Source: a virus (taxonomy: Duplodnaviria; Heunggongvirae; Uroviricota; Caudoviricetes). Taken from it: a stretch of DNA of 64,000 bases. Positions 1 through 64,000 of the stretch are shown here, piece by piece. Under the pieces are notes generated by a model that did not search any database, had not been told where the DNA came from, and saw nothing but the letters and a program-made list of their open reading frames with translations. How positions within the stretch are numbered: the stretch's first letter is position 1; every line of letters begins with the position of its first letter. The translations under genes and the position numbers were made by a program. The stretch lies in the IMG/VR virus record IMGVR_UViG_2595698945_000001. One strand, given 5' to 3'.

Positions 1-1414
1 CAATTGGACTACCGCTGAATTTATCGCATGGCTAAAGGAGCGTGGTGCCTTCGAAGTACCATACTGGATGATGAAAGGTTCCTGGTCATATGCCGACAAT
101 AAAATTATCACTGATACAGGTGTCGGCAATATCTGTCTTGCTGGTTCGGTTGTCGAGGTTTTAGGTAACGAAGGTGCAATGACCATTCGAGTTACTACGC
201 CTACAACGACGACAGGTGGTGGGATTGCCTGTGCTCAGTTCACCTATATTAATCACGGTAGCGCGTATTCCCCTGCCTGGCGCAGAGATTACAACACGAC
301 TCTCAAGCCAACAGCGGCAGATGTTGGCGCATTCCCGATTTCTGGCGGTTCACTCTCTGGCGGAATCACTGCATCCGGAGAACTCCAGGTCACTTCGGCA
401 AAAACAGATGGAGGCCAATTCAGAGCTGTACATGGGAACTACGGTTTCTTTATCCGCAACGACGGTGCAAATACCTATTTTCTTCTTACCGATTCTGGCA
501 ATGCATATGGTGGTTGGAATGGTTTACGCCCTTTAACTATCAACAATGTCACTGGCCGTGCTTCTATATCAAACGGAATTGATATCGGTGGTGGGGCAAC
601 CATCAACGGAAGTGTGGGGTTGGGGGTTGCAAACGGGTTAGGCGGTAATTCAATCGTTCTTGGCGATAATGATACCGGCTTTAAACAGAACGGAGATGGA
701 ATTCTGGATGTTTACGCCAACAGTGCTCATGTTTTTAGGTTCATTAATAGCACGCTGCAAAGTCTTAAGCCGTTGAGTGTAACGGGTGACATCACGTCAA
801 GTGCGTGGGTTTACGCCAACCGTTTTTCCATCAACAGCAGTTCTGGCGCGTGGATCGATATGCGTAACCAGAACGTCATCTTCGGGAGGAACGCTGTAAG
901 TACAAGCTCTGCACAAGCGTTGTTGAGACAAGACCATGCGGATCGCAAATTCTTCTTGGGTGGCTTGGGAAACAGTCAGTTTGGTTTTTACATGATCAAC
1001 AATTCACGTACCGCAAACGGCACGGATGCGAACGCATACCTCCAGAATGATGGTACTTGGGTTTGTGGCGGTAATGGCAGCTTTAATGACGTTTATATCC
1101 GCTCTGACCGTCGTAGCAAACGTAATATTCGCAAGATTGAACGGGCGCTCGACAAGCTGGAGCGGGTCGAAGGTGTTCTGTACGAGATTCAGGTCTGTGA
1201 CCGTTATGAGCAGTCTGGTGGCCTCATCGCTCAGGACGTCCAGAATGTTCAGCCTGAACTAGTAACGGTTGACCATAACGATCAGTCCGGAGAGCCTCGT
1301 CTGCGTCTGAACTACAACGGCGTTATCGGTATGTTGGTCGAGGCTGTGAAGGAGTTACGTGAAGAAGTGCGCGAACTCCGTGGAGAAATATCTGTTTTAA
1401 AGGGAGGTAATTGA
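1..1414 (+). CDS. Tail fibre protein, 5'-truncated at the window edge, with C-terminal peptidase-S74 intramolecular-chaperone domain
   Basis: The reading frame is open from position 2, so the ATG at 68 is probably internal. Gly/Ser/Thr/Asn-rich beta-fibre sequence. The C-terminus (SDRRSKRNIRKIERAL...GVLYEI...LNYNGVIGMLVEAVKEL) matches the auto-cleaving chaperone of T5 L-shaped tail fibre and K1F endosialidase. Confidence 0.6.
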   Translation, partial: NWTTAEFIAWLKERGAFEVPYWMMKGSWSYADNKIITDTGVGNICLAGSVVEVLGNEGAMTIRVTTPTTTTGGGIACAQFTYINHGSAYSPAWRRDYNTTLKPTAADVGAFPISGGSLSGGITASGELQVTSAKTDGGQFRAVHGNYGFFIRNDGANTYFLLTDSGNAYGGWNGLRPLTINNVTGRASISNGIDIGGGATINGSVGLGVANGLGGNSIVLGDNDTGFKQNGDGILDVYANSAHVFRFINSTLQSLKPLSVTGDITSSAWVYANRFSINSSSGAWIDMRNQNVIFGRNAVSTSSAQALLRQDHADRKFFLGGLGNSQFGFYMINNSRTANGTDANAYLQNDGTWVCGGNGSFNDVYIRSDRRSKRNIRKIERALDKLERVEGVLYEIQVCDRYEQSGGLIAQDVQNVQPELVTVDHNDQSGEPRLRLNYNGVIGMLVEAVKELREEVRELRGEISVLKGGN

Positions 1415-1950
1415 TGGCTATTGGCTCCGGATGGGTCGGGTCGTCAGCCGTCGCAACAACTGGTCAGCGGTGGATGTCCGCCGCTGGCTCGGCTGTTAAG
1501 GTCGGCACACCGTTCTGGATGAGTGGCTTGGTTGGTAAATCTACTGCTGACTTTACCATCACAACTGGACGCAGTACTTATGATGCCCGCGTGCAGGTAA
1601 CAAACATGCAGTGGGTCGTTGTGTCCACTAACTACACCGGTTTTGCAACCGCTACAGGCAGTATCCAGAACGTACTCAGTAACGTTCTAACCGTGCGCCC
1701 TACTGGTTCTCTAAGCGGTAGCTTGTTTGGTTGTGAAATCCGACATTTTTATCAACCAAGCGGTTATCAAAATCTCTATTTGGGATTGGTTAATGGGCCT
1801 GCACAAAACTTTAGTCTATCTCTTAATGGTACTGTGCTGTCGTTTGTCAATTATATGTACCTAAATGGGGTGCGGTCTTATTACGCATTGACTGCTCAAA
1901 ACTGGTTTTTCAATCAGGTGGGGGCGACGTTTACCGTCTCCAGAGTCTGA
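1411..1950 (+). CDS. Hypothetical protein, tail fibre-associated (possible distal fibre or assembly protein)
   Basis: ATGA start/stop overlap with the fibre gene. Ser/Thr/Gly/Asn-rich beta-type composition. Confidence 0.4.
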   Translation: MMAIGSGWVGSSAVATTGQRWMSAAGSAVKVGTPFWMSGLVGKSTADFTITTGRSTYDARVQVTNMQWVVVSTNYTGFATATGSIQNVLSNVLTVRPTGSLSGSLFGCEIRHFYQPSGYQNLYLGLVNGPAQNFSLSLNGTVLSFVNYMYLNGVRSYYALTAQNWFFNQVGATFTVSRV

Positions 1951-1993
1951 ATTTAAGATGTGCGTTAGTACCTCTTTTCATGGAGGGTAAATA

Positions 1994-2248
1994 ATGAGTT
2001 ATGGGGCAAGAGTCTGGTCGCCTAGCCGTCAGGAAATGGTCGACGCATTAGCGCCAATTTATTATCTGGATTATTTTCTACCGACAGGTAGTGGTAGCAA
2101 AAGTTATGCAATTGAGTCTGGTATGTCAATTGATTACTACATAATGGAAACAATCAATGGATATATTGGAAGTGTTTCAGTATCGGGCAACTCGATTAAC
2201 TGGTCTGATGCTCGCGGTACAATTTATATATTGGTGTTTCAGAAATAA
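1994..2248 (+). CDS. Hypothetical protein
   Basis: Strong RBS GGAGGG upstream of the ATG. Co-oriented in the fibre module. Confidence 0.4.
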   Translation: MSYGARVWSPSRQEMVDALAPIYYLDYFLPTGSGSKSYAIESGMSIDYYIMETINGYIGSVSVSGNSINWSDARGTIYILVFQK

Positions 2249-2856
2249 TGTACGGAAGCAAAATTGTTCGTTCTGATGGGAAGGTCTGGATGTCTCCAAG
2301 TCTTACCCCGATGGTGTTCCAAAGTAAGCATGTGGTGTCGTTGCGAGGCGGAAGTGAGTTCAATACTGGCCTGTCTCCAGATCGGTCACCTATTGTTTTC
2401 GTTGCTTATTCAAAGGCTGTTTCGCTGCTCGCAAGCCGATTAGTTCGCAATAACCAGGTTATTTACAGCTTCGGTGGGGTAGGCAGCGACTCCAGTGTAA
2501 CGGTGTATGTGTTCGCAACTGGCATTTCAAAAAAAGAGAAGTGGGGGATGAGTTTCTTTAATTCATCGGGGGTGGAGATCTATAACACGGCAAATATTCC
2601 ATTGTCATTTACGTTTCTTGATAATAAGAGCTGGAACAGCGGAGATAAACACAACTTTGATTATCCAGTAGCTATTGTGCCTACATATGCTAACGCATTC
2701 GCCATACCGATGCCGGGTGGTGCGAAGACCCTAGTATACGGTTACACATGTTATGGGAACACCGTTAGTTCGATTCTCGTTAATGAAATTAACGGTGGGG
2801 CTACATTAGCTATCAATAACCGAGTTCCAGTTTTGAACAGAAACCTCTACGGATAA
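2248..2856 (+). CDS. Hypothetical protein (tail fibre module)
   Basis: ATGT overlap with the previous gene. 202 aa in the same operon. Confidence 0.45.
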   Translation: MYGSKIVRSDGKVWMSPSLTPMVFQSKHVVSLRGGSEFNTGLSPDRSPIVFVAYSKAVSLLASRLVRNNQVIYSFGGVGSDSSVTVYVFATGISKKEKWGMSFFNSSGVEIYNTANIPLSFTFLDNKSWNSGDKHNFDYPVAIVPTYANAFAIPMPGGAKTLVYGYTCYGNTVSSILVNEINGGATLAINNRVPVLNRNLYG

Positions 2857-2867
2857 CGGAGAATAGA

Positions 2868-3101
2868 ATGAAAAAGATGATATTAATTTTAGGTATGGCT
2901 TTAACTTTGACTGCCTGTCAGAAACTACCAGAGCCGGTTTGCTATGGGCGAGCAATGGTAGGCGGCGTTGACACTGGTGTGCCAATCTATGCGATTAAGA
3001 AAGAAGGGCATTACACATTATATCGTGCAGGTAGTGTCTTTAACTGGCGTTGGGTCGGCTCTGGTGCTTTCACCTCACTAAGCTCATGCCCAAAAATTTA
3101 A
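2868..3101 (+). CDS. Small lipoprotein
   Basis: Signal peptide plus lipobox LTLTAC. RBS GGAG upstream. Confidence 0.5.
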   Translation: MKKMILILGMALTLTACQKLPEPVCYGRAMVGGVDTGVPIYAIKKEGHYTLYRAGSVFNWRWVGSGAFTSLSSCPKI

Positions 3102-3107
3102 AACTCA

Positions 3108-3135
3108 TTTTGTAGGTAAGCGCTTACCTACAAAA
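3108..3135. terminator. Bidirectional hairpin terminator
   Basis: Perfect palindrome ttttgtaggtaagc/gcttacctacaaaa. Confidence 0.6.
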
Positions 3136-3193
3136 TACAATTAAATTGTGATATAAAACTGCCATCCCGATTTGACTTTTCATGGAGGAAATC

Positions 3194-3517
3194 ATGTCGA
3201 ACGAGATGGCAGGCGTAACGCCTGAGCAGGTTGAACGCATTGCCGCAATCGTTGCGCGTGAAGTCGTTGGCAAATTAGGTAAGGAGTTGCGTGAAGAAAT
3301 TGGACAGGAGGTCAATGACCAGCTCAAAACCTACTTTGGCGATATGACGCCTGCACAACACAGCATTCAGCACTCCAACCTGGACAAACTTCTTAACCGG
3401 CTCGACACCATCTCCAGCGGGTTCTTTGGCGGCATTATCTCAAAGATTACGTCGTTCCTGATTACCGCGCTGCTGCTGGGGTTAGCCGCCTACGGCGTAA
3501 AGAATGGACTGCAATAA
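3194..3517 (+). CDS. Putative holin (first gene of lysis cassette)
   Basis: RBS GGAGG sits 5 nt before the ATG at 3194. Single C-terminal TM segment (ITSFLITALLLGLAAYGV). Lies upstream of the endolysin-like gene and spanins. Confidence 0.4.
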   Translation: MSNEMAGVTPEQVERIAAIVAREVVGKLGKELREEIGQEVNDQLKTYFGDMTPAQHSIQHSNLDKLLNRLDTISSGFFGGIISKITSFLITALLLGLAAYGVKNGLQ

Positions 3518-3529
3518 AGGAGATCAAGG

Positions 3530-4222
3530 ATGAAAACTCCAAGAGGTATTCGTAACAACAACCCAGGCAATCTCGATAAGGGGTCGCCGTGGCAGGGGCT
3601 TATTAGCAACCCTTCCGAACCACGTTTCTGCACGTTCAAAGATCCCGTATGGGGGATTCGAGCGCTGGCGGTAACGCTCATCACTTACCACGACAAGCGC
3701 CGGGCGAAGGACGGCTCAAGCATCGATACCATTCGCGAGGTCATCGAGCGCTGGGCGCCGCCAAACGAAAACAACACCAGCGCCTACGTGAACGAGGTAT
3801 CTAAAGCCGTTGGTGTCACCCCGGACATGATCATCGATCTACACGACTACGACACTCTGCGTCCGTTGGTAGAGGCGATCATTCGGCACGAGAACGGCCG
3901 TGGCCCACTGAAAACGCCAAACACCTGGTATGCGGCAGAAGTTATTGAGGAAGGTCTGCGTCGCGCTGGCGTCGTTAAGCCGATCAAGACGGTTAAAGCG
4001 GTTCCTGTGACCAAAGAAACGGCTGGCGCAACTGTCACGGCAGGTATTGGGCTGGCGCAGCTGGCCGACGTAATGCCCCAAGTGTCTGTGGCGATGGATA
4101 AGGCACAAGGTCATATCACCAGCGGTGATACGGTTCGTATCATTTTTGGCGTAGCCACCATTATTGTGGCCGGCTTTATTGCCTGGTCTCAGGTACGCAA
4201 ACACCAGAAAGGGATGGTTTAA
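3530..4222 (+). CDS. Putative endolysin / cell-wall hydrolase with C-terminal TM anchor
   Basis: RBS AAGGAG. Placed between the holin candidate and the spanins. Conserved N-terminal motif GIRNNNPGNL. Hydrophobic C-terminal helix (IIFGVATIIVAGFIAW). The family was not positively identified. Confidence 0.4.
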   Translation: MKTPRGIRNNNPGNLDKGSPWQGLISNPSEPRFCTFKDPVWGIRALAVTLITYHDKRRAKDGSSIDTIREVIERWAPPNENNTSAYVNEVSKAVGVTPDMIIDLHDYDTLRPLVEAIIRHENGRGPLKTPNTWYAAEVIEEGLRRAGVVKPIKTVKAVPVTKETAGATVTAGIGLAQLADVMPQVSVAMDKAQGHITSGDTVRIIFGVATIIVAGFIAWSQVRKHQKGMV

Positions 4223-4223
4223 A

Positions 4224-4475
4224 ATGTTCGGCAGCCTGGTTTCGAAGTTGAAAATTGCTCTGATTACCCTGGCTGCCGTTCTTTTCGTGCTTGTCGGTGC
4301 TTATGCGATGGGTGGTCGTGCGGCTCGGCAAGCGATCGAAGAGAAGGCAAGGCAGGAAGACAGGAAAAGGCTTCAAAGTACAGTGGACGTCAAAAATGAG
4401 ACATTTAATGAAGTGCGGCGGAAAGGCGCTTCTGCTGTTCATCGTGAGCTGCATGGTAAGTGGGTGCGTGATTAA
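4224..4475 (+). CDS. i-spanin (Rz-like)
   Basis: N-terminal TM (IALITLAAVLFVLV) followed by a charged coiled-coil periplasmic domain. Contains the embedded o-spanin gene in the +1 frame. Confidence 0.55.
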   Translation: MFGSLVSKLKIALITLAAVLFVLVGAYAMGGRAARQAIEEKARQEDRKRLQSTVDVKNETFNEVRRKGASAVHRELHGKWVRD

Positions 4476-4638
4476 GACACAGACTTCCGGCGTGCTCTTC
4501 TGCGATGCAGCCAACCCTATCTATGTGAGTAATGAGGATTTAATGACCGAAGAGACAGAGCGGCAGATCTTGACTCACAATATGGTGGGCGAGCGTTTGT
4601 GCCAATGGAGCGGCAAAAAAGCAGACGAAAGCGCGTAA
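4396..4638 (+). CDS. o-spanin (Rz1-like lipoprotein), overlapping i-spanin
   Basis: MRHLMKCGGKALLLFIVSCMVSGC: signal peptide with lipobox. The start lies inside the i-spanin gene in another frame, i.e. the lambda Rz/Rz1 architecture. Confidence 0.55.
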   Translation: MRHLMKCGGKALLLFIVSCMVSGCVIKTQTSGVLFCDAANPIYVSNEDLMTEETERQILTHNMVGERLCQWSGKKADESA

Positions 4639-4823
4639 GCGCCCGTGGTTAGCGGGGTTTTGGGGAGTGGTCAGGTTGCAATTAGTTTGTGACTGATGTA
4701 GATTTAATCAACGAGTGTCAAGACATTCATACATTATTTCAAAGAAGCGCTGCATTCTCGTAGCCTCTAAACCCCGATGGGGTCGCCGCACGACATCAAC
4801 GTCTTAACGGCTAAGGTGGAAAC

Positions 4824-5246
4824 ATGCTCAACTATCATGACAAAACACGTACTATGCAAACGATCCGCACGAACACTGCGGTAGTCGATAGCTTCCCTAT
4901 GCGTTTTCACAACAGTGAAGACTCAGTGGAAGTGCGCCGCATGTTATGTCGCGAAACAGCTGACCGCCAGCACTTCATTGTCACATTCAAAAGTGATGTT
5001 ACTCGCGCAGAGAACATCTCCAACAGCACCTCAACTGTAACTCCGTTGGCAGAGGTCGTTGTGCGCAATAACAAATTGCGCTTTGTCCTCAAGCCGCAAG
5101 AACAGTACCCCGAAATCGTTGATGTTAAAGAATCCATTGTTCCAAAAATTGAGAAAGCCGTTGTACAATTCATGAAGAATAAGTTCAACGACCTCAAGGA
5201 AAGCGTTTTACCAGAACGCAAAAAAGAACAATGGCACCTTCTTTAA
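4824..5246 (+). CDS. Hypothetical protein
   Basis: ORF with RBS GGTGGA. No recognisable motifs. Confidence 0.4.
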   Translation: MLNYHDKTRTMQTIRTNTAVVDSFPMRFHNSEDSVEVRRMLCRETADRQHFIVTFKSDVTRAENISNSTSTVTPLAEVVVRNNKLRFVLKPQEQYPEIVDVKESIVPKIEKAVVQFMKNKFNDLKESVLPERKKEQWHLL

Positions 5247-5980
5247 TTGATGAACGCTACAACAAGCAGTTGAACAAAATGCCGCTCTCTATGGGCGGCT
5301 ATACTATTTTAGAGACCTTTCATTTCGCGACACCAGAAGGCGATGTTGTTCGTCTGGTGGAGATGCGTGCCGATAAAGGCGAGTTCGACAACTTTCTCGT
5401 TGTGTATCTTTTGCCCTCCTATAACTCAGATTATCAATTTGACGAAATCACGCGGGTTATGGATGACGAGGGGATGAGTGCGTTTGAGGCTGCCGAACAC
5501 ATCATCAAAATTGAGATCGTGGATGCGACTCTTAGCCCAGAAGAGCTGAAGGTTGTGGGTCGATTTGCCTATAACGATTTTCCGTTTATTGGCGTCGATG
5601 GGAATGAATACCTCGGTAAGCAAATCAAAGGCGCTTATCTCGAACCGCCTTTTGACTCAGCCCGCATAGGCTCTACAGCATATCGCTTCATACTGGACAA
5701 ATACCGCCACCTCGTTTGCGACAATTTGCAAACCATTTTGGGTGCGTCCATGTGGTCAGGTACTATGCGGAGATATGGCGAGGTTATGATCTACGATACC
5801 GTGAAAAAATGTTGTCTTGACCAGCTCGGCGACAAGGCAAAGGGTTCTACCACCGGCTTCCTGCCGTGGGATATTGGCAGTTTGCCTTTAAGTCGCGTAA
5901 CAGACGAGTGGGGAGACCGCGAGCTGCGACTTGATAAAGGCTCTTGTACGCACATCGTCAACATCATCTCTCTCCCATAA
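5231..5980 (+). CDS. Hypothetical protein
   Basis: 249-aa ORF, followed by a terminator. Confidence 0.45.
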   Translation: MAPSLIDERYNKQLNKMPLSMGGYTILETFHFATPEGDVVRLVEMRADKGEFDNFLVVYLLPSYNSDYQFDEITRVMDDEGMSAFEAAEHIIKIEIVDATLSPEELKVVGRFAYNDFPFIGVDGNEYLGKQIKGAYLEPPFDSARIGSTAYRFILDKYRHLVCDNLQTILGASMWSGTMRRYGEVMIYDTVKKCCLDQLGDKAKGSTTGFLPWDIGSLPLSRVTDEWGDRELRLDKGSCTHIVNIISLP

Positions 5981-6002
5981 ACCCGCTACGGCGGGTTTTT
6001 TG
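5980..6002 (+). terminator. Rho-independent terminator
   Basis: aacccgctacggcgggtttttt. Confidence 0.7.
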
Positions 6003-6134
6003 ATCCCACGCTCCACATTCACCAAGTACCTATCATTTAACCTTTACACCGCAGCCGTAGGCATTTAGGCTATATCACATATAAGAAAACAAGTTGTTTC
6101 ATACGACAATAATTCACGCAAAGGGAACTCACCA

Positions 6135-6800
6135 ATGACCAAGATCATTGTGGTTGGCGGCACAAAAGGCGGCCCAGGCAAATCTACCGTTGCCCAGCAA
6201 ATTGCGGTATGCCTCAAAGTTAAAAAGAAAAAGAAGGTTCATGTAACCGATATTGATATTCAGCGCACAACTACGAGCTGGTGTGAAGATCGTCGCCAGA
6301 ATGACGATCTTGAGCTGATTCCCTTCGCATATGTCCAGGACGACATCGTCAAACATCTTAAATCGCTTCAGGGGCGCACCGATTATGTAGTGGTGGATGC
6401 TGGTGGCTTTGACTCCGAAATTCAGCGTCTGGCGATGCTAATGGCTGACGTGATTATCATCCCGCTGCGCCCTAAACGTCGTGATTTGAAATCCCTGCGC
6501 GATATCGACCCGATTATCGACAACGTTCGCAACGTGAACGAGACTGTGAAGATCCGCGCGGTAGTGAACCAGTGTCCGTCACTGCCTTCCCAGGTGTCAC
6601 GTATTCTGGCGGCGAAAGAAATTGTAGAGACATTCGGCATCGAGGCTGCGCCGGTTAACTTGTACAACCGTAACGTTTATGACGACGCGGAAGAGGCTGG
6701 TCGTTCTATCTTTGAAATGACTGGCGCCGAACGCGATAAGAAGGCAGAAGCCGAGTTCGAAGAGTTTGTAGATTACATCATGAGTCTGGAGGAAGAATAA
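6135..6800 (+). CDS. parA: ParA partition ATPase (type Ib, small ParA)
   Basis: Deviant Walker A GGTKGGPGKST. 221 aa. Followed by a small RHH protein. Confidence 0.8.
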   Translation: MTKIIVVGGTKGGPGKSTVAQQIAVCLKVKKKKKVHVTDIDIQRTTTSWCEDRRQNDDLELIPFAYVQDDIVKHLKSLQGRTDYVVVDAGGFDSEIQRLAMLMADVIIIPLRPKRRDLKSLRDIDPIIDNVRNVNETVKIRAVVNQCPSLPSQVSRILAAKEIVETFGIEAAPVNLYNRNVYDDAEEAGRSIFEMTGAERDKKAEAEFEEFVDYIMSLEEE

Positions 6801-7159
6801 TGTCCATGAGAATGGGAGACCTTGCAAAGCGCAAAGAACCGGAAGAGCCGGTAAAAAGCAGCACCCCAATGCGCCAGCCAGTCAGACCGCAGGGGCGTCC
6901 GACTCGTGGGAAAGAGAAGATTAAGAGCCGCACAATGTCGCTGGAAGACGAGTACTTCGATCTGCTGGAGATGATGAAGTTCATCCCTCGTTTCGAGAAG
7001 TTCACCCGTTCTGACGTGATTCGTGCAGCCATTTTCCATCTGGCAGAGAAGTCGCCGCAGGAAATCGAGGACATCGTGAAACTGAACGAGGCGATCACCG
7101 CTGCCGACGTCACGATGCGCACCGATGAAATCAAACGCGAGTTGATGAAGAAAGGTTGA
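6800..7159 (+). CDS. ParG-like ribbon-helix-helix centromere-binding protein
   Basis: Overlapping start. Basic N-terminal tail plus the RHH-like segment KSRTMSLEDEYFDLLE. Partner of the small ParA. Confidence 0.55.
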   Translation: MSMRMGDLAKRKEPEEPVKSSTPMRQPVRPQGRPTRGKEKIKSRTMSLEDEYFDLLEMMKFIPRFEKFTRSDVIRAAIFHLAEKSPQEIEDIVKLNEAITAADVTMRTDEIKRELMKKG

Positions 7160-7160
7160 T

Positions 7161-7805
7161 ATGGCTAAATTTTTGTCTAGGCATTTAGGTTGGTATATTG
7201 GCTTAGCGTTGGCCATATTAGCCGCAATTGTGTTTGGCAAAGTTATCGGCTTGCTAGGAATTTCAAACCAAGGGGTTATTTCTGTTGCTGGTTCAATGAT
7301 AGGGATGATATGTAGTGGATTATACCGCAACACTTTAAAATATATTAAATCCGAAGAATACAGATTAAAAATACAAGAGTATAAAGAGAAACGTGACGAA
7401 AGTGTCAAGAAAGAGCGAGAGGCATTAAAGAGGAAGACAATCGTCGAACTTTATCTCTTGAATGAAAAGAAAACCTTCATCAAGGTTAAGCTTCTCTCTG
7501 TGATGATGATATTTTTTGGCGCAGCGCTGAGCTACTTCTTCGTCTATAGCTCTATCGTTACCATCACTGGAATTGTAGCCTTTGTTTTACTGGAGCTAAA
7601 AGAGAGAGTTTTGGCTTATCGTATAGCTAAAGGCTTTTTCGGTAATAATAGTACTGAAGCTATCCAGTTACTTAAATTTATTGAGACCAATATCGACAAC
7701 ATCGATACTGGTAGCAGTGGTGGCAAACGTAAGATATTGAATGACCCTGTTTTAGAAGAAATCCCAAATGAGAATTTGGGAAAGGGGGCTTTGGATGCCA
7801 GATAA
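7161..7805 (+). CDS. Membrane protein (4 predicted TM), low-GC cargo
   Basis: Hydrophobic helices at both ends with a Lys/Glu-rich coiled segment between. AT-rich codon usage unlike the flanking genes. Confidence 0.45.
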   Translation: MAKFLSRHLGWYIGLALAILAAIVFGKVIGLLGISNQGVISVAGSMIGMICSGLYRNTLKYIKSEEYRLKIQEYKEKRDESVKKEREALKRKTIVELYLLNEKKTFIKVKLLSVMMIFFGAALSYFFVYSSIVTITGIVAFVLLELKERVLAYRIAKGFFGNNSTEAIQLLKFIETNIDNIDTGSSGGKRKILNDPVLEEIPNENLGKGALDAR

Positions 7806-8205
7806 AGATCTGACAAGCAGATATCTCAACAGGGCAATGGATATTTTGCTATTAGGCTATCCACTTAGAACTGTTTTTGGGTCACTTATCGGTGCTCTAC
7901 TGTGGGTGGTGCTTCATATTTTTACACCATTCTTGCTTACCAAAGGCTTTGTTGTTGACTGGATATATAACGCTGGTTGTTTTGTTGTTGGCGTTTTGAT
8001 CATGAATACCAAAACAATCATTGATGTGTTCAATGGTGATGCAATCAGCGAGAAGTTTGGCAGTTCTTTGAGGCATATTGATAAGCGTCTAGATTTGTCG
8101 AATGAACAAAAACGATATTTAATTAACAAGTTATTGAGTGATCATATAGCGAACCTTACTGACAACCAAGTCAAGGAAGTTGAACAGAGAGTTACGGATA
8201 AGTAA
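7795..8205 (+). CDS. Membrane protein, low-GC cargo
   Basis: ATG at 7795 after a G-rich RBS. 2-3 TM helices. Overlaps the upstream gene end. Confidence 0.4.
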   Translation: MPDKDLTSRYLNRAMDILLLGYPLRTVFGSLIGALLWVVLHIFTPFLLTKGFVVDWIYNAGCFVVGVLIMNTKTIIDVFNGDAISEKFGSSLRHIDKRLDLSNEQKRYLINKLLSDHIANLTDNQVKEVEQRVTDK

Positions 8206-8314
8206 ATTTAACCAATGCTATTAGAACAGGTTGTTAATATTTTTAATGGCCTGTTTGTTGGTTAAGATAATTACGTGTGCCATTCTGTGTTGCAATATAA
8301 AATAGTGGATAAAA

Positions 8315-9073
8315 ATGCTATACAAATACGTAGGGCATGAAGACCCAAACGAATTAATCAAAATTCTCAAATTCTTCATCGAAGATGGAACCATCCGAGC
8401 CACCAGACCACACGACTTCAATGACCCTGCCGAATTCAAAGCAAAATTTAGTTTCGACGCCACGATACCGGAGAAGCGTGTCCGATATCATGAGATGTGG
8501 CCTGGCAAAAGCGACGATGACGGTGAGAACTGGTTAAGAGGGCGAACCAAAAACGCCGAAGAGTTTGACGCCTATATGCTGCGCGGAAATCTGCTTTTGA
8601 ATACCGGTGTGATATGCCTCACCAGAACTGACACTAATTACCTGATGTGGTCGCATTACGCCAGCTCCCACTCTGGATTTTGCATAGGGTTTGATGACGC
8701 TATTGTGGAAGCGCTGGATGACCAACACACAGCGTTAAACGGTGATGTGGAGTACGTGAAATCGCCGCCTGAAGTGAACTTCTATACCGCTGATGTGTAC
8801 GACATTGTCAGAGCCATCTTTCTGCACAAGGGTGAGAGCTGGAAGTACGAAGAAGAGTTCCGGATTATCTCTGAGCTGCCAGGGCTTAAGAAGTTCGACA
8901 CCTCGCTCATCAAAGAGATTTCTATCGGATGCAAACCCTATCCAGAGCTGGAAAGTTTTGCCCGTGAACTGCTGGACAGCAATCTGGCCGTGTACAAAAT
9001 GCTTTGCCCGACTGACTCGTACCAACTGAAGCGTGTGGAGCTGGACAAGAACCTTTCTTTTCAAGGTTACTAG
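8315..9073 (+). CDS. DUF2971-family protein
   Basis: Signature MWSHYASSHSGFCIGF typical of DUF2971. Low-GC. Confidence 0.5.
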   Translation: MLYKYVGHEDPNELIKILKFFIEDGTIRATRPHDFNDPAEFKAKFSFDATIPEKRVRYHEMWPGKSDDDGENWLRGRTKNAEEFDAYMLRGNLLLNTGVICLTRTDTNYLMWSHYASSHSGFCIGFDDAIVEALDDQHTALNGDVEYVKSPPEVNFYTADVYDIVRAIFLHKGESWKYEEEFRIISELPGLKKFDTSLIKEISIGCKPYPELESFARELLDSNLAVYKMLCPTDSYQLKRVELDKNLSFQGY

Positions 9074-9092
9074 TTCTGGCAGCTTCAATTCA

Positions 9093-9159
9093 GAACCTGC
9101 TTCTGTATATATAAATACTAAGTTACTTATTATTATTTATACGGAAGCAGGTCTTTTTC
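9093..9159 (+). repeat. Hairpin element R1 (stem acctgcttc/gaagcaggt with a 40-nt AT-rich loop carrying a Motif A variant, then a T-run)
   Basis: A near-identical element recurs at 53937-54006. Confidence 0.6.
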
Positions 9160-9268
9160 TATGCCAACTTCCGAGACACATTCCCTTCCGTTTCCACTTC
9201 CAAAAAACATCTCCAGTCGCTATGATTCGCCCATTATGTAAGTAAGTGACTACCTATCGGCGGAGCAC

Positions 9269-9994
9269 ATGAGCCAGATCTTCTTTAACACTATTAACAA
9301 CGACCAGTACGACTTCATGACCGAGTGGGACACCACAGTCATGGACAAGTGGGTGGCCGAGAATATTGGGCTGTCACGCTGCAAGGATGAGGCTGAGTTG
9401 TTCGAGACAAAGTGGTTTGATTACCGCGACATGCACCCGCTTATGGCCACATGCCTTTTCACTGAGGCATACAAACGCCAGTACTCATACATCATGCTGT
9501 CGCATGGCCGCGAACACTATGAAACGGCCCCATTCACAACCGGTTTGAAACGTGTGCCGTATCAGGAGCTGTCAACGGCGAACAAAACGTCTCTCTGGAA
9601 AGCACGCCAGTTTGCCGACCAGTACTGCTGCTCTTATGACTACTTCATTTCTACCGTTCTTTCCGCAGCTGCACGCCGTCTGTGGGGCAAATTACCGCGC
9701 CCCCAGCATCTCTGGCAGCCCGAGCTGATCGAGATATTCGAAGAGAAGTTAGCCAAACGCGCTGTAACCCGTCTGGATGACTCTCTGGTGAGTTTTAAGC
9801 ATCTGGGAGACATGCAGCACGACCCGATTCAAGAACGCTATTTTGAGTGGGTTCTGGAGCGTCTGCGTGGCATTACCCGAGACAAGCGCGTCCGCATCAT
9901 CTTCTCCGCTGTCTGGTTGATGGAAATCGTGCCTGAGCGTGTGATTTACGCGCACTTCCCGGAAGAACTGGAAGAAGCACGGCGATTCTGTTGA
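9269..9994 (+). CDS. Hypothetical protein (upstream of the helicase; possible helicase loader)
   Basis: 241-aa ORF. No motif recognised. Confidence 0.45.
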   Translation: MSQIFFNTINNDQYDFMTEWDTTVMDKWVAENIGLSRCKDEAELFETKWFDYRDMHPLMATCLFTEAYKRQYSYIMLSHGREHYETAPFTTGLKRVPYQELSTANKTSLWKARQFADQYCCSYDYFISTVLSAAARRLWGKLPRPQHLWQPELIEIFEEKLAKRAVTRLDDSLVSFKHLGDMQHDPIQERYFEWVLERLRGITRDKRVRIIFSAVWLMEIVPERVIYAHFPEELEEARRFC

Positions 9995-10054
9995 TCCCCT
10001 ATCTGGCTTTTTTAGTATTAGAAAACAAATTATTTAAGCACCAAAGGAAAGCAC

Positions 10055-11395
10055 ATGACCGAACTTTGCCACACAGGACGAGGGTTGTCTGAAGAGTTCG
10101 ACGACGACTTCCAGAATCGACTCGCAGCCTACTTCTGTCGTGACCATGAATTTCTGACTCGCGCCGGTGATCTGGTTGCGCCAAACCAGTTCTCCAATGC
10201 GGCCAACGCCATTCTGGTGAACATGGTGTCGGGCTACTACAGAATGTATAAGAGCGCACCATCATCGTCGGCCATACTCGACATGCTCAAACGCGCCAAA
10301 CGCGATAAGACGATCCGCGAAGAGCTGTTCCCCGACGTCGTTGAGGCGTTTAAGCGGATTCTCGCTGAGAAACTGTCAGACACGGCGTACATGGTCGACC
10401 AGGTCGCGACGTTTGCCAAAAGCGTAGCGTTCGACGACGCGCTGATTAAAGCGGCTGAGATGAAAGAGAAGGGCGATTTCCAGGGCGCGATGGCAATCAT
10501 GGCCAAAGTCCAGCAAATCGGCTCTAACGAAGCGACCGGCATTTACGATTACTTCTCTGAATCAGCAGAGCGTTACAAGGCGCGTGAGTACGAAGCGTCC
10601 GACGATTACGTGCCAAACAGCATCACAACGGGTCTACCGCTGCTCGACAAGCTGCTTTACCAGAAAGGCTGGGCAAAGCGTGAGATGGTGCTGTTCATGG
10701 GCTTCGCGAAGTCTGGTAAATCGACGGCGATGGGTGAGTTCTCCATCAACGCTACGCTTGCCGGTTACAACGTCCTGTATCTGTCGCTGGAAGTTCACAC
10801 CTCCATTCTGTCAGATCGCTTTGACGCCCGTTTGTCTGAGACCGAAATGTCCAAGCTGGTGGAGCGCCGCGACGACGTCCATCGCAAACTGGCAGAGCTG
10901 GGCGCGACGAAAGGCGTGGGGAGCTTGTGGATTGTTGAGCGACCGTCCGGAAGCATGTCGCCTGCAGATCTGGATCGTATGTTGGGCTGCATGAAAGCCA
11001 ATGGCATGATCCCCGACATGGTCGTGGTCGACTACGCCGACCTGATGCGTGCCAGCTACGACCTCCGCGACGACCGCGCCAACATTCGCAGCATCTACAC
11101 TGACCTGCGTGCGCTGTACGACAAACACAACGTTGCCGGCATCACTGCATCGCAGACTAACAGGGAAGGTGGTGCTTCTGAGGTGGCCACAATGATGCAC
11201 GCAGCGGACAATATCGAGAAGGTGCGTATCGCTGACCTCGTTATCACTATCAACAAAACGGAAGAGGAAGAAGCGAAAGGCGAAGCGCGTCTTTACTTCG
11301 CTGGTTCACGTAACCAGAAAGGCGGCGTAAGCATCCGCGTTAAGCAGAACCTCGAACAAATGCGATTCATCGAACGCATTATGGACGTCCTATAA
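10055..11395 (+). CDS. DnaB-family replicative DNA helicase
   Basis: RecA-fold C-terminal domain with Walker A GFAKSGKST, Walker B VVVDYADLM and an SQTNREG (DnaB SQLNR-like) motif. Confidence 0.7.
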   Translation: MTELCHTGRGLSEEFDDDFQNRLAAYFCRDHEFLTRAGDLVAPNQFSNAANAILVNMVSGYYRMYKSAPSSSAILDMLKRAKRDKTIREELFPDVVEAFKRILAEKLSDTAYMVDQVATFAKSVAFDDALIKAAEMKEKGDFQGAMAIMAKVQQIGSNEATGIYDYFSESAERYKAREYEASDDYVPNSITTGLPLLDKLLYQKGWAKREMVLFMGFAKSGKSTAMGEFSINATLAGYNVLYLSLEVHTSILSDRFDARLSETEMSKLVERRDDVHRKLAELGATKGVGSLWIVERPSGSMSPADLDRMLGCMKANGMIPDMVVVDYADLMRASYDLRDDRANIRSIYTDLRALYDKHNVAGITASQTNREGGASEVATMMHAADNIEKVRIADLVITINKTEEEEAKGEARLYFAGSRNQKGGVSIRVKQNLEQMRFIERIMDVL

Positions 11396-11542
11396 AAAGA
11401 AGGCGTGGAAAGAACCTCCACGCCTGTTTCCATCAGAGAAAAACTTCCTTTTGCCAACCACAAAAGAAAAACACATGAGCCTTTATGGTATTCAAATACT
11501 GAGGCTTATCAAGATATTGCCTGCAAAAAGTAGGGTTAAGCA

Positions 11543-12658
11543 ATGAGTGACCTCAAAGAACTTTTGACTGAGCTGGATTTTGAACAATGGCTCGATATGG
11601 AGGGGATCATCTACCGTCGTGGTGGTGTCAGCACTCGTGGACGTGAGGTGAACATCAAGGAGTGCCCGGTATGCGGCAGCTCAAACTGGAAGGTATATTT
11701 CAACCTGACCAATGGCGTCGGCAAATGCTTTGCTGGTGATCATCCCGAAGAGATTCAGTTCAATAAGCTGGTCTTCCTCAAGCACTACAGCGGCAAATCC
11801 CGTCGCGATTTTGAAGAGTACGTCCAGAACGCGCTGATCTCACAAGGTTGGGCGCCGAAGAAGGAAGAGATCGTGCTGGCCAGCAAGGTTGAACTCGAAG
11901 GGCCAGTAGCTCTCCCGCGCCATTACGAACTCCCCATTGACGGTCGTCTTCCTGATTATCTGGTGGAGCGCCAGATTTCACCTGAGCTGGCCAAATACTT
12001 TGATCTGCGTTACTGCGTTGAAGGCAAGCACGCATACGTCGATCCGTACACAGACCAGGTCAAAGGACAAGTGTTCGACATGCGCATCCTGATACCAGTT
12101 TACGATCTTGATGGCGTGATGAAGACCTTCCAGGGGCGTGACATTACCGGCAATGCTGAACGCCGTTATCTCTTCCCGATGCAGTTGCCGGCGTCGGGTA
12201 AGTTTCTCTACAACGGCCACAACGCAGTCGGGAAACAAACAGTCGTTGTGTGTGAAGGGGCATTTGACGTAATGGGCGTGAAGCGAGCCGTTTTCGACGA
12301 AGAGACGCTGCGGGATTACGTAGAGCCGATTGGCACGTTCGGGATGCACTTGTCCGGAAATATGAATGAGGACGCTGAAGATCAGTTGGGTGCGTTCCTG
12401 ACGCTCAAGGCGCGTGGATTACGTAACATCATCATGATGTGGGATAGCGAGAAGCAAGCGATCCGCAACACCATGTCGGCGGCCAAACGTCTCGCCAGCA
12501 TCGGACTAAATGTCAAAGTGGCCTGTCTGGGCGAGGAAGGTCTCGACCCTGGCGACGCGACGCCAGAGCAGATCCTCAAAGCCTACTATCGTGCAAAGCC
12601 CTACACCAAACAGCTTGAGCTGCAAAGTAAGGTGCTGGGTATCAAGGCTCTGGTGTAA
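11543..12658 (+). CDS. DNA primase (zinc-ribbon plus TOPRIM)
   Basis: CPVCGSS...CFAGDH zinc-binding motif. TOPRIM VVVCEGAFDVMG. Confidence 0.7.
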   Translation: MSDLKELLTELDFEQWLDMEGIIYRRGGVSTRGREVNIKECPVCGSSNWKVYFNLTNGVGKCFAGDHPEEIQFNKLVFLKHYSGKSRRDFEEYVQNALISQGWAPKKEEIVLASKVELEGPVALPRHYELPIDGRLPDYLVERQISPELAKYFDLRYCVEGKHAYVDPYTDQVKGQVFDMRILIPVYDLDGVMKTFQGRDITGNAERRYLFPMQLPASGKFLYNGHNAVGKQTVVVCEGAFDVMGVKRAVFDEETLRDYVEPIGTFGMHLSGNMNEDAEDQLGAFLTLKARGLRNIIMMWDSEKQAIRNTMSAAKRLASIGLNVKVACLGEEGLDPGDATPEQILKAYYRAKPYTKQLELQSKVLGIKALV

Positions 12659-12659
12659 A

Positions 12660-13697
12660 TTAATTCGAAGCGGTCAGACGACGGAGAACATGGGAGCAGA
12701 TGTCGTCAATCGCTTGGATAAACTCTACCGAGTTAAACGAGCCATCATCGTTCGGTATTAAGCTTTTAGGGTCGAAATTTTTCCAACCATCACTTTCGCT
12801 ATAGGTAAAGCTCTTTGAGTCGATATGCGAAAATACCTCGATAGTGCTATATGGTTCGCCATCCATCCCTTCACCCGTACGAGCACTAATGTAGAATGGC
12901 GCAATAATGTCTGACATAGCTCCCTCGTTTTTCACGATTCGAACTCTGAGACCACCAGCTTCTAATTTTTGCCGAATGGAAGTTCGGCAAAATTCATCAA
13001 AAAATTCATTACCTTCGATGATAATAACATCATAGCGTTGTTTGGAATCAATGCCCAAAACACTAGGTAAAAAATCATTACTATGGAAGAGATGCCCTAA
13101 AAGGGACTTTAACTCTTCAGTAAAGTTGAATATCCGATTCTTTTCTGGATGAGTGTTGATAACCTCATAAATGAGACCTGAAGCGATGAGTTTGTTGAGC
13201 GATCGTAGATTTAGTCCATTTTTTTGGGAGGTGAGATCTACTTGCGCAGCTGCCGCTGATTTAAAGCCTCTGATGTGTGAGTTTGTCGTAATGTAGAGCT
13301 TGCGAGCATACTCAATATCGAAGCAGGTTAGCTCGCTCAATGTATGGATGAAAAACATTTTTTCATCGTCGCAAAGACTGCTTCGAGCCAGACTGACCGT
13401 TAGGCGGATATAGTATTCAGTTTTTTTATCTTCATCATCAAGCACCAGCTTTTTGACCAACGCTGAGAAATGTTCTCTGGATATATCAACCTCATCTTCG
13501 CAGATTTCACCTATTCCCATTATGTAGTGATTGAATCGGTCACGGCACATTTCAGCGTTTATCTCTGAAAACAGCTTAAACATTTGCTCTGCCGCCTGTA
13601 TGTGAGGCCCTGCAATTGGCACCATTTTGGCAAACTCCAAAAAAGCATCTTTCAATCCCTTTCGGTGTTGCGTCACACCTTTAGATAACGTTGTCAT
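12660..13697 (-). CDS. Hypothetical protein, low-GC, antisense insertion in the replication module
   Basis: 345-aa ORF on the opposite strand. AT-rich. The C-terminal segment YDVIIIEGNEFF...GGLRVRIVKNEG has a TIR-like pattern (speculative). Confidence 0.45.
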   Translation of the reverse strand: MTTLSKGVTQHRKGLKDAFLEFAKMVPIAGPHIQAAEQMFKLFSEINAEMCRDRFNHYIMGIGEICEDEVDISREHFSALVKKLVLDDEDKKTEYYIRLTVSLARSSLCDDEKMFFIHTLSELTCFDIEYARKLYITTNSHIRGFKSAAAAQVDLTSQKNGLNLRSLNKLIASGLIYEVINTHPEKNRIFNFTEELKSLLGHLFHSNDFLPSVLGIDSKQRYDVIIIEGNEFFDEFCRTSIRQKLEAGGLRVRIVKNEGAMSDIIAPFYISARTGEGMDGEPYSTIEVFSHIDSKSFTYSESDGWKNFDPKSLIPNDDGSFNSVEFIQAIDDICSHVLRRLTASN

Positions 13698-13878
13698 AGT
13701 CGTAAGCCTAGTAGGACTTCATGATTTAATTATTTGAAATCATATAAAAATGCCCCGAAGGCGACAACGGCCAGGTCAGTGTACTTATCCATTAAATGAA
13801 ACCATGCCGCCAATGATAAGTAGATACATACTTATTTTTCTGTAAGAATATGCGCGAAGAAGGAATTGAGGAACCTTT

Positions 13879-14673
13879 ATGAAAGCAGATATTCAGAAGT
13901 CCGTTACCGAAATCATCGACAAATCAGGCGTAGAAATTGATACAGAAGAGCGCCAGAACATTATCGATGAGGCGATCCAAACTGCGCTGGAACACATCGC
14001 CACGTCTGTGAGTACCGCACCTCTTGGGGAAGGCTCGAAATACATGCGGGTCTGGGTTCGTTTTGGAGAGTCCCCAGAGCTGCCTGGTGTTAAGCAGAAA
14101 CGCGCGGCACTCGTCACGTTCACTCGCGAGATGAAAGATGCAACGATAGAAATACGCGCTGGTGCATGGTACGACGGCCGCGTTGTCTACACCAATCAGG
14201 CGGTGTGTGATGAAGGTGAACGGTTTGAGGATATTGTCGACGCGACTCTTCGCGCAATCAAAGGTAGAGCCGGTGTAGATGATGATCCGTCTATCGCGGC
14301 GTTCCTGAGCATTGTCGAACTACCTGAAGTTATTGAACGCGTTACCGATCTGACAACCCCACCTGGTTTGCTGGAGTTGGTGGTCAGTGGCGATACCAAA
14401 AAAGCCGTTGAACGCATTCGAGAGGTGGAATACGGCATCATCTGCGATATGTGCCGCAGCGACTTAGACCTGGTGCGCATCATTGTCGATGCGGGTCAGG
14501 CATGTGATGGTGTGCTCGCCAGTTTTGCAGGGCAGGTGGCACGTCTGGCCAACGAGCTGCCGATGATTAAACAGGAGGCAAAATCCTACGCCGTCCACCA
14601 TGCCAACGATTTACTGGAGCCATACCGGTTCGAAGCCGCTCAGGACAAAATGACTGGCTGGGCGACCTGGTAA
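13879..14673 (+). CDS. Hypothetical protein
   Basis: RBS GAGGAA. Acidic 264-aa protein. Confidence 0.45.
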   Translation: MKADIQKSVTEIIDKSGVEIDTEERQNIIDEAIQTALEHIATSVSTAPLGEGSKYMRVWVRFGESPELPGVKQKRAALVTFTREMKDATIEIRAGAWYDGRVVYTNQAVCDEGERFEDIVDATLRAIKGRAGVDDDPSIAAFLSIVELPEVIERVTDLTTPPGLLELVVSGDTKKAVERIREVEYGIICDMCRSDLDLVRIIVDAGQACDGVLASFAGQVARLANELPMIKQEAKSYAVHHANDLLEPYRFEAAQDKMTGWATW

Positions 14674-14690
14674 GCCTCGATAAACCATTT

Positions 14691-14715
14691 AGCCCCCTAG
14701 TGGGGCTTTTTTAAA
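14691..14715 (+). terminator. Rho-independent terminator
   Basis: agccccctagtggggctttttt. Confidence 0.7.
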
Positions 14716-14754
14716 CTGCGATCAATAAGTAAGTACACGACTACGGTTAGAAGC

Positions 14755-15231
14755 ATGTCCACAAGAACAGATTTGTCGAAAATCCCGTCTATCTCTGGAA
14801 ACAACGGTTATTCGCTGCGCTGTCCGGAAGTGAAGATCAACGGCCATGAGGCCCATTGCAGCTATACAGTCTGCCAGCACACCATCCTCGCCTACAAAGA
14901 GAAGCGTCTCCCGGCTACATCGTTCCAGTCCTGCGCTGCGGCCATTGCTGCTGGAAAATGCCAGGCGCTGAAGATGATGGTCGAAGAGATCCGCAAAGGC
15001 GAACAGCTCTACTTCATCGATATGGCTGCGCTTATCAAAGAAGTGGAAGAGCAAAACGACCACGCCAGAACGCTTACCCGTAAGCGCAACACCATGACGA
15101 TTAACAGTCTGGTTAAACGCACGATGAAAACAGAACCAGCCAAACCCGAAACCACGCCCACCGATTCACTGGCGCCCGTCACTGATGTGTACGCGGCACT
15201 CATTGAAGAAGCAACCAAAGAAAACACATGA
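14755..15231 (+). CDS. Hypothetical Cys-containing protein
   Basis: 158-aa ORF downstream of a Motif A half-site. Confidence 0.35.
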   Translation: MSTRTDLSKIPSISGNNGYSLRCPEVKINGHEAHCSYTVCQHTILAYKEKRLPATSFQSCAAAIAAGKCQALKMMVEEIRKGEQLYFIDMAALIKEVEEQNDHARTLTRKRNTMTINSLVKRTMKTEPAKPETTPTDSLAPVTDVYAALIEEATKENT

Positions 15232-15265
15232 AAACTCCCGAGCGACCGATGGAGGTTAAACACTA

Positions 15266-16588
15266 ATGGAAAAACTGATCGCCCTAAAGCACAAGCTGGA
15301 TGACATAAAAACGATGGGAACCAACGCCAAGAAAGAGGCACTGGCCAACCTTGATGAATTTGAGCAGAGCATGGTCTCGCTAATGCTCAACCCATTCATT
15401 CGATTCGGTGTGAAGAAGTACAAAGTGGCCGAGCCACTCGATACTTCCGTACCCAGCGACCAGAAGGTAGTCGAGCTGCTGGAGAAGCTGGCGGCGCGCG
15501 AACTGACCGGGAACGCGGCTATTACTGCTGTCGAATCACTCGTTGCCTCAATGTGCGCTGACGGGCAGGATGTGTTTCGTCGCTTCCTGCTGAAAGATCC
15601 GAAAGCCGGCGTCGGTATCAGCCTGTGCAACAAGGTGTTCGAAAACCCAATTCCGAAGTTTGAGGTACAGCTGGCGTCTCCGTACAAGGAGAAAGGCGAC
15701 AAATACCCATTTAAACCAAATCCAAAGGCCAAGTGGCCAATGATCGGCAGCCTCAAACTCGATGGTCTCCGGGTTATCTGCGAAGTCATCGTTGACGAGG
15801 AAGAGGTGAACTTCCTGACGCGTACCGGCAATCCGATTACGTCACTCGATCACCTTAAACCAGCCATGCTTGAGCGAGGCAGACTCTCCGGTTTCAAGCA
15901 TATTTTTTTCGATGGTGAGGGTACTGCAGGTACGTTCAACCAGTCCGTGTCGGCACTTCGCAAGAAGAACGTGAAAGCCATTGGTGCCGTTTACCACATC
16001 TTCGATTTCTTCTTACCGGAGTGGCGTGCTCAGGCAAAAAGCAAAGAGTACCTGAAGACCGGCATGAAGCTGAAAGAGCGCCTGGCTATGCTGGTGGCGT
16101 TGTTCCGCAACACTTGCGGGGAAGATTACGCGCAAGATGTCCACCTGCATCCGTTCTACATCATCCATAGCCATGAAGACTTTATCGAACGCTTCATGAA
16201 GCGCCTGGACGAGAACGAAGAGGGGGAGATGGGCAAAGATCCGGATTCTGTTTACGAGTTCAAACGCACCCGCAGCTGGTGGAAGCTGAAAGACGAGGAT
16301 TCCGAAGACGGTGAAATCATCGACTTCGAGCCAGGCGACCCGGACTCTGGCTTTGCGCATACGCTGGGCAAGATAGTGATTCGTCTGGAGAACGGCGTCA
16401 TCGTTCGTGCCAGCGGTATCAAGCATAAGTACCTGGACGAGATCTGGAACAATCAGGAGAAGTATCGTGGACGCATCGTTGAGGTTCACTGCCATGAGAA
16501 AACGCCAGACGGTAGCTTACGCCACCCACGTCTGAAGTGGCCGAAATGTCTGCGAGACACCGAAGACCGTATTGGAGATAAAGACTGA
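15266..16588 (+). CDS. ATP-dependent DNA ligase
   Basis: Adenylation motif I around SLKLDGLR (KxDG). Size and motif order as in T4/T7-type ligases. Confidence 0.8.
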   Translation: MEKLIALKHKLDDIKTMGTNAKKEALANLDEFEQSMVSLMLNPFIRFGVKKYKVAEPLDTSVPSDQKVVELLEKLAARELTGNAAITAVESLVASMCADGQDVFRRFLLKDPKAGVGISLCNKVFENPIPKFEVQLASPYKEKGDKYPFKPNPKAKWPMIGSLKLDGLRVICEVIVDEEEVNFLTRTGNPITSLDHLKPAMLERGRLSGFKHIFFDGEGTAGTFNQSVSALRKKNVKAIGAVYHIFDFFLPEWRAQAKSKEYLKTGMKLKERLAMLVALFRNTCGEDYAQDVHLHPFYIIHSHEDFIERFMKRLDENEEGEMGKDPDSVYEFKRTRSWWKLKDEDSEDGEIIDFEPGDPDSGFAHTLGKIVIRLENGVIVRASGIKHKYLDEIWNNQEKYRGRIVEVHCHEKTPDGSLRHPRLKWPKCLRDTEDRIGDKD

Positions 16589-16764
16589 TGCTCGGCTGGA
16601 TGATTGTATTTTTGGTCGTCGGCATTGTTATTGGCAGTCTGATTACGTCCAGCTGCATCAACGATTACGTAAAAGCCGGTGTCATGCAGAGACGTGGCCG
16701 CATTTACCGCATTGTAGATATCACGTACACACTGAAGGAGATTAAGGATGATCATGTTAAGTAA
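16588..16764 (+). CDS. Small membrane protein (58 aa)
   Basis: ATGA overlap with the ligase stop. Single TM helix MIVFLVVGIVIGSLI. Confidence 0.3.
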   Translation: MLGWMIVFLVVGIVIGSLITSSCINDYVKAGVMQRRGRIYRIVDITYTLKEIKDDHVK

Positions 16765-16960
16765 ACGGGAGAAAGAAACTCTGCGTGAAATCAGCCAGTG
16801 GAAGGAGTTCTATGCCAACTGGAAGCCAAAGACCCGCGCCAAACTGGAACGTATGAATCTTGTCGCTAACGTTTCGCCAAAGGGATGTGTGGAGAACTAT
16901 CAACTCACTGAAAAAGGACACTCACTGTTGCAGCAATTGACTGAGGCGGGGGCGTTCTGA
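16748..16960 (+). CDS. Hypothetical small protein
   Basis: RBS AAGGAG 7 nt upstream. Confidence 0.4.
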   Translation: MIMLSKREKETLREISQWKEFYANWKPKTRAKLERMNLVANVSPKGCVENYQLTEKGHSLLQQLTEAGAF

Positions 16961-17111
16961 TGATTCCATACATCCTATTATCTTTTGCTGGGGGCGTGGC
17001 CCTCGGCTTCAGTATCTGTCGCGATCTGGTCAGGCAGGAACTGAAAACCAAAACGCTTCGCATCGGTAAGCGGCTGTATCGGGTTGTTCACGAGACGGGA
17101 GTGCGGAAATG
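16961..17111 (+). CDS. Small membrane protein (49 aa)
   Basis: Stop/start overlap chain. One TM. Confidence 0.3.
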
Positions 17112-17414
17112 AGCAATTTGACCTCTTTCGACTGGTGGCTGGCAACCTACCTTGTAGCGGCCGGCTTCGGATATGCCTTTTACATTGGTCAGTTAATCGT
17201 AAAGCTACTGCTGATCAGATTTGCCAGCCATAAACGCATAGATGACGGTCTGTGGCGCCTGGGTTCTCTGCTGGAGACTCACTACGGCGAACTGAAGGAG
17301 AACGAAACTATCACTATTCAAGCGAAGCGTTTTACGGCCATCATCACGAGAACGCCGGAACAGAAGGTGAGCTTGATCAAAAAGATAGCAACTGAACGAG
17401 TTATAGAAAAATAA
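17109..17414 (+). CDS. Small membrane protein
   Basis: ATGA overlap. N-terminal TM. Confidence 0.4.
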   Translation: MSNLTSFDWWLATYLVAAGFGYAFYIGQLIVKLLLIRFASHKRIDDGLWRLGSLLETHYGELKENETITIQAKRFTAIITRTPEQKVSLIKKIATERVIEK

Positions 17415-18162
17415 GTATTTACTTACTTATCCATTATATATAAGATTCATTTGTTTTCGTTGAGACGCGACTGTTTGAACGTTAAATATAACTGCAAACG
17501 AAGATACGTACCTGGCAGTAGCCTAAGAAGCCAAACACCAGCGAGGTCAGTTTCCAGCCTCGTCACCGAAATGGGACACACTGAGCAAGTGTGATTGCAG
17601 AACGCAGGATAGGGCATGTTGCACCACCCATGCCCTATTCGATGAAGTAACAGGATGGGCGGTTGGTTTCCTCATTCCATTCCATCATCCCGGTTTCAGC
17701 CAGCTGACCGTCCATCCTGTTACGTCATTTCCATTACTTATGTCGTTTAATCTTGGGTTAAAAGCGGCGACGTAACCCGGCTGGCTTGGTTAGCCAGCGC
17801 ACAACGTTGAGGTCACTGTTTTTCTTTTAATCATACAGGTGATTCCACAGAGCTGTAGTGACTGATCAATATGTTGGGTCGAACATAAATCGGTTCAGTG
17901 GCCTCAACGTTGTGAAAGCAGGATTCTTTAACCCTCTGGTGAAATCATTGTTGCCTATGTAGCCCCTGGTTTCACAACATGGATGATTCCGTACATCCAA
18001 TAAGATCGAAGAGTCTGGCGGCCATCAACCGCCGAGAAGGATTCCAGATCTTCGCTCTATGTGAGCGAGCCACAAGCCTCGTCTGGCACTAACGTAAAGT
18101 GCAAGTTGCGGGAAAGTTCTTGGTTGCCTGGTTGTCCATGAACAAGTACCGCCGCGAAAAAT

Positions 18163-18237
18163 GATGGTGTAGCTCAGTGGTAGAGCGGTTGACTGTTAAT
18201 CAACTGGTCGGTGGTTCGAGTCCACCCACCATCGCCA
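18163..18237 (+). tRNA. tRNA-Asn (anticodon GTT), CCA encoded
   Basis: Cloverleaf built by hand: acceptor GATGGTG/CACCATC, D-arm gctc-agtggta-gagc, anticodon arm gttga-ctGTTaa-tcaac, T-arm ggtgg-ttcgagt-ccacc, discriminator G, then CCA. Confidence 0.8.
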
Positions 18238-18310
18238 ACATAGCGCTGAACGGTTTGGAGTTCGCCACCACCGTCCGCACAGTTTAATACCACCGCTCGC
18301 CCCCTCTAGT

Positions 18311-18345
18311 GCCTGTACGAACAGATTAGATACCTGTTCGTACAG
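18311..18345. promoter_or_regulatory. 12-bp perfect inverted repeat ctgtacgaacag-N9-ctgttcgtacag upstream of cobT-like gene
   Basis: Seen in sequence. Candidate operator. Confidence 0.4.
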
Positions 18346-18398
18346 TGATAAATTACGCACATCAGAAAACAAATTGTTTAAATAACAAGGAAATTCTC

Positions 18399-20744
18399 AT
18401 GTCCAAAGCCATGACCAGATCTGTGCTGAAAGAGGTACAGGACTTCCGCGACTGCGTAAAACGTGTTGTAGCGATGCTTTCAGGCAAGCAGATACCTGTT
18501 GCAGAGCGAGGCAATGAAGCATATGTCCGCTACAACCGGCGCGGCGAACCAGTGCTGGTAAACATCCCATCTATACCGGACGACGCATCACCAACCCTCA
18601 TGAACGCAGTACGTGGTTTTCTCGACCATGAGGTAGCCCATATCCTCTTTACTGATCCGACAGTCGCAATGAAGATGCGCGAGAGAGGAAAGGCTCCGTC
18701 TACCGGGCTTTGGAACGCGCTGGAAGACGTTTTTATTGAACGCAGAATGGGACAGGTATTCAACGGAACCCGTCGCAATTTGCTGGCCACACAGAACCTG
18801 GTGATCGACAAATACTTCAGAGGCAAAGTGTCAGAAGCGGTTTCAATCTGCCACGGCGACCAGCGCGAACTATTCCTGAAATTCTTCCTTTGCCCGGTCG
18901 TCCGCGCCTGGGATGGCCAAAGCCCTTTCATCGACTTTATGGAAGAACACTGGCACCTCATCGAGAAGCCGGTTGCCTTGCTCAAGGAGCACTGCATAGA
19001 CGTGGCCGTTCGCAATATGTCCAACACTGAGGACTGCGTGAAGGTCGCTGCTGCTATCGCGCAAATCATGCAGGATATGAAAGACAAGCCAGAGGGTAAA
19101 TTACCAGAGCTTAAATCATCTGCAAAAAAGCCGTCGAAGAGCAAAGACGAGTCTGAGGAAACACCAGAGTCAGGCGACGATCCGTCTCATGGTGAGTCTG
19201 CGCCAAAGCGTACCAAAGGCGAAGACGACGACAAGGAAGAGCAAGAAGATGATGTCTCAGAAGAGGAGGAGTCTGGGGATTCTGATTTGCCTGAATCAGT
19301 AGATAAGGACTTACCTATACACGATAAAGAGATTAGTGATATAGAAAGTAAATATACAGAAACAGGCGAAGATGAGTCGGTAGAGGCACCAGAATCCGAT
19401 GATGCCGGCATGGACTCAGGTGATTCTGATGACACTGGCGCTCCAACGCCTGGCGATGGCATTCGCGAAGATGCCGATGACTCCGATGGTTATGGCTCTG
19501 GCGCCGCTGGTGATGGGGATGGCGCTGACGGGGAAGACCCCGATGCTGGTCGTGGGGAGTCCGAAGAAGGCGAAAAAGAGGATGACACCGCCGATAACGT
19601 AGAAGGCGAAGGCAAAGAAAATGAGGATGGCGCTGAAGTGCCAGAAGACAGTGAGTCAGGCTTTGTTCCTGCGCCGGATGAAATGACTTTGGAGGACGCA
19701 CTCAAGGCGCTCGACGAGATGGAAGACGGAACCGGTGAAATGACCGAAGACGCACTGTCGGCCACCATCAGTAAGGAGCTTATGAGCACCTCGCTTTCTG
19801 AGTATCGCCCATACGATCGTTCATACGACTTTATCGGGCTAATTGATGAGGCTGAAGAGCATGTTAAGCGCACCAGAAAGACATTTGGCGCAATCCCAAT
19901 GCACTCACCGGTCGATCGCTACCGCATGGTTCCGGAAGGCAGAAAACTCTTTGAACTGAAAATCGAAAAACATCTGTCAGCAGGCGTTTCTTCGACTCTG
20001 GCCAAAGACCTGGAGCGAGCTATCGCCAGCCGCAACCGAGTTCAGTTTATCCCTGGTCAGAGACGTGGGCGGATACATGGCGCGAACCTGTATCGTCTGG
20101 CAATGAACGACGACCGTGTGTTCCGCAAGAAAGAAGACCACAGAGCGGTGAACGCGTGCGTCCAGCAGGTGATCGACTTATCCGGCTCAATGGGTGGCAG
20201 GAAGATTCAACTGGCACTCGCCAGCGCCTACACCATTGCGGATGCCCTAGATCGTATCAATGTGCCTAACATCATCACCGGCTTTACCACATTTGGTAGC
20301 CCTGATTATGAAATCATGTCGAAGCGCGGATTTACACGTTTCGAGGCGCTCATGCTGCCCATTATCAAAAACTGGAATGAGAAAGCTAACTCTCCAGAGA
20401 TCCGCGCCCGCATGGGCTGCGTGTGTGAGACGTTCCCCCTGCTCAATAACGTCGATGGTGAGAGCGTCGCGCAGCTGGCGACTCTGTTTGCAGGGCGAAT
20501 GGAGGACAAGAAGATCATGCTGGTTATGAGCGACGGGGCGCCATGTGCTGCAGGCGATGGGTTCCATCAGCATTTACGAACCGTCACCAAAGAAATTGAG
20601 ACGTTGAGTGACATCGATCTGATGGCTATCGGGATTCTGACCGACGAGCCACGACGTTTCTACAAAAATTACGCGCTGGTAAACAGCGTAGAAGAGTTAG
20701 GGCCGTCAGTTGTCACTGAGCTATCTCGTATCATTCTTGGGTAA
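18399..20744 (+). CDS. CobT-like protein: N-terminal CobT-type domain, ~200-aa poly-acidic linker, C-terminal vWA (MIDAS) domain
   Basis: ATG at 18399 after RBS AAGGAA. D/E-rich low-complexity region. vWA MIDAS motif VIDLSGSMGG. Confidence 0.65.
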   Translation: MSKAMTRSVLKEVQDFRDCVKRVVAMLSGKQIPVAERGNEAYVRYNRRGEPVLVNIPSIPDDASPTLMNAVRGFLDHEVAHILFTDPTVAMKMRERGKAPSTGLWNALEDVFIERRMGQVFNGTRRNLLATQNLVIDKYFRGKVSEAVSICHGDQRELFLKFFLCPVVRAWDGQSPFIDFMEEHWHLIEKPVALLKEHCIDVAVRNMSNTEDCVKVAAAIAQIMQDMKDKPEGKLPELKSSAKKPSKSKDESEETPESGDDPSHGESAPKRTKGEDDDKEEQEDDVSEEEESGDSDLPESVDKDLPIHDKEISDIESKYTETGEDESVEAPESDDAGMDSGDSDDTGAPTPGDGIREDADDSDGYGSGAAGDGDGADGEDPDAGRGESEEGEKEDDTADNVEGEGKENEDGAEVPEDSESGFVPAPDEMTLEDALKALDEMEDGTGEMTEDALSATISKELMSTSLSEYRPYDRSYDFIGLIDEAEEHVKRTRKTFGAIPMHSPVDRYRMVPEGRKLFELKIEKHLSAGVSSTLAKDLERAIASRNRVQFIPGQRRGRIHGANLYRLAMNDDRVFRKKEDHRAVNACVQQVIDLSGSMGGRKIQLALASAYTIADALDRINVPNIITGFTTFGSPDYEIMSKRGFTRFEALMLPIIKNWNEKANSPEIRARMGCVCETFPLLNNVDGESVAQLATLFAGRMEDKKIMLVMSDGAPCAAGDGFHQHLRTVTKEIETLSDIDLMAIGILTDEPRRFYKNYALVNSVEELGPSVVTELSRIILG

Positions 20745-20841
20745 TGGCTTTACCCGTAAAAATAAGTAATCACTTACTATACAGCCTAATATATTTATAT
20801 AAGATATACCCCACGAACGACAAACAGTAAGGAAAAAACAC

Positions 20842-22077
20842 ATGACCGCTACTGCACTACAGCAAGAAGAACATTTGCCGGAAGCCATCGTCTGCAAGTG
20901 GTGTGGCAAATCCTTTCATTACCTGAAATCCCATATCTCTATGGGCCGTTGCGAGAATATTCCTGAGTCTGCGAAGGGTCTGGACGTGGACGAAGTGGTG
21001 AAGATGTACACCTCTGCGTTTCCAGATGAACCAACGATCTCTCGCACGGCACTGGCCAAACTCAATGAGAAGCGTGCCGAAAAGCATTCAGGCGAAGGAA
21101 AAGTAGCGGAGATTAGCGCACATCCGGGCTACGCAGGAACGGTCGAATACAAGACCGAACTGGTGGCCGCGCACGAGCTGCTTGGCGTAACGATCAAAGA
21201 GCTGGGAACGCCACGCGGAAAGCCACTACAGGTGACAGTCAACGTCAACACGCCATATCCGGAGTTCGTACCGGAAGCGAAGAAGAACTATGTGTATGGC
21301 GACTTCGACCTGATTAAAGACATCTTCATGATGCTGGAAATCGGAATACCAGGCTATCTCTGGGGTCATGCAGGAACCGGTAAATCTTCTCTTCCTACGC
21401 AGCTATGCGCCCTGCTGAATCGACCACTGATCCGCGCCCAGCATACGGCGTCTATGGAAGAAGCACACGTTACAGGCCAGATCCTCGCTCGCGATGGCTC
21501 CACTTACTTCGAGCCTGGTTTGCTTGCGCTGGCGATGAAAAATGGCTGGGTGTACCTCGCTGATGAATATGACTTCGCGTTCCCACAGATTCTGGGTGTG
21601 TACCAGCCAGTTCTTGAAGGAGAGCCGCTGATCATCAAAGAGGCAACTCCGGACTGGCGCCGTATCACTCCGCATAAACGCTTTGCCTTCATTGGCACTG
21701 GCAACACTAACGGCTCTGGCGACGAAACGGGTCTCTATCAAGGTACGAACATCCAGAACGCGGCGAACTTCTCGCGCTTCGGCATTGTTTCGAACGTGAA
21801 GTACATGAGCACTAAGGCTGAAGTCAACATGCTGGTTGAGGCTGGCGTCATCCGCGAATACGCCGAGAAGATGGTGAAGTTCGCGAACCTTGTCCGTGAA
21901 GGTTATGAACAGCATCTGATCAGCCAGCCAATCGGCCCTCGCGAGCTGCTGCTGTCCGCAAAAATCGGAATGATGCGCGGTGATTTCTCTGCCGGCATCG
22001 AAAAGTCGTTTATCAATAAACTTCCATCCACGTCTGCACAGGCGGCGCGTGAAGTGGTTCAGAAGATCTTCGGTTAA
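20842..22077 (+). CDS. CobS-like / MoxR-family AAA+ ATPase
   Basis: Walker A GHAGTGKSS. AAA+ core. N-terminal CxxC...H...C element. Adjacent to its vWA partner. Confidence 0.65.
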   Translation: MTATALQQEEHLPEAIVCKWCGKSFHYLKSHISMGRCENIPESAKGLDVDEVVKMYTSAFPDEPTISRTALAKLNEKRAEKHSGEGKVAEISAHPGYAGTVEYKTELVAAHELLGVTIKELGTPRGKPLQVTVNVNTPYPEFVPEAKKNYVYGDFDLIKDIFMMLEIGIPGYLWGHAGTGKSSLPTQLCALLNRPLIRAQHTASMEEAHVTGQILARDGSTYFEPGLLALAMKNGWVYLADEYDFAFPQILGVYQPVLEGEPLIIKEATPDWRRITPHKRFAFIGTGNTNGSGDETGLYQGTNIQNAANFSRFGIVSNVKYMSTKAEVNMLVEAGVIREYAEKMVKFANLVREGYEQHLISQPIGPRELLLSAKIGMMRGDFSAGIEKSFINKLPSTSAQAAREVVQKIFG

Positions 22078-22257
22078 TCGTGCGTAAAGGATGTTTCGGC
22101 TCTCTTATCGCAGCGTCTGAAACTGGCCGGGCTTGTCTGGCGTGTCCGGATAGGCCCGAGTGCCACCAGTCAGCCAAAGAGGTTGCGATTTCGATGTATG
22201 GGAAGTTCGTTGGCTTCCCCAATGACAAAATCAAGAAAACCAGAAAGGTAAAAACAC

Positions 22258-25200
22258 ATGAAGGCTCTGATGGTCAGAACTGACTTCTCCCTGGGAGAGT
22301 CGGCTCTAAAAGCAGAAAACGCGGTGAAAATCGCGAGAGACGCTGGCTACACCGCTGTCATTTCCGCTGACAGCATGAACATTGCCAGTGTGATCCCCCT
22401 GCAGCGTGCCGCTGGCGACGACATGGCGGTTATTTGTGGTGTTAAGCTGAATGTGGTCGACGATCCGACATACGAGCACCGCGCCCGCCTGGCGAAAGAG
22501 TCAGGAGGATGTATGGAATCATTGGTGCGTGATCGCAGCTACTGCTTCACGGCACTGATAAAGAATGAGCAAGGTTATCGCGACGTGTGCGAACTGATGA
22601 CCTTAGCCAACAAGCGCGAGCAATTCTACTTTGTCCCGCGTCTGGCACTTGACCAGCTGGCGGCCGCATATGCCAAAGGCAACATCATCCTGCTGACGTC
22701 CGACATTGGCAGTGTATTCCAGCGCCGGGACTTCGCAAAGATTATCGGGACGCTGGTGACAGCTGGAGGACGCGATAACTTCTACAGCGTGGTTTATCCG
22801 CACCCTACCCCATTCTACGACCAGATTAACGTCCGGGCGATGAAAGTGGCGAGCGCACTGAAAATAGAGCCAGTGGCGTTCTATCCCGCTTATTATGAAG
22901 CGGTCGACGACGCTGACATTAAAGACATTGCGCACATGGTTACGAACAACATCAAAATCGACCAGCCGCATCGTCTGCGTATTCCCCACCAGCGAGATAA
23001 CGCCGTTAATGGTCGCCGCCATCTCCTTGAAGCGCTGAAAGCCTTCTCCGTTCGAATGGATGTGCCGGTAACAGCTGCAATGGCCTCAACAACGCAGGAC
23101 ACCATTATTGAAGCCTGCACATGGCGCTGGCATGAATTGCCACCAGCACTGCCCAAGATGGCAGATGACGAGCCTGCAACGCTGATGAAGCTGGCTGTCG
23201 CGGGGCTACGCAAGCGTCTTACTACCAAAGAATTTGGCTACACACCACCGGCTTCTGAGCACCGTGTGTATGTTGATCGCCTGAAGTACGAAATGGACAC
23301 GCTGACCCGCCTGGGCTTCTGTGGCTACTTCCTGATGGTGCGCGACCTGATGAATCACAGCCGTGAAACTGGCATTCCTGTCGGGCCAGGTCGTGGTTCC
23401 TCTGCCGGTTCTCTGGTGGCGTGGTGCATCGGCATAACCAACGTCGATCCTATCCGTCACGGTCTTCTGTTTGAGCGTTTCATCAACCCTGAACGTCTCG
23501 ACTTACCGGATGCGGATCTGGACTTCAGCCAGGCACGTCGTCATGAGGTGATCGAGTATCTGAATGAACGCTATGGCGAAGATTACGTTGCCGGTATTCC
23601 GAACTTCACCTATCTTGGCGCTGCCTCTGCGCTGCGTGACACCGCGCGTATTTACGGTGTCGATGCTGCGGATATGGCGGTATCCAAAGAGTTCAAGAAT
23701 CTTGAGGACGATAGCCTGTCTCTGGAAGAGCTGCGCGAGCAACTGGCCAGCCTGGACAAATACGCCACGAAATACCCGGAAGCGTTCAAAGCGGCGTGTA
23801 AGCTGCAAAGCTTGATGCGTGGTTTTGGTCGTCACGCTGCTGGGATGATCGTCGCTGGCGTTCCACTGGTAGAGCGCACGCCCGTCGAGCTGCGTGGCAA
23901 CGCTCGCTGTATTGCGTTCGATAAACGTTACTGCGAGGCGATGGGGCTGATTAAGCTGGACGTTCTCGGTCTGGCAACGCTCGATCTGCTGGATAGCGCG
24001 AAACGCTACATCAAAGAGAGTACCGGGGAAGACATCAATCTCGATGCTATTCCACTGGACGATCGTAAGGTTCTGGATGGGTTCGCTGCAGGGTACACGC
24101 AGGGCGTATTCCAGCTGGAGTCCGGCCCCATGCGCAAGCTGCTTAAAGATCTGGGCGGTGGCATTGAGCCAATGAGCTTCAAAACCGTTGTCGCCACGAC
24201 CGCACTCTTCCGACCTGGCCCGATCCAATCCGGCATGTTGGACGACTATGTCTCCGTGGCCAAAGGCTTCATGGCTCCACAGTCGCTGCACCCGGTACTG
24301 GACGAACTTACCGCGGAAACAAACGGCGTGATTCTGTATCAGGAACAGACGATGAACGCGACACGATTGCTGGCTGGCTTCACGATGGCCGAAGCTGATG
24401 GTGTGCGTAAAGCGATCGGTAAAAAGGATATGGAAAAGATGAAGAGCATGGGTGAGAAGTTCGTCGTTCAGGCTCAAGCTGGTTGGATCGACGTTGAGAT
24501 GGAAGACGGCACCACGCAGCGTATTCACCGCGCGGAACACTTCAAATGTGAGGACGGCGCACTGCGGACGGTAGAAGAAGCGCTGGAGGCTGGTGTGAAA
24601 TTACCTATGGCTGCTGTACGCGTTACAGGGTCACAACCGGGATTGTCTGAGACGAAAGCGAAGGAGATCTGGGATGCCTTCGAGAAGAACGGTGCGTACC
24701 AATTCAACAAATCACACAGTGTTGCTTATTCTTTAATCAGCTATCAGTCTATGTGGTTAAAGACACATTACCCTGCTGAGTTCTTCGCTGCTGCGCTCAC
24801 CATTCTGGGCGAGGATAAGCACCAGGGGCTGGTTAAGGATGCGCTGACCTATGGCATTCGCGTATTGCCACCAGACGTTAACGTGTCATCTAACCGAATT
24901 GAGATCCGCACGCTGGAAGACGGCAGCCAGGTTCTGTATTCGCCATTCTCTGCTGTGAAAGGCTGCTCTGAGAATGGTTGCCAGGCCATCATGAGAGCGC
25001 GTGAGAAAGTTGGCGGTAAATTCAAGTCACTTGAGCAATTTGAGGAAGCGGTCGAGAAGCGTGCGTGTAACAGCCGGGTACGCGAGTCACTGCAAAAAGT
25101 AGGTGCGTTCGCATCGATAGAGTCAGGCAGTCTGCCAGCGACAGATCCGGAACGTCTGCGCGACCAGGCAGAGTTGATGGGCAATCTGGTGATCGACGCT

Positions 25201-25776
25201 GTAAAAGCCTCTCGACCGTTCGAGATGAACCCTAAGCGCTCTGCCGAGGTGAATGTACTGATGACTCGCATGGCGGCCGAAATGGGTCTGGGAGACGACC
25301 TGATTCGCCCAAGCATTGGCATTAAGCCGAAAATCATGGTCATTCTGGACAACGCGAACGGCAATGATGGGCGTACCGGCTACTTCATGGAGAACGGCTA
25401 CGACGACTTTAAGGCGAAGTTGCTTACTGCAGGCGATCTGCGCATGGGCGATCTCTACGTCACAGGCGTGTGCAAAAAGGTGAAGGACAAAGAGAAGGAC
25501 TACACCAAAGACGAGATCGGCCAGTTCACCGACTTTATGCGTGAAGAGATCAATCTGGTGCGTCCGACCTATGTGCTGACGTGTGGCAGCCGGGCGACGT
25601 CACTCTTCAACAACAAAAGCAAACCATCCGACCTGGTTGGACGCAAAGAGTATCTGCCAGAGCTGGATGTGACCGTTTTCTACGGATTTAACCCGAACAT
25701 TTTGTACTTTCGCCCAGAGGAAGGCGAAAAGCTGGAAGCAATTCTGGCAGAGGTAGCGGAGACTATTAGCAAATGA
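22258..25776 (+). CDS. dnaE: DNA polymerase III alpha subunit (DnaE-type), degenerate PHP domain
   Basis: 1172 aa. Pol III alpha palm/fingers motifs (GPGRGSSAGSLVAWCIGIT, LFERFINPER, KLDVLGL). OB-fold C-terminus. Confidence 0.85.
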   Translation: MKALMVRTDFSLGESALKAENAVKIARDAGYTAVISADSMNIASVIPLQRAAGDDMAVICGVKLNVVDDPTYEHRARLAKESGGCMESLVRDRSYCFTALIKNEQGYRDVCELMTLANKREQFYFVPRLALDQLAAAYAKGNIILLTSDIGSVFQRRDFAKIIGTLVTAGGRDNFYSVVYPHPTPFYDQINVRAMKVASALKIEPVAFYPAYYEAVDDADIKDIAHMVTNNIKIDQPHRLRIPHQRDNAVNGRRHLLEALKAFSVRMDVPVTAAMASTTQDTIIEACTWRWHELPPALPKMADDEPATLMKLAVAGLRKRLTTKEFGYTPPASEHRVYVDRLKYEMDTLTRLGFCGYFLMVRDLMNHSRETGIPVGPGRGSSAGSLVAWCIGITNVDPIRHGLLFERFINPERLDLPDADLDFSQARRHEVIEYLNERYGEDYVAGIPNFTYLGAASALRDTARIYGVDAADMAVSKEFKNLEDDSLSLEELREQLASLDKYATKYPEAFKAACKLQSLMRGFGRHAAGMIVAGVPLVERTPVELRGNARCIAFDKRYCEAMGLIKLDVLGLATLDLLDSAKRYIKESTGEDINLDAIPLDDRKVLDGFAAGYTQGVFQLESGPMRKLLKDLGGGIEPMSFKTVVATTALFRPGPIQSGMLDDYVSVAKGFMAPQSLHPVLDELTAETNGVILYQEQTMNATRLLAGFTMAEADGVRKAIGKKDMEKMKSMGEKFVVQAQAGWIDVEMEDGTTQRIHRAEHFKCEDGALRTVEEALEAGVKLPMAAVRVTGSQPGLSETKAKEIWDAFEKNGAYQFNKSHSVAYSLISYQSMWLKTHYPAEFFAAALTILGEDKHQGLVKDALTYGIRVLPPDVNVSSNRIEIRTLEDGSQVLYSPFSAVKGCSENGCQAIMRAREKVGGKFKSLEQFEEAVEKRACNSRVRESLQKVGAFASIESGSLPATDPERLRDQAELMGNLVIDAVKASRPFEMNPKRSAEVNVLMTRMAAEMGLGDDLIRPSIGIKPKIMVILDNANGNDGRTGYFMENGYDDFKAKLLTAGDLRMGDLYVTGVCKKVKDKEKDYTKDEIGQFTDFMREEINLVRPTYVLTCGSRATSLFNNKSKPSDLVGRKEYLPELDVTVFYGFNPNILYFRPEEGEKLEAILAEVAETISK

Positions 25777-26216
25777 ATAAAGAGAACACCATGAACGAGG
25801 CACAGAAGATTGCACAAGCGCTGGCGGCTATCCCGGCGGATTTTCAGGATAAAGCAGTTGCGGCCACCATGCGGTCGCAGTTCTGGGAAATCATCGACTG
25901 TCCGGTCACGTTAGATCTGGCGCTGGCGTTCGCCGGGCTGGATGGTGCCGACAAAGTCAGTCGTTTGCGTAAATGTGCCAGAGCGCTGGCGCTTAAAACG
26001 CAAGATCCGAAGGCGTGCCAGTATCTACTGGAGATCTACGAATCGGATAATCCAGAGGAACAGCTGGAGGCGTTCAAAGTGTTCCGCAATCGGCTGGTGC
26101 TGAAGGTGGCCAAAGAGTTTATGGAAGTGAACAAGATTGGCGATGTGAGGCAGTACAGGCTGAAACGCCAGACCAGAGTCACGCTATCCAACATTTTTGG
26201 TAAGAAAGTCGCATAA
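25773..26216 (+). CDS. Hypothetical protein
   Basis: ATGA overlap with the dnaE stop. Confidence 0.4.
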   Translation: MNKENTMNEAQKIAQALAAIPADFQDKAVAATMRSQFWEIIDCPVTLDLALAFAGLDGADKVSRLRKCARALALKTQDPKACQYLLEIYESDNPEEQLEAFKVFRNRLVLKVAKEFMEVNKIGDVRQYRLKRQTRVTLSNIFGKKVA

Positions 26217-26220
26217 AGCA

Positions 26221-26247
26221 AAAACCCGCCGATTGGCGGGTTTTTTA
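26221..26247. terminator. Bidirectional rho-independent terminator between convergent genes
   Basis: aaaaacccgccgattggcgggtttttt. Confidence 0.7.
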
Positions 26248-26823
26248 TGCGCAAATTTCTTCGCGATTATGCGGGCGAAGCAGTGAGTGGGTAATTGACT
26301 CCACCTCCTGAATGTCGCCAAACGATCTGATACGCAGGGCAAGATTCCACTTATTCAATGTGTGCGCGTTACGCACCAGTTCTTCCCGTGCTTTTGCGTC
26401 TTTGCTGTCGAGACGACCGCAGTCGTTCAACCATTTAGCGACTTCCGACCAATCCCAGAGTGGAGACTGACCGCTGATGCGCTGTACAGGGCAAGGGAAA
26501 TCGCCTTTGCCACGTAAGCCGTCTTTAAGCAGAGTGATAGCCTGGCGGGTTAAGCCGGAGAGTTGAGCGATATCACTCAAACCTACCAGTGCTGAATCTA
26601 CCGATTCCACCACTGCGCCAATACCTGCTGTTTCAATATTATCGATTGCCGATTTGATTGCCTGATCTAAAGATTCAGCTTCTCTGTCAAATTCTACATA
26701 CACTGAGCTGCCGTAGTAGCAGATGAGCGCGTCATCGCAACCGTTGGTGTACAAAGCGTCTGCGAGACCTTCGGTCTCCATCTGAACGCCTGATAATGTC
26801 AGTGTGAAGTTATAGAGTTCCAT
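26245..26823 (-). CDS. HicB-like antitoxin (N-terminal domain plus HTH)
   Basis: Lies downstream of the HicA-like gene on the same strand. HTH LSDIAQLSGLTRQAITLLK. Confidence 0.45.
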   Translation of the reverse strand: MELYNFTLTLSGVQMETEGLADALYTNGCDDALICYYGSSVYVEFDREAESLDQAIKSAIDNIETAGIGAVVESVDSALVGLSDIAQLSGLTRQAITLLKDGLRGKGDFPCPVQRISGQSPLWDWSEVAKWLNDCGRLDSKDAKAREELVRNAHTLNKWNLALRIRSFGDIQEVESITHSLLRPHNREEICA

Positions 26824-26875
26824 TTGGATCTCCTCGTCAAAAAGGCGGTTGCCCGCCTTGGCTAAAACTCCCGAA

Positions 26876-27112
26876 TCAGTCCTTTGTTGACTTCGGGTTA
26901 CAGCGGTCGACCATTCTGCGGATCTGCTTTGCGTGCGTCTCCGGGTCTTTTGGTGTGCTGTTTACGCTCATGGCGTGAGTACGTCCATGTTCGGCAATTC
27001 CGCATTTGATGGTACAGAAGGGGTGCCCTGTCGCTTCTTCAACGATCCAGCCTTTTTCTTCTGCGTAACGGAGTGCGTCACGTACTTCTTTATTAGGGTG
27101 CTTCTTACTCAT
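26876..27112 (-). CDS. HicA-like mRNA-interferase toxin
   Basis: 78 aa. Alignable by eye to E. coli HicA (..GW...G..H..........HG.......P.D.....I). Toxin-first gene order. Confidence 0.5.
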   Translation of the reverse strand: MSKKHPNKEVRDALRYAEEKGWIVEEATGHPFCTIKCGIAEHGRTHAMSVNSTPKDPETHAKQIRRMVDRCNPKSTKD

Positions 27113-27119
27113 TAGCCTC

Positions 27120-27200
27120 CTAGTGCGCTAATAATAGACAACGTGTTAACTTGAGTCAACACTCTTTGACGATGCCGAGTGTTGAGGGGTTAACACCCCC
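27120..27200 (-). promoter_or_regulatory. Putative hicAB promoter/operator with gttaacac-type palindromes
   Basis: gtgttaacttgagtcaacac and gagtgttgaggggttaacaccc palindromes immediately upstream of the toxin start. Confidence 0.4.
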
Positions 27201-27367
27201 ATACATGCGCATCTACGGCTACGCAGTACTGGCGTAAGGTTATCAGAATTATCCCTATTTACATCGACATACCTGCGTCAACCCTCAACTTCTTCAGCTC
27301 GCAAGCTCCACCACCTGATTCCTGCATGATAAAATTGATACACATAAATAAGCAGGTAATTAACGCT

Positions 27368-27799
27368 ATGAGCACCGATATCTACGAAAAAATCATGTCC
27401 GATCTGGAGTTCGACCGCGACAATCTGGAGGAAGTCTGGCGTCAGCAACCGCGCCTGTTGATGGAGTACGGCTCTAAGCTGGCGCGGGCAGAACGCGAAG
27501 TCGCAGATGCAAAACTCTCCCTCGATGCGATTGAGGCGAAAATCTACGACAATGAGCGTAAGAACCTGAGTATGAACGGCATTAAGTTCAATGAATCCGT
27601 ACTGGAGGCGAAGGTTAGAACCAACCCGCAATACCTCGCGAAGCGCCAGAAACTCGACGATGCCCGGCACATTGCAGATCTGTACAAGCACGCTGTAGCC
27701 GCCTTCTCCCACCGCCGCGACATGATTGTCCAGGCGTCCAAAATGGCTATCGTGGAGATTGAACGTTTGGGCGCCGAACGTTTCCACTCTCCCCGTTAA
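27368..27799 (+). CDS. Hypothetical coiled-coil protein (possible UvsY-like recombination mediator)
   Basis: Position next to the SSB and RecA-like genes. Leucine-heptad pattern. Start uncertain (ATG at 27326 or 27368). Confidence 0.3.
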   Translation: MSTDIYEKIMSDLEFDRDNLEEVWRQQPRLLMEYGSKLARAEREVADAKLSLDAIEAKIYDNERKNLSMNGIKFNESVLEAKVRTNPQYLAKRQKLDDARHIADLYKHAVAAFSHRRDMIVQASKMAIVEIERLGAERFHSPR

Positions 27800-27807
27800 T
27801 TTATGCT

Positions 27808-27834
27808 AGATCGTAAGTAAGTACTGATCTATCA
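27808..27834. promoter_or_regulatory. Motif A palindrome copy
   Basis: gatcgtaagtaagtactgatctatcat. Confidence 0.5.
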
Positions 27835-27918
27835 TTCTTCTCACTCGAAAGAGCCACGAATAAACGAACGCCCAACGCGCATAGCGCCAATGGCCACAAT
27901 CACAACAAGGAGAAATAC

Positions 27919-28944
27919 ATGTCTAAGTCATTACTTGATCTGCTTAACAAGACCCGTGGCGATATTGCTTCTAAACGTGGCAATAACGTTGATTTGACCC
28001 GTCTGAAAGACGGCAATAACTATCTGCGCATTTTTCCGAACAAGGACGACCCGAATGGTGTGTTCTTCCAGACTTTCGGTATGCACTACGTTAAGCATCA
28101 GAATGAGGAAGGCAAAGATGTAACCACCGCCTACATCTGCGAACAGCACACCCACGGCCACGCTTGCCAGCTGTGTGAGATGGTTATGGAAGGTCGTGCT
28201 CGCTTTAAGGGCAACAAAGCGATGGAAGAGCGCATTAACAGTATGCGTGCTACACCTCGTTATCTGGTCAACGGTGTTCTGTCTGCGCGTGAAGACTTTG
28301 CGGACGCAGAGAAATGCCAGCTGATTGAGCTGCCGTCTACGGTCTTCGACGATATCTGCAAAGTGATGTCCGAAGATATTGCGGATGATATCGGCAACCC
28401 ACTGAGCAAAGAAGAAGGCTATGCGTTCCTGATTAAGCGTACCGGTTCCGGTCGTGACACCAAGTACGACGTATCCCCGAAACGTAAAGTCTACAAAGGC
28501 GACATTCCTGAGAAGCTCTGGACTACCCAACACGATCTGATCGCATACGCGAACCAGGCTGACGAAACCCGTCTGCTGTCTACGGCTCGCACTATGGGTC
28601 GTCTGATTGGTATTGCGGCTCCGGCAGCAACAATGTCCTCTCCGGCCATTTCTTCCGCTGCAAAATCAGCCGCTGCAGAACTGCCTGGCTTTGGCTCTAT
28701 CACTGGTCATACAGAAGGGGCTGCTGTCGCTACGGCACACACTCCGGCTCCAGAGTCCACCAGCCTGGTTGATGAAGAGATCCTGCGTGCCGCTGAAGCT
28801 GAGTTCAAACCGGAAACTAAACCGGAAGAAGTTAAAGCTCCGGAAGCCGCCGCAGCTGCAAGTGCTTCAGCATCTGCTGCCGCTGCATCTGCACCAGCTG
28901 ACGAAGGTCTCGATGACCTGCTGGCTGAGCTGGACGCTCTGTAA
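27919..28944 (+). CDS. Single-stranded DNA-binding protein, T4 gp32-like
   Basis: Zinc motif CEQHTHGHACQLCE (H/C x3). Acidic C-terminal tail DEGLDDLLAELDAL. Confidence 0.55.
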   Translation: MSKSLLDLLNKTRGDIASKRGNNVDLTRLKDGNNYLRIFPNKDDPNGVFFQTFGMHYVKHQNEEGKDVTTAYICEQHTHGHACQLCEMVMEGRARFKGNKAMEERINSMRATPRYLVNGVLSAREDFADAEKCQLIELPSTVFDDICKVMSEDIADDIGNPLSKEEGYAFLIKRTGSGRDTKYDVSPKRKVYKGDIPEKLWTTQHDLIAYANQADETRLLSTARTMGRLIGIAAPAATMSSPAISSAAKSAAAELPGFGSITGHTEGAAVATAHTPAPESTSLVDEEILRAAEAEFKPETKPEEVKAPEAAAAASASASAAAASAPADEGLDDLLAELDAL

Positions 28945-28960
28945 TCCCATAACGTGACCA

Positions 28961-28989
28961 GTAAGGCGTCTACGGACGCCTTACTTTTT
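28961..28989 (+). terminator. Rho-independent terminator (ggcgtc-N-gacgcc family)
   Basis: gtaaggcgtctacggacgccttacttttt. Confidence 0.65.
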
Positions 28990-29004
28990 GGAAGGAGTGT
29001 ACCG

Positions 29005-29949
29005 GTGAATTATCTCTTTGTGGACGGTAACAGCCTGGGCTATTACCACCAGCAATCCGACAAATTACACAACGGCGAAATGGAAGTTCAGGCGGCTTTT
29101 GGCTTCGTGAAGAACGTTCGTCGTTACGCCTCAATTCTCCATGCCCGGCCAATGATCTTGTGGGATGGATTCAGCGACAAACGTCGCGACTTCTACCCGG
29201 AGTACAAAGCGAATCGCGATGACGACCCGGATATGAAGAAGATGAAAGAAGGTTTTGCCATCCAGAAGCCGTACATCTTGAAAATGATGACCGCGCTGGG
29301 CGTTAACCAACTCATTGCAAAGGACGCAGAAGCGGACGACCTAGCTGGAATGCTGGTCTCTCGCCTGGCTCCGCAGCCAACCGTTGATCATATCTACCTG
29401 CTAACAGGTGATGGCGACTGGCTCCAGCTGGTTCGCGATAATGTGAGTTGGGTAAGCCTGCGTGAAGATGCCAAGCACAAGCAGGTGAACTTCGAACAGT
29501 TCGCAGAGCTGACAGGTCTGCCAACACCACGCGCGTTTCTGGAAGCGAAAGCGTTACAGGGTGATAACTCGGACAACATCAAAGGCGTCGGTGGCATTGG
29601 TGACGGTGGCGCGAAAGAGTTACTTCATGAATGGGGAAGCGTGGCCGCAATGGTACGCGGCATTAACGACGGCTCCATTGTCATCAACAAAGGTCGCTAT
29701 AAGACGGCATTCAACAAGCTGGCAAAGAACGCCTTCAACGAGAAGACGGGCTGCCGGATGCTCGAAGCCTTTAAGCGCAACATGATGCTGATGAACCTTA
29801 TCGACACAAAATTCCCACCCAGCGAAATTGAGTCGATTAAAGGCGCACGCGACATGAATGCTTTCGAACAGATGTGTTACGAGCTGAACTTCCGGTCGTT
29901 TCTGGAAGATCTGGAAGTGTTTGTTCTGCCGTTTGAGAGGTACTGCTGA
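29005..29949 (+). CDS. 5'-3' exonuclease / flap endonuclease (FEN, T4 RNase H / T5 D15-like)
   Basis: GTG start after RBS GGAAGGAG. Motifs YLFVDGNSLGYY, KDAEADDLAG, LLTGDGDWLQLV, plus an H3TH region. Confidence 0.7.
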   Translation: MNYLFVDGNSLGYYHQQSDKLHNGEMEVQAAFGFVKNVRRYASILHARPMILWDGFSDKRRDFYPEYKANRDDDPDMKKMKEGFAIQKPYILKMMTALGVNQLIAKDAEADDLAGMLVSRLAPQPTVDHIYLLTGDGDWLQLVRDNVSWVSLREDAKHKQVNFEQFAELTGLPTPRAFLEAKALQGDNSDNIKGVGGIGDGGAKELLHEWGSVAAMVRGINDGSIVINKGRYKTAFNKLAKNAFNEKTGCRMLEAFKRNMMLMNLIDTKFPPSEIESIKGARDMNAFEQMCYELNFRSFLEDLEVFVLPFERYC

Positions 29950-30215
29950 TGCTGAAATCCATCATTAATGGCGGGGCAACTACGCCAACCATGCTGGCTA
30001 AAGAGATTGTCTTCTGCCACGGCGAGCACGCTGTGGTGGCGCTGCCGAACATTCTGGGCGCTGCTGGCATTTCTGCTACTGAGCGCGAGTTCGCGCTGGT
30101 CAGCGAGCAGGTCGTGAAGATCATCGCTCGCGTCGCCAAACACCTGAACCACGACGCAATCAAGTTTGACGAAGCCGCTGCTTCGAAGCGAATCAACGAA
30201 TCAAAAGGAGCCTAA
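29949..30215 (+). CDS. Hypothetical protein
   Basis: Stop/start overlap. 88 aa. Confidence 0.4.
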   Translation: MLKSIINGGATTPTMLAKEIVFCHGEHAVVALPNILGAAGISATEREFALVSEQVVKIIARVAKHLNHDAIKFDEAAASKRINESKGA

Positions 30216-30217
30216 TC

Positions 30218-31294
30218 ATGGCAAAAGGCAAATCCGCACTGGCACTGGCACTGAAAAAGAAAATCGGCAGCAATGACGAGATCCAGAAGGTCTCCCACTG
30301 GATTGACTCCGGTTTCCCTCCACTGAACAAAGCCATTTCCGGACGTTACGACGGTGGTTTTCCGTGTGGGCGTATCGTTGAAGTCTTCGGGCCGCCAAGC
30401 GCCGGTAAAACCTTTTTGGCAACGGCTGCGATGGTGTCAGCACAAAAGCAGGATGGTCTGGCCGTGTTCCTCGACCACGAAAACAGCTTCGACGTTGGTC
30501 TTGCGGTGGCGAACGGTCTGAACGCCGACGAAGACGATGGTCAGTGGGTCTACAAACAGCCGGATACCTTCGAAGACTCCGTTGAGCTGATCGGCACAAT
30601 CCTCAAACTGGTGCGCGACGAAGAGCTTATCCCGGAAACAGCCCCTATCTGCATCGTAGCCGACTCTCTGGCGTCGATGGTTCCGAACTCGAAGGCTGAG
30701 AAGTTCGACAAGATGGCAGAAGGCACTGCGAAGGACAAAGATCAGCTGAACATGAACGACAACACGGCGCTGGCGCGCGCGACGAGTGCGAACTTCCCTA
30801 CTCTGGCGCTTTGGGCGCGTAAGTACAACGCGTGCATCATCTTCTTGAACCAGGTGCGTACCAAAATTGGCGTGATGTTTGGCGATCCGACTACGTCTCC
30901 GGGTGGCGACTCTCCGAAGTTCTACGCGTCGGTGCGCATCCGTCTGGGTGCATCCGTCATGAAGGATGGTAAAGAGAAGATCGGACAGGACGTTGGCGCC
31001 GAGTGCATTAAAAACAAAGTCGCACCTCCGTTTGGCAAATGCTCATGGAAATTCTACTTCGACCCGACTCGCGGGCTGGACGTCATCGAATCGCTGGTTG
31101 AGTACATGCTGGAGGAAGGATACCTGCCCAAGAACGCCAGCGGGCGTGTGGAAATTGGCGATAAGAAATACACCAAATCGCAGATCGTCGAGATGTACCG
31201 CAAGAAGCCACTCCCGGAAATCATCGCAGCACTCCAGGCGATAGACGAACGGCGAGCGAAAGAGTCGTCCCCGGCAGAGACAGAAGAAGCATAA
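30218..31294 (+). CDS. RecA-family recombinase (UvsX/RecA-like)
   Basis: Walker A GPPSAGKT. Architecture GRIVEVFGPPSAGKTFLA...FLDHEN parallels RecA. Confidence 0.7.
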   Translation: MAKGKSALALALKKKIGSNDEIQKVSHWIDSGFPPLNKAISGRYDGGFPCGRIVEVFGPPSAGKTFLATAAMVSAQKQDGLAVFLDHENSFDVGLAVANGLNADEDDGQWVYKQPDTFEDSVELIGTILKLVRDEELIPETAPICIVADSLASMVPNSKAEKFDKMAEGTAKDKDQLNMNDNTALARATSANFPTLALWARKYNACIIFLNQVRTKIGVMFGDPTTSPGGDSPKFYASVRIRLGASVMKDGKEKIGQDVGAECIKNKVAPPFGKCSWKFYFDPTRGLDVIESLVEYMLEEGYLPKNASGRVEIGDKKYTKSQIVEMYRKKPLPEIIAALQAIDERRAKESSPAETEEA

Positions 31295-31298
31295 TCAC

Positions 31299-31324
31299 AA
31301 GGCGTCCATTGGACGCCTTTTTAC
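31299..31324 (+). terminator. Rho-independent terminator (ggcgtcc-N4-ggacgcc family)
   Basis: aaggcgtccattggacgccttttt. Confidence 0.7.
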
Positions 31325-31332
31325 ACTTGAAA

Positions 31333-31358
31333 ATATATAAGTACTTACTTATCATTTC
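31333..31358. promoter_or_regulatory. Motif A palindrome copy
   Basis: atatataagtacttacttatcatttc. Confidence 0.5.
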
Positions 31359-31384
31359 TACACCAAAACGACAAAAGGAAACAC

Positions 31385-31585
31385 ATGATTAAGGGTTATC
31401 TCATGGCTGTTTCAGCAGTGGTATCAGTCTGCTTTATTTACGGTTTACTGGTTCCATCGCTTATATCAGCTAAAAGCGATCTGGCCTTCTTTATCGGACT
31501 TGCCATCGCTTTAATCTTCCCGGTTGCCTTATTAAAAGCTGGCCGCAGATATATCAACTCACTCAATAAAACTAAGGAGAAGTAA
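31385..31585 (+). CDS. Small membrane protein (2 TM)
   Basis: 66 aa. RBS AAGGAA. Confidence 0.4.
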   Translation: MIKGYLMAVSAVVSVCFIYGLLVPSLISAKSDLAFFIGLAIALIFPVALLKAGRRYINSLNKTKEK

Positions 31586-31588
31586 GTA

Positions 31589-32419
31589 ATGAAGAAAGGT
31601 TTACTGGCGGTGGCTTTGGCTGCTATTTGCACAATGGGTCTGACCGGCTGCGATCGCGTGGAACCGGGATACGTTGGCATTAAGGTAAACAAATTGGGTG
31701 AAGACAAAGGTATCGGTGAAGTTGTCGGCGTTGGCCGTCAGTGGACTGGTCTGAATACCGAGCTGTACACCTTCCCCACTTTCAAACAGATGAAAACCTA
31801 CGATGAGCCGTTCACATTCCAGATGAGCGACGGGACAGCCATCGGCTACAAAATTGGTGTGGCATATCTGGTTAATCGCGACAAAGTAACTACCGTATTC
31901 CAGACCTATCGCAAAGGTGTTGATGACATTACCGACACTGATCTGCGCCAGAAGATTGCGGATTCACTGAACCGTCTGGCCAGCCGCATGACTACCGACG
32001 CGTTCATTGACGGTGGCAAGGCGTCTCTGCTCGACAATGCACTGAAAGACATTCAGGCAGAAATGTCACCAGTAGGTATTGAGGTTATTAGCCTGTCATG
32101 GGTGGGCAAACCAGACTACCCGGACACGGTCATCGAATCTATCAATGCCAAAGTGACCGCGAACCAGAAAACGCTCCAGCGACAGCAGGAAGTTGAGCAG
32201 CGCAAGGCAGAAGCGAACATGCTGCGTGAACAAGCCGAAGGTGAAGCCGACGCTATCCGCAAACGTGCTCAAGCAGAAGCTGATGCCATTAAGTTGCGCG
32301 GTGAAGCATTACGTCAGAACCCGAACGTCATGGAGCTGGAAGCCATCAACAAATGGAATGGTCAGTTGCCTCAGTACATGACTGAAGGGGCCAATACTCC
32401 GTTTATCGCGTTGAAGTAA
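31589..32419 (+). CDS. SPFH/band-7 (HflC/prohibitin-like) lipoprotein
   Basis: Lipobox LTGC. SPFH core. C-terminal Ala/Glu-rich coiled coil QRQQEVEQRKAEANMLREQAEGEADAIRKRAQAEADAIKLRGEA. Confidence 0.6.
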   Translation: MKKGLLAVALAAICTMGLTGCDRVEPGYVGIKVNKLGEDKGIGEVVGVGRQWTGLNTELYTFPTFKQMKTYDEPFTFQMSDGTAIGYKIGVAYLVNRDKVTTVFQTYRKGVDDITDTDLRQKIADSLNRLASRMTTDAFIDGGKASLLDNALKDIQAEMSPVGIEVISLSWVGKPDYPDTVIESINAKVTANQKTLQRQQEVEQRKAEANMLREQAEGEADAIRKRAQAEADAIKLRGEALRQNPNVMELEAINKWNGQLPQYMTEGANTPFIALK

Positions 32420-32436
32420 CAGCCTTTTCAAAGATA

Positions 32437-32462
32437 CGGCGTCCACTTGGACGCCTTTTTTA
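32437..32462 (+). terminator. Rho-independent terminator (ggcgtcc-N4-ggacgcc family)
   Basis: cggcgtccacttggacgcctttttt. Confidence 0.7.
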
Positions 32463-32582
32463 TTTCCGTATTATCACCAACAAGAAAACAAATTGGTTAC
32501 TAATACGGAATTACCATCCGTAAAAGTACAAAGTGACAACGCCACATAGTTGTTCGGCAACGGAATGAGAAGGAGATCGGGA

Positions 32583-32954
32583 ATGAAAAATTACAGCGAG
32601 ATGACGGACTTTGAGATTAACTGCCTGGTCGCGGAAGCCACCGGCCATCGACCGCTTATCTCACAATATGGCTGGAAAGGCTCACAGGAAGGCGATTACA
32701 CAGCAGTGGTCGCCATCGGCCCGAACGGAGCCGGAACCTTCGACTGGTGTAACGATCCGGAAGATGCGTGGGACATTATTTACCGACACAGAATCGGCGT
32801 AATCCCTGCCAGACAGCCTGGCGAGTGGAGAGCGGCCCACAGAAAGGTGGATAGCTCAACGCCACAGCATCTGATCCAGAGCCCTAACCCTTTCAGAGCT
32901 GCAATGACCGTGTTCCTTTTAATGCAGGAGAAAAAGCGTGAAGAAACTGTATGA
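32583..32954 (+). CDS. Hypothetical protein
   Basis: ATG at 32583 after RBS AGAAGGAG. Confidence 0.4.
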   Translation: MKNYSEMTDFEINCLVAEATGHRPLISQYGWKGSQEGDYTAVVAIGPNGAGTFDWCNDPEDAWDIIYRHRIGVIPARQPGEWRAAHRKVDSSTPQHLIQSPNPFRAAMTVFLLMQEKKREETV

Positions 32955-33348
32955 CGCGGCCAACGCTGCGCTGGATGTAGTGGATACCGAAATTGCCCAA
33001 GGCTTCCCGGAGCCAGAGTGGGCGACGCAACTGCGTGAGGCGATTGCGGAGATGAACGCACCGGAACCTTCAGAAGATGAAGCCGACTGGCAGCGTTTCA
33101 TCAGAATGTACGCGGAAGAGATTGGCCCGACGCCAACCGCTGAACAGGCCATGTTGCTCAAGTACTTCAAGGAAGCTGGAGAGAATCTGCCGGTTGATGA
33201 CACACCGCACTGGTTTCATGCCGCCTGGCGTAAGTTCGACGAGATCTACACCCGCGGTCTGGGAAACAAAGATATGGTCGTCTGGCATCTGATGCACATT
33301 GATAAGGCTGTCGACCGCACGCTGGAGAAGTTCTTTCCCCCAGCCTGA
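32938..33348 (+). CDS. Hypothetical protein
   Basis: GTG start overlapping the upstream stop. Confidence 0.4.
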   Translation: MKKLYDAANAALDVVDTEIAQGFPEPEWATQLREAIAEMNAPEPSEDEADWQRFIRMYAEEIGPTPTAEQAMLLKYFKEAGENLPVDDTPHWFHAAWRKFDEIYTRGLGNKDMVVWHLMHIDKAVDRTLEKFFPPA

Positions 33349-33416
33349 ACACAATGATTGTGCGCCGCATGGCGCACATTAATATAAATAAGCACTTACC
33401 AATAAGGAGAAAACAC

Positions 33417-33692
33417 ATGAAGATTTTGGTTCGCATTTCAGCCAGCACCGACTATGACGTTTACCCGTTGTTCATGGTCAAGTGCGACGGTCTAAGCGAT
33501 GAAGAAATTCAAGCGGCAATTGAGCGCAATCTCGTTGAGTACACAGGCATGGATGCAGATTCAGTGCATGTCGATGATGACGGTGTTTGTTGGCACAACG
33601 GTAGTTGCTGGTACGTCGACGACACGATGCCTGTAAGCGATGAAGACGCGGCTCATCTTGAGCGTATCTTAGGCATCAGCACTTTTGAGTGA
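33417..33692 (+). CDS. Hypothetical acidic protein
   Basis: ATG at 33417 after RBS AAGGAG. A Motif A-like sequence lies upstream. Confidence 0.4.
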   Translation: MKILVRISASTDYDVYPLFMVKCDGLSDEEIQAAIERNLVEYTGMDADSVHVDDDGVCWHNGSCWYVDDTMPVSDEDAAHLERILGISTFE

Positions 33693-33708
33693 CATTTACA
33701 GCAAAAAA

Positions 33709-33735
33709 TATATAAGTTAGTATCTACCTATCATG
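33709..33735. promoter_or_regulatory. Motif A palindrome copy abutting the start codon
   Basis: atataagttagtatctacctatcATG. Confidence 0.45.
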
Positions 33736-33912
33736 AAAACTGTATTAGACACTTTATTACTTATTGTCTCGATAGCTTTTGTGCTCGATTGCATCTTCAC
33801 CGGAGCAATCCGTAAAGCGCTAGCGCCTGTTAATGGCGCGATGGTTAATGCGCTGGCCGTAGTGCTGGTATTCGACTCAGCATTCGGCGTTATCAAAGGA
33901 GTCGCGGCATGA
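33733..33912 (+). CDS. Small membrane protein (59 aa, 2 TM)
   Basis: Not in the ORF track because it is under 60 aa. ATGA overlap with the next gene. Preferred over the antisense ORF 33717-33968. Confidence 0.35.
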   Translation: MKTVLDTLLLIVSIAFVLDCIFTGAIRKALAPVNGAMVNALAVVLVFDSAFGVIKGVAA

Positions 33913-34244
33913 AGAAAATAGCCCTGGCTCTGGCGCTGCTCTCCCTCCCTGTCTACGCGGACACGCACGTCTATGAGTGTGAGATGTCAGTGGCCGAAGT
34001 GAAAAACGACGTGATCCGCAATGTTGTCAAAGCCAGCTACGGCGCGATGGTTGTGGACAGCGGCGAACAGTTTTATGTTGTGCGCGATGATCGCGTCCTG
34101 TCTTCCCCCTATCTCACCAAACGTAACGGCAAACTGTCTGGCGTGGGTGAAGATAAGTTCGTTTACAACAAATCAGGTGATGTCTACGGCGTTCACGCGA
34201 AGAACGCCAGCTACCTTTTCGATGACTGCAAGGAGGTTGGTTGA
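33909..34244 (+). CDS. Secreted protein (signal peptide)
   Basis: MKKIALALALLSLPVYA signal peptide. Confidence 0.45.
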   Translation: MKKIALALALLSLPVYADTHVYECEMSVAEVKNDVIRNVVKASYGAMVVDSGEQFYVVRDDRVLSSPYLTKRNGKLSGVGEDKFVYNKSGDVYGVHAKNASYLFDDCKEVG

Positions 34245-34456
34245 TGGCGGTTACACTGGCAGGTCTGGAAATCGAAAAAACAAGCGGCTACTGGCGTGCC
34301 AAAGGGTTTAAACAGACCGGCGTGCTGGAGCGTCTGGAACGTGAGGACGGTGTCATTGTCCACCAGCGTCGCGAATGGCGCATGTACGATCCGGAAACAG
34401 GTAAGCTCACGACGAAGGCCGGGACACTCTGGGGTCTGCTGAAGAAAATCCACTGA
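34241..34456 (+). CDS. Hypothetical protein
   Basis: ATGG overlap. 71 aa. Confidence 0.4.
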   Translation: MMAVTLAGLEIEKTSGYWRAKGFKQTGVLERLEREDGVIVHQRREWRMYDPETGKLTTKAGTLWGLLKKIH

Positions 34457-34464
34457 GAACACTA

Positions 34465-35065
34465 ACCACTGCGGTGAGTAGCCAGCTCACCGCGTGCGTA
34501 TCCGACTCATAACCACTGTGGTGAGTAGAACACCATTCAGGTATGCAATCCAACCACTGTAGTGAGTAAAACGACTGCCGTGATATCCGGTATCCACTGT
34601 AGTGAGCAAAGTAGCGATTATCGACGTCGCCATCCACTGTAGGGAGTAAACAGGCGTTCATTCGCAGCAAACAACCACTATAGCGAGTGATGGAATGCGC
34701 TCTCCAGCGGGTATCCACTATGGAGAGTAAACCTTCACTGTTTTCAGCGGATATCTACTCACTACAGTGGTTAGTAAACCCAGCCAACCGATTCTGCTCT
34801 CCACAGTGGATAGCCAATAACGAAGGGAACAACGATAACCACTATAGAGAGTGGGTTTAACAAGATACCCAGTGACCACTAACCTCGCAGCCCTTGATTC
34901 ATCTAGGTTTGTAACCACTAACATTTATTTCGTTGTTTGCGTGCCACTGCCTACAGTGGTTACTCTTCGGTTGCTGTTACTCACTACAGTGGATAGCGGA
35001 TTCCAGATAAACAAAAGGCTCACTACAGTGGATAGTGAGCCTTTCTACTCTCTACAGTGGTTGGG
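34465..35065. repeat. Iteron array (about 14 copies of CCACTGTAGTGAGTA / TACTCACTACAGTGG-type repeats) distal to repA
   Basis: Repeats read directly from the sequence: ccactgcggtgagta, ccactgtggtgagta, ccactgtagtgagta, ccactatagcgagtg, tactcactacagtgg, ctcactacagtggatag and others, in both orientations. Confidence 0.8.
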
Positions 35066-36130
35066 CTATTTACGAGTTTTAGCTTTGCGCAGCTCTTCGA
35101 GAATCGCCAGTTCTTCCTTGCTTAACATGACCATCTCACCGTCTTTTTCTTCAGGAACAACATCGATGATGTCCTCCTGATCATCACCAGGCAAGCTATC
35201 TTCCTGCTCTTCTGGTTCTTCCGGCGCAGCTTTAACTGGTGGCAATGCCGGGCGTAACTTCGGCCGCCTATAGTGGATGATGAAGTAGACCGAGCTGCCG
35301 CGCTTCACTTCGGTGTAATCGAGATAGCCGATCTCCCGCAGCTGCTCCATCGCCTTCCTGACTGTCGCGTTCTGGGTAATGGTGCGGCTGGTTAAGTTAA
35401 GTCTGGCGCGTAATCGAGCCAACGAGATTGGTGCCGGGTCAGGTGGCAAACTTTCGATGAAGGTGTAGAGCGCCTGCGCGGATTCTTTTCTGGAGAGTTC
35501 GTTGATTGCCCGGAGTTGCAGAAGAACCTTTTTGTCGAACTGATAGAGTTCGAAAATCTTAGGATCAGCCTGCAGCGAGACCGTGTCGTTCTTAGTGCTG
35601 TACTTTGCTGTCTGCACAAGGTGCGTCACGTAATACTCATCAGAGCCTTTACTGCGGAATGAGATAGTGTTTGTGGCGATACGAGTTAGAGAACTGTCCA
35701 GGCGCTTACGTAACTTCGCGGACGATCTGGCCGTTGGTATGCCACAGAGCCTGACGAACTCGACGAACGGTAACGTGACAGTATCGCCAACAACCTTGTG
35801 TTTGGCGAACGCGTGGATGATGCCTACCCACGTTTTGAAGTCGTTATCCATATCCAGACGAACGCCGGAGATCCTTATGTCTTCGTACCCTTCGGCTTTG
35901 GCCAGAGACAGCTGTTTGAGTTCAGCAGAGGCGTCCATAGAGACCATTTGCCCCTTTCTGCCCCTGGCGGTCGATTTCAGCGTCGGAACGAAGAGACCAA
36001 GACGCATCAGAGCAACAGGCTGAACTGTGTTGTTGGTGTTAGGAACTAACGTAACAACTTCGCCGGTCTTTTTGTCTGTTTCTGAGAATGCTTCAACGAT
36101 CGCTATGTTTTTATTGCCGTTTTCGCTCAT
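35066..36130 (-). CDS. repA: Replication initiator RepA, RepFIB family
   Basis: Strong resemblance to P307/F RepFIB RepA recalled from memory ([84 protein letters not shown]). Iterons on both flanks. Confidence 0.85.
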
Positions 36131-36840
36131 TCCAAGTGTCTCTTTTTATTCGACCGCTTTGGTGGCCTTTGCTGATTACAGTGGATAGTAGCACTCATCA
36201 CAGCGGTTATCCTACCGCCTATAGTGGTTTTTCTACTCTCTACAGTGGTTGGCTTGCTCTTCATAGTGGCTGATCTTCTCTCTATAGTGGATATCGATCA
36301 CCTCTAAGGCTATGCGGCACAAGGGTTTGCGGGGTGCGGGGATCTTTTTGGGTCTTTGTGGGTCTCTTTGGTTCTCTTTGGGATCTGAATTACTGGATCG
36401 GGCCTGTGTATAAAAATCAGGTAATTGCAAAACCAGCCATCACTCCCCTTCTGGGGATAATGTGTGGTCGAAACAAACACGCCTGAACGCAAATCTTCCA
36501 GTATGTCTATGAATATCAGCTACCTGCCGTAGAAAAACAGGCACTGAGTTATCCAGTTAAGACAATGTCTCCTACTCACTACAGTGGATACCGACCACTC
36601 TCCAGAGAGGTTGTTTTGCTCTTCATAGCGGTTATTATGCTCTCTACAGAGGTTACTTTCCTCCCCATAGTGGATAGTAACCCCCTCTCAGGCCAGTAAC
36701 CGCAACGGCTGGAGACGATCGGGGATCTCTTTTGATCTTCTGTAGGATCTCTCTGGGGATCTAATTATTGGATCGGGCCTGTGAATAATGGGTATAAGTA
36801 AAACAGGCATTTGCAAACATCGGTGCGCCTTGTCAGTTAT
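36131..36840. repeat. oriV/promoter region of repA: iterons (36173-36300, 36573-36690) plus a tandemly duplicated GATC-rich block (36335-36420 and 36716-36800)
   Basis: tactctctacagtggttgg, cttcatagtggctga, ctctatagtggatat; duplicated ggggatct...tggatcgggcctgtg(t/a)ataa units, each carrying several GATC sites. Confidence 0.7.
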
Positions 36841-36874
36841 CGTTGCCCCGGACAAAACTATTTGAATAAGAACT

Positions 36875-37519
36875 ATGGATCTCAAACGCACGCGCTGGGT
36901 TCGCCGTCTTGAAGATGGCTCCTACACCATTGAATCGAACACTAGCCTGAACAAACAGAAGTTGCTCTGCGACCTGTGCGGCATTGCGTCGAAGTGCCCG
37001 ATTAACGAAACCCGGCTCAAACTCCACGACGCCGGTGCGCACTTCCACCTGAACAGCTGCATACGTTACGTGCCACTGCTGGCATTTCGTAAACCGATCA
37101 TCGGATTGGACGCTCCCTACTTCAACACACTCCGCTCTGGTGTAACATGGCGGGACCGGGTCGAGCCTGGCAAACTCGTTTGTCTGGTTGAGGCTGATAC
37201 TGGAAATATCATCCGATTCGGGAGAGTCGATAAGGTCTACTCCGGCCCGGTGGATGAGATGCTGCGAAAACACAGCCGGTTTAACCATCTCTGCATGGGC
37301 GGAGAGAAGATCGAGAAGGTTGACGAAGTGATCCGCAAATCCTACGGACACTTCCTGAACGACGACAGCCTTCTCACAGCCATCTACATTCGCCATGTCG
37401 ATCGGGAGTTCGATACGGAGTATCACAGTGCTGAAGAGTTGAATCTTGTCGACCCTCGCCCAAAAGCTGGGGTAATCGACATCAGCGTTGCGCGTCAGAA
37501 GCCCTCTGAGACGTTTTAA
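36875..37519 (+). CDS. Hypothetical protein
   Basis: 214 aa. Confidence 0.45.
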   Translation: MDLKRTRWVRRLEDGSYTIESNTSLNKQKLLCDLCGIASKCPINETRLKLHDAGAHFHLNSCIRYVPLLAFRKPIIGLDAPYFNTLRSGVTWRDRVEPGKLVCLVEADTGNIIRFGRVDKVYSGPVDEMLRKHSRFNHLCMGGEKIEKVDEVIRKSYGHFLNDDSLLTAIYIRHVDREFDTEYHSAEELNLVDPRPKAGVIDISVARQKPSETF

Positions 37520-37594
37520 ACGTAAACTCATGGTTTTACCGGGACATAAAATATGGTGTCTTAGAAAGACACTGAGAGCTTTAGGGATTAATAC

Positions 37595-38089
37595 ATGAGT
37601 GAATTTTATTCAAGGGCAGCGACTGCGGCAGACATGCCATTTATCATGGGTGAGTTCGAAGACGGCGCACGCAAGGGTCACTTCTACGAAGAGATCCTCA
37701 CATCAAAGGGGGGTAAAACCTTTGAGAAGCAGACCAGGCAGGCAATCAAGACGAACGAGCAGGGTCAATACTCCGGGCATTATATCTACATCCTGCTGCG
37801 CCGTTCTGATGACAAAAAAGCAGGGCTAATCTGGTTCTGTGCCGCACTCGATCCAACCGGTGCGCCACGACTTGAACTCCGTGCCGTCAGTATCGTCAAA
37901 GAACTACGCGGGAAAGGCTATGGGTCAATGCTGGTGTCAGACATGATCGATTCAAACCCGAGCCAGCCGATGATGGCGAAGTGCTACGTCAAATCCTCGC
38001 AAATGGCCGACATGCTAAAACGCAGAGGTTTTCACCTTTTCGACACGTCCCCCAAGGGCACGCAGATGCTGTTTCGCGATCCAAAGTAA
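37595..38089 (+). CDS. GNAT-family N-acetyltransferase
   Basis: Acetyl-CoA motif LRGKGYGSMLV (Q/RxxGxG/A). Confidence 0.5.
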   Translation: MSEFYSRAATAADMPFIMGEFEDGARKGHFYEEILTSKGGKTFEKQTRQAIKTNEQGQYSGHYIYILLRRSDDKKAGLIWFCAALDPTGAPRLELRAVSIVKELRGKGYGSMLVSDMIDSNPSQPMMAKCYVKSSQMADMLKRRGFHLFDTSPKGTQMLFRDPK

Positions 38090-38120
38090 AAAGCACCCCA
38101 TATGAGGTGCTTCTGAAGAA

Positions 38121-38624
38121 TTAATCGCAAGTTGTTTTGCCAGTGCCGTCTGGGTATACGATGGATTCGCACGACTTGCCGTCCAAGAAACTGTAGCTGC
38201 GAATAGTGCCGTCCGGATCGCGTTCTGTGTAGGACTCTAGCTTATTCGGATCAGCGTTCTTACGGCGCACTTCTTTCAGCTCATATTGGGCCTTGTACAT
38301 CTCCTTGTAGGCTTCTTCTATGCGCTTCATCTTGATCTCCTTTGCCTCTTTGCTACCGAGATAAGCGGCCATTTCAAGATCACAGTTGAAACGGATTTTT
38401 GGGAATGAAGGCGCGTATCTACCCATGACTTTGGTTAAATCATTGTCGTTGGAGACATAATAGGCATGGCTTCCACACAATTTGTCGGCTCTGTCCTGGG
38501 CAATAGCTACGCTTGAAGTGGAGTAAATATCAACGTACCCGCCAGCTGACTTTTCATCTTGAGGCGGTTTTGGCACGCACCCGATCAGAGCAATGGCCAT
38601 CGTCCCAATAATTACGCGTTTCAC
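38121..38624 (-). CDS. Lipoprotein
   Basis: Signal peptide plus lipobox LIGC. Confidence 0.5.
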   Translation of the reverse strand: MKRVIIGTMAIALIGCVPKPPQDEKSAGGYVDIYSTSSVAIAQDRADKLCGSHAYYVSNDNDLTKVMGRYAPSFPKIRFNCDLEMAAYLGSKEAKEIKMKRIEEAYKEMYKAQYELKEVRRKNADPNKLESYTERDPDGTIRSYSFLDGKSCESIVYPDGTGKTTCD

Positions 38625-38714
38625 CGTCCGTTCTCCTTTTTCGTTTGGTTGTCATCATTGAGTGACTGCGATTATAGAGTGGCTTGTAACATTTAGAAAT
38701 CTTTACCGCTTCAT

Positions 38715-38742
38715 AAAATAGGTATTCACTTACTTATATATT
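38715..38742. promoter_or_regulatory. Motif A palindrome copy
   Basis: aaaataggtattcacttacttatatatt. Confidence 0.45.
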
Positions 38743-38852
38743 TTGTCATAATCATGTGCCTGTAGATTTTCTTATTTGCCGTGTTGTCTGGGTTGTTCGC
38801 CTCTTAAACACGCTTAACATCTGTATCAAAATAACCACAAAGGAAAAGACAC

Positions 38853-39938
38853 ATGACATTGCCATACGGGGTGATATCAGATCCCCATTATCATCGTTGG
38901 GATGCTTTTGCGACAACAAACGCTGACGGGCTGAACTCTCGACTGGAGATCCAACTGGACGCCACGAAAAAAGCTGCCAAAGCCATGAAAGCTGCGGGCT
39001 GCAAGCACATGCTGGTGGCTGGTGATACTTTCCATGTTCGTGGTGCTATCTCGCCTTCCGTCCTGCATTTCGTGACAGAAACTTACGAGTGGATCATCAA
39101 AGAGTTGGGCCTCGAAGTGGTTATGCTGGCTGGCAACCACGACCTCGAAACCAACGATTCCGTATACAGCGCCAATGCAGCGGCCTCTCTGCGCTCAATC
39201 GGTGTGGAAATCGTCTGCGGCAAACGTCCTCACTCCATCAAAATGGGCGACGTTACCGTCCACCTGATTAGCTGGCGCAATAACCACGCAGAGCTTATCA
39301 GCGACCTCAAAACACTGCGTTCCGGGCTGGATGGCGACAACCATGATGTCGTTGTGCATACCTCGATCAACAAAGCGATCCCCACCATGCCTGATGTCGG
39401 CATCGACGCACAGGAACTGAAAGATATCGGCTTCCGTTTGTTGCTGTCTGGACACTACCACAACCACAAAGAAGTGCTGCCTGGAGTGGTTAGCATCGGG
39501 GCGCTGACGCACCAGAATTGGGGGGATGTTGGTTCGCTGGCTGGCTTCATGATCGTCAACCCTGACGGCACATTCACCCACCACGAAACTTCTGCGCCAA
39601 AGTTCGTGAACCTTGAGGACGATGTGGAAGACGACCAAATCCGCGGTAACTACGTGCGCTTTCGTGCCGTTGTTGAGAGCGATGAAGAAGGCATCAAACT
39701 CCAGAACGTCCTGAAGACAATGGGCGCGAAGGGGGTCGTCTGCAACTTCATCCGCAAGGCATCGATGATGGAAGGCACTGCCAGTACTGCGGAGACCAGC
39801 AAAATAGACAGCCTGGGTGAGTCCGTCGCGGCGTACTGCAAGATCGTTCACGACACTGACGGCGGCTTCGACCTGAGCAAGCTGGACATGCTGTGTCAGG
39901 AGATCCTGACCGAAGCGGAGAGTGCGGAGTCAGTGTGA
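38853..39938 (+). CDS. sbcD: SbcD/Mre11-family nuclease
   Basis: Calcineurin-like phosphoesterase motifs DPHYH, GDTFH, LAGNHD, GHYH. Confidence 0.75.
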   Translation: MTLPYGVISDPHYHRWDAFATTNADGLNSRLEIQLDATKKAAKAMKAAGCKHMLVAGDTFHVRGAISPSVLHFVTETYEWIIKELGLEVVMLAGNHDLETNDSVYSANAAASLRSIGVEIVCGKRPHSIKMGDVTVHLISWRNNHAELISDLKTLRSGLDGDNHDVVVHTSINKAIPTMPDVGIDAQELKDIGFRLLLSGHYHNHKEVLPGVVSIGALTHQNWGDVGSLAGFMIVNPDGTFTHHETSAPKFVNLEDDVEDDQIRGNYVRFRAVVESDEEGIKLQNVLKTMGAKGVVCNFIRKASMMEGTASTAETSKIDSLGESVAAYCKIVHDTDGGFDLSKLDMLCQEILTEAESAESV

Positions 39939-40171
39939 GAACGAGCCATTCTGGGAGCTTTCGGGACTTCATCTCCACGATGAAAAGACTTGAACGAGGC
40001 CAGACGGTGATGTTCCACAAGCCCTACCCACCCAACGGAAACCCTGTGGCGTTTTACCTGGGGAGACTGAGCAAACAAGGCGTACTGAAACGCAGGTCTT
40101 TCCCGGCCCACACAGAGTTTCAACTGCGAAAAGGCCAGCATTTGAATCAAAAAGTTAGAGGCAAAGTATGA
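39893..40171 (+). CDS. Small basic ORF between sbcD and sbcC (start uncertain)
   Basis: ATGA overlap with the sbcC start. Overlaps the sbcD 3' end. Confidence 0.25.
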   Translation: MSGDPDRSGECGVSVRTSHSGSFRDFISTMKRLERGQTVMFHKPYPPNGNPVAFYLGRLSKQGVLKRRSFPAHTEFQLRKGQHLNQKVRGKV

Positions 40172-42084
40172 AATTTCTAAAGCTCCAGGTTGAGAACTTC
40201 ATGGCGTTAGCCAGCGCCGAAGTTGAGTTAGACCAACGCGGTCTGGTGCTCATTCAGGGTGTTAATAGTGGAGATTCTTCTGCTGCCAGCAATGGCGCGG
40301 GCAAATCGACTTTGATGAACAGCCTGATGTGGTGTCTGTATGGCGAAACTGCGCATGGCGTCAAAGGTGACGACGTGCTGTCTACAGGTCACGAGAAAAA
40401 CTGTCGTGTGATGGTGACTGTTGAGGATGAAGGAAAGCGTTACGCCATCATTCGCCACCGCAAACACAAAGAGTTCAAGAACCGGCTGATCGTCCGTGGC
40501 GAAGACGGTGATATGACCAAAGGCAAAGACACACTGACGCAGGAGTTCGTTGAACGCCTGATTGGTGCATCCAAAGAGGTGTTCATGGCGTCCATCTACG
40601 CCAGTCAGGAAGCAATGCCAGATCTGCCTGGTATGTCTGACAAGAACCTCAAAACCATCGTTGAAGAAGCCGCTGGCGTCGACCGGTTAACGCGAGCCTA
40701 TGCCATTGCTCGCGAGCGTGCTAATGCAGCTGCCGCACGCATGGATGTTACAAAATCCAAAATGGACGCCTGTCTCACGCTTATCGAGACCGCGCAGTCA
40801 GAGATTGAGGCGGCCAAAGCGTCCTCTGATAGTTGGGAACGCGATCGCGGCGAACGTCTGGACAAGGCCCGTGTCGATTTGGCTGGCGCGGAGGTAACGC
40901 TGTCTGAAGTCGTGATGGAAATTCGCTCGCTGCCGGAACAGATCCGGGATACGGAAAACGCGATTGCTGGCGAACGCAGCAAGCTGGCCTCCAAAGAAGA
41001 GCATGACGCCAAACTGCTGAAGGTGCGCGGTGCGATTGCGGAGATCCGCTCAAGCATCCGCACTTCAGAAGCGGCACAGAACGAGTCGATGAAACGTGCT
41101 CGCTCGTTTAAAACCAAAGCAGAAGAGGTCAGCACAAAGGTCGGAGCACCTTGTGTTACGTGCGGAAAGCCCTACTGCGAAGAAGATTTGTCCACCGTGA
41201 AGGAGAGTTTCATTGAACAAGCGCGCAATGAGATCGGCCAGGCGCAGGCATCAGCAGCGGCAGTGGCTCAACACAAAGCTCGTCTTGAGAAAGCGCTCGG
41301 CATCGAGTCTGCACTGGTCTCAGCCACACCCGACGTCTCAGAAATCATCGCCAGAACCGAACGCCTGACCAATGAGCTAAGTGCGCTGCGTCATCGCGAA
41401 CGTGAAGTTGTGGCCGTCGAAGCGATGGTGGCGCGGGCGCGTACCGACATGAATCGCATTATGGCAGAGGTAAACCCATTTCTGGCCGTTATTAAGCGTC
41501 ATGAAGACAACCTGGCTGCCAATAAATCTAATCATGCAGTACTTAAAAATGAGTTAAAGAGTATTCAGGAACAGGCTATGTTGCTGGAGAAAGCTCGCCA
41601 GGTTTACTCCCCAGCTGGTGTGCGTTCACACATCCTGACCTCTGTTACGCCTTTCCTGAACATCAGAACTGCGGAGTATCTCAACACGCTGTCGGACGGC
41701 AACATTGTTGCCGAATGGTCGACAATGGAGACAACGAAAAAAGGCGAGTATCGCGACAAATTCAATATCAGCGTGACCAAAACAGGTTCCAGCAAATCCT
41801 TCCAGACGTTGTCTGGTGGCGAGAAGCGTAAGGTGCGCATTGCGTGCTCTCTTGCCTTGCAGGATCTGGTTGCCAGTCGTGCCAGTAAGAATATTGAGTT
41901 GTTTATCGGCGATGAAATTGACGACGCGCTCGACACTGCCGGTCTGGAGCGTCTCATGGGGATTCTGGAAGCCAAAGCGCGTGAACGCGGCACAGTGATG
42001 ATCATCTCCCACAAAGAGATGAAATCGTGGTTCCGGGAAACCATCACAGTCGAAGTCAAAGAGGGTCGCAGCTATGTCGTTTAA
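40168..42084 (+). CDS. sbcC: SbcC/Rad50-family ATPase
   Basis: Walker A NGAGKST. Coiled coil with zinc hook CVTCGKPYC. ABC signature LSGGEKR. Walker B/D-loop LFIGDEIDDALD. Confidence 0.75.
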   Translation: MKFLKLQVENFMALASAEVELDQRGLVLIQGVNSGDSSAASNGAGKSTLMNSLMWCLYGETAHGVKGDDVLSTGHEKNCRVMVTVEDEGKRYAIIRHRKHKEFKNRLIVRGEDGDMTKGKDTLTQEFVERLIGASKEVFMASIYASQEAMPDLPGMSDKNLKTIVEEAAGVDRLTRAYAIARERANAAAARMDVTKSKMDACLTLIETAQSEIEAAKASSDSWERDRGERLDKARVDLAGAEVTLSEVVMEIRSLPEQIRDTENAIAGERSKLASKEEHDAKLLKVRGAIAEIRSSIRTSEAAQNESMKRARSFKTKAEEVSTKVGAPCVTCGKPYCEEDLSTVKESFIEQARNEIGQAQASAAAVAQHKARLEKALGIESALVSATPDVSEIIARTERLTNELSALRHREREVVAVEAMVARARTDMNRIMAEVNPFLAVIKRHEDNLAANKSNHAVLKNELKSIQEQAMLLEKARQVYSPAGVRSHILTSVTPFLNIRTAEYLNTLSDGNIVAEWSTMETTKKGEYRDKFNISVTKTGSSKSFQTLSGGEKRKVRIACSLALQDLVASRASKNIELFIGDEIDDALDTAGLERLMGILEAKARERGTVMIISHKEMKSWFRETITVEVKEGRSYVV

Positions 42085-42820
42085 CTTGAGCCGCACGCAG
42101 TTTTTGCAAATGTTTGCCGTGATGCAGTCTATAAAGCTGATAAACCACCATACGGCAAAAGCAGCTGCACCTGCACTTTTGTGGAAAAACGAAAATATCA
42201 ATGACGACCAGTTCGCGGTATTAACCAGTCTGTTGTCATCGACTCCGTTGATGCCGAGTTTGTCTATGCTGCCGTCAGGAAGCACTGCGCCGATCCTTAT
42301 TAATCCATTTACGGAAGGTGGATATCTCCCACATTCTGGGCCGGGGTTCGTTGTGATTCCTGAAACCGGAACGCTGAACATCCAAGAAAATGCACTCTTC
42401 AATGCAATGGAGACGCACATCAGCACCGCATTCACTAATCTGATTCGACACGCTAACGCACGCGCGGATCATGTTGCAATGCCGGGTGCTGCCTTCGCCA
42501 GCTTCTCTGTTGACTATGACCGGCACGCGCCAATTTCAAAGCGGGCGAAACTCTGCTTTTACGAGGAGGGATGTGAAGTCGCGATTATTGAAGTTCTTCT
42601 CCCCCATGTATTCAGCGCGAATGAAACGGCTGCACACCATCTGATCGACATCATGCGGCATTTCATCGGCCAGAGCATGATCGATGCGGACATTGCTGCA
42701 GGCGTTCTAACCAACGATAGCATTCACGTTGTTAGCGACATTCCGAAGCCGCCAACTCGCGAGCCGGAAAAGACACTTGGACAGAAACTAATGGAATGCC
42801 CAACCTGGGCTACGTGGTAA
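42074..42820 (+). CDS. Hypothetical protein
   Basis: 248 aa. Overlaps the sbcC stop. Confidence 0.45.
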   Translation: MSFNLSRTQFLQMFAVMQSIKLINHHTAKAAAPALLWKNENINDDQFAVLTSLLSSTPLMPSLSMLPSGSTAPILINPFTEGGYLPHSGPGFVVIPETGTLNIQENALFNAMETHISTAFTNLIRHANARADHVAMPGAAFASFSVDYDRHAPISKRAKLCFYEEGCEVAIIEVLLPHVFSANETAAHHLIDIMRHFIGQSMIDADIAAGVLTNDSIHVVSDIPKPPTREPEKTLGQKLMECPTWATW

Positions 42821-42831
42821 GGAGACCAAAA

Positions 42832-43401
42832 ATGAGTAAAACCATTCGTGTGGTCGGCGTCGACCCTTCAATGAGCAACTTTGGCCTGGCGATTGGCACG
42901 CTGGATCTGGAAACGGATAAGCTGGACATTCATGGCCTGACATTGGTGGAAACCAAAGCTGGCGGCAACAAGAAGACGGTTCGCGTAAACAGCGACGATC
43001 TGCGCCGCGCTAATGAAATCTGGCGTACCGCCAAGCCCATAATCGAGCAGGCTCATATGGTGTTTTGCGAATTGCCGGTTGGTAGCCAGTCCAGTCGCGC
43101 ACAAACCTCATACGGCATCTGCATTGGCGTACTGGCGTGCGTGGATAAGCCACTGATACAGGTCACGCCAAACGAGATTAAGCACTATGTCGGGAATAAG
43201 CTGACCACGTCGAAGGAAGAGATCATTCAGTGGGCTACGCAGAAGCAGCCAAACGCCCCGTGGTTGCGCCGTAAGCAATCTGGTAAGGAAGTGCTGGTGA
43301 ATAAAAACGAGCACCTTGCGGACGCTGTCGCGTCGATTTACACCGGTATGCAAACAGATCAATTCCGTCAGGTTCGCGATGTGCTTGCAGGAATTTTATA
43401 A
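42832..43401 (+). CDS. Putative RuvC-like Holliday-junction resolvase
   Basis: ATG after RBS AAGGAG. N-terminal IRVVGVDPSMSNFGLAIG resembles the RuvC/YqgF catalytic strand. Low confidence. Confidence 0.4.
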   Translation: MSKTIRVVGVDPSMSNFGLAIGTLDLETDKLDIHGLTLVETKAGGNKKTVRVNSDDLRRANEIWRTAKPIIEQAHMVFCELPVGSQSSRAQTSYGICIGVLACVDKPLIQVTPNEIKHYVGNKLTTSKEEIIQWATQKQPNAPWLRRKQSGKEVLVNKNEHLADAVASIYTGMQTDQFRQVRDVLAGIL

Positions 43402-43410
43402 GTTGGTAAT

Positions 43411-43436
43411 TGATAGGTAAGTACTTATCTATTAAC
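43411..43436. promoter_or_regulatory. Motif A palindrome copy
   Basis: tgataggtaagtacttatctattaac. Confidence 0.5.
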
Positions 43437-43437
43437 A

Positions 43438-43468
43438 TGAGGCCACTATATTTAGTGGCCTTTTTTAT
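43438..43468 (+). terminator. Rho-independent terminator (ggccacta-N-tagtggcc family)
   Basis: gaggccactatatttagtggcctttttt. Confidence 0.7.
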
Positions 43469-43478
43469 TGGGTGATAC

Positions 43479-45794
43479 ATGATAAGCATCGTAAAACGTA
43501 ACGGTTCCACTGAGCCGTTGTCAGAGGAAAAATACAACCGCGTTGTGATGTGGGGAGTCGAAAACATTCGCAACGTTAGCGCGTCTGCTGTCGCTATGGG
43601 CGCTGCTGCCAGCATTTTCGACGGAATGACCACCTGCCAGCTGCATGAGGCGCTGGTGAAGTCCGCTGCCGATCTGATCTCTCCGGAAACCCCGAACTAC
43701 TCGCAGGTTGCCGCGCGACTGAGCCTGTTCAAGATCCGCAAGGACGCCTTCGGCCAGTATGACTACCCGAATTTCTACAATCACATCGTCAGCAACGTCA
43801 GTCGTGGCGTTTACGATGAAGACCTTCTCAAGTACTACTCTCAGGAAGAAATTGCCGAGCTGGGCGTGTACATCAAGCCTAAGCGCGACGAATACTTCGG
43901 CTATGCCGCCACCGTGCAGCTGGCGAGCAAGTATCTCGTTCAAAACCGTGTAACTGGCGCTATCTACGAAGGGCCACAGCAACTCTACATGCTGGTCGGC
44001 ATGTGCCTGTTCCAGAATTGGGAAGATGGCTGCGCCGGTAAGACGCGTCTGGAGATGGTTAAGGGCTTCTACGATGTGACCAGTACATTCAAGTTGTCTC
44101 TGCCAACGCCAATTATGGCCGGCGTGCGCACCCCTACTCGCCAGTTCTCCAGCTGCGTGCTGATTGAAGCTGCTGATAGTCTGAAAGGGATTAGCGCTGC
44201 GTCTTCCGCAATCATCGACTACGTGTCACGTCGCGCGGGCATTGGTATTGGCTTTGGGCGTCTGCGTGCGCTGGGCAGTGAGATCCGCAATGGCGAGGCC
44301 ACCCACACTGGCGTTTTTCCATTCCTGAAACACTTCCAGACGGCGGTGAAATCCTGCTCTCAGGGCGGTGTTCGCGGCGGCGCTGCTACAGCGTTCTATC
44401 CGATCTGGCACTTGGAAGTTGAAAGTCTGCTGGTGCTGAAAAACAACCGTGGCATTGAAGAGAACCGCGTTCGTCATCTCGACTATGGCGTGATGATCAA
44501 CCGTCTGATGTATCGCCGCCTGGTGCGCAACGAAAACATTACGCTGTTCAGCCCACACGATGTGCCGGGCCTGTACGACGCGTTCTTTGTTGATCAGGAC
44601 AAGTTCGAAGAGCTGTACCTGAAGTACGAAGCCGACGAGAGCATCCGTAAGAAATCTATCCCGGCCGTCGACCTGTTCTCTACGCTGATGCAGGAGCGTG
44701 CCTCCACTGGTCGTGTTTATATTGCCAACGTCGACCACATGAACGATCACGGCGCATTCGTTCCGGAAATTGCACCGGTACACCAGTCCAATCTCTGTAT
44801 GGAGATCACGCTACCGACCAAGCCACTGGCGTTCACTGACGATCCGAACGGGGAAATCGCGCTTTGCACCCTGTCTGCGTTCAACCTGGGCGCGATCCGC
44901 ACGCTGGACTCACTGAAAGACGTGGCGTTTTACGCTGTGGCGGCACTGGACTCTCTGCTCGACTATCAGGACTACCCTATGGCTGCTGCAGAAATCCCGG
45001 CTAAAGCTCGTCGTAGTCTGGGTATTGGCGTGACCAACTTTGCTTACTATCTGGCGAAGAACGGCTTTAACTACTCTGACGCTGCGGGCAACCAGCTGGT
45101 GCATGAGACCTTCGAAGCCATTCAGTACTACCTGCTCGATGCGAGCTGCCGACTGGCCGAAGCGAAAGGTGCATGTGACTGGTTCTCCCACACCAAATAC
45201 GCACAGGGCCAGCTGCCAGTCGACCACTATCGCAAAACGCTGGATACCAACCCGGAGACATCTTTCGAGCTGAAAATGCCGTGGGAAGAGCTGCGTGGCC
45301 GTATCCGTGAGCATGGTCTGCGTAACTCAACTCTGACCGCTCAAATGCCGTGTGAGACGTCCAGCCAGATCACCAACTCCACCAATGGTATTGAGCCGCC
45401 CCGCGGCCCGGTATCCGTGAAGTCTTCCAAAGACGGCATCGTGAAGATGGTCGTTCCAGACTTCGCTCAACTGAAAGACCAGTACGAGTACCTGTGGGAT
45501 ATGCCGGATAACCGCGGCTATCTGACTAAGGTGGCCATCATTCAGAAGTTCTTCGATCAGGCCATCTCTGCGAACACCAACTACGACCCGACTCGCTTCC
45601 CTGGCGACAAGGTTCCAATGATGAAGCTGCTGGAAGATCTGCTGTTTGCGTATCAGCAAGGTGTGAAGACGCTTTATTACCACAACACGCGTGATGGCGC
45701 TGGTAAGCGTGATGACGACGATCAGGTGTCAGAACCTTCCGCTGCGGAGGTTGTTGAGCCAGAAGATGAGTGCGATGGCGCGTGCAAAATCTGA
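43479..45794 (+). CDS. nrdA: Ribonucleoside-diphosphate reductase alpha (class Ia NrdA) with N-terminal ATP-cone
   Basis: 771 aa. ATP-cone start. C-terminal ...CDGACKI cysteine pair as in E. coli NrdA. Confidence 0.85.
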   Translation: MISIVKRNGSTEPLSEEKYNRVVMWGVENIRNVSASAVAMGAAASIFDGMTTCQLHEALVKSAADLISPETPNYSQVAARLSLFKIRKDAFGQYDYPNFYNHIVSNVSRGVYDEDLLKYYSQEEIAELGVYIKPKRDEYFGYAATVQLASKYLVQNRVTGAIYEGPQQLYMLVGMCLFQNWEDGCAGKTRLEMVKGFYDVTSTFKLSLPTPIMAGVRTPTRQFSSCVLIEAADSLKGISAASSAIIDYVSRRAGIGIGFGRLRALGSEIRNGEATHTGVFPFLKHFQTAVKSCSQGGVRGGAATAFYPIWHLEVESLLVLKNNRGIEENRVRHLDYGVMINRLMYRRLVRNENITLFSPHDVPGLYDAFFVDQDKFEELYLKYEADESIRKKSIPAVDLFSTLMQERASTGRVYIANVDHMNDHGAFVPEIAPVHQSNLCMEITLPTKPLAFTDDPNGEIALCTLSAFNLGAIRTLDSLKDVAFYAVAALDSLLDYQDYPMAAAEIPAKARRSLGIGVTNFAYYLAKNGFNYSDAAGNQLVHETFEAIQYYLLDASCRLAEAKGACDWFSHTKYAQGQLPVDHYRKTLDTNPETSFELKMPWEELRGRIREHGLRNSTLTAQMPCETSSQITNSTNGIEPPRGPVSVKSSKDGIVKMVVPDFAQLKDQYEYLWDMPDNRGYLTKVAIIQKFFDQAISANTNYDPTRFPGDKVPMMKLLEDLLFAYQQGVKTLYYHNTRDGAGKRDDDDQVSEPSAAEVVEPEDECDGACKI

Positions 45795-45901
45795 TGAGCG
45801 TGGGGAGAAATCCCCACCTTTTCATTGAGTTGAGCACCTTGTTTAAACCAATAAGATAACAATTTGTTTAAAGCCATTCGATAACATTCAGAGGGAAACA
45901 C

Positions 45902-47044
45902 ATGACTTATTCTACTTTCCGTTTGGGCGCTAACGACGCAACGAAGGAACCTATGTTCCTCGGCCAGTCTGTCAACGTAGCACGCTACGATCAGCAAAAG
46001 TACCGTGACTTCGAAAAGCTGATTGAAAAACAACTTTCGTTCTTCTGGCGCCCTGAAGAAGTCGACATTACCACTGACCGCATCGACTTCAATACCAAGC
46101 TGCAAGAGCACGAGCGCCATATTTTCCTGAGCAACCTGCGTTACCAGACGCTGTTGGATTCCGTTCAGGGTCGCAGTCCTAACGCAACACTGCTGCCGCT
46201 GATCTCCATTCCTGAGCTGGAGACATGGGTCGAGACCTGGTCGTTCTCCGAGACGATTCACAGCCGCAGCTATACGCACATTATCCGCGGTATGGTGGAT
46301 GACCCTAGCATCGTTTTCGACGGCATCGTCACGGACGAAGAGATCATCAGCCGGGCTGTAAGCATCTCAAGCGAATATGACAGACTGTACGAAATGACCT
46401 GCGCTCGCCAGCATCTTGGCGAAGACGAATTTGAACGGCTGTATGTCAGCGAGTTTGATGGCAAGCCCTACCCTCTCCAGCGCCAGCTGTTCCGAACACT
46501 GGTGTCGGTGAATGCACTGGAGGCGATTCGCTTCTACGTGAGCTTTGCGTGTACGTTCGCCTTTGGTGAGCGGAAGCTGCTGGAGGGCAACACGAAGATC
46601 ATGCGCTTTATCGCGCGCGACGAGGCTCTACATTGCGAAGGGACTGAACGCATGATCCGCTTTATGCGTACCGGTCGTGAAGGTCTGATGTGGAAGATGA
46701 TTGCCGCAGAAGAAGAGAGCTTCATCTATCAGACCATGATGGACGTGGCCGGGCAGGAAATGCGCTGGGCTGACTATCTGTTTAAAGACGGCTCAATGAT
46801 TGGCTTGAATGCCGACATCCTCAAAAGCTATGTGAAATACCGCACCAACCTGGCAATGCGTCGTCTGGGGCTGCGACCGCTGTTCCCGGAAATTAAAGAC
46901 GATCCACTGGTATGGATGAACAAATGGCTGCTGTCAGACACCCTGCAGATCGCTCCGCAGGAAGCTGAACAAAGCAACTACCTCGTCGGCCAGATTGATT
47001 CCGCTGTCGATCGCTCCGGACTGAGCCAGTTCGCAGACCTTTAA
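45902..47044 (+). CDS. nrdB: Ribonucleoside-diphosphate reductase beta (NrdB)
   Basis: 380 aa. Di-iron ligand pattern (E..H repeats, EALHCEG). Immediately downstream of nrdA. Confidence 0.85.
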
Positions 47045-47126
47045 GCCGAGTTTAACCACTTTGTAGCCTGGCGCTGCTGGGTCACAATTGACGCATCAAA
47101 TGAAGTCCAAAGGAAAGAAAGAAGAC

Positions 47127-47996
47127 ATGAAATTTACGAAACTGACCGATCATCTGAAACTTGCCGCAGACAAACTCGTGGGATTTAAACCTGAGCCTTA
47201 CGAGTTGAATCCTGGTTTTGGCAAGGCAACGGAAAGCATCTACCTGATGGTTGACCAGTTCCACACACTGTTTCAGCACCCACGCCGTGCCATTCCAGAT
47301 CCGGCATTACTGCGTCTGCGTGCCAAGCTGATCCACGAAGAAGCAGTTACCGAGGGCATCCCGGCAGCCAAAAATGGGGATATGACGGCACTGCTGGACG
47401 CGATGGCTGACTTCCTTTACGTGGGCGTCGGCACAATGGTGGCCATCAAAGGCGGCATCTCGACGGGCATGAGTTACTACACCCAAGAGCAGAGTGTTGA
47501 TCGCTTCATCCACACCATCATGGTTCCGGGCAACACGGTCTTTGACGATATGGCCATCCCGTTTGAAGAAGCAAAAGAAGCTGCATTAATGCTGAATGCA
47601 CTGGCTGACAAACTCGAAGCGAAGCCGATAAGCGATTCCGAATTGGTGCAGGAGCTGCGCCGCGTGATGAACAAAATCTACGTTGCCTGCATGATGACCT
47701 ACCGCCTGGCTGATTTTCTCGGTATCGATATTGTTGAGCTGGTGGCAGAAATCCATCGTTCCAACATGACCAAGCTGTGGCCGGCTGACGCAGAAGAGCG
47801 TCGTGTGGCGGTAGAGAATTGCAAATACGACAAGGAAGACCTGGGCTTCCGCCATGCTGAAGGGACTGACATGATGATTGGCTTCAGAATTACTGATGGC
47901 AAGATCCTCAAATCCCCAACCTACAGCGATGTGGATCTGACTCGCTTTGTTGAGAAGGCGAAATCCTCATCTCTTTACGAGATGGTAAAAAAATAA
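47127..47996 (+). CDS. Hypothetical protein (nucleotide-metabolism module; possible NTP pyrophosphohydrolase-like)
   Basis: ATG at 47127 after RBS AAGGAAAG. No firm motif. Confidence 0.4.
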   Translation: MKFTKLTDHLKLAADKLVGFKPEPYELNPGFGKATESIYLMVDQFHTLFQHPRRAIPDPALLRLRAKLIHEEAVTEGIPAAKNGDMTALLDAMADFLYVGVGTMVAIKGGISTGMSYYTQEQSVDRFIHTIMVPGNTVFDDMAIPFEEAKEAALMLNALADKLEAKPISDSELVQELRRVMNKIYVACMMTYRLADFLGIDIVELVAEIHRSNMTKLWPADAEERRVAVENCKYDKEDLGFRHAEGTDMMIGFRITDGKILKSPTYSDVDLTRFVEKAKSSSLYEMVKK

Positions 47997-48025
47997 TTGT
48001 AAGTATTCACTTATCATTATATATT
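47995..48025. promoter_or_regulatory. Motif A palindrome copy
   Basis: aattgtaagtattcacttatcattatatatt. Confidence 0.45.
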
Positions 48026-48144
48026 GCCTGGGCGTGTTTTATTGTCCAAGTTCTTAATTGCTCATTGCAATGGTGGCCTAAGAGCCACCATTTTTTTTAC
48101 TCCCCTCCTAGCCTTACACACTTCTGACAGATAAACTTGTATAA

Positions 48145-48176
48145 AATAATATGTATGTACTTACTTATCTTGTGTG
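48145..48176. promoter_or_regulatory. Motif A palindrome copy abutting the thyA start
   Basis: aataatatgtatgtacttacttatcttgtGTG. Confidence 0.5.
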
Positions 48177-49289
48177 AGGTTGATTTTGTCTATCCTACTG
48201 AATCGAGACTTTACGAACGGTCAGTTTGCCAGTGGTTCGTATGCCAAAGTGGTTGAAACGGTGCTCAACACTGGCGTTCACGCGGGTGATCGCACCGGAA
48301 CCGGCACAAAAAGTGTTTCATATGTCCCTTCCTACTACATGCTGACGGGCGGCTCTGTTCCACTTATCTCCGGAAAAGCCGTCAATCTGAAGCCGTTACT
48401 GGTTGAGCTGGAGTGGTATCTCAAAGGAACGGGCAACATCCAGTTCCTGAAAGACAATGGCGTCAAAATCTGGGATGCCTGGGCCGATGAAAATGGCGAT
48501 TTAGGCCCGGTCTATGGCAAGCAATGGCGTCGGTGGGAAGACACTCGCATCGTGAGCCATAGCGAGTATCTGCGCAAAATCGACACGTTCCGTGAGCGCG
48601 GGTACAAGGTCGAGGGGTATCTGGGCGTAAGTGAAGATCGCGTTGTGTTGTCCCGTGAAATCGACCAGCTACAGCGTATCGTTGACACGCTTCGCACCAA
48701 CCCTACAGATCGTCGCATCCTGCTGAATGCTTGGAATGTTGGCGAACTGGAAGATATGAAGCTGCCGCCATGCCATTTCGTGTTTTCACTGTGGAGTCGC
48801 GAGCTGGACTTTGAGACCCGACTGACTATGGCCACCGACATTGGCATACAGCACAACCGCCACGGCCACGAGTCCATTTACACCCAGATGCTGTGTCTTC
48901 TGGAAAGAGATGGCGGCATTACTGAGAACACGCTGGACGAGTTGGGCATCCCGAAACGCATTCTGAACTCATGCCTGGTTCAACGCAGTGTCGATACCTT
49001 TGTTGGTATGCCGTTCAACATCGCCGGTTACGGCATTCTCACCCACTTCCTCGCGAAGATCACCGGCCACATGGCTGGCGCATTCGTACATTTTGGCTTT
49101 GACGTTCATCTCTACGACAACCACATGGAAGGCGTTGAGGAACTGATGAAGCGCGAGCCGCCCAAAGAGTCCGACCCGGTTGTCATCTTCCCGCATGAAT
49201 GGGCCGAACTGGACGACTTCAAATGGGAAGGTGTGCAGGTGTGCGGCTACAGCCCTCTTCCGTGGATCAAGGTTCCAGTGGCGGTGTGA
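48174..49289 (+). CDS. thyA: Thymidylate synthase ThyA with two large insertions
   Basis: DRTGTGT, GDLGPVYGKQWRRW, LPPCH, FVGMPFNIAGY. About 30-aa and 50-aa inserts relative to E. coli ThyA. GTG/TTG start. Confidence 0.8.
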   Translation: MRLILSILLNRDFTNGQFASGSYAKVVETVLNTGVHAGDRTGTGTKSVSYVPSYYMLTGGSVPLISGKAVNLKPLLVELEWYLKGTGNIQFLKDNGVKIWDAWADENGDLGPVYGKQWRRWEDTRIVSHSEYLRKIDTFRERGYKVEGYLGVSEDRVVLSREIDQLQRIVDTLRTNPTDRRILLNAWNVGELEDMKLPPCHFVFSLWSRELDFETRLTMATDIGIQHNRHGHESIYTQMLCLLERDGGITENTLDELGIPKRILNSCLVQRSVDTFVGMPFNIAGYGILTHFLAKITGHMAGAFVHFGFDVHLYDNHMEGVEELMKREPPKESDPVVIFPHEWAELDDFKWEGVQVCGYSPLPWIKVPVAV

Positions 49290-49290
49290 T

Positions 49291-49704
49291 ATGGCCAGAG
49301 GGATGTATGTGTTGTGTGAAATTGAAGGTGTGCTGGCGAGAGCCAGCCATCGTAAAGCAGTGCCTGATGCGGATGCAGGCGCTCTCATTGCCGGTGATGA
49401 ACTCATCTTTCCCACCAGCCGCATGTTGCGTGGTTTTGCTCGATCCGGTGCTGAAGTGGTGCTTATCAGTAGTCGTCAGGAAGCGCTCGAAGGCCCAACC
49501 AAACGCTGGCTGAAGGACTTCGGCATTGATTATGACTGGCTCCACCTGGTTCCGCGCGGTGTCAGTTTTGAAACCCATATCAAGCGCACGCTGGCAGAGC
49601 ACAAAGGCGACTTACTTATCGCCGCACTGGTTCATGATCCGCGTCTGCGTTCTGCGCTGGCAGATTCTCACCAGCCACCAACCATCTATGAGGTAAGCCA
49701 ATGA
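49291..49704 (+). CDS. Hypothetical protein (possible HAD-like nucleotidase fold)
   Basis: ATG 2 nt after the thyA stop. Overlaps the DHFR start. Confidence 0.35.
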   Translation: MARGMYVLCEIEGVLARASHRKAVPDADAGALIAGDELIFPTSRMLRGFARSGAEVVLISSRQEALEGPTKRWLKDFGIDYDWLHLVPRGVSFETHIKRTLAEHKGDLLIAALVHDPRLRSALADSHQPPTIYEVSQ

Positions 49705-50177
49705 AGATGATTGCAGCTGTCGGCCGCAACTATGAAATCGGCATTGGCAACGAACTTCCCTGGCGTTGCCCGACCGATCTGAAACTGTTCAAACAACTCA
49801 CCAAAAACGCCACTGTCGTGATGGGACGTAAGACGATGGAAAGTCTTAAACGCCCGCTACCAGAGCGCCATAACCTCGTTTTGACGCGCTCTCGTGGCTA
49901 TATCCCCAATGGTTTCTACCCCGCTGGCATCGATGACGTTTTGAGACTACCAGATCCGGTCTGGGTGATTGGTGGCGGGCAGATTTACTCGCTCTTTATG
50001 CCACACGTTGAAGAGATCTGGCTGTCGCATATTGGCGTGGATGTGCCGGGCGCGGATGCGTTCTTCCCGGCGCCAATGATGCGTTCTTTAGGGTTCGTAC
50101 CAGTCGAAACGGCTTATACCCAACGTGCAAATGAGGATGAGCCTGGCTTTTTGCAGATCGTATACAGAAGGTCGTAA
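49701..50177 (+). CDS. folA: Dihydrofolate reductase
   Basis: MIAAVGRNYEIGIGNELPW...VVMGRKTMESL...NLVLTRS aligns with E. coli FolA. Confidence 0.8.
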   Translation: MKMIAAVGRNYEIGIGNELPWRCPTDLKLFKQLTKNATVVMGRKTMESLKRPLPERHNLVLTRSRGYIPNGFYPAGIDDVLRLPDPVWVIGGGQIYSLFMPHVEEIWLSHIGVDVPGADAFFPAPMMRSLGFVPVETAYTQRANEDEPGFLQIVYRRS

Positions 50178-50821
50178 TGGATTACCGGATTGGAATCACT
50201 GGCGCACAGGGCAGTGGGAAAACAACCCTGGCAAGGTACATCGATGCGCATTATGGCATTCCGTATGTGGATGCCGGTGTTGGCAAGCTGATGAGCAGTC
50301 TGGGGGTGAAGGTTGGCGAGCGTTTGCCTCTTTACGAACGTCTTCAGGTTCAGATGGAGATTGCCAGACACATCGAGATGATCACCCGCGGCGTTGAAGG
50401 TTTTGTTATCGACCGCACGCCAGCCGATGTCATGGCTTATACGCTAGACCTGGTCGGTCAGACCAACGAAGACCGCTGCATCGAGCTGGCTCTCGACATT
50501 GAGCAGTTTTGCCACAAAGCGGCCATTTCCAACTTCAATGCTATCGCGGGTCTTCGCCCGGGCGTTGAGCTTTCCAGCAAAGATCTCGCGCGTCCCCAGC
50601 GAGGATCGCTTGACCGTCTCTATGTTGCTCGCATCGATGCACTTATGTGCGGTGAGCTGACGAAAATCAACACGCTTCCCCAAACCGGCGATCTGCAGGT
50701 GTTCGTTATCTCTGAAAAGTGCCGCACGGTTGAAGCGCGAGCCAGATCGGTATTGCGAGTGCTGGACAGAGCCGCTGAAAACATCGAGCGCCGTATAACA
50801 GGACGAGTGACCTTCCACTGA
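50177..50821 (+). CDS. P-loop nucleotide/(d)NMP kinase
   Basis: Walker A GITGAQGSGKTTLA at the N-terminus. Sits in the thyA-folA operon. Confidence 0.5.
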   Translation: MDYRIGITGAQGSGKTTLARYIDAHYGIPYVDAGVGKLMSSLGVKVGERLPLYERLQVQMEIARHIEMITRGVEGFVIDRTPADVMAYTLDLVGQTNEDRCIELALDIEQFCHKAAISNFNAIAGLRPGVELSSKDLARPQRGSLDRLYVARIDALMCGELTKINTLPQTGDLQVFVISEKCRTVEARARSVLRVLDRAAENIERRITGRVTFH

Positions 50822-50884
50822 ATGTTGCTCCCCTGTTGGGCAGTGTGACAATAAGACACGCGAAATGAATCGAGGAAAAACAGA

Positions 50885-51304
50885 ATGATAGACGAACTTC
50901 CCCTCTCGGATGAATTAGATCGTAAAGTGATTGAAGCACTGATCCGCATTGCTGACGAACAATCCCGCTCTTTGATGAGTGAACGTGAAGCACGTCAGGC
51001 TATCCGCGCAGTGTTTGAGTCCGTTCAAGGGCTTGTTGGGGAAGAGGTTGGCGAAGCCATCAATGTGGCGATGTCGCAGTTCAATGGCGGCACCAAGCGC
51101 CCTCTGTTTCCTATGCACCTCAAACTCTCAGGCGGTACGGTTCTGTTCGTATCCGTTTGCCTGGAGACCAATCAAATCCAGATCCTCAACACATCAACGG
51201 GCGAATGGCGCGAGCCGGTCGTCTGCGAAAGTGGCGAGGACGCACTGAAAAAGGCTGCTCAGTTTGTGCGTGGCGCACTGCTGAAAGGCGCGAAGAAGCT
51301 GTAA
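50885..51304 (+). CDS. Hypothetical protein
   Basis: 139 aa. Confidence 0.4.
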   Translation: MIDELPLSDELDRKVIEALIRIADEQSRSLMSEREARQAIRAVFESVQGLVGEEVGEAINVAMSQFNGGTKRPLFPMHLKLSGGTVLFVSVCLETNQIQILNTSTGEWREPVVCESGEDALKKAAQFVRGALLKGAKKL

Positions 51305-51313
51305 GGAGTACCA

Positions 51314-51871
51314 ATGACCACGATTGTCGGTGGCGTAGATATTGAGTCCACAGGGCTGGACTTCACATCCGGCCACAAAATTATCGAAATCGCGATAACC
51401 CGGTATGAACTGGAAACCCAGAAGCACATCGACAGCCTTGAGATGCGCTTCAACCCGCGTCGCAGTATCGATCCGAAAGCGCAGGCGGTGCATGGCATTT
51501 CACTGGAAGAGCTGGCGACGGAACCGCTACTGGCTGACCACGCAGGCAAGATTGCTGCGTACATGGGCGCATGTAGCGCGTTAGTCGCCCATAACGGAGA
51601 GGCTTTTGACCTTCCGTTCATTCGCCACGAGTTCGGTAGCTATGGGGTGAAATTGCCAGATATCCCTCTTGTTGACTCAATGCTAGATGGCTTGTGGGCT
51701 ACCGAGGATGGGAAGCGTCCACGCCTGGAAGAGCTGGCGTTCTCACTTGGGTTCACTTACGACCGTGAGAAGGCCCACAGTGCTCTCTACGATACTGACC
51801 TGATGATGCAGTGTTTCTTCAAAGCCCGAGAGAAATACGGCTTCTTCAAACTACCATTTGAGCGTTCTTGA
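51314..51871 (+). CDS. DnaQ-like 3'-5' proofreading exonuclease (DEDDh)
   Basis: Exo I VDIESTGL. Exo II HNGEAFDLPF. Exo III HSALYDTD. Confidence 0.7.
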   Translation: MTTIVGGVDIESTGLDFTSGHKIIEIAITRYELETQKHIDSLEMRFNPRRSIDPKAQAVHGISLEELATEPLLADHAGKIAAYMGACSALVAHNGEAFDLPFIRHEFGSYGVKLPDIPLVDSMLDGLWATEDGKRPRLEELAFSLGFTYDREKAHSALYDTDLMMQCFFKAREKYGFFKLPFERS

Positions 51872-51923
51872 TTGTTGGCCTCACCCTAAACTAGGGTGAG
51901 GCAAAGAAGTGAATTATGAGTTG

Positions 51924-52025
51924 TTAAAAAAAGCGAATGAGTAGATAGGCGTATTCCACAACAGCAACAGCAATGACACCCGTGATAAGTTTCTTGCCTA
52001 CAGATTCAAGTTTCTCACTATTCAT
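51924..52025 (-). CDS. 33-aa hydrophobic peptide with strong RBS (candidate small toxin or membrane peptide)
   Basis: Minus-strand RBS GGAAAGGAAA 6 nt before the ATG. MNSEKLESVGKKLITGVIAVAVVEYAYLLIRFF. Adjacent hairpin at 51877-51902. Confidence 0.25.
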   Translation of the reverse strand: MNSEKLESVGKKLITGVIAVAVVEYAYLLIRFF

Positions 52026-52292
52026 AACCGTTTCCTTTCCATACTGAACAACGCGCTTTAGCGCCGTATATAAATAACGATTTCTACGCGCTCATAAATT
52101 GATTTAAGTCACCTCTGTGTATCAAAAATCCTCATGTTATTAGTTAGTTAATTAGCAACCTCTCATCTTGGATTTGCTGCCGTATCTCAAGCTTAACTGC
52201 CTGTATTTATAACTTTCACGCCTGATAGGTTTTGCCAGAATACGCTCAACCAAAACGCGGAAACGCACCAACAAAAACATAAGGAGTTAAAA

Positions 52293-53135
52293 ATGAATGC
52301 AGATGCAAACACTGTAAAAAACGATGACCTGGATGAACTGACTGCAATGCTGCAATCTCTCGACGAACCAGTTCAGAAAGCTGTGAAAATGAGCGGTGTC
52401 GACGAGATCGACGATCTTCTCTCTGGTCTGGACGATGCAATCGCAAAACCAGTCGAGGCAGTGGCGGATGAGGTCCTGAATGCCAGCTCTACCGGCGATC
52501 TGAGTAGCGTTCTGGAAGAGCTGGAGATTGAGCACGAATCGGTGAAGGTCGAGGAACCAGAGCGTGACCTTATTGCGGAGATAGTGAGCGAGCCAGCGCC
52601 TGAGCTTGACGCTAGAAATACTGAGACTACCGGTGCAGATCCAACTCCTTTACCTTCAGTGGAGTCAGAGCCTAAACCTGAAGAAGAGCAGCCAAAACGC
52701 CAGAAGGCAAAATCAGAGCGTGCGCCGGCCAAACCTCGCTTCACGCTGGAAGGTAAGGACGAATCGTTCTATGCGACAGCCGGTCTGGAAAGTGAGAGTT
52801 TTACTGCCGCATTCGAAGGGGCGCCAGTCAAAGCGAAAGACAAGATCTTAAACCTTTTGAACTGGTTTAGTGGTGGGCCGGAAATCAGCGTCTACACGGT
52901 GATCGCAATGCGCCATATCCTTGACGCGAACACGGCAACCAGTAATAGCATTAAACTGGCGCTAATGAGCAACCCGGAGAAACCATACCCGCTCAACACG
53001 GCTTCGACTCAGGCTGGCCAGATGATGGCTGTCTTTCCAGCCACTGGCATCGCCACCAGGGAAGGTGGAAATCTAACCCTTAATAAAGAGTCGCCGATCG
53101 TCAAAAAATTCATAGCGGAGTATTCCATTGGATGA
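52293..53135 (+). CDS. Hypothetical protein with highly acidic N-terminal half
   Basis: RBS AAGGAG. D/E-rich first ~110 aa. Pro/Glu/Lys linker. Confidence 0.45.
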   Translation: MNADANTVKNDDLDELTAMLQSLDEPVQKAVKMSGVDEIDDLLSGLDDAIAKPVEAVADEVLNASSTGDLSSVLEELEIEHESVKVEEPERDLIAEIVSEPAPELDARNTETTGADPTPLPSVESEPKPEEEQPKRQKAKSERAPAKPRFTLEGKDESFYATAGLESESFTAAFEGAPVKAKDKILNLLNWFSGGPEISVYTVIAMRHILDANTATSNSIKLALMSNPEKPYPLNTASTQAGQMMAVFPATGIATREGGNLTLNKESPIVKKFIAEYSIG

Positions 53136-53286
53136 TGTTCCCCTACCCGATCTAAAGCCCCCTGAGAGCTTTAGGACGCTGGGTAAGCTCATTGCATACC
53201 CAGCATCGATAAAACGCGCCAGAGAGCTTCCCGTTTGCGAATCTGGCGCTTTCTTCTTTGTTTGCTATCCGTTGGATTAAATGAAA

Positions 53287-53313
53287 AAATAGGTAAGTGT
53301 TTACCTATCATGG
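53287..53313. promoter_or_regulatory. Motif A palindrome copy
   Basis: aaataggtaagtgtttacctatcatgg. Confidence 0.5.
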
Positions 53314-53320
53314 CAAGGTA

Positions 53321-53914
53321 ATGATCGCAGCCGAAAAAATCAAAAAGCGAGAGCGTGATGCCTCTCTTCGCGACCTTTGGCGCACACCGCAGTGGTTGTT
53401 TGTCGCCATCCAACGTTACATAGGCGTAAAGTTCGATGTGGACGTCGCCTGCAACAAAGATAATGCCCTCCTGCCGAACTTTATCGGTGTTGAGCGTGAT
53501 GCGCTCAAGTGCAGCTGGGGAGAACCTGGCACTGTGGCGTTCCTTAACCCGCCCTACTCCAAAATCACCCCCTGGATAGACGCAGCCATTCGCGAGCAGG
53601 CGCGTGGAGTGACGACGGTCATGCTGATACCACAATCACTCGATACGCAGTGGTACGAGCGTGCGGCTGAATGCGCCAACGAAACCGTCATCTTGTCTGG
53701 CGGCCGCGTGGCGTTCGTTGAGCCGGATGTTGAACTTGGGCTGGTGGAGGTGAACATCAACCCTGGTGGCAGCATGTTGCTTATCTTCCGTGGCTACTGT
53801 CAGGAAGCTGGGCACACCATCAGCAAGATACCGCTGGCGGTAATGAAAAAGCTGGGTGGTTATGATCCTGCCAATGTTGTCAGGAAGAAGAGACCACGTA
53901 AAAAGGCAGCGTAA
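53321..53914 (+). CDS. DNA N6-adenine methyltransferase (phage Dam-type)
   Basis: ATG at 53321 after RBS AAGG. WRTPQWLF and FLNPPYS (NPPY catalytic motif). Confidence 0.75.
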   Translation: MIAAEKIKKRERDASLRDLWRTPQWLFVAIQRYIGVKFDVDVACNKDNALLPNFIGVERDALKCSWGEPGTVAFLNPPYSKITPWIDAAIREQARGVTTVMLIPQSLDTQWYERAAECANETVILSGGRVAFVEPDVELGLVEVNINPGGSMLLIFRGYCQEAGHTISKIPLAVMKKLGGYDPANVVRKKRPRKKAA

Positions 53915-53936
53915 ACACCAGTCTGGGAGTTAGTTT

Positions 53937-54006
53937 GAGAACCTGCTTCCGTATATATAAATAACTAAGTACTAATTATTAATATATACAGACGCAGGCT
54001 TTTTAA
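53937..54006 (+). repeat. Hairpin element R2 (second copy of the 9093-9159 element)
   Basis: gagaacctgcttccgtatatataaataactaagtactaattattaatatatacagacgcaggcttttt. Confidence 0.6.
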
Positions 54007-54116
54007 GACGTGATTTCCAAACAACTCCCAGACCGTTTTACACCTCCAGAACCCACTGGAGTCCCGCTCCAGACGCTCTAGAATCGATTTTATGAACCAC
54101 AGTAAGGAAAACTATC

Positions 54117-54347
54117 ATGGTATACCCGACGAACGTCGTAGCGCTCGTTGAGAGCGATTTTCTGGCCAAAGTGCGCGACATGATGAAAGATCGCGATAAG
54201 GCTTTCAGTCTCTACGAATGGTCGCTCAAATGTCTTCATTCAGGCGAGCACAAAGAGCTGGTGGAGCAGCTGTTAGGGGAACTCATCAATGAGGTGTTTG
54301 CCCTGAACGTCCAGCTTCACGGTCGAGAAAATAATCAATCGAAATAA
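54117..54347 (+). CDS. Hypothetical protein
   Basis: RBS AAGGAA. 76 aa. Confidence 0.4.
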   Translation: MVYPTNVVALVESDFLAKVRDMMKDRDKAFSLYEWSLKCLHSGEHKELVEQLLGELINEVFALNVQLHGRENNQSK

Positions 54348-54372
54348 TCGGTAAGTACTTACCATTTAAAAC
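54345..54372. promoter_or_regulatory. Motif A palindrome copy
   Basis: aataatcggtaagtacttaccatttaaa. Confidence 0.5.
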
Positions 54373-54940
54373 ACAGATCGCCAGTGATAAAATCTACCCG
54401 CTTTCCGGATTGATTCCGGCAGCTCGATCTGATGGGTGGGGGATAGCGTCACTGGCGTCAGGTTTAAAAAAGCTCACTACCAGCGTAGAACCGGCACCGT
54501 TTAGGGGTTGGGGAAGGGGGAACCAAAGTGGGTAGAGAGAAGGGTCACTTTATGATTGTCGAGTCTGGAGTGTTTCGAGAGGTTGAATCCAGTACTCCCC
54601 TTCATAAAGTGTGGGAAGATCTCGGTTCTGGGGTGCTGTCATCCATAACTTCCCAAGCCTAAGCTGGCAGTAGACTTAGGTCATACCTTTTCAGGTTATG
54701 AAACGACCAGGTTGGTGAGGGAATTTTGTACTCACCTCCCTGGGAGAGTATTACCTGAAAAGACAACCTCTCACTTCGTTCGAGGTGAACTTCACTCACT
54801 TCGTTCGTTCAGTTCAGGTTTTAATAAAACCTGTTCTGGGAAGTAAGTTTTTCTTTTATAAAATTTTTAATATTTACACGCACGCGTGCGCACACGCGCG
54901 AGGGAAAAAAATCGTCGCGGCGCGCGATTCTGGAGCCAAA

Positions 54941-55549
54941 ATGACGACCAAGACCCCAGTCCGGCAACATACTGGCTGCCGCACGAAGTCCAAAGCCAGA
55001 TACCAAACCCACCAGCAATCCCGTACCAACTTCAAAACCCCCGTAGTCGAGTTCAATCCCCAGCTCAAAACCGTAAAAGTATTCAGTGATGGCTCTTGCC
55101 TCAAAAATCCGGGCGGGCCGGGCGGTTACGGCATCGTTCTCCAGTATCGAGGCGAAGAGCGCGAGCTTTCTGAGGGCTTCCACAGCACGACCAACAATCG
55201 GATGGAGATGATGGGCGCCCTGATTGCGCTGGAGCGTCTGAAGTACCCCTGCAACGTGATCCTGCATTCCGACAGCCAGTATCTAAAAAACGGCATGACG
55301 CTCTGGATGAAAGGCTGGAAGCGTAACGGATGGATCACGTCTGAGAAGAAGCCAGTCAAAAACGTCGATCTCTGGAAACGTCTTGATGCGGCCGCCAGCC
55401 GTCACAATGTCCGCTGGAAGTGGGTTAAAGGTCATGCCGGTCATCGCGAGAACGAAATGTGTGACCGTCTGGCGAAGATCGCCGCCTACTCCGCAGCTGA
55501 TATGCCTCACAAGCGTGACATTGGATTTTTGTCACAAAATGATAAGTAA
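54941..55549 (+). CDS. rnhA: Ribonuclease HI with ~45-aa basic N-terminal extension
   Basis: ATG after [44 protein letters not shown] align with E. coli RNase HI. Confidence 0.8.
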
Positions 55550-55568
55550 GTATTTACCTATCATTTTA
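55538..55568. promoter_or_regulatory. Motif A palindrome copy
   Basis: aaatgataagtaagtatttacctatcatttt. Confidence 0.5.
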
Positions 55569-55947
55569 AATCAGTTATCTTACCGTTCGTCAGGATGACG
55601 AAGTACCGGTTAGGTACTGTTCCAGGATGGAACGCCAAAAGGCGGCTGGCTTGGCCAGCCGCAACTCTTTCTGACACTGAATGGAATCCAAATGGCATGT
55701 CAAACGCCTTTCACTTCTTTCAATAAACGTCCCCGTTCAATTCGCCTGGTTCTGGCCGAGCTGTTTAGCGGCCGTGTTTCTGCACGCCTTGCGGAACTGG
55801 AAGAACGAGTGTTTGAGCTGGAGAAGCGCATTGATGCGCAAGCTACCGCCATAGCAAATCTGGGTGCGACAGTAGGCATGGGGAAGGTGCGTGATTCCGT
55901 CGCCTCTCGTGTGTTGCGTGAATCCCAGGCACACAAGGACAGTTCTC

Positions 55948-56199
55948 ATGGAAAATTTTCAACGAAATCGACTGAAGCCAATGGCCTACGGAGTAATTTT
56001 AGCAACCCTGGCAGCGGTAGCCGTGCCAGCCGGTCAGAGTCTGTTGATACCGGACACAACTACTTCCACCACAACCTTGCAGACGACACCCCTGCCAGAA
56101 CGACCTCCTGTCTCTCTGGATGGGATGCTGCTGGACACGATTCCAGCTCGACCTGCAACTCCGGATCTTCCTTCTGCTGTGACTGAGGCTGTTGCATGA
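55948..56199 (+). CDS. Possible secreted Thr/Pro-rich protein (coding uncertain)
   Basis: Signal-peptide-like AYGVILATLAAVAVPAGQ. ATGA overlap with the next ORF. An alternative overlapping frame exists (55692-56186). Confidence 0.25.
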   Translation: MENFQRNRLKPMAYGVILATLAAVAVPAGQSLLIPDTTTSTTTLQTTPLPERPPVSLDGMLLDTIPARPATPDLPSAVTEAVA

Positions 56200-56384
56200 A
56201 ATGGAGCTTCCAGAAAGTCACCGCGATGATTGTTGGTCTCGCCATTTTTCTGCTTGGTGGCTGGATCATGAATCTGGTGAAACTCGTGAACGGTGGCGAT
56301 CTTCAGTTTGATGCCGGAATGACACTTGCGCGTGTCGTGGGCATTTTCGTTGTTCCGGTGGGCAGCATTCTCGGGTTCTTTTGA
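56196..56384 (+). CDS. Small membrane protein (2 TM)
   Basis: 62 aa. Hydrophobic helices. Confidence 0.3.
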   Translation: MKWSFQKVTAMIVGLAIFLLGGWIMNLVKLVNGGDLQFDAGMTLARVVGIFVVPVGSILGFF

Positions 56385-56407
56385 TGCCGAATCCATTTTC
56401 GGCACTG

Positions 56408-56425
56408 TTAAAACAAATTGTTTAG
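56408..56425. promoter_or_regulatory. Motif B palindrome copy upstream of rha
   Basis: ttaaaacaaattgtttag. Confidence 0.5.
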
Positions 56426-56492
56426 CCAATTAACCAATGAGAGTTAACAACAAGGGCCACTGACGGCCCTTTTTACACTGAATGGAGAATGT

Positions 56493-57308
56493 ATGTTTGA
56501 GGCAACCGCACACGCTCCCACCACTACAGGCTTACACGCCAAACCATCGATGACCAGTCAGGAGATCGCCGAAATGGTCGGCAGTCGCCATGACAGCGTA
56601 AAACGCACCATTGAAAGACTCGCTAAATCCGGCGTTATTACTTTTCCACCAATGGTGGAAAAGCCCACAGCCGGGCGTCCGGCTACGTTTTACTTGTTCG
56701 AAGCCGAACAGGGTAAACGCGACAGCATCGTTGTCGTGGCACAGCTTTCTCCTGAATTTACCGCACGCCTTGTTGATCGGTGGAGAGAGCTTGAGTCCAT
56801 GTTTGCCGACCGCGGAACGCCTGCTATTCCACGTACCTATAAAGAGGCTCTGGTTCATTTGTTACACCAGGTCGAGGAAAACGAGCGTCTGGAGAAAGAG
56901 AACGAAGCGTTAGGCGTTGCACTATCTAACGCAAAACCAAAAGCCATTCTCATGGACACCATTTGCGGCACTGCTGATGAGCTTTATGGGCTGAATGAAG
57001 CTGGTCGCATTCTCGGAACGTCCGGGGCTGTTCTGGGTGCGCTGATGGACTCGCTGGGTGATGTGTACGTTAAGCGCAAATACACCACTGTTAACCGCCA
57101 GTTCCTCAAGATCTTCATTGACCGCGGATATGGCAAAAACGTTGTCATCGGAAACGGACGCAACCAGGCCAAGTTCACCTTTAAAGGACTTTGCTTTGCT
57201 GCCGTGAAGCTAATTGCTGCCGGGAAAATTACCGCCAGCGCCATTGAGTATGAGCCGTGTCGTGAGCATGTCGAACGTGAAATGAAGGAATCCAAATGTC
57301 TTCATTAA
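56493..57308 (+). CDS. Rha-family phage regulatory protein (Rha N-terminal domain plus C-terminal antirepressor-type domain)
   Basis: MTSQEIAEMVGSRHDSVKRTIERL matches the Rha signature (..S.eIAe..gkrHdnVlRdI..l). RBS GGAG. Confidence 0.6.
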   Translation: MFEATAHAPTTTGLHAKPSMTSQEIAEMVGSRHDSVKRTIERLAKSGVITFPPMVEKPTAGRPATFYLFEAEQGKRDSIVVVAQLSPEFTARLVDRWRELESMFADRGTPAIPRTYKEALVHLLHQVEENERLEKENEALGVALSNAKPKAILMDTICGTADELYGLNEAGRILGTSGAVLGALMDSLGDVYVKRKYTTVNRQFLKIFIDRGYGKNVVIGNGRNQAKFTFKGLCFAAVKLIAAGKITASAIEYEPCREHVEREMKESKCLH

Positions 57309-57416
57309 CCGTCAGTGTGGGCGTCCGCCTTTACGTAGCGTTTGCCCACCTTTTCAGTCACGCCACAATAACGCCATCGAGAAAACTACTTGTTTAAAAA
57401 CATAAGGAAAAAACAC

Positions 57417-57989
57417 ATGTGCGAAAAATGCAAAAAAACTAATGCCAAAGTTGAAAGCGTGATTAAAAAAGTTGGTGCGGCCGAACTGGTTGAGATCATG
57501 GGTCTTGTGGTTGGTCACGAAGACGACGCCTCCCCTATCGACCGCCTTTTCAGCGTTCTCAAGTTCTCAAGCATGATTGATGATCCGATTGAAATTGTGA
57601 TGCTGGCGCGTCATTTCGGCGAAGCGTATCTGGAAGAGAAAGAACGCGCCGACAAACTTCAGGCAACGCTGGAAATGGTAAGCAAGCCGAAGTGCTCACC
57701 GGATTCAGTCAAGGCAGATGAAACCAACGCCAGCAAAGATCGTGAAATCGCCGGGCTGAAGTCTTCTCTGGCGATGTTGCTGGCCGCCTTCAAACTGATG
57801 TCTTCCCAGGCTGGGTTCAAAATGCCTGAGCTGAACAGCGACGATCCGATGGCCGTTCGTCAGCTGCTGGGGGCAATGGCCGACCAGCTTGACGACACCA
57901 AGAGCCGTCTTGAAGACATGATGCGCGAGCTGACCCATCGCCACGACCTGAACAAACAGCCGCACAAAACGCAGCACGTACACCACTAA
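57417..57989 (+). CDS. Hypothetical protein with N-terminal CxxC
   Basis: ATG after RBS AAGGAAA. Confidence 0.4.
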   Translation: MCEKCKKTNAKVESVIKKVGAAELVEIMGLVVGHEDDASPIDRLFSVLKFSSMIDDPIEIVMLARHFGEAYLEEKERADKLQATLEMVSKPKCSPDSVKADETNASKDREIAGLKSSLAMLLAAFKLMSSQAGFKMPELNSDDPMAVRQLLGAMADQLDDTKSRLEDMMRELTHRHDLNKQPHKTQHVHH

Positions 57990-58006
57990 TTTCTCACCTG
58001 CCGACA

Positions 58007-58030
58007 GGGGGCGAAAGCCCCCTTTTTTAC
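58007..58030 (+). terminator. Rho-independent terminator
   Basis: gggggcgaaagcccccttttttac. Confidence 0.7.
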
Positions 58031-58103
58031 GACTTAAATCAGCTGCAACGCCTGTGAATGCTGCTTTTACGCCTTTTCAACTTTGGGAAAATAACACCAA
58101 CAA

Positions 58104-58120
58104 GAAAACAATTTGTTTAA
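58104..58120. promoter_or_regulatory. Motif B palindrome copy
   Basis: caccaacaagaaaacaatttgtttaa. The same extended context occurs at 32471-32499. Confidence 0.5.
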
Positions 58121-58130
58121 TGGTGCAATC

Positions 58131-59816
58131 ATGAATACAGCCCTTTCCATCATTGACGTTATCACCCCAAACACTGATATCGACTATCGGCAGGAAATGA
58201 ACGTCATCCACGAAATTGTGGCCGAGTGCGAGAAAGAGATCGCCTTCATGCATCAGGTTCACGACTTCGTCTATGGCGACGAACGCCACAACATGATTAA
58301 CCGCCTGCTGCGACTCAACCACCGGCCAGATGACGAGCGCACACGCTTTAACAGAGCCTGGCTGGACAAAGTCGACCTGGAATGGGTGAAACAGAATATC
58401 TGGGCCGAGTACTGGAAGAAGGTCACGGATATGACAAACGTTCTGCTGATCATGCCAGCTTCCCGCCGCGACGAGTGGCGCGAGCAGTTCATCGAGGGCA
58501 AGCAGGAAACCATCAGGACTGACAGAACCGGCTACCAGATGAAAGTTAAGGAGTTCGTTGGCGTGCCGGAGTTCAAAGCAGAAACGGTCATCCCCACGAT
58601 GCTCAATCTGCTGAATGACAGGCACAAATATCTCTCTGAGCGCGTGTATGGCTTGTTTAAGGCGCTGAGTCCTGCCCACAAGACCAACAAGACGAACGGC
58701 TTTAGCGAGCGTCTGATCATCGCCAACTGCATTTCCGCGTTCTGGCGGGATAGCGTGAGCGTGAACTACCGGAAAGAGGACTACATCGACGACCTGCGCG
58801 TCATGCTTCATTTCTTCGCGCACAAAGAGTTCATCACCATCAACCGCACAACTGAGATGCTATCAGCTGCGTACCGGGCAAACGACTGCCAGACTGGTGA
58901 CTGGATGAATGTCGACGGAAACCTGATGCGCGTGAAGATGTTCAAGAACGGCAACGTTCACTTTGAAATACATCCTGACGTGGCCTGGAAGCTGAATGAG
59001 GTGCTGGCTTACAGTATGCCTGCAGCAATCCCAGCGCCATGCCGTACTGCACCCAAAACACGGGCACCAAAAGAATTCGGGTTAATCCAGAAGACGATCT
59101 CCGAGCCGGTTCGTACCGCGCTGCGCGACGGGCGATTCAGCAAAGACAAAGGCGTCTGGTACTTCTCTGATTCCAACCTCCAGAAGTCGCAGGTGGAAGA
59201 GCTTGAGCGCACACTGAACTTCATTGGCGGCGTGCAGGAGAAAAAGCACTGGCAGTTCCCGTATGAGATCGGCCATACGCTCAATACGATTGTGGCCACC
59301 GGTTTAATACCGGATACGAAATCACACCAGTTCTACCCTACCCCACGTTTGATAGCGGAGTACGTTGCCAGAGCCATAGAGCTGAAGCCAGGTGAGAAGC
59401 TGTTGGAGCCTGAAGCCGGGCGCGGAGATCTGCTGGCCTGCATCGACGCCAATCCGGAAGACGTTACCTGCATAGAAGTCGCACCTCTCTTCGCTGATAT
59501 CCTGCTTGGCAAGGGGTACACAAATACGGTCTGCTGCGACTTCATGAAGTGGTCTGAGGACAACGCAGGTTATCAGTTCGACAAAATCGTCATGAACCCG
59601 CCCTACTCTCTTGGCCGTCACAGAGAGCATACGCTGGCCGCACTGGAGCATCTTAAAGTCGGCGGGCGACTGGTGGCTGTACTGCCGGGTGATGCGCCAG
59701 TTCTGAACTGGATGACGCTGGATAATTTCGTTTATGCCAAAGGGAAGTCGTTTACTGACGAGTTTGAAGATACCGGAATCACTGTCAGCGTATACGTTTT
59801 CAAACGTGTAAAATGA
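58131..59816 (+). CDS. Orphan DNA methyltransferase (amino-MTase; C-terminal catalytic domain, ~400-aa N-terminal domain of unknown function)
   Basis: FYPTPR (motif X), LEPEAGRGDL (motif I), IVMNPPYS (motif IV), all in the last ~150 aa. Confidence 0.6.
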   Translation: MNTALSIIDVITPNTDIDYRQEMNVIHEIVAECEKEIAFMHQVHDFVYGDERHNMINRLLRLNHRPDDERTRFNRAWLDKVDLEWVKQNIWAEYWKKVTDMTNVLLIMPASRRDEWREQFIEGKQETIRTDRTGYQMKVKEFVGVPEFKAETVIPTMLNLLNDRHKYLSERVYGLFKALSPAHKTNKTNGFSERLIIANCISAFWRDSVSVNYRKEDYIDDLRVMLHFFAHKEFITINRTTEMLSAAYRANDCQTGDWMNVDGNLMRVKMFKNGNVHFEIHPDVAWKLNEVLAYSMPAAIPAPCRTAPKTRAPKEFGLIQKTISEPVRTALRDGRFSKDKGVWYFSDSNLQKSQVEELERTLNFIGGVQEKKHWQFPYEIGHTLNTIVATGLIPDTKSHQFYPTPRLIAEYVARAIELKPGEKLLEPEAGRGDLLACIDANPEDVTCIEVAPLFADILLGKGYTNTVCCDFMKWSEDNAGYQFDKIVMNPPYSLGRHREHTLAALEHLKVGGRLVAVLPGDAPVLNWMTLDNFVYAKGKSFTDEFEDTGITVSVYVFKRVK

Positions 59817-59842
59817 TAGGTAAATACTTACCTAATTTATGT
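59812..59842. promoter_or_regulatory. Motif A palindrome copy
   Basis: aaatgataggtaaatacttacctaatttatg. Confidence 0.5.
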
Positions 59843-59874
59843 AAGAATAGATCCACTTTATCAGAGGTAAACAC

Positions 59875-60564
59875 ATGAGCGAAAAATCGAGAATTACATT
59901 CGCCAGCGTTGATCAGGCGAAGCTGCCATTTAATTTAGTGCTACAGGGGAACGCAGGAGCGCCTGCCGGAACCATCAAAATCGACAAGGAGCTTGTGACG
60001 TTCGAAGGTAACTTTGATGAATCGGCGCAGGTTTTTATCGACCATCTGGCACGCCGTTGGAGCCAGCAGTGGAGAGACCTTGAGAAACGCGCCAATGAGT
60101 TTGACCGGTTCATGGACGCAATGGACACAGCAAAAGAGGCTCTGGCTGCCGGCACTCCGTTAGATCTGGAGTCGCTTTTCAAAGGAGAGATGGCCTCTGC
60201 GATGTTCGCCACCATGTTCGCAGGTGAGTTTGTCCGCAGCGGCGCCAGAAACTACCTGGAGCTGGGGTACAACGTTCCTGAAATGGGCGAGTTTACCGTC
60301 ACCATCCAGCGCAAAGAAGGTAAGACGCCAGGCGAACGTATCGCTGAACTTGAGGCCGTTGTGGATCAGCGTAACGGCGAGTGCGTCCGTTTGATCAACG
60401 AACGTGATGCGCTGCGCGAAGAACAGCTGAACAAAGGCTCGAACACACGCGCGGCCGCAGACATTTACTTCCAGTTAGTTGAGGAATGCCAGATCCCGCC
60501 AGGCGGCTCTTTGGTTGAGTACGTTCGCGAATTGCAGGAGAAAGCAGAGAGGTGCGCGGCATGA
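59875..60564 (+). CDS. Hypothetical protein
   Basis: RBS GAGG. 229 aa. Confidence 0.4.
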   Translation: MSEKSRITFASVDQAKLPFNLVLQGNAGAPAGTIKIDKELVTFEGNFDESAQVFIDHLARRWSQQWRDLEKRANEFDRFMDAMDTAKEALAAGTPLDLESLFKGEMASAMFATMFAGEFVRSGARNYLELGYNVPEMGEFTVTIQRKEGKTPGERIAELEAVVDQRNGECVRLINERDALREEQLNKGSNTRAAADIYFQLVEECQIPPGGSLVEYVRELQEKAERCAA

Positions 60565-60842
60565 ATGACCTGCTTGTCGAGCGAGTCTCCGCTTTTGTTA
60601 AGTCCCCGCTGGACAATCCCCTCACCCGCGGTGAGCAGATGGAGCTGGCAAGGTGGTTTCTGCATATCCATGAGCAGATGGAAGTTTTTAAACAGTTGCC
60701 GGATCTGCCCATTACAGACGGCCATGTTCAGCAAGTGATTAACAGCCACGAAAAAGGCTGGGCGATGATTGTGCCGTGCAAAATTACCTACGAGCTGGCT
60801 AAGGAAGTGCAGGCTAACAGAGCAAGGAGTAAGGAAGAGTAA
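60552..60842 (+). CDS. Hypothetical protein
   Basis: Overlapping start. Confidence 0.4.
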   Translation: MRGMNDLLVERVSAFVKSPLDNPLTRGEQMELARWFLHIHEQMEVFKQLPDLPITDGHVQQVINSHEKGWAMIVPCKITYELAKEVQANRARSKEE

Positions 60843-60844
60843 CT

Positions 60845-61216
60845 ATGAAGTTGGGTAATGCCGTTTCGCTGTTTTTTACAGCATTACTGGAAGGTTTCAA
60901 TTATCGCTTTTGTCCGGTCTGGGATAAGGCGCTGGATACGCTTATTGAGGAAGGAACGCTGCTTGAGGTGCGAAATGGGATCGCGCTGTTTGAGCGCGAC
61001 GCCCAGCTATATGAAGTGTTCGTCGGGGCTGGCTTCAACCACTTTGGGCATCTTATTAGCTTGAATACCAAAGCCATCGACGAGAGCGTTATGCGCCGTC
61101 CGTCGTTCCGTGTAATGGATAAGCTGCAACGTCATGTAAATGCCGAATTACTCCGCGTAGCCAAAGAAAAAGAACGAGAGCTACAGGCGATGATTGGATC
61201 GCTTATCGCTGAGTAA
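60845..61216 (+). CDS. Hypothetical protein
   Basis: 123 aa. Confidence 0.4.
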   Translation: MKLGNAVSLFFTALLEGFNYRFCPVWDKALDTLIEEGTLLEVRNGIALFERDAQLYEVFVGAGFNHFGHLISLNTKAIDESVMRRPSFRVMDKLQRHVNAELLRVAKEKERELQAMIGSLIAE

Positions 61217-61219
61217 ATG

Positions 61220-61254
61220 AAGGCCACTATTGTGGCCTTTAACAATTTGTTTTC
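61220..61254 (+). promoter_or_regulatory. Composite element: ggccacta-N-tgtggcc hairpin plus Motif B
   Basis: aaggccactattgtggcctttaacaatttgttttc. The same composite occurs at 63242-63277. Confidence 0.5.
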
Positions 61255-61307
61255 TACCTTTTCTTATCTGTGAAAATAACCACATCCAGAAAACAACGGA
61301 GTTAAGA

Positions 61308-61949
61308 ATGTCCCGTATTTCCAAAGCCCATATGTTTGCCGCTGGCGCTCATGGCGGCGTTGGCCAGAAAAGAAAATATACCGGTGAAGACTACATCAAC
61401 CACCCGGTTGCTGTCCGCGAGATTGTTGCCTGGCATGGTGGAACCGTGGAGATGCAGATCGCGGCGCTGCTGCATGATGTGGTCGAAGACACCCATGTCA
61501 CCATAGAGATGGTTCGTGAACACTTCGGTGAGCACGTAGCCGAAATGGTTCTGGCTCTGACCAACATTGCCAGACCAGAAGACGGCAATCGAATACAGCG
61601 CTTCATCATCAACGTCCGGGAGCTGGAGCAAAGCCTCGACATGCAGACGCGCATGATCAAGCTGGCTGACCTGCTGGACAATACCTCTTCTATCGTGAGT
61701 CGCGACCCTGAGTTTTCAGCCATCTACCTCGCAGAGAAAGAGCTGATGCTGGCCGTACTCTTTGACGGCAAGGAGATTGGTGCCGATGCCGGTGTTGTCG
61801 AGTACCTGGAGAAAAAAGGCATAGAGCATTCGTTACTGATAAACGCCCGGGCGATGGTGACGAAAGGCATTGCCAGTCTGCAACCGGTACACACCAAACG
61901 TTATGAAAAACACAAAGCGCTGATCTGGAACGCGTGGGAGGCTGCATGA
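61308..61949 (+). CDS. HD-domain small alarmone hydrolase (SpoT/RelA-like (p)ppGpp hydrolase domain, Mesh1-like)
   Basis: AHMFAAGAHGGVGQKRKYTGEDYINHPVAVREIVA...AALLHDVVEDT...FGEHVAEMVLALT matches the SpoT HD hydrolase signature. No synthetase domain. Confidence 0.6.
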   Translation: MSRISKAHMFAAGAHGGVGQKRKYTGEDYINHPVAVREIVAWHGGTVEMQIAALLHDVVEDTHVTIEMVREHFGEHVAEMVLALTNIARPEDGNRIQRFIINVRELEQSLDMQTRMIKLADLLDNTSSIVSRDPEFSAIYLAEKELMLAVLFDGKEIGADAGVVEYLEKKGIEHSLLINARAMVTKGIASLQPVHTKRYEKHKALIWNAWEAA

Positions 61950-62497
61950 AGGTCGAGAAATTAGATGTTCTTTCCTTTGTGCTGACGGATCTGGAACGTC
62001 TCGACCCGGTACGCGTAATGATTGAAAACTACGAGCCGGGTAAGGGAAGAGTCACTATAACCTGCTATGGGAAAGCGTGGACTGCCGCCTGGTTTGCGAT
62101 GGGCGGTGATGATGTTCAGACATTTATTAAGCGAGTGAGTGATGATTACTTGATTGGCTGCCTCGCCCCTCAACTGCGAAGTACGGTCGACGATGACAAC
62201 GACGCAAATCTGATTTTCGTAAAGTCCGAAATCATAAAGTTGCGCAGAGAGAGGGAAATCGACGCAGAAACGGCCAGAAATATCTGGGACGAAGCTGAAA
62301 ACGCTGATGACGTAAAAGAGAGTTGCTGCTGTTTCGGAGTAGGTAAAGAACTGCTGAGTTTGTTTGGCGATGATCCGTGGTATGCAGGCTGGCCAACGGT
62401 GCCAAATCCAGCATACCAATACCTTGAGCGTATTGTCAGAGCGGTACGTGATGGACTGAAAGTGGTTGACGATCAGTCGAGAGAAGCAGTTGGTTAA
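61946..62497 (+). CDS. Hypothetical protein
   Basis: ATG after RBS GGAGG. Overlaps the upstream stop. Confidence 0.4.
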   Translation: MKVEKLDVLSFVLTDLERLDPVRVMIENYEPGKGRVTITCYGKAWTAAWFAMGGDDVQTFIKRVSDDYLIGCLAPQLRSTVDDDNDANLIFVKSEIIKLRREREIDAETARNIWDEAENADDVKESCCCFGVGKELLSLFGDDPWYAGWPTVPNPAYQYLERIVRAVRDGLKVVDDQSREAVG

Positions 62498-62535
62498 GTG
62501 ATATAGTCAGGCGCTTTTGTATTTATGGAGTGAAT

Positions 62536-63234
62536 ATGAAAAATATCCTACTGGCATCATTGTTGGTGGCATCGCCGGTCTCATTTGCAGCCAGCTTTGA
62601 CTGCCAAAAGGCTTCGACAGAAATCGAACACAAAATCTGTGACAACGAACGCCTGTCAAAATTAGACGAACAACTTAGCGCAACCTATTCCAGCGCGCTC
62701 AAGGCTAACCCAGAAAATGCAGATACCCTAAAGGCGGTTCAACGACAGTGGGTAAATATGCGTGGAAAACTCACTGATGATAAGGCTCTGGAGCTGGCTT
62801 ATCTTATCCAAATTAATGGTCTCAATGGCTTAGGTGTTCCGGCCGCTACAGCAGCGGTCAATGAGACACCGAAGCCGGCGCAGAAACAGCCTGAAGTTCA
62901 GGAAAAGACAAGCAAGGCAGACGCAAAGCCGGCCAAGAAAGGTAATGAGCTAACTCTGGAATCATTCCGGGCTAAGTATATTGAGGTCAATGGTGAGTAC
63001 TACAGTACGACATCTCTTCCCAGAGGGAGTTCGTTTTTGTTCACCTGCGCCAGTCGCATTGCTGACGACCAGGTAAATGTCTGGAAGAAGCACGCAGCAA
63101 AAGAGGGCAAGATCGACCTTTTCTTTGAGCTTGAGAATCGCATACACACCGCGATGTTGAATGCCAATTTTCAGCAGCTGAATAGTGATTTAACTAAAAC
63201 AGGCATTTGCGATCTGATTACCGCTGTGCCATAA
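62536..63234 (+). CDS. Periplasmic DUF1311 (LprI/YecT-like, lysozyme-inhibitor-type) protein
   Basis: Signal peptide. FDCQKASTEIEHKICDNERLSKLDEQLSATY...VQRQWVNMR fits the DUF1311 pattern. Confidence 0.5.
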   Translation: MKNILLASLLVASPVSFAASFDCQKASTEIEHKICDNERLSKLDEQLSATYSSALKANPENADTLKAVQRQWVNMRGKLTDDKALELAYLIQINGLNGLGVPAATAAVNETPKPAQKQPEVQEKTSKADAKPAKKGNELTLESFRAKYIEVNGEYYSTTSLPRGSSFLFTCASRIADDQVNVWKKHAAKEGKIDLFFELENRIHTAMLNANFQQLNSDLTKTGICDLITAVP

Positions 63235-63241
63235 GACAGAT

Positions 63242-63277
63242 AAGGCCACTAATTGTGGCCTTAAACAATTTGTTTTA
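63242..63277 (+). promoter_or_regulatory. Composite element: hairpin plus Motif B
   Basis: aaggccactaattgtggccttaaacaatttgtttta. Confidence 0.5.
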
Positions 63278-63289
63278 TTGATGGTGAAA

Positions 63290-63493
63290 TCAATGGAACC
63301 CCAGGCGAACTAAATCCATTGGGCAGAACAGACCTTCCACACCTTCGATAGATACGCAGTCAGAGCGGCGTAATTGTTCTTCTGATTTGCCTTCTCCACA
63401 GATTTCCTTGATGACTCCCGTTGCACCATTCGTTGCCACCATCACCCGGCTGCCGGCAGTGATAACGTTACGGTTGCGATCATAGGTCTTCAT
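63290..63493 (-). CDS. Hypothetical small protein
   Basis: Strong minus-strand RBS GAAAGGAGGAAA. Confidence 0.4.
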   Translation of the reverse strand: MKTYDRNRNVITAGSRVMVATNGATGVIKEICGEGKSEEQLRRSDCVSIEGVEGLFCPMDLVRLGFH

Positions 63494-63680
63494 CGTTTCC
63501 TCCTTTCACATGGGTCAAATCAGGTCTCAAACGTTGTCGTTTTCCATGTATGTGCAATTACCAAAATCTCAAGTGCCGAAACAAATTGTTTTCACCCCCT
63601 GGTTATTCCCTTAATCCGTAAAGTTGACCGGTATAATTACAAATACCACTGTTTATATATACAGTATCGAGGGCGGAAAA

Positions 63681-63947
63681 ATGGGACTCAAAGACTCAAA
63701 CTATCAGATCGTCTACAGAGGTGAGACTCTTCAAAATTTCAAACCGGGGCAGTACGTTTTCTTTCAACGATTGAAGGAGTATGGCGGCGGATACTGGTTG
63801 GGCAGGACTCATGAAGATGGGTTCGAGTTTTTGCTGGAAGAACCAACCTCGCTGGGAAGAGGTCTTGAGTTTCTGATAACGCACTCGAGCGTGGAGGCCA
63901 GATTTATCGAGTTCGTCAACGATGCGGACGACTTTAAACTCACCTAA
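63681..63947 (+). CDS. Hypothetical protein
   Basis: ATG after RBS GAGGGCGGA. A Motif B copy lies upstream at 63578-63594. Confidence 0.35.
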   Translation: MGLKDSNYQIVYRGETLQNFKPGQYVFFQRLKEYGGGYWLGRTHEDGFEFLLEEPTSLGRGLEFLITHSSVEARFIEFVNDADDFKLT

Positions 63948-64000
63948 TCATCCCTTAAACATCTTGTTTTCTACCTTTTGTTATTTGAGATAATAACGCC

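Follow-up and report, generated by a model that had tools for sequence, protein, structure and literature searches.

Several well-described replicons resemble the element studied here. Phage P1 persists without chromosomal integration; it has an oriR-repA-incA replicon, a parABS partition system with a large ParA, and the phd-doc addiction module. The partition system of the Yersinia pestis plasmid pMT1 (pFra) is likewise of the P1/P7 parABS type. RepFIB replicons are also found in F-type plasmids, which are conjugative and carry the replicon within a non-phage backbone. The RepFIB sequences of F-type plasmids and of the S. Typhi plasmid pHCM2 are far apart, and PlasmidFinder keeps a separate pHCM2-type IncFIB reference.

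Salmonella phage SSU5 is a model phage-plasmid. It names the group SSU5_pHCM2, whose Inc type is IncFIB (PMC7969092; PMC11652158; bioRxiv 10.1101/2025.09.12.675607; also PMC12977533), and pMT1 forms a group of its own, also named pMT1 (PMC7969092). Cells carry about 5.5 copies of Cyrano, a relative of SSU5 that produces virions (PMC9928086).

Place of the window in SSU5 and its phage genes

The 64-kb stretch of DNA analysed here (the window) is SSU5 itself and not a new relative. It corresponds to positions 24363-88362 on the plus strand of the SSU5 record (NC_018843.1 / JQ965645.1). Identity was 100.0% over 1-25000, 25001-50000, and 50001-64000, and no difference from the record was found over the full 64 kb. 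An initial annotation made from the sequence alone had called the window a phage-plasmid of the SSU5/pHCM2 type. Because the window is identical to published SSU5, that call was correct, yet it amounts to textbook knowledge, as SSU5 is the standard case of a phage kept in its host as an IncFIB plasmid. Synteny with pHCM2 was also found: pHCM2 (NZ_CP029889.1) aligned in 12 collinear blastn blocks that covered 84.6% of the window at 96.1% identity. The two elements share the par pair, the replisome, NrdAB/ThyA/FolA, and Rha. They differ in the tail fibre, in a 7.5-kb integrase island present in pHCM2, and in an unrelated 196-aa gene that, in pHCM2, occupies the place of the HicA-fold gene pair of SSU5.

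The rest of the SSU5 record supplies what the window lacks. Positions 1-24362 hold the head, tail, and packaging genes, and terminase, capsid, tape-measure, and tail genes are annotated in this remainder. Positions 88363-103299 hold a repressor and a ParB/Srx-like region; in other words, the lysogeny repressor lies beyond the window. Virion and lysis genes are thus present on one replicon together with genes for plasmid replication and partition. Within the window the two classes are interleaved as had been described, with RepA and ParA lying amid tail, lysis, and replisome genes.

The phage genes listed in the initial annotation were recovered by Pfam or PHROG matches, and all are on the plus strand. 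The window opens with the 3' part of a tail fibre gene (1-1414; phrog_22609, E 1.9e-186) and a tail fibre adhesin gene (1414-1950; phrog_1121, E 2.2e-55), a region that is not common to pHCM2. A lysis cassette without Pfam matches follows at 3194..4638. Its endolysin-like gene (3530-4222, E 8e-88) and Rz/Rz1-like spanin genes (4224-4475 and 4408-4638, E 5e-23 and 2.2e-26) were identified by PHROG, but the putative holin (3194-3517) bears that name only as a RefSeq label and matches a PHROG of unknown function.

Replication genes comprise a DnaB-like helicase (10055-11395; DnaB_C), a primase (11543-12658; weak DNAG_N/Toprim_2 matches, the only ones of this set not above Pfam thresholds), an ATP-dependent ligase (15266-16588; DNA_ligase_A_M), and DnaE (22258-25776; DNA_pol3_alpha, E 4e-73). 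The CobT-like (18399-20744; CobT and CobT_C, E 2.5e-112) and CobS-like AAA (20842-22077; AAA_5) genes that had been proposed are likewise present. Recombination and nuclease genes include those for a UvsY-like protein (27368-27799; 85% identical to Cyrano 'UvsY'), a gp32-like SSB (27919-28944; gp32, E 9e-72), a 5'-3' exonuclease (29005-29949; 5_3_exonuc_N), a RecA-like protein (30218-31294; RecA, E 1e-42), and SbcD-like (38853-39938; Metallophos) and SbcC-like (40168-42084; AAA_23, SMC_N) nucleases. Matches above the Pfam thresholds were obtained for NrdA (43479-45794), NrdB (45902-47044), ThyA (48186-49289), DHFR (FolA; 49701-50177), and a DnaQ-like 3'-5' exonuclease (51314-51871), and a MazG-like pyrophosphohydrolase and an AAA kinase-like protein are encoded in the same interval (43479..51871). 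Further downstream are Dam methyltransferase (53297-53914; Dam, E 5e-37), RNase H (54785-55549; RNase_H, E 9e-46), and a Rha/Ant-type regulator (56493-57308; phrog_63 Ant). The Phage_pRha match of the last (31.9 bits against a cut-off of 29.9) is above the cut-off only when an upstream ATG is taken as the start.

The initial annotation had also stated that no integrase is present. This holds for SSU5 as a whole, as neither the annotation nor tblastn with three recombinases (best E 0.4) revealed an integrase anywhere in its 103 kb, inside or outside the window. It does not extend to pHCM2 and PhiR41_1, both of which carry a tyrosine integrase island beside tRNA-Asn. In pHCM2 the 7.5-kb island, with the integrase, phoH, and grxA, lies about 45 nt downstream of the tRNA gene. 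The island is absent from SSU5, whose tRNA-Asn (GTT) gene lies at 18163..18234 on the plus strand (ARAGORN; Rfam tRNA, 76.2 bits).

The IncFIB replicon and the partition genes

The repA gene (35066..36130, minus strand) encodes a 354-aa Rep_3 initiator of the RepFIB type (Pfam Rep3_N, E 7.4e-11, 43 bits; Rep3_C). As had been predicted, it clusters with RepFIB initiators and is flanked by iterons. SSU5 RepA is 98.0% identical to pHCM2 RepA, 98.6% to the RepA of pMT, 100% to that of plasmid p4-20710, and, across 299 aa, 63.9% to that encoded by the IncFIB plasmid p1658/97. The last represents the F-type RepFIB plasmids; its initiator belongs to the same family as that of SSU5 and is annotated as RepB-family, and the plasmid is typed IncFIB. 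The SSU5 replicon was typed by proxy: p4-20710, pHCM2, and pMT, whose rep regions are identical or near-identical, all have the MOB-suite type IncFIB in PLSDB. These three are circular plasmid records typed as non-mobilizable. At the nucleotide level the SSU5 replicon is intact and 95-97% identical to those of pHCM2 and pMT (95.5% for the rep region of pMT1/pFra). Both RefSeq and PHROGs mislabel the repA product as a 'replication helicase'.

The iteron CTCNCTACAGTGGWTA has 23 matches in the window, where 1.7 are expected, and 21 of them fall at 34463-35063 and 36172-36676. The field downstream of repA (34463..35063) contains 14 copies in both orientations, by motif counts, and its position is incA-like. 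Upstream, 7 or more copies are found at 36172-36676, with a period of 21-22 nt, in two blocks (36172-36293 and 36575-36676). The origin region (36172..36788) holds two units, in each of which an iteron block is combined with a GATC cluster and one DnaA box. TTATNCACA occurs nowhere else in the 64 kb than at these two boxes (36405-36413 and 36780-36788). This layout resembles that of P1, which also has an iteron-binding Rep_3-class initiator, with origin iterons, DnaA boxes, and GATC sites upstream and control iterons downstream. In other respects P1 is different: it is an unrelated myovirus with other genes and is not known to encode a DnaE replisome of its own.

A small ParA paired with a ribbon-helix-helix (RHH) protein had been proposed as the partition system. 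The ParA part was confirmed. The plus-strand gene at 6135..6800 encodes a 221-aa Walker-type ATPase with a deviant Walker A motif (GGTKGGPGKST), which matches Pfam MipZ, AAA_31, and CbiA above cut-off and phrog_164 (ParA-like), and scores 116.9 bits, under the cut-off of 180, against NCBIfam ParA_partition. Its ATPase domain starts at residue 2 and no N-terminal DNA-binding domain precedes it. The adjoining gene (6800..7159, plus strand; RefSeq start 6869) encodes a 119-aa protein that adjoins ParA in all 797 plasmids and is a candidate RHH centromere-binding protein. It has a conserved core (IKSRTxSxEDE...RSDVxRAA) and no Pfam match or PDB sequence match; the RHH assignment comes from two sub-threshold matches, to aCcr1 (E 1.9e-4, SSU5 protein) and to RHH_1 (E 0.035, Moellerella homologue). 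No convincing family of centromere repeats was found in 5700-8400. The small ParA with a short partner differs from the P1 arrangement, in which a large ParA with an HTH is combined with ParB. The SSU5-type partner was also not found in Yersinia plasmids.

Proposed plasmid maintenance and competing explanations

How would such an element persist? With high confidence, the window is read as the middle 64 kb of a temperate, siphovirus-type phage that lacks an integrase and is equipped for life as a low-copy circular plasmid. The sequence itself shows the identity to SSU5, the gene content, the layout of iterons and DnaA boxes, the relatedness to RepFIB, and the absence of integrase; that SSU5 is maintained as a plasmid, with partition and toxin-antitoxin activity, is inferred. 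Nothing in the sequence is at odds with this explanation. If SSU5 works as P1 and RepFIB replicons do, RepA would bind the 21-22-nt iterons that lie upstream of repA and, together with host DnaA at the two boxes and Dam-methylated GATC clusters, would open the origin. The 14 downstream iterons may titrate or handcuff RepA and in this way set the copy number. The small ParA and its 119-aa partner would segregate the plasmid copies, and the HicA-fold module probably stabilises the element or serves as defence cargo. The predicted combination of active partition and an addiction module in an element that stays out of the chromosome is again P1-like. Lytic growth would draw on replisome and nucleotide-supply genes that the phage itself encodes (DnaE, DnaQ-like, DnaB, primase, ligase, gp32, UvsY, RecA, NrdAB, ThyA, and FolA).

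An opposing explanation is that SSU5 is effectively virulent, its RepFIB, ParA, and toxin-antitoxin genes being relics or serving lytic growth only, with no plasmid persistence. SSU5 is termed 'virulent' in the abstract of PMC5427195, it was isolated as a free phage and used in biocontrol (as cited in PMC7969092), and its GenBank record is linear. However, the near-identity of its replicon to those of bona fide circular plasmids, a RepA the same as that of p4-20710, and iteron fields, DnaA boxes, and par genes that are all intact argue against this reading. Repressor-like genes are annotated beyond the window, and reviews list the SSU5_pHCM2 group as experimentally validated (PMC11652158). Virulence without persistence is therefore considered quite improbable.

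Two further alternatives have a negligible probability. The first 25 kb of the window match 845 PLSDB plasmids, most of which are known only as plasmids, as would be expected of a defective phage-like plasmid, one that took up phage genes and has lost the ability to form virions. This is already refuted by where the SSU5 record comes from: the window has the same sequence as a phage that was obtained in the form of infectious particles on S. Typhimurium LT2, and the full record includes the terminase, capsid, tape-measure, and tail genes. Scarcely any more credible is an integrative prophage or chromosomal island that acquired plasmid genes secondarily. It could appeal to the integrases of pHCM2 and PhiR41_1 and to the product of 26245-26823, which RefSeq names 'excisionase and transcriptional regulator'. 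That label goes back to a PHROG name, 'excisionase', given to the HTH protein that accompanies the HicA-fold protein. Moreover, no integrase homologue exists in the 103 kb of SSU5, and its close relatives are all free circular plasmids. The maintenance of SSU5 as a plasmid thus remains the preferred explanation.

A dispersed palindrome and a HicA-fold gene pair

The palindrome AAACAAWTTGTTT is dispersed over the window in front of many genes. In the form AAACAA-W-TTGTTT it occurs at 10 sites where 0.11 are expected, and all 10 are intergenic although intergenic DNA makes up 11% of the window. Only one copy, at 6087, lies near the par genes. The palindrome is found at fixed distances from start codons, is embedded in a conserved promoter-like module of ~60 nt, and keeps its position in a relative that is ~80% identical. 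The 13-mer has no occurrence in the searchable literature. It appears from these sequence features that the palindrome may be one dispersed operator of SSU5-type phage-plasmids, and that parA, dnaB, cobT, nrdB, rha, and methyltransferase genes may be under a single dimeric regulator. If true, plasmid partition and the phage replisome would be placed under one regulator, in a scattered immunity network like that of P1.

A hicAB-like toxin-antitoxin pair had been reported in the initial annotation. The likeness to HicA stands by fold and gene order, but neither gene has a HicA or HicB sequence match and the partner is not of the HicB fold. The module (26245..27112, minus strand) consists of a gene for a putative 78-aa Cys/His-rich toxin (26876-27112) followed by a gene for a 192-aa partner (26245-26823), whose N-domain is ferredoxin-like and which also has an HTH. 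According to its structure model, the toxin candidate carries the HicA fold. No Pfam or NCBIfam model of HicA or HicB matches the pair, none of 64 family members matches Pfam HicA_toxin at E<=0.1, and a PDB profile search with the 78-aa protein gave no HicA sequence match. As in HicAB, a small protein comes before a larger partner whose C-terminal domain is DNA-binding, and the SSU5-type 78-aa family has an invariant His before strand 2. Unlike HicA, these toxin candidates have extra conserved Cys residues (including the invariant C37 and C71) and a near-invariant second His (H60). The partner departs from HicB, as its N-domain is modelled as beta-alpha-beta-beta-alpha-beta, which is ferredoxin/ACT-like. 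In Foldseek this model had no match at E<=1e-3, HicB structures were missing from the 50 matches listed, and a HicB-fold antitoxin (partial RNase H / DUF1902) was rejected as the identity of the partner.

The pair is an unclassified, widely spread HicA-fold two-gene module. It may represent a toxin-antitoxin or defence family for which there has so far been no sequence model. Taken together, this prediction and the dispersed-operator network are a tentative proposal, given slightly less than an even chance. An ICE, a Bradyrhizobium chromosome, and a Gloeothece plasmid also carry the pair, conserved as a unit, as do metagenome contigs, and its genes often overlap there by 11-14 nt. The partners across these loci are homologous (hhalign probability 99.2-99.9%). 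Closer to SSU5, Yersinia pMT1 has a divergent allele of the HicA-fold protein that is 47% identical.

Identity of the window as phage SSU5

Each third of the window gave a single full-length match, at 100.0% identity, to Salmonella phage SSU5 (JQ965645.1 / NC_018843.1) in a megablast search of a phage collection. The matched positions of the SSU5 record were 24363-49362, 49363-74362, and 74363-88362, and a record coordinate is obtained by adding 24362 to the window coordinate. Since all three thirds matched over their full length at 100.0% identity, the window is SSU5 itself. The RefSeq annotation was used for the window stretch and for the remainder of the 103,299-bp SSU5 record.

The S. Typhi plasmid pHCM2 (NZ_CP029889.1; circular, 106,706 bp) was taken whole for blastn and aligned with the window in 12 collinear blocks that covered 84.6% of it at a mean identity of 96.1%. 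The initial annotation had read the window as a phage-plasmid of the SSU5/pHCM2 type, and had named a lack of significant synteny with SSU5/pHCM2-like phage-plasmids or a RepA outside RepFIB as observations that would speak against this reading. The synteny is present and RepA groups with RepFIB, so neither of these observations was made. Together with the 100.0% identity to SSU5, the synteny and the RepFIB-related RepA bear out the proposed type. The observation is thus confirmed and its interpretation supported, with corrections. The segments absent from the pHCM2 alignment were 1-3112 (tail fibre), 4602-6023, 7158-9070, 12664-13164, 26217-27329, 51862-52193, 56502-56930, and 62471-63241. 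The first 25 kb of the window had matches in 845 PLSDB plasmids, 800 of which are classed as 'non-mobilizable'.

The phage-plasmid interpretation of SSU5 is correct but is already in the literature, and the main finding adds nothing new. The SSU5 sequence has been out since 2012. SSU5 stands alongside P1 and N15 among the standard examples of phage-plasmids, and both the SSU5_pHCM2 group and the SSU5 supergroup are named after it (PMC7969092). A review table lists the SSU5_pHCM2 group as IncFIB siphophages of ~107 kb (PMC11652158), SSU5-type rep genes are listed under IncFIB in typing tools (bioRxiv 10.1101/2025.09.12.675607), and further literature deals with SSU5-type phage-plasmids (PMC12977533). 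The supergroup is the largest among enterobacterial phage-plasmids, takes in pHCM2 and the plague plasmid pMT1, and is relevant to how resistance genes spread. What, then, is the use of the check? A phage-plasmid was recognisable from raw sequence by a first-stage reader, and three annotation details (RepA, the HTH partner described below, and the start codon of Rha) were put right. Furthermore, two under-described and experimentally testable features were flagged, namely a HicA-fold module that no family model covers and an operator-like palindrome at scattered sites.

The initial annotation had also stated that no integrase is present, which holds for SSU5 but not for its group. RefSeq lists no integrase anywhere in SSU5. 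Pfam matched no recombinase among the annotated SSU5 products of at least 200 aa other than the tail fibre, which was checked by PHROGs, and a 213-aa HD-domain protein. Likewise, tblastn of the 103-kb SSU5 sequence with the integrases of pHCM2 and of PhiR41_1, a relative of SSU5, and with a plasmid tyrosine recombinase gave a best E of 0.4. However, pHCM2 and PhiR41_1 both have a tyrosine integrase, carried on an island located ~45 nt downstream of tRNA-Asn. In other words, the absence of an integrase is a trait of SSU5 and not of the entire group. The pHCM2 island spans 7.5 kb (pHCM2 64643-72179), contains phoH and grxA, and is absent from SSU5; no att-like tRNA-Asn repeat was found at its far end. 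The island junction (window 18235-18311) lies within a hairpin of which pHCM2 has the complete form and SSU5 a truncated one. Because of this truncation SSU5 looks like the deleted form, suggesting that the island was lost from it by deletion.

Replication and partition genes

RepA (35066-36130, minus strand) contains the Pfam domains Rep3_N (43 bits) and Rep3_C. It is 98.0% identical to the RepA of pHCM2 and 98.6% identical to that of Y. pestis pMT. Compared with the initiator of the conjugative IncFIB plasmid p1658/97, a member of the RepB family, the identity is 63.9% over 299 aa. MOB-suite assigns the IncFIB type to pHCM2, pMT, and p4-20710, whose RepA is 100% identical to that of SSU5. 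The Rep_3 domains, the similarity to the p1658/97 initiator, and the typing of the near relatives agree with the original assignment of RepA as RepFIB-related. The RefSeq label 'replication helicase', which comes from phrog_775, is misleading because RepA is a Rep_3 initiator and not a helicase.

The iterons reported on both sides of repA were recovered in a search of the whole 64 kb with a 16-nt core (CTCNCTACAGTGGWTA, up to 3 mismatches). The core gave 23 matches versus 1.7 expected, a number reached in 0 of 100 shuffles. All but two adjoin repA: 14 lie 3' of the gene (34463-35063), with copies in both orientations, and seven lie 5' of it (36172-36676). A repeat finder resolved the upstream iterons into two tandem blocks with a period of 21-22 nt (36172-36293 and 36575-36676), and also found degenerate copies and a 44-nt segment that recurs 375 nt apart. 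After each upstream block come clustered GATC sites and a perfect DnaA box (36405-36413 and 36780-36788), and these two boxes are the sole TTATNCACA sites in the window. The origin region (36172-36788) appears duplicated, consisting of two iteron/GATC/DnaA-box units ~375 nt apart.

Such an iteron and DnaA-box layout is known from P1 oriR-repA-incA and from RepFIB, and the SSU5 rep region resembles both. Judging from this likeness, replication would start at the upstream iterons together with DnaA, and the downstream iteron field would set the copy number.

The proposed ParA/RHH partition pair (6135-7159) stands firmly for its first gene and is plausible for its second. The 221-aa product of 6135-6800 is a ParA/MinD-class ATPase with Pfam MipZ, AAA_31, and CbiA matches above cut-off, a match to phrog_164 ('ParA-like'), and a deviant Walker A motif (GGTKGGPGKST); the NCBIfam model ParA_partition gave 116.9 bits, under the cut-off of that model. 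Its 119-aa partner (6800-7159; RefSeq start 6869) matches phrog_5111, a family of unknown function, over its full length. The conserved core of the partner (IKSRTxSxEDE ... RSDVxRAA) gave only a sub-threshold match to a ribbon-helix-helix model, aCcr1 (E 1.9e-4), and a distant homologue with 32% identity gave a sub-threshold RHH_1 match (E 0.035, Pfam at E<=10). Neither phmmer nor a profile search found a match to the partner in the PDB, and no centromere-like repeat family was found around the par genes. A tblastn search of plasmids found the partner in 797 of them, mostly at >=90% identity and always next to the ATPase, with none in Yersinia, including Y. pestis pMT1. The partner is unusually conserved, with at least 90% amino-acid identity in ~740 plasmids. 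Klebsiella elements that are only ~80% identical to SSU5 in DNA still fall within this group. A tRNA-Lys called by ARAGORN (6123-6203, minus strand) overlaps the start of parA and is probably a false positive, as Rfam gave nothing there even at E<=10.

A HicA-fold two-gene module

The only gene pair in the window with a hicAB-like shape lies at 26245-27112 on the minus strand. The first gene (26876-27112) encodes a 78-aa protein, rich in Cys and His, whose fold resembles that of HicA, and the second (26245-26823) a 192-aa partner that combines a ferredoxin-like domain and an HTH. Is the pair a hicAB system, as the initial annotation proposed? The two-gene shape and the HicA-like fold of the small protein argue for the proposal, although HicA ranked second in Foldseek with a non-significant E of 0.34. 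However, neither protein matched HicA or HicB in Pfam, NCBIfam, PHROGs, or PDB sequence and profile searches, and 0 of 64 homologues of the small protein tested with Pfam matched HicA_toxin. A HicB fold for the partner was rejected. Its model (pLDDT 87.7) combines an N-domain of ferredoxin-like type (beta-alpha-beta-beta-alpha-beta) with an HTH and long helices at the C-terminus. From the PDB, Foldseek retrieved nothing but generic ferredoxin/ACT folds, none of them significant, and there was no HicB structure among the 50 matches listed. The module may work like hicAB, yet it lies outside the HicA and HicB sequence families and its partner outside the HicB fold. The RefSeq name of the partner, 'excisionase and transcriptional regulator', also calls for correction: the product is the HTH partner of a HicA-fold protein.

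No Pfam or NCBIfam model covers the two-gene module. The family of the small protein is nevertheless sizeable: at 50% identity it forms 295 clusters, and a profile search gave 474 clusters at 90% identity. Its invariant residues include H5, G21, H30, C37, T53-P54, and C71. The two genes are kept together, often with an 11-14 nt overlap, in Yersiniaceae ICEs, a Bradyrhizobium chromosome, and a Gloeothece plasmid, and also occur on metagenome contigs beside an AAA_21/RloB pair. The partner proteins of separate loci are homologous (hhalign probability 99.2-99.9%). The module was found in 300 PLSDB plasmids, whose alleles are just 44-58% identical. At the same locus, the SSU5 relative Cyrano has homologous genes (58% and 68% identity) annotated as HicA and HicB, and these are reported to be expressed above the local prophage background level (PMC9928086). 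pHCM2 carries an unrelated gene there, and the locus is a variable slot. Among the available readings, we moderately favor a type II TA or defence cassette, made up of a HicA-fold toxin-like protein and a non-HicB DNA-binding partner. No TA family was matched in a scan confined to annotated proteins, namely 20 small ones of the window (Pfam, E<=0.1).

Phage genes and a dispersed palindrome

The phage genes listed initially (replisome, nucleotide metabolism, tail fibre, and lysis) were recovered by Pfam or PHROGs, the primase weakly. Pfam confirmed DnaE, a DnaQ-like exonuclease, DnaB, an ATP-dependent ligase, NrdA, NrdB, ThyA, DHFR, and RNase H, as well as CobT, a CobS-like AAA_5 protein, RecA, gp32, a 5'-3' exonuclease, SbcCD, a MazG-like protein, Dam, SPFH, and LprI. 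PHROGs confirmed the tail fibre, adhesin, Cor, endolysin, and spanins. Rha (56493-57308) is present as claimed, with Phage_pRha above cut-off (31.9 versus 29.9 bits) only when the ATG at 56493 is taken. From the RefSeq start (56574), the N-terminal Rha winged-helix domain is removed and no Pfam match is left; this start codon is too far downstream.

Rfam found no families in the gaps 17415-18162 and 51872-54784. The former, 748 nt that precede tRNA-Asn, lacks a plausible ORF and is ~94% identical in pHCM2. A long hairpin at 53934-54007, in the gap that follows the Dam methyltransferase gene, is probably a terminator or other inverted repeat; its two strands gave far sub-threshold matches to miRNA-precursor models, which were dismissed as meaningless.

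The palindrome AAACAAWTTGTTT occurs at 10 sites in the window (up to 1 mismatch) versus 0.11 expected. The 13-nt sites are at 6087, 10023, 18367, 32486, 45857, 56411, 58106, 61240, 63263, and 63579, and position 57383 comes in addition to these. All 10 fall within intergenic DNA, which makes up 11% of the window. Several of them stand 13-36 nt ahead of a start codon (parA, dnaB, cobT, nrdB, and a DUF4942 methyltransferase gene). An alignment revealed that they lie in a longer, conserved, promoter-like module of ~60 nt, consisting of CGCCTTTT, a ~12-nt spacer, ATAAC.CCAAYAAGA, the palindrome, and an RBS. How might the palindrome act? An RNA hairpin is ruled out because its centre is a single base. 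AAACAAWTTGTTT looks like the putative operator of a global regulator, most likely a dimeric DNA-binding protein that would act on a family of promoters. Candidates for the binding protein are two repressor-like genes located beyond the window, SSU5_116 and SSU5_121. The 13-mer had no mention in the searchable literature. Additional copies are present in the remainder of SSU5 and in pHCM2, and in PhiR41_1 the palindrome stands at unchanged distances before parA, dnaB, and cobT.

Follow-up and report, generated by a model that had tools for sequence, protein, structure and literature searches.

Motif B, a palindromic family in reused promoter cassettes of the Salmonella phage-plasmid SSU5 and a putative repressor operator

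Dispersed operators in comparable systems

Control of a replicon through dispersed operators is already known. In P1, one phage-plasmid repressor, C1, acts at many dispersed 17-bp operators, some of them paired, and KorB of RK2 is a partition-family global repressor whose site OB, a 13-bp palindrome with a central base, is repeated about a dozen times. SopB of the prophage-plasmid N15 reportedly has dispersed centromere sites. For omega of pSM19035, a ribbon-helix-helix (RHH) protein of type Ib partition, the parS sites overlap several promoters, and type Ib systems combine a tail-plus-core architecture with a dual centromere/repressor role (PMC5016525). At the RNA level, FljA prevents the translation of fliC mRNA (PMC2652032; bioRxiv 10.1101/2025.10.27.684867).

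We analysed a window of 64,000 nucleotides, corresponding to record positions 24363-88362 of the Salmonella phage-plasmid SSU5. About 20 small promoter cassettes of SSU5 carry, just 3' of the -10 box and in the orientation of the downstream gene, a 17-base near-palindrome (motif B, consensus GAAAACAAnTTGTTTAA), whose core is a 13-bp dyad, AAACAA-n-TTGTTT, with asymmetric flanks. It also occurs in many relatives, including pHCM2-type plasmids and Yersinia pestis pMT1. Motif B is an enriched and conserved motif of fixed geometry, and the genes behind it are silent in the lysogen of the relative Cyrano. No description of it was found in the searchable literature. Motif B is most likely the site of one repressor that silences these genes in the plasmid state. 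Our preferred reading, held tentatively, is an operator in a reused promoter cassette, bound by a plasmid-state repressor for which SSU5_034 is the best candidate.

As for P1 C1, a single repressor would act on many scattered promoters via 17-bp operators; however, the C1 operator (ATTGCTCTAATAAATTT) lacks symmetry and its repressor gene has been identified, whereas motif B is a dyad with only a candidate binder, and SSU5 has no obvious CI-like gene. The candidate 034 would instead resemble KorB, N15 SopB or omega. The KorB system shares a repeated 13-bp palindrome with a central base and a partition-family repressor, but KorB, a large ParB/CTPase, acts from upstream or over a distance, and motif B is placed 3' of the -10 box. 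SSU5 has two ParB_N proteins (125 and 126), both silent in the lysogen. Like N15, SSU5 would be a phage-plasmid with palindromic partition-protein sites scattered through phage-gene control regions, so that maintenance and phage gene expression would be coupled; N15 differs in having four sites for a type Ia SopB (HTH), whereas a small type-Ib-like protein would have about 21 sites in SSU5, at +5 to +21. As with omega, whose sites overlap the promoters of several units and whose affinity is tuned by subsite number and arrangement, a small protein partnering a ParA-type ATPase would also serve as global repressor (PMC5016525), and 034 has the same tail-plus-core layout and gene position. Omega, however, uses arrays of 7-10 heptads, whereas in SSU5 about 21 locations carry a lone 17-bp dyad or a pair; for 034, both the RHH fold and DNA binding are putative; and the omega regulon comprises copy-number and toxin-antitoxin genes, that of SSU5 phage early, accessory and late genes. 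SSU5 also encodes a protein of the FljA family, and in both cases the target lies in a short 5' leader beside the Shine-Dalgarno sequence (SD), but FljA has one known target with no reported dyad, and the fliC leader does not resemble motif B leaders significantly.

Enrichment, cassette geometry and symmetry

With up to one mismatch, AAACAAnTTGTTT has 12 copies in the window and 20 genome-wide, where about 0.3 are expected, and AAACAANTTGTTT has 12 in the window versus 0.20-0.27 expected and 20 genome-wide versus 0.31-0.38 (Markov models of order 1, 3 and 5). At the same tolerance, AACAAWTTGTT was observed 10 times, with 1.8 expected. Because the excess persists over these models and over an intergenic-only background (20 copies versus 0.13-0.19 expected; maximum 2 in 1000 simulations), AT-richness does not explain motif B, and the enrichment suspected in the preliminary description holds. 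The promoter-proximal bias was borne out as well: 21 of 21 strong sites are intergenic (intergenic share of the genome, 11.6%), and the family stands before partition, replication, nucleotide-metabolism and accessory genes.

All eleven copies listed in the preliminary description exist, seven at the positions given and four off by one (10020 becomes 10021, 56408 becomes 56409, 61239 becomes 61238 and 63578 becomes 63577). Its consensus, TTAAACAAATTGTTTAA, is not the best one, and GAAAACAAnTTGTTTAA replaces it. The extended context CACCAACAAGAAAACAA is indeed common to 32471 and 58091; the context TTGTTTTCTACCTTTT is common to 61238 and 63955, but not to 63261. These TTAAAC...GTTTTC copies had been taken for a context class of their own and are instead inverted copies, two of which (61238 and 63955) are followed, at a distance of exactly 51 bp, by a copy or half-site in the downstream orientation, while the third (63261) lies between convergent genes beside a terminator-like hairpin.

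Table 1. Motif B sites and the parA locus in the SSU5 window
Feature	Position	Strand	Context
Putative parA promoter, read from sequence	6043..6071	+	-35 TTTACA (6043-6048), 17-nt spacer, -10 TAGGCT (6066-6071)
Motif B, GAAAACAAGTTGTTTCA	6085..6101	+	parA promoter; ATG 33 nt downstream
parA (SSU5_033)	6135..6800	+	Small Walker-type partition ATPase (annotation); homologue Pfam families CbiA, MipZ, AAA_31
SSU5_034, candidate motif B binder	6800..7159	+	119 aa; start corrected; ATG overlaps parA stop
Motif B	10021..10037	+	DnaB-like helicase ATG 17 nt downstream; orthologous site in Cyrano (32078), L144, L146, L147, L231
Motif B	18365..18381	+	CobT-like gene 049 17 nt downstream; orthologous sites pMT1 89257, Cyrano 43103
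Motif B	32484..32500	+	3' of terminator-like hairpin and TATTAT box; gene 063 82 nt downstream; orthologues pMT1 50065, Cyrano 58593
Weak neighbour of nrdB site	45830-45846	inverted	25 bp upstream of nrdB site
Motif B	45855..45871	+	Between nrdA terminator and nrdB; ATG 30 nt downstream; Cyrano orthologue 70324
Motif B, TAAAACAAATTGTTTAG	56409..56425	+	Flanked by two hairpins; Ant/Rha-like gene 093 148 nt downstream
Motif B, GAAAACTACTTGTTTAA	57381..57397	+	Gene 094 19 nt downstream; Cyrano orthologue 81276; missed in preliminary description
Motif B, consensus copy	58104..58120	+	DNA methyltransferase gene 095 ATG 10 nt downstream
Motif B, inverted upstream copy	61238..61254	-	Directly 3' of gene 098 terminator-like hairpin; 51 bp upstream of 61289 half-site; Cyrano orthologue 85816
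Motif B, left half-site only (GAAAACAAC)	61289..61305	+	SD of gene 099 in place of right half; missed in preliminary description
Motif B	63261..63277	-	Between convergent genes 101 and 102, abutting bidirectional terminator-like hairpin
Motif B	63577..63593	-	Divergent 102/103 region, facing gene 102
Motif B, inverted upstream copy	63955..63971	-	Last base 17 nt 5' of GATAAT box
Motif B, partner of 63955 copy	64006-64022		51 bp downstream, just past window end; gene 104 10 nt downstream
Strong motif B sites outside window (n=9)	genome 54, 79, 88368, 90738, 92167, 92757, 93660, 93711, 94523		

The cassette consists, in order, of the terminator of a preceding unit where there is one, a -10-like hexamer (GATAAT or TATTAT), 11 nt with CCAAYAA, GAAAACAAnTTGTTTAA, the SD and the ATG; a -35 is usually not recognisable. 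Motif B typically starts 11 nt after the -10-like hexamer (good hexamers end exactly 11 nt before it in 25 of 56 cases), whereas its distances to the SD are spread over 0-30 nt, with most sites ending 0-6 nt 5' of the SD and usually 10-33 nt 5' of the ATG. At parA it starts 13 nt after the -10, and this promoter layout is repeated in L144 and L146 (TTGTCA-17-TAGGCT) and in L231 (TTTACA-17-TAGTAT). Among 265 sites, some have a partner at a spacing of exactly -51 bp (inverted in 22 cases, direct in 9), and further partners occur at +/-25 bp; the spacing of the 63955 copy from its GATAAT box (Table 1) means that this copy covers the -35 position. The copies at 63261 and 56409 lie outside any leader. 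In a sister cassette of the same genome, a perfect LexA box occupies the equivalent position, 9-11 nt after TATAAT and just 5' of the SD.

Among 135 non-redundant sites, C6 is present in all 135 and G12 in 129, the centre is free, and mirrored substitutions are tolerated at mirrored positions. Compensatory changes were looked for in variant sites and none were seen, and an RNA hairpin would be worth just -0.7 kcal/mol; the symmetry thus suggests a DNA-bound dimer and not a fold. Motif B is kept at orthologous promoters with diverged flanks in Cyrano, pMT1, L129/L131, L144-L147 and L231, and its conservation extends to orthologous promoters of divergent Klebsiella and Enterobacter plasmids. Every IMG/VR locus that carries several sites is SSU5-like. 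In the distant Moellerella plasmid, the family was not found, only half-sites such as ATAAGAAAACAA at parA.

Lysogen expression and competing readings

In published Cyrano lysogen RNA-seq (PMC9928086, table S1), genes behind motif B have values of 5-13 against a median of 9.8. The parA operon (50-89), which has a real -35, stands out clearly; the helicase (21) and CYRAN_111 (25, weak motif B site) are slightly elevated. Because these genes are silent, the regulon proposed in the preliminary description is a fair reading, and motif B is, as stated there, distinct from the second palindrome family, motif A (TAAGTA/GGTAAG..TACTTA/CTTACC). The suggested split between maintenance/lysogeny and lytic-early control does not fit: motif B fronts the parA maintenance operon, early replication genes, many small accessory genes and the late terminase operon leader, and motif A precedes late structural, early and lysogen-expressed genes alike. 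What we infer is DNA-level binding, repression and the identity of the binder. A two-fold symmetric protein would bind the core dyad as double-stranded DNA, at about +5 to +21, and would block RNA polymerase; at some promoters, a second inverted copy over the -35 (51 bp upstream) or a 25-bp neighbour may lead to cooperative binding or a small loop. Such a repressor, if produced during the plasmid state, would keep about 20 units silent (replication, nucleotide metabolism, small accessory, terminase leader).

Binding of the operator by another protein, namely a CYRAN_45-type HTH repressor, SSU5_123, SSU5_130, or an unrecognised or host factor, is a reading that we consider somewhat doubtful; all DNA-level evidence for an operator applies to it equally. 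Lysogen expression was seen for CYRAN_45 (96) and for the 123 homologue CYRAN_117 (114); a beta-alpha-alpha pattern is clear in RHH-like 123, of the helicase/FljA-like operon, where the CQVxL strand is invariant; and winged-helix-like 130, just upstream of the terminase sites, is conserved at 80-100% and adjoins a double site before terS. The integrase/CYRAN_45 module, and with it the HTH repressor, is present in nearly all relatives but has been lost from SSU5, as would suit a phage that was isolated as lytic. However, the CYRAN_45 control region lacks motif B and carries a GGTAAGTGCTTACC palindrome (motif A type), the promoter region of the 123 operon has motif A rather than B in four lineages, 130 is silent in the Cyrano lysogen (7.8), and all three types are present in the Moellerella plasmid, which is without the family. 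HicB-like 054 was considered as well; its promoter carries a different palindrome, GTTGAC..GTCAAC. We know of no enterobacterial transcription factor with motif B as its site.

The main rival is RNA-level control, which we judge unlikely: the conserved FljA-like tandem Sm-fold protein SSU5_121 (PF03614, E 3e-81) would bind the leader AAYAAGAAAACAAnUUGUUUAA beside the SD, block translation and destabilise transcripts. This reading would suit the known function of the family in blocking fliC mRNA translation, the closeness of most sites to the SD, their orientation with the gene, and the expression of the protein in the Cyrano lysogen (log2 7-8 versus about 3 for silent genes). The protein is found in 831 plasmids, including pMT1, but not in the Moellerella plasmid, which alone among the relatives has no motif B family; this contrast, however, amounts to one event, and 60 further genes are missing along with it. 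The Salmonella fliC leader has CCAATAA, CAAGTTGT and AAGGA in common with SSU5 leaders, but its PWM score is negative, and its local alignment ranks in the top 2-4% of genomic windows, with 9% of shuffles equalling it. In single-stranded RNA there would be no reason for complementary halves to form an exact dyad, and the hairpin is negligible, with no covariation. Nor does this reading accommodate inverted copies with a fixed 51-bp offset over the -35, or copies outside leaders. The spacing of motif B is tighter relative to the -10 than to the SD, and at parA, nrdB and terS motif B lies 17-60 nt from the SD. That no dedicated regulator exists appears improbable. The cassette would then have spread by duplication with accessory gene cassettes, and motif B would persist because it serves as initial transcribed sequence, translation enhancer or terminator U-tract, with an incidental palindrome. 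Reuse of the entire cassette (-10, CCAAYAA, motif, SD), the highest motif density in the variable accessory region, lone left half-sites at 61289 and in Moellerella, and inverted copies providing the T-rich tail of terminator-like hairpins are consistent with this, but the core is far better conserved than the remaining cassette, equally in both halves, and is kept at orthologous core-gene promoters despite diverged flanks. The 51-bp and 25-bp partners and the lysogen silence despite good -10 boxes also argue against it.

SSU5_034 as a candidate binder

If the preferred operator reading holds, SSU5_034 would be a type-Ib-style centromere-binding partner of ParA that autoregulates the stronger parA promoter via its motif B site, and the dispersed sites, if bound by 034, could double as a centromere. 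Lysogen expression of its homologue CYRAN_29 was 89. The N-terminal tail of 034 is variable and disordered, and is followed by an invariant, RHH-like KSRTMSxEDE...FTRSDVIRAAI segment; this beta-alpha-alpha-like core is conserved down to 48% identity and largely kept in remoter homologues, e.g. P0116 and P0118. Two family members have sub-threshold RHH_1 matches at the right place (E 0.005 and 0.11). For 034 itself there was no Pfam match above cut-off, hhalign against ParG was negative, and the monomer model is of low confidence.

Several comparisons count against this reading. Type Ib centromeres are normally repeat arrays beside the operon, and the parA locus has one palindrome, with no local repeat array found. 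The co-distribution of the FljA-like protein matches motif B better than that of 034, which the Moellerella plasmid retains, with the putative DNA-reading strand almost unchanged, without a motif B family. Likewise, pMT1 lacks parA and 034, yet keeps seven motif B sites; its phage part is 97-100% identical to SSU5, and there was therefore no time for decay. The asymmetric flanks, which track the direction of transcription, would not be required by a purely symmetric operator. In its favour, 034 is alone among the candidate DNA-binding proteins in carrying motif B at its own promoter across all SSU5-like lineages examined, the parA promoter site being present in Cyrano, L144, L146, L147 and L231. 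The L233 copy is weaker and inverted, about 110 nt upstream of parA.

Sequence and placement of motif B

Motif B has the consensus GAAAACAAnTTGTTTAA in a set of 135 non-redundant sites drawn from SSU5, its relative Cyrano and IMG/VR contigs. The 13-bp core, AAACAA-n-TTGTTT, hardly varies (C6 in 135/135 sites, G12 in 129/135) around a free centre base, and the flanks are asymmetric, with G1 in 121/135 and A16 in 117/135. At one mismatch or fewer, AAACAANTTGTTT has 12 copies in the window and 20 in the genome as a whole, whereas order-1, -3 and -5 Markov models expect 0.2–0.4 copies. An intergenic-only model (11.9 kb, 44% GC) expects 0.13–0.19, with a maximum of 2 in 1000 simulations, and shuffled-sequence controls agree with the enrichment. 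Motif B is the commonest inverted repeat of the SSU5 genome, and its strong sites are intergenic in 21 of 21 cases, in a genome with an intergenic share of only 11.6%.

All the copies listed in the preliminary description are present in the sequence, and its observation is confirmed and strengthened; every copy is real, four of them being placed one base off. The two ways in which that description could have been wrong both fail. AT-richness or chance is excluded as a cause by the order 1–5 Markov and intergenic-only backgrounds (20 copies in the genome against 0.13–0.4 expected), and an absence of promoter bias is contradicted by the intergenic position of all 21 strong sites. To our knowledge, none of the host factor sites (PhoP, PurR, Zur, IHF, Fis, LexA and others) fits motif B. 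The literature on SSU5, promoters, palindromes, repressors and lysogeny, so far as it was covered, which was incompletely, does not describe the motif.

Motif A, the other palindrome family, reads TAAGTA/GGTAAG..TACTTA/CTTACC, e.g. cGGTAAGTACTTACCa at 54351. Most of its copies lie 19–66 nt ahead of start codons, of late structural and early genes alike, and a few are farther off or inside a CDS. Motif A also stands ahead of the lysogen-expressed CYRAN_45 and of the ParB-like gene 125, and it occurs in the distantly related Moellerella plasmid.

Positions of motif A copies and of paired motif B copies
Feature	Coordinates	Positions	Context
Motif A	window	9238, 14729, 17420, 27813, 31342, 43417, 47999, 48158, 54351, 55546, 59825	
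Motif A	genome	2042, 5475, 9071, 21946, 93169, 99798	
Motif B, 51-bp pair		63955 + 64006	
Motif B, 51-bp pair		61238 + half-site 61289	
Motif B, 51-bp pair	genome	93660 + 93711	
Motif B, 25-bp pair	genome	54 + 79	one example, ahead of terminase small subunit gene

Promoter cassettes and expression in the lysogen

Alignment on the motif reveals one cassette that is reused at motif B sites. It often opens with the terminator-like hairpin and T-run that close the preceding unit, as seen downstream of nrdA and of gene 062, and the tail of this hairpin accounts for the recurring string GCCTTTTC. A -10-like hexamer (GATAAT, TATTAT or GAAAAT, at times with TGn) follows, usually with no -35, and then come 11 nt with CCAAYAA, motif B, a Shine-Dalgarno (SD) sequence and the ATG. 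Upstream of the 135 sites, 25 of 56 good -10-like hexamers end exactly 11 nt ahead of motif B and another 13 stand at 18 nt, which represent the inverted class. Distances from motif B to the SD are scattered (0–30 nt). A consensus sigma-70 scan, which also picked up terminator-like hairpins abutting the copies at 61238 and 63261, found no promoter at motif B sites because the -35 is missing, and classical sigma-70 promoters are ruled out there with the exception of parA, the sole motif B promoter with a good -35 (TTTACA or TTGTCA, 17 nt, TAGGCT or TAGTAT). If transcription starts about 7 nt past the -10, motif B would span about +5 to +21.

Among 265 strong sites with non-identical context, partner copies cluster at two spacings, exactly -51 bp (22 inverted and 9 direct) and +/-25 bp. 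The upstream copy of the 51-bp pairs ends 17 nt before the -10, covering the -35 position, and the G-ends of both copies point to the promoter. The class that the preliminary description had defined by the context TTAAACAATTTGTTTTCTACCTTTT corresponds to these inverted upstream copies; it holds at 61238 and 63955 and is to be withdrawn at 63261, where the context is absent and the genes are convergent. The proposal of two regulons is supported as far as a motif B regulon is concerned, and not in its division between maintenance/lysogeny and lytic-early control.

In the leader of the terminase small subunit gene terS (genome sequence L003, 54–125), a hairpin, GAGCGCA-agga-TGCGCTC, and then a T-rich run lie between the motif B pair and the ATG at 134; the late operon may therefore also be under termination/antitermination. 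The double site is kept in Cyrano, pMT1 and the relatives L129/L131.

Normalised counts have been published for every Cyrano gene in an LF82 lysogen (PMC9928086 table S1). Genes directly behind motif B have counts of 5–13, against a median of 9.8, and this low group comprises terS, cobT, nrdB and CYRAN_58, 85, 87, 93, 101, 105, 106, 108 and 110; higher counts belong to the parA operon (50, 89 and 55), the helicase (21) and CYRAN_111 (25) (PMC9928086 table S1). The site of CYRAN_111 is weak (16-bit). Motif B targets are silent in the Cyrano lysogen bar the parA operon and a low signal at the other two genes, though most phage genes are silent there too. Ciprofloxacin induces Cyrano 39-fold.

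A short S24-peptidase (UmuD/LexA-like) gene occurs in some relatives (L233 4638–5000, L125 39311–39700) and is strongly expressed in the Cyrano lysogen (148); in L233 it and parA point away from each other, and a motif B-like site lies between them. The region upstream of SSU5_120 (L002 36230–36330) has a near-consensus sigma-70 promoter (TTGATT, 16–17 nt, GATAAT) behind an A/T-rich stretch and neither motif A nor motif B, unlike the -35-less motif B cassettes; the Cyrano homologue of SSU5_120 is nonetheless silent in the lysogen.

Distribution among SSU5-like phage-plasmids

The window is 100% identical to record positions 24363–88362 of Salmonella phage SSU5 (NC_018843.1 / JQ965645), the genome of which (103,299 bp) was taken whole with its annotation. 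A large group of phage-plasmids has SSU5 as its type member. Matches to parts of the window were obtained with 845 PLSDB plasmids, their hosts being Klebsiella, Escherichia, Enterobacter, Yersinia, Salmonella and others, and the candidate genes are present in about 800 PLSDB plasmids, including those of the S. Typhi pHCM2 type and Y. pestis pMT1. SSU5-like phage-plasmids are common among clinical Enterobacteriaceae, and some carry resistance genes (PMC9600943).

Cyrano, whose coding DNA is about 80% identical to that of SSU5, has motif B ahead of terS (two copies), parA, helicase, cobT, nrdB and numerous small genes; the sequences flanking these sites have diverged. Seven sites are retained in pMT1, at shared genes, and the same sequence recurs in more divergent plasmids (Enterobacter/Nissabacter, Klebsiella and others). 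The exact 17-mer is found in many IMG/VR contigs; loci with multiple strong sites are all SSU5-like or lie in the variable region of an SSU5-like contig, and unrelated contigs have single, chance-level matches. The Moellerella plasmid NZ_CP093251.1 has synteny and about 70 proteins in common with SSU5 (25–84% identity) and lacks the motif B family; what remains are left half-sites (ATAAGAAAACAA), located at parA and in a handful of other positions.

An integrase and CYRAN_45-type HTH repressor module is missing in SSU5 at window ~18235–18360 (tRNA-Asn to the cobT-like gene); it occupies the same position in Cyrano, pMT1, the Moellerella plasmid and most related plasmids. Possibly SSU5 arose by deletion and thereby lost a classical repressor.

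The probable operator and its candidate binder

Motif B is probably the DNA operator of a repressor at work while the element is a plasmid. Binding to DNA by a protein of two-fold symmetry is favoured because the dyad is exact, its halves being complementary and its mirrored positions tolerating mirrored substitutions, because the motif is in sharp register with the -10, and because there are partners at 51 bp and 25 bp and copies outside any leader. The motif recurs at many promoters, as the P1 C1 operators do, with 21 strong sites, and it starts 11 nt past -10-like boxes. A sister cassette at gene 103 provides an internal control: a LexA box stands where other cassettes have motif B, and thus the operator of a known DNA-binding repressor fills the cassette slot. 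In that cassette TATAAT (63632–63637) is followed after 9–11 nt by a perfect LexA box (cACTGTttatatatACAGta, 63647–63666), an SD and the ATG, which is 14 nt from the box, a geometry like that of the motif B cassettes; the gene (63681–63947) encodes an 88-aa protein of phrog_2100. Gene 103, being LexA-controlled, is a candidate for the SOS trigger that sets off induction.

An RNA structure is rejected for motif B: its hairpin reaches only -0.7 kcal/mol, leaders fold no better than shuffles, and variant sites have no compensatory changes. Over the window, Rfam covariance models at gathering score matched tRNA-Asn only. A different RNA-level reading involves SSU5_121, a member of the FljA family (PF03614, E 3e-81) with a tandem Sm-like domain fold; FljA is reported to block fliC mRNA translation (PMC2652032). 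SSU5_121 is expressed in the lysogen and occurs in 831 plasmids, pMT1 among them; the Moellerella plasmid lacks it. Its action on motif B leaders as RNA would fit their position, their orientation and the co-distribution of gene and motif, but would not account for the dyad, for the inverted copies over the -35 or for those lying outside leaders, and we consider it improbable. Copies are not confined to sense leaders near the SD, as there are the inverted 51-bp -35 copies, one copy between convergent genes and others 17–148 nt from the SD. The Salmonella fliC leader and the SSU5 leaders have CCAATAA, CAAGTTGT and AAGGA in common; the PWM score of the former is negative, its local alignment ranks in the top 2–4% of genomic windows and 9% of shuffles match it, and the likeness of the fliC 5' UTR to motif B leaders is not significant. 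A DNA operator and FljA-like RNA control could also be at work together.

The 9-mer TATAAGGGT was seen three times on the gene strand in L002 36430–36670 (genome 96793, 96885 and 97030), once within the FljA-like gene, towards its 3' end, and twice shortly past it, the latter two as TTTAAAT(C/A)TATAAGGGT. Profile coverage and homologues show that the annotated starts of two candidate regulators are too short: SSU5_121 starts at genome 97424 (175 aa, not 148; L002 36535–37062, genome 96897–97424) and SSU5_034, the small ParA partner, at window 6800 (window 6800–7159; 119 aa, not 96).

As binder of motif B, the plausible regulators SSU5_034, 121, 123, 130, 054 and the CYRAN_45-type protein were screened. 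Tentatively, 034 is the best single candidate, because it alone of 034, 123, CYRAN_45 and 054 has motif B at its own promoter and because only its family biology would predict such a site. Its ATG overlaps the parA stop, in one operon downstream of a small Walker-type ParA, and the parA-034 synteny is the same in all lineages. Homologues have a variable, disordered and basic N-terminal part, and the segment P-R-P-QGRPTRGK-I-SRTMS-EDE...FTRSDVIRAAI stays unchanged in proteins with as little as 48% overall identity and is largely kept by remoter members (IRSRTISLEEE, IRSRTFSLEDE, IKSRTVSMEDE). This putative layout of tail and core is the one described for type Ib centromere-binding proteins, which are also repressors of their own operon (PMC5016525). 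All SSU5-like lineages that have 034 carry motif B at the parA promoter. It lies 11–13 nt past the -10 in SSU5, Cyrano, L144, L146, L147 and L231; the L233 copy is weaker, inverted and ~110 nt upstream, and that of Moellerella is degenerate. Further, the Cyrano homologue of 034 is expressed in the lysogen.

The weak points of 034 are its retention in Moellerella without the regulon, the absence of a local array and a ribbon-helix-helix (RHH)-like fold that is only putative. Within ~1 kb of the par genes, three lineages have no repeat array, only a single dyad, the other copies being dispersed. Both hhalign and a PDB profile search were negative for homology to ParG or any solved structure. The family comprises only 18 clusters at 50% identity, and no relatives were found outside SSU5-like elements, the contexts examined all being SSU5-like. 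Covariation of motif and protein is uninformative, since motif B is identical across lineages in which the FljA-like protein is 55–58% and 034 is 48–60% identical. The plasmid pMT1 keeps sites without parA and 034, but its phage part is 97–100% identical to SSU5, which makes this natural deletion uninformative.

Among the other proteins, SSU5_123 is RHH-like and strongly expressed in the lysogen, and the promoter region of its operon has motif A, not B; SSU5_130 is winged-helix-like and silent in the lysogen. The CYRAN_45-type HTH repressor, missing from SSU5, adjoins the integrase, and its control region has a palindrome of the motif A type and no motif B. The HicB-like 054 is rejected because its own promoter has GTTGAC..GTCAAC in place of motif B, and the 'repressor-like' SSU5_116 because it is not conserved in Cyrano.

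A broader scheme, which we regard as possible though rather doubtful, would make the small ParA partner the master phage silencer in SSU5/pHCM2/pMT1, the 17-bp dyad of ~20 promoters both its operator (at early, accessory and late genes) and a dispersed centromere, and LexA-controlled gene 103 the SOS trigger. Partition and lysogeny would then run on the same protein-DNA contacts.

The kind of regulatory design is already known, and motif B is in an under-studied but widespread element. P1 C1 has many dispersed 17-bp operators, the parS sites of omega of pSM19035 overlap several promoters, KorB binds 13-bp OB palindromes, and N15 SopB has dispersed centromeres within phage control regions. Motif B is like these in logic but not in sequence. 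We describe it as omega-, KorB- or N15-like, rather than as a member, because the local repeat array, a defining feature of type Ib centromeres, is absent in three lineages. Lysis/lysogeny control of SSU5-like phage-plasmids is essentially uncharted, and a single sharp operator marking ~20 promoters gives experiments a direct point of entry: the regulon is defined by it, transcription units and start sites can be predicted from it, and the regulator is narrowed to a few testable proteins. If a partition protein is the binder, one DNA code would clearly serve both plasmid maintenance and prophage silencing.

Finally, ten copies of CCACTGTAG/CTACAGTGG were observed on both sides of repA (35066–36130), at window 34554–35052, 36240 and 36579; these are presumably replication iterons.

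Follow-up and report, generated by a model that had tools for sequence, protein, structure and literature searches.

Two accessory cassettes side by side in a cargo slot of the phage-plasmid SSU5

The block at positions 7161-9073 is best explained as two unrelated accessory cassettes that lie next to each other in a hotspot of cargo exchange in SSU5-like phage-plasmids, cassette A being a phage-excluding or abortive device made of two membrane proteins and cassette B an ADP-ribosyltransferase (ART) of the DUF2971 family; to this reading as a whole we assign a probability of about 60%. The window, namely the whole stretch of 64,000 nt that was analysed, is the Salmonella phage-plasmid SSU5 at 100% identity. 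An anti-phage role for the block is plausible, and we infer such a function, together with its trigger, its targets and the action of the membrane proteins (damage to the membrane or block of entry), from the genes and their surroundings.

Anatomy and composition of the block

Three ORFs follow each other on one strand where an earlier note, made from the DNA letters, had placed them, flanked by the parA and parG-like genes on one side and by replication genes on the other, in which gene 038 is followed by the genes for a DnaB-like helicase and a primase (Table 1). The first two products are indeed small membrane proteins, as the same note had proposed, with strong hydrophobic spans corresponding to about four transmembrane (TM) segments in mem1 and about two in mem2. 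The ATG of mem1 lies 1 nt past the stop codon of the parG-like gene, while the 5' end of mem2 overlaps the 3' end of mem1 by 11 nt. The start of mem2 is most likely 7795 rather than 7768, because this position has a good Shine-Dalgarno sequence and coincides with the RefSeq start and with the beginning of the PHROG profile.

Table 1. Features of the SSU5 cargo slot and its flanks
Feature	Position	Strand	Evidence
parA-type partition ATPase, backbone gene left of the slot	6135..6800	+	Pfam MipZ/AAA_31/CbiA/ParA; PHROG 164 ParA-like
small parG-like gene, SSU5_034 in its long form, whose stop codon marks the slot's left border	6800..7159	+	PHROG 5111, 1-119 of 119
mem1, SSU5_035, 214 aa, first gene of the pair	7161..7805	+	PHROG 22270 (function unknown)
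mem2, SSU5_036, 136 aa, second gene of the pair	7795..8205	+	PHROG 17322 (function unknown)
AT-rich spacer (GC 0.29) linking both cassettes	8206..8314	.	composition; comparison with DUF2971-only relatives
DUF2971 protein, SSU5_037, 252 aa, predicted DarT-like ADP-ribosyltransferase fold, PDC-S31 match	8315..9073	+	
conserved hairpin (20-nt arms, AT-rich loop, then T-run), right border of the slot	9095..9152	.	inverted repeat
gene 038, 241 aa, function unknown, backbone gene right of the slot	9269..9994	+	PHROG 2500

The block had been described as AT-rich throughout. This holds for the stretch 7161-8314, which falls in the lowest 0.4% of GC among windows of equal size, with values of 0.378 for mem1, 0.384 for mem2 and 0.294 for the intergenic stretch behind them; it does not hold for the DUF2971 gene, which has a GC of 0.480 (GC3 0.581) against 0.506 for the entire window. 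The latter gene is close in composition to parA and orf 5231 (GC 0.48-0.50, GC3 0.54-0.55), with the parG-like, 038, dnaB and primase genes lying above it (GC 0.53-0.55, GC3 0.63-0.68). Because low GC is confined to the membrane pair and its spacer, and the DUF2971 gene is near its neighbours, the block consists of two compositional parts. Its end had been set at a hairpin, and an inverted repeat does lie just downstream of the DUF2971 gene, but it falls outside the cargo: this hairpin belongs to the backbone and is kept in every type of slot, including empty ones. A further copy is found at 53942-53998. Scanning of the region 5900-9400 for promoter and terminator consensus sequences gave nothing better than shuffled controls.

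A cargo slot with two independent cassettes

The slot that extends from the parG-like stop codon to the hairpin upstream of gene 038 is a cargo hotspot of the defence type, for it combines conserved flanks (88-100% identity), many alternative cargos including known defence genes, and empty sites. On the left, the parG-like gene retains 90-99% identity over 81 loci regardless of cargo, and parA is 98% identical in relatives bearing other genes; on the right, gene 038 retains 88-100% identity in 87 loci. The 81 loci possessing both flanks form 25 DNA clusters with around ten cargo types; they were sampled as the nearest relatives of gene 038 of SSU5, and their cargo frequencies are therefore not population estimates. 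A PD-T4-3-like GIY-YIG gene occupies the slot in 23 of them (PADLOC E=2e-23), a KAP NTPase of family PDC-S49 in seven and a homolog of PD-T7-5 in two (E=6e-138). DUF2971 genes appear as five alleles of 26-98% identity, one of which is inverted. The membrane pair stands without other cargo at ten loci, four of which are annotated plasmids, and it accompanies a DUF2971 gene at four; other slots contain a gene of 351-357 aa without family assignment or a lipoprotein, and five are empty, with just the approximately 205 bp of backbone. Hence the block is accessory, as the earlier note had held, rather than conserved core, since it is missing or substituted in most relatives. This region of SSU5 is matched by 741 PLSDB plasmids, and our literature search found no mapping of this partition-side slot in SSU5-like elements. 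In relatives, a GNAT-toxin/antitoxin pair occupies a neighbouring hotspot on the upstream side of parA.

What did not survive comparison with relatives is the proposal that the three genes form a single abortive-infection system, with the DUF2971 protein as sensor of infection and the two membrane proteins as executors of the response. In SSU5 and about 15 close relatives the three genes do lie next to each other on one strand, as this proposal would have it, yet each cassette is found without the other: the SSU5 allele of DUF2971 (98% identical) directly follows the parG-like gene, without the pair, in more than 100 plasmids, while plasmids of Klebsiella, E. coli, Salmonella and E. ludwigii have the order parG-like, mem1, mem2, 038, the pair being alone in the same slot at all ten pair-only loci inspected among the 81. 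In plasmids of the pCFSAN076210 type, which have the order parG-like, DUF2971, 038, homology to SSU5 ends just past the parG-like stop and is regained with the opening codons of the DUF2971 gene; the SSU5 spacer stands where such DUF2971-only relatives have a short terminator-like hairpin spacer. Beyond SSU5-like elements the pair travels without DUF2971, lying elsewhere beside portal, ogr and ICE genes, and its combination with DUF2971 is limited to the SSU5 allele group, some 10 of 74 pair-bearing plasmids. The difference in base composition between the two parts also speaks against a single system, as does the fact that PDC-S31, Aristaios and DS-45 are all single-gene entities. In favour of some joint action, the pair also lies directly upstream of the soluble defence protein PD-T7-5 in satellite-like islands and could thus be a generic membrane partner. 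We regard the three-gene system as hardly probable; that the pair is a modular partner potentiating whichever soluble effector follows it, DUF2971 in SSU5 and PD-T7-5 in chromosomal islands, is a little less improbable. The block comprises two independent cassettes, not one three-gene system.

Among clinical Klebsiella, Enterobacter, Salmonella, Shigella and E. coli, phage-plasmids of the SSU5 type are common. A sharply bounded slot beside the partition operon offers a simple readout of the cargo of each lineage, and its position can be used for mining new defence genes; two candidates without family assignment already emerge from it, the membrane pair and the protein of 351-357 aa.

The gene products and their possible roles

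In mem1, an N-terminal TM hairpin is followed by a charged helix, then by another TM hairpin and finally by a conserved cytoplasmic tail (YRIAKGFFGNNSTEAIQLLKFI...GGKRKILN), and the N-terminal, coiled-coil half of the protein is hypervariable; mem2 has one TM hairpin followed by a helical cytoplasmic C-terminus. The predicted periplasmic loops measure a few residues each, and the conserved parts lie on the cytoplasmic side. Neither protein shows a recognisable sensor or enzymatic domain: searches returned no PADLOC family at E up to 1, chance-level matches at most in Pfam and nothing in NCBIfam, while profile searches of PDB sequences gave no match for mem1 and chance-level matches for mem2 (best E=0.034). 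The AF2 model of mem1, built on an alignment of 18 sequences, is unfit for fold searches because of its low scores (pLDDT 53.5, pTM 0.25).

Among 1.84 billion proteins, mem2 has 85 representatives at 50% identity. The pair has no DNA-level match by blastn in 5,426 complete E. coli genomes; tblastn with mem2 in 50,697 phage records found nothing beyond SSU5 and Klebsiella phage pJN2-26; a mem1 alignment search of genome contigs retrieved one locus, of SSU5 type, in Buttiauxella gaviniae; and IMG/VR scans with two divergent mem2 alleles gave 0 and 2 loci. The two genes keep together. Each has 74 plasmid records with the same taxonomic and identity-band counts, and a mem1-like gene lies immediately upstream of every mem2 homolog inspected, even on a distant metagenomic contig, the two frames being at most 4 nt apart or overlapping by up to 14 nt. 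Judged from gene order, mem1 and mem2 are an obligate two-gene unit.

The surroundings of this unit are what make it a credible new defence candidate. In a P2-like prophage the pair sits between gpA and portal gpQ, which is the old/tin hotspot defined by Rousset et al. (2022; PMC9122126). A PD-T7-5 homolog (E=7e-131) follows the pair directly at five Enterobacter-type loci, where both are at the cargo end of a satellite-like island with integrase, AlpA and D5 primase, and at four K. aerogenes loci, where both are beside an IS transposase. Further sites include an ICE, prophage ends and the vicinity of MTase-Mrr genes. The hotspots of phages and plasmids also hold anti-defence genes, toxin-antitoxin pairs and other morons. 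Our tentative proposal, which we rate somewhat short of even odds, is that mem1 and mem2 constitute an undescribed, self-contained two-protein system of the inner membrane directed against phages (or other mobile elements), a cassette that moves among P2-like, satellite-like, ICE and SSU5-like hotspots and would owe its specificity to the hypervariable half of mem1. Since no terminator separates the parG-like gene from the pair in SSU5, the latter probably shares a transcript with the partition operon and is expressed while SSU5 persists as a plasmid-prophage. The two proteins, coupled in translation and with next to no periplasmic exposure, may form a hetero-oligomeric membrane complex. In the lysogen, this complex would exclude phages or abort their infection, with the conserved TM hairpins and cytoplasmic tail serving as effector and the N-terminal and coiled-coil half of mem1 as the specificity part.

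For cassette B, the DUF2971 assignment that the earlier note had attached to the protein with 'MWSHYASSHSGFCIGF' is borne out by two profiles. Pfam DUF2971 (PF11185) matches over its full length (profile 1-89 of 89) with 41.3 bits against a gathering cut-off of 22 (E=4.2e-10), and PADLOC PDC-S31 (PDLC04990) matches residues 2-240, near full length, with E=2.1e-33. PDC-S31 is defined as a single gene, and in pCFSAN076210-type plasmids the DUF2971 gene is indeed alone in the slot. All listed homologs with precomputed Pfam annotation carry PF11185 (three of the 120 have no annotation). A profile search of PDB sequences with the DUF2971 alignment gave no match; the AF2 model, with a pLDDT of 95.2, predicts a DarT-like ART fold complete with the ART core. 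Across 85 sequences, neither Y115 of motif II nor E179 varies, and at least 90% have E181, the two glutamates forming an ExE motif; the motif-I His of H-Y-E ARTs is substituted, strand 1 reading LYKYV with K4 conserved in at least 90%. These features agree with the published ART prediction for DUF2971, which has the same Tyr and ExE and in which the motif-I His is poorly conserved across the family (PMC12522546). The stand-alone protein could then be a self-contained, autoinhibited NAD+-dependent ADP-ribosyltransferase that, upon infection, would modify nucleic acid in DarT-like fashion or else a core protein of host or phage, and thereby stall phage gene expression or replication. A predicted DarT-like enzyme that lacks an antitoxin and is carried by a genetically tractable Salmonella LT2 phage provides a setting in which the trigger, target and self-restraint of DUF2971 defences can be addressed.

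These roles have to be weighed against others. The pair might produce superinfection exclusion, blocking the DNA of incoming phages at the inner membrane without killing the cell, as T4 Imm and P22 SieA do. Small inner-membrane proteins encoded by a prophage or plasmid, probably co-transcribed with a constitutively needed partition operon, would suit this role, and prophages, satellites and ICEs would all gain by excluding rivals; but the shortness of the predicted periplasmic loops, the cytoplasmic position of the conserved parts and the lack of homology to known exclusion proteins in Pfam, PADLOC and NCBIfam make it unlikely. Exclusion departs from the explanation that we prefer in mechanism only, the role being the same. 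More improbable still is that the pair is a stability module of the plasmid-addiction or toxin-antitoxin type, or another lysogenic-conversion moron unrelated to phages. Its abutting the partition operon, the toxin-antitoxin pair in the hotspot next door and an overlapping two-gene layout typical of such modules would fit, yet integrated P2-like prophages, satellite-like islands and an ICE, for which plasmid stability has no bearing, carry the same cassette, and known toxin-antitoxin pairs do not consist of two membrane proteins whose length is conserved. A toxin-antitoxin module may at the same time serve in defence. A role in lysis or as a holin was discarded, given that genes for a holin, an endolysin and a spanin are already present upstream in SSU5 and most relatives have no pair.

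As to the DUF2971 protein, some phage-encoded ARTs are well known to remodel the host RNA polymerase; this precedent and the phage-borne gene might suggest a part in the lytic programme of SSU5 or in counter-defence, like T4 Alt, ModA and ModB, instead of protection of the host. Such a part seems very improbable for a gene that is dispensable and exchanged for PD-T4-3, PD-T7-5 or KAP NTPase genes in relatives, that lies in the plasmid-maintenance region rather than in a lytic operon, and whose family is mainly bacterial and chromosomal (homolog listing; PMC12522546), with defence phenotypes from two of its members.

Relation to known systems

Those two members are Aristaios (PMC11381338, PMC13064643) and DS-45 (PMC13092281 supplements), for both of which phage resistance was found by experiment. 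Aristaios, of 316 aa from a Lactococcus plasmid, and DS-45, of 181 aa from E. coli, share with the SSU5 protein the Pfam family and the condition of a single gene without antitoxin, although their hosts and phages differ from those of SSU5. The likeness to Aristaios is one of family, single-gene form and fold, an ART fold being predicted by AF2 there too; DS-45 aligns weakly and in the core only (residues 98-186, hhalign E=6e-5, probability 64%), and has neither the N-terminal strand nor the NDP motif nor the helical insert. Of DS-33 and DS-37, reported in Salmonella elements of the SSU5 group, the first is a two-gene GNAT system and the second an unrelated single gene; neither corresponds to the genes of this block (PMC13092281 supplements). 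PDC-S31, close to the SSU5 protein in its near full-length HMM match and single-gene form, is itself a computational candidate with no phenotype attached, and a literature search for it gave no match. From DarTG the SSU5 protein is distinguished by having no PADLOC match to DarT or DarG HMMs, no DarG macrodomain antitoxin beside it (its neighbours are mem2 and gene 038), and, with respect to DarT, a Lys in place of the motif-I His and large helical inserts.

The membrane pair resembles lambda RexAB, Kiwa KwaA, Rst_2TM_1TM_TIR, T4 Imm and P22 SieA in that these are small polytopic inner-membrane proteins, prophage-encoded and located in defence hotspots. It differs from them in having no sequence relation detected by PADLOC (E up to 1), Pfam or NCBIfam, and in that neither SSU5 partner is a soluble sensor or enzyme, both being membrane proteins; these searches and that of the PDB also returned no HMM-level homology to the TM effectors of CBASS and Pycsar. 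The slot itself has its nearest counterparts in the P2 old/tin and P4 psu-int hotspots (Rousset et al. 2022), which likewise are fixed intergenic positions between core genes with mutually exclusive cargos that include validated defences. In contrast to these, the SSU5 slot is carried by a phage-plasmid, lies beside the partition operon and has a hairpin, not cos, at its border.

Gene content and base composition

The region between positions 6000 and 10100 of the window is 100% identical to that of Salmonella phage SSU5 (JQ965645/NC_018843; SSU5 coordinate = window coordinate + 24362). The three open reading frames that the earlier note had read from the sequence are all present: two membrane-protein genes, mem1 and mem2, followed by a DUF2971 gene, named SSU5_035, SSU5_036 and SSU5_037 in RefSeq. 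They lie between a ParA-like gene and a small parG-like gene, on the left, and gene 038, a DnaB-like helicase and a primase, on the right. The downstream start of mem2 is the more likely one, since it has an AAGGGGG Shine-Dalgarno sequence, coincides with the RefSeq start and corresponds to position 1 of the PHROG profile. According to hydropathy and AF2 secondary structure, mem1 has two transmembrane hairpins (residues ~10-55 and ~108-146), with a charged helix between them and a cytoplasmic tail after the second, and mem2 a single transmembrane hairpin (~26-71) with a helical C-terminus.

Positions of the features in the window
Feature	Position	Product
Second variable slot (SSU5_031/032)	4824-5980	
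parG-like gene SSU5_034, longer ORF	6800-7159	119 aa
parG-like gene SSU5_034, RefSeq	6869-7159	96 aa
mem1	7161-7805	214 aa
mem2, upstream start	from 7768	145 aa
mem2, downstream start	from 7795	136 aa
DUF2971 gene	8315-9073	252 aa
Right-border hairpin	9095-9152	
Partial match to border hairpin	19353-19366	
Second full copy of border hairpin	53942-53998	

The longer start of the parG-like gene is also more likely: its ATG overlaps the parA stop, its product matches PHROG 5111 end to end, and related plasmids call a product of 117-118 aa. In Escherichia phage Cyrano (locus L003) the equivalent gene, CYRAN_29 (L003 2276-2635), is 93% identical to that of SSU5 and its label of 'RelE/ParE putative toxin' is probably wrong.

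The low GC content previously attributed to the whole block holds for mem1 (0.378), mem2 (0.384) and the spacer (0.294), which fall in the lowest 0.4% of equal-sized windows, but not for the DUF2971 gene (GC 0.480, GC3 0.581; window GC 0.506). The latter is close in composition to parA (GC 0.497, GC3 0.554) and orf 5231, with a GC3 below that of the parG-like, 038, dnaB and primase genes (0.63-0.68).

Two cassettes in a cargo hotspot

The block at 7161-9073 is a composite of two cassettes, and not the single three-gene module that had been proposed. Megablast against PLSDB retrieved 741 related plasmids of Klebsiella, Escherichia, Enterobacter, Salmonella and Citrobacter, mostly non-mobilizable and of ~105-125 kb among the matches listed, only nine of which reach a query coverage of at least 80%. 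The commonest close relatives (97.6% identity, 72% coverage) are without exactly mem1 and mem2; pCFSAN076210 has the gene order parA, parG-like, DUF2971, 038. When SSU5 is aligned with a DUF2971-only relative, homology ends just past the parG-like stop and restarts at the first DUF2971 codons, the relative having a 45-nt spacer with a GC hairpin versus ~1.15 kb in SSU5. Conversely, the order parA, parG-like, mem1, mem2, 038 is found in K. pneumoniae pIncFIB_DHQP1400954, E. coli pWP4-S18-ESBL-07_2, Salmonella pSA20094620.2 and an E. ludwigii plasmid, loci from which DUF2971 is absent. By tblastn, mem1 and mem2 each match 74 plasmids (38-100% identity), with identical taxonomic and identity-band counts. 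The pair and DUF2971 occur together only in the SSU5 allele group, namely ~10 plasmids, three IMG/VR contigs, phage pJN2-26 and Buttiauxella gaviniae. The block is accessory among SSU5-like relatives, yet its two parts come and go separately. The stacking in SSU5 probably arose when recombination in the conserved flanks inserted one cassette beside another, and not through functional coupling of the pair and DUF2971.

The site itself is a hotspot. We retrieved 80 IMG/VR loci via the conserved gene 038 and placed the parG-like gene, 038 and the three cargo proteins in them by tblastn; in the 81 loci that have both flanks, seven of which were hand-picked, the DNA between the flanks fell into 25 clusters.

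Cargo found between the parG-like gene and 038
Cargo	Loci	Strand	Matches and alleles
GIY-YIG protein, 245 aa	23	minus	Pfam LEM-3_GIY-YIG; PADLOC PD-T4-3, E=1.9e-23
351-357-aa protein	12 alone, 4 with DUF2971 gene	minus	
DUF2971 alone	13	one on opposite strand	98%, 51%, 26% identity
DUF2971 only alongside 351-357-aa gene			43%, 38% identity
Pair alone	10		
Pair and DUF2971	4		
KAP-family P-loop NTPases, 567-574 aa	7		PADLOC candidate PDC-S49, E=2e-21
PD-T7-5 homolog, 395 aa	2		E=6e-138
Lipoprotein	1		
Empty, 201-208 bp	5		

The 'hypothetical protein' of Cyrano in this slot is a DUF2971 protein, 51% identical. According to a 2025 preprint, SSU5-group elements carry PD-T4-3, PD-T7-5 and further systems, but the preprint maps no hotspot, and the one described here appears previously unmapped within the literature searched. 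The 351-357-aa family, present in the slot of at least 16 of the 81 loci (L019, 357 aa, minus strand; L026; L036; L024, 351 aa), has no Pfam or PADLOC match and is a further, position-defined defence candidate. The predicted lipoprotein of locus L018, a 225-aa minus-strand ORF with a signal peptide and LLAGC lipobox, brings to mind receptor-blocking exclusion lipoproteins such as Cor and Llp.

In every slot type, empty included, the right border carries one hairpin, ACCTGCTTCTGTATA...TATACGGAAGCAGGT then a T-run, which therefore belongs to the backbone and not to the cargo. Most cargos bring a short GC hairpin of their own, which lies at their start just past the parG-like stop. SSU5-type pair alleles start 1-5 nt past this stop without a hairpin, which suggests co-transcription with the partition operon. 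The second full copy of the border hairpin has the same 14-20-nt arms, a similar AT-rich loop and a T-run, and the arm motif occurs five times in the window versus 0.5 expected by chance; the repeated hairpin could act as a shared terminator or bind a protein.

A second variable slot lies between the spanin genes and parA (compared with L003 491-1325, L005 560-1358, L007 324-1523 and L004 880-1401). Its two SSU5 ORFs have no Pfam or PADLOC match; E. coli relatives carry there a GNAT-toxin/DUF1778 antitoxin pair (KacAT-like), an E. ludwigii plasmid a 399-aa HEPN-domain protein and Klebsiella a helix-hairpin-helix protein.

The membrane pair

Neither mem1 nor mem2 has a match in Pfam, PADLOC (E up to 1) or NCBIfam; among PDB sequences mem1 matches none and mem2 only at chance level (best E=0.034), and PHROGs class both as unknown. 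An exhaustive mem2 profile search of 1.84 billion proteins found 85 representatives at 50% identity, nearly all of 102-171 aa and four of 181-204 aa. Genomic contexts were examined for ten alleles. The chromosomal pair of Enterobacter-type genomes and K. aerogenes (63% identical) has in every case a 374-aa PD-T7-5 homolog (E=7.4e-131) after it, the three genes lying at the cargo end of an integrase, AlpA, Bro-N, D5-primase island (Enterobacter-type allele, five loci) or adjoining an IS transposase (K. aerogenes, four loci). One P2-like prophage carries the pair in the interval from its gpA-like replication gene to portal gpQ, the old/tin defence hotspot as defined by Rousset et al. It is found also at the ogr end of P2-like prophages in Pantoea, between smpB and the prophage tail-fibre end in Providencia, between topB and a DUF3577 gene in a Salmonella ICE, near MTase-Mrr genes in a phage-like contig, and in the same parG-like/038 slot of a distant SSU5-like element. 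A mem1-like gene stands immediately upstream of mem2 in all contexts examined, the two frames lying anywhere between 4 nt apart and overlapping by 14 nt. The conserved core of mem1 comprises the second transmembrane hairpin and K[ED]R[IV]LTYR[IV]xKG[FY]FGxNxxEAxQLxKFI...GGxR[KR]ILN, its N-terminal half varying in length, coiled-coil content and transmembrane number. The pair is thus an obligate two-gene cassette, old and mobile, that occupies accessory and defence hotspots in several classes of element.

The cassette occurs also in locus L108 (GCA_014729315.1, WJKD01000072.1), binned as 'Candidatus Lokiarchaeota', by a gene with a weak match to Por_Secre_tail, a type IX secretion sorting domain; this contig probably derives from a bacterium and was mis-binned.

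The DUF2971 protein and known defence systems

HMM searches uphold the DUF2971 assignment (Pfam, 41.3 bits against a cut-off of 22; PADLOC candidate PDC-S31, E=2.1e-33), and the protein has 174 homologs at E 1e-5 or better. Across an alignment of 85 sequences, N36-D37-P38, W112-S113-H114-Y115, G121, Y147, K172, W176, Y178, E179, R183 and G205 are invariant, Y3-K4-Y5 and E181 being conserved in at least 90%; AF2 using this alignment gave a pLDDT of 95.2 and a pTM of 0.89. Such conservation and model agree with the published bioinformatic placement of DUF2971 in the H-Y-E clade of ARTs, where the motif-I His is reported as weak, the Tyr as strict and an ExE motif as present (PMC12522546). DarTG was excluded because no DarT/DarG model of PADLOC was matched and no macrodomain gene is adjacent.

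The DUF2971 protein is probably a stand-alone, autoinhibited ADP-ribosyltransferase: infection would free the enzyme, whose target would be nucleic acid or a central protein, resulting in abortive or replication-blocking defence. We put the probability of a defence role for this protein at about 0.65. The pair would form a hetero-oligomeric inner-membrane complex serving as an exclusion or abortive device; its defensive role is more tentative, at slightly less than even odds, with membrane permeabilisation and entry block roughly equally likely within it. Overall, what the earlier note had observed is partly confirmed, and its interpretation partly supported.

Phage-resistance phenotypes are on record for two DUF2971 proteins. 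Aristaios is a single-gene DUF2971 protein of Lactococcus, Abi-like, which disturbs phage transcription (PMC11381338, PMC13064643). DS-45, the E. coli clone '2971' of the DefensePredictor supplements, is a DUF2971 protein with a phage-resistance phenotype, though its alignment with the SSU5 family is limited to the core, residues 98-186 (hhalign E=6e-5). The DUF2971 gene adds a new member to a known family that is partly validated, and the pair is a candidate without a family, in a kind of system already known.
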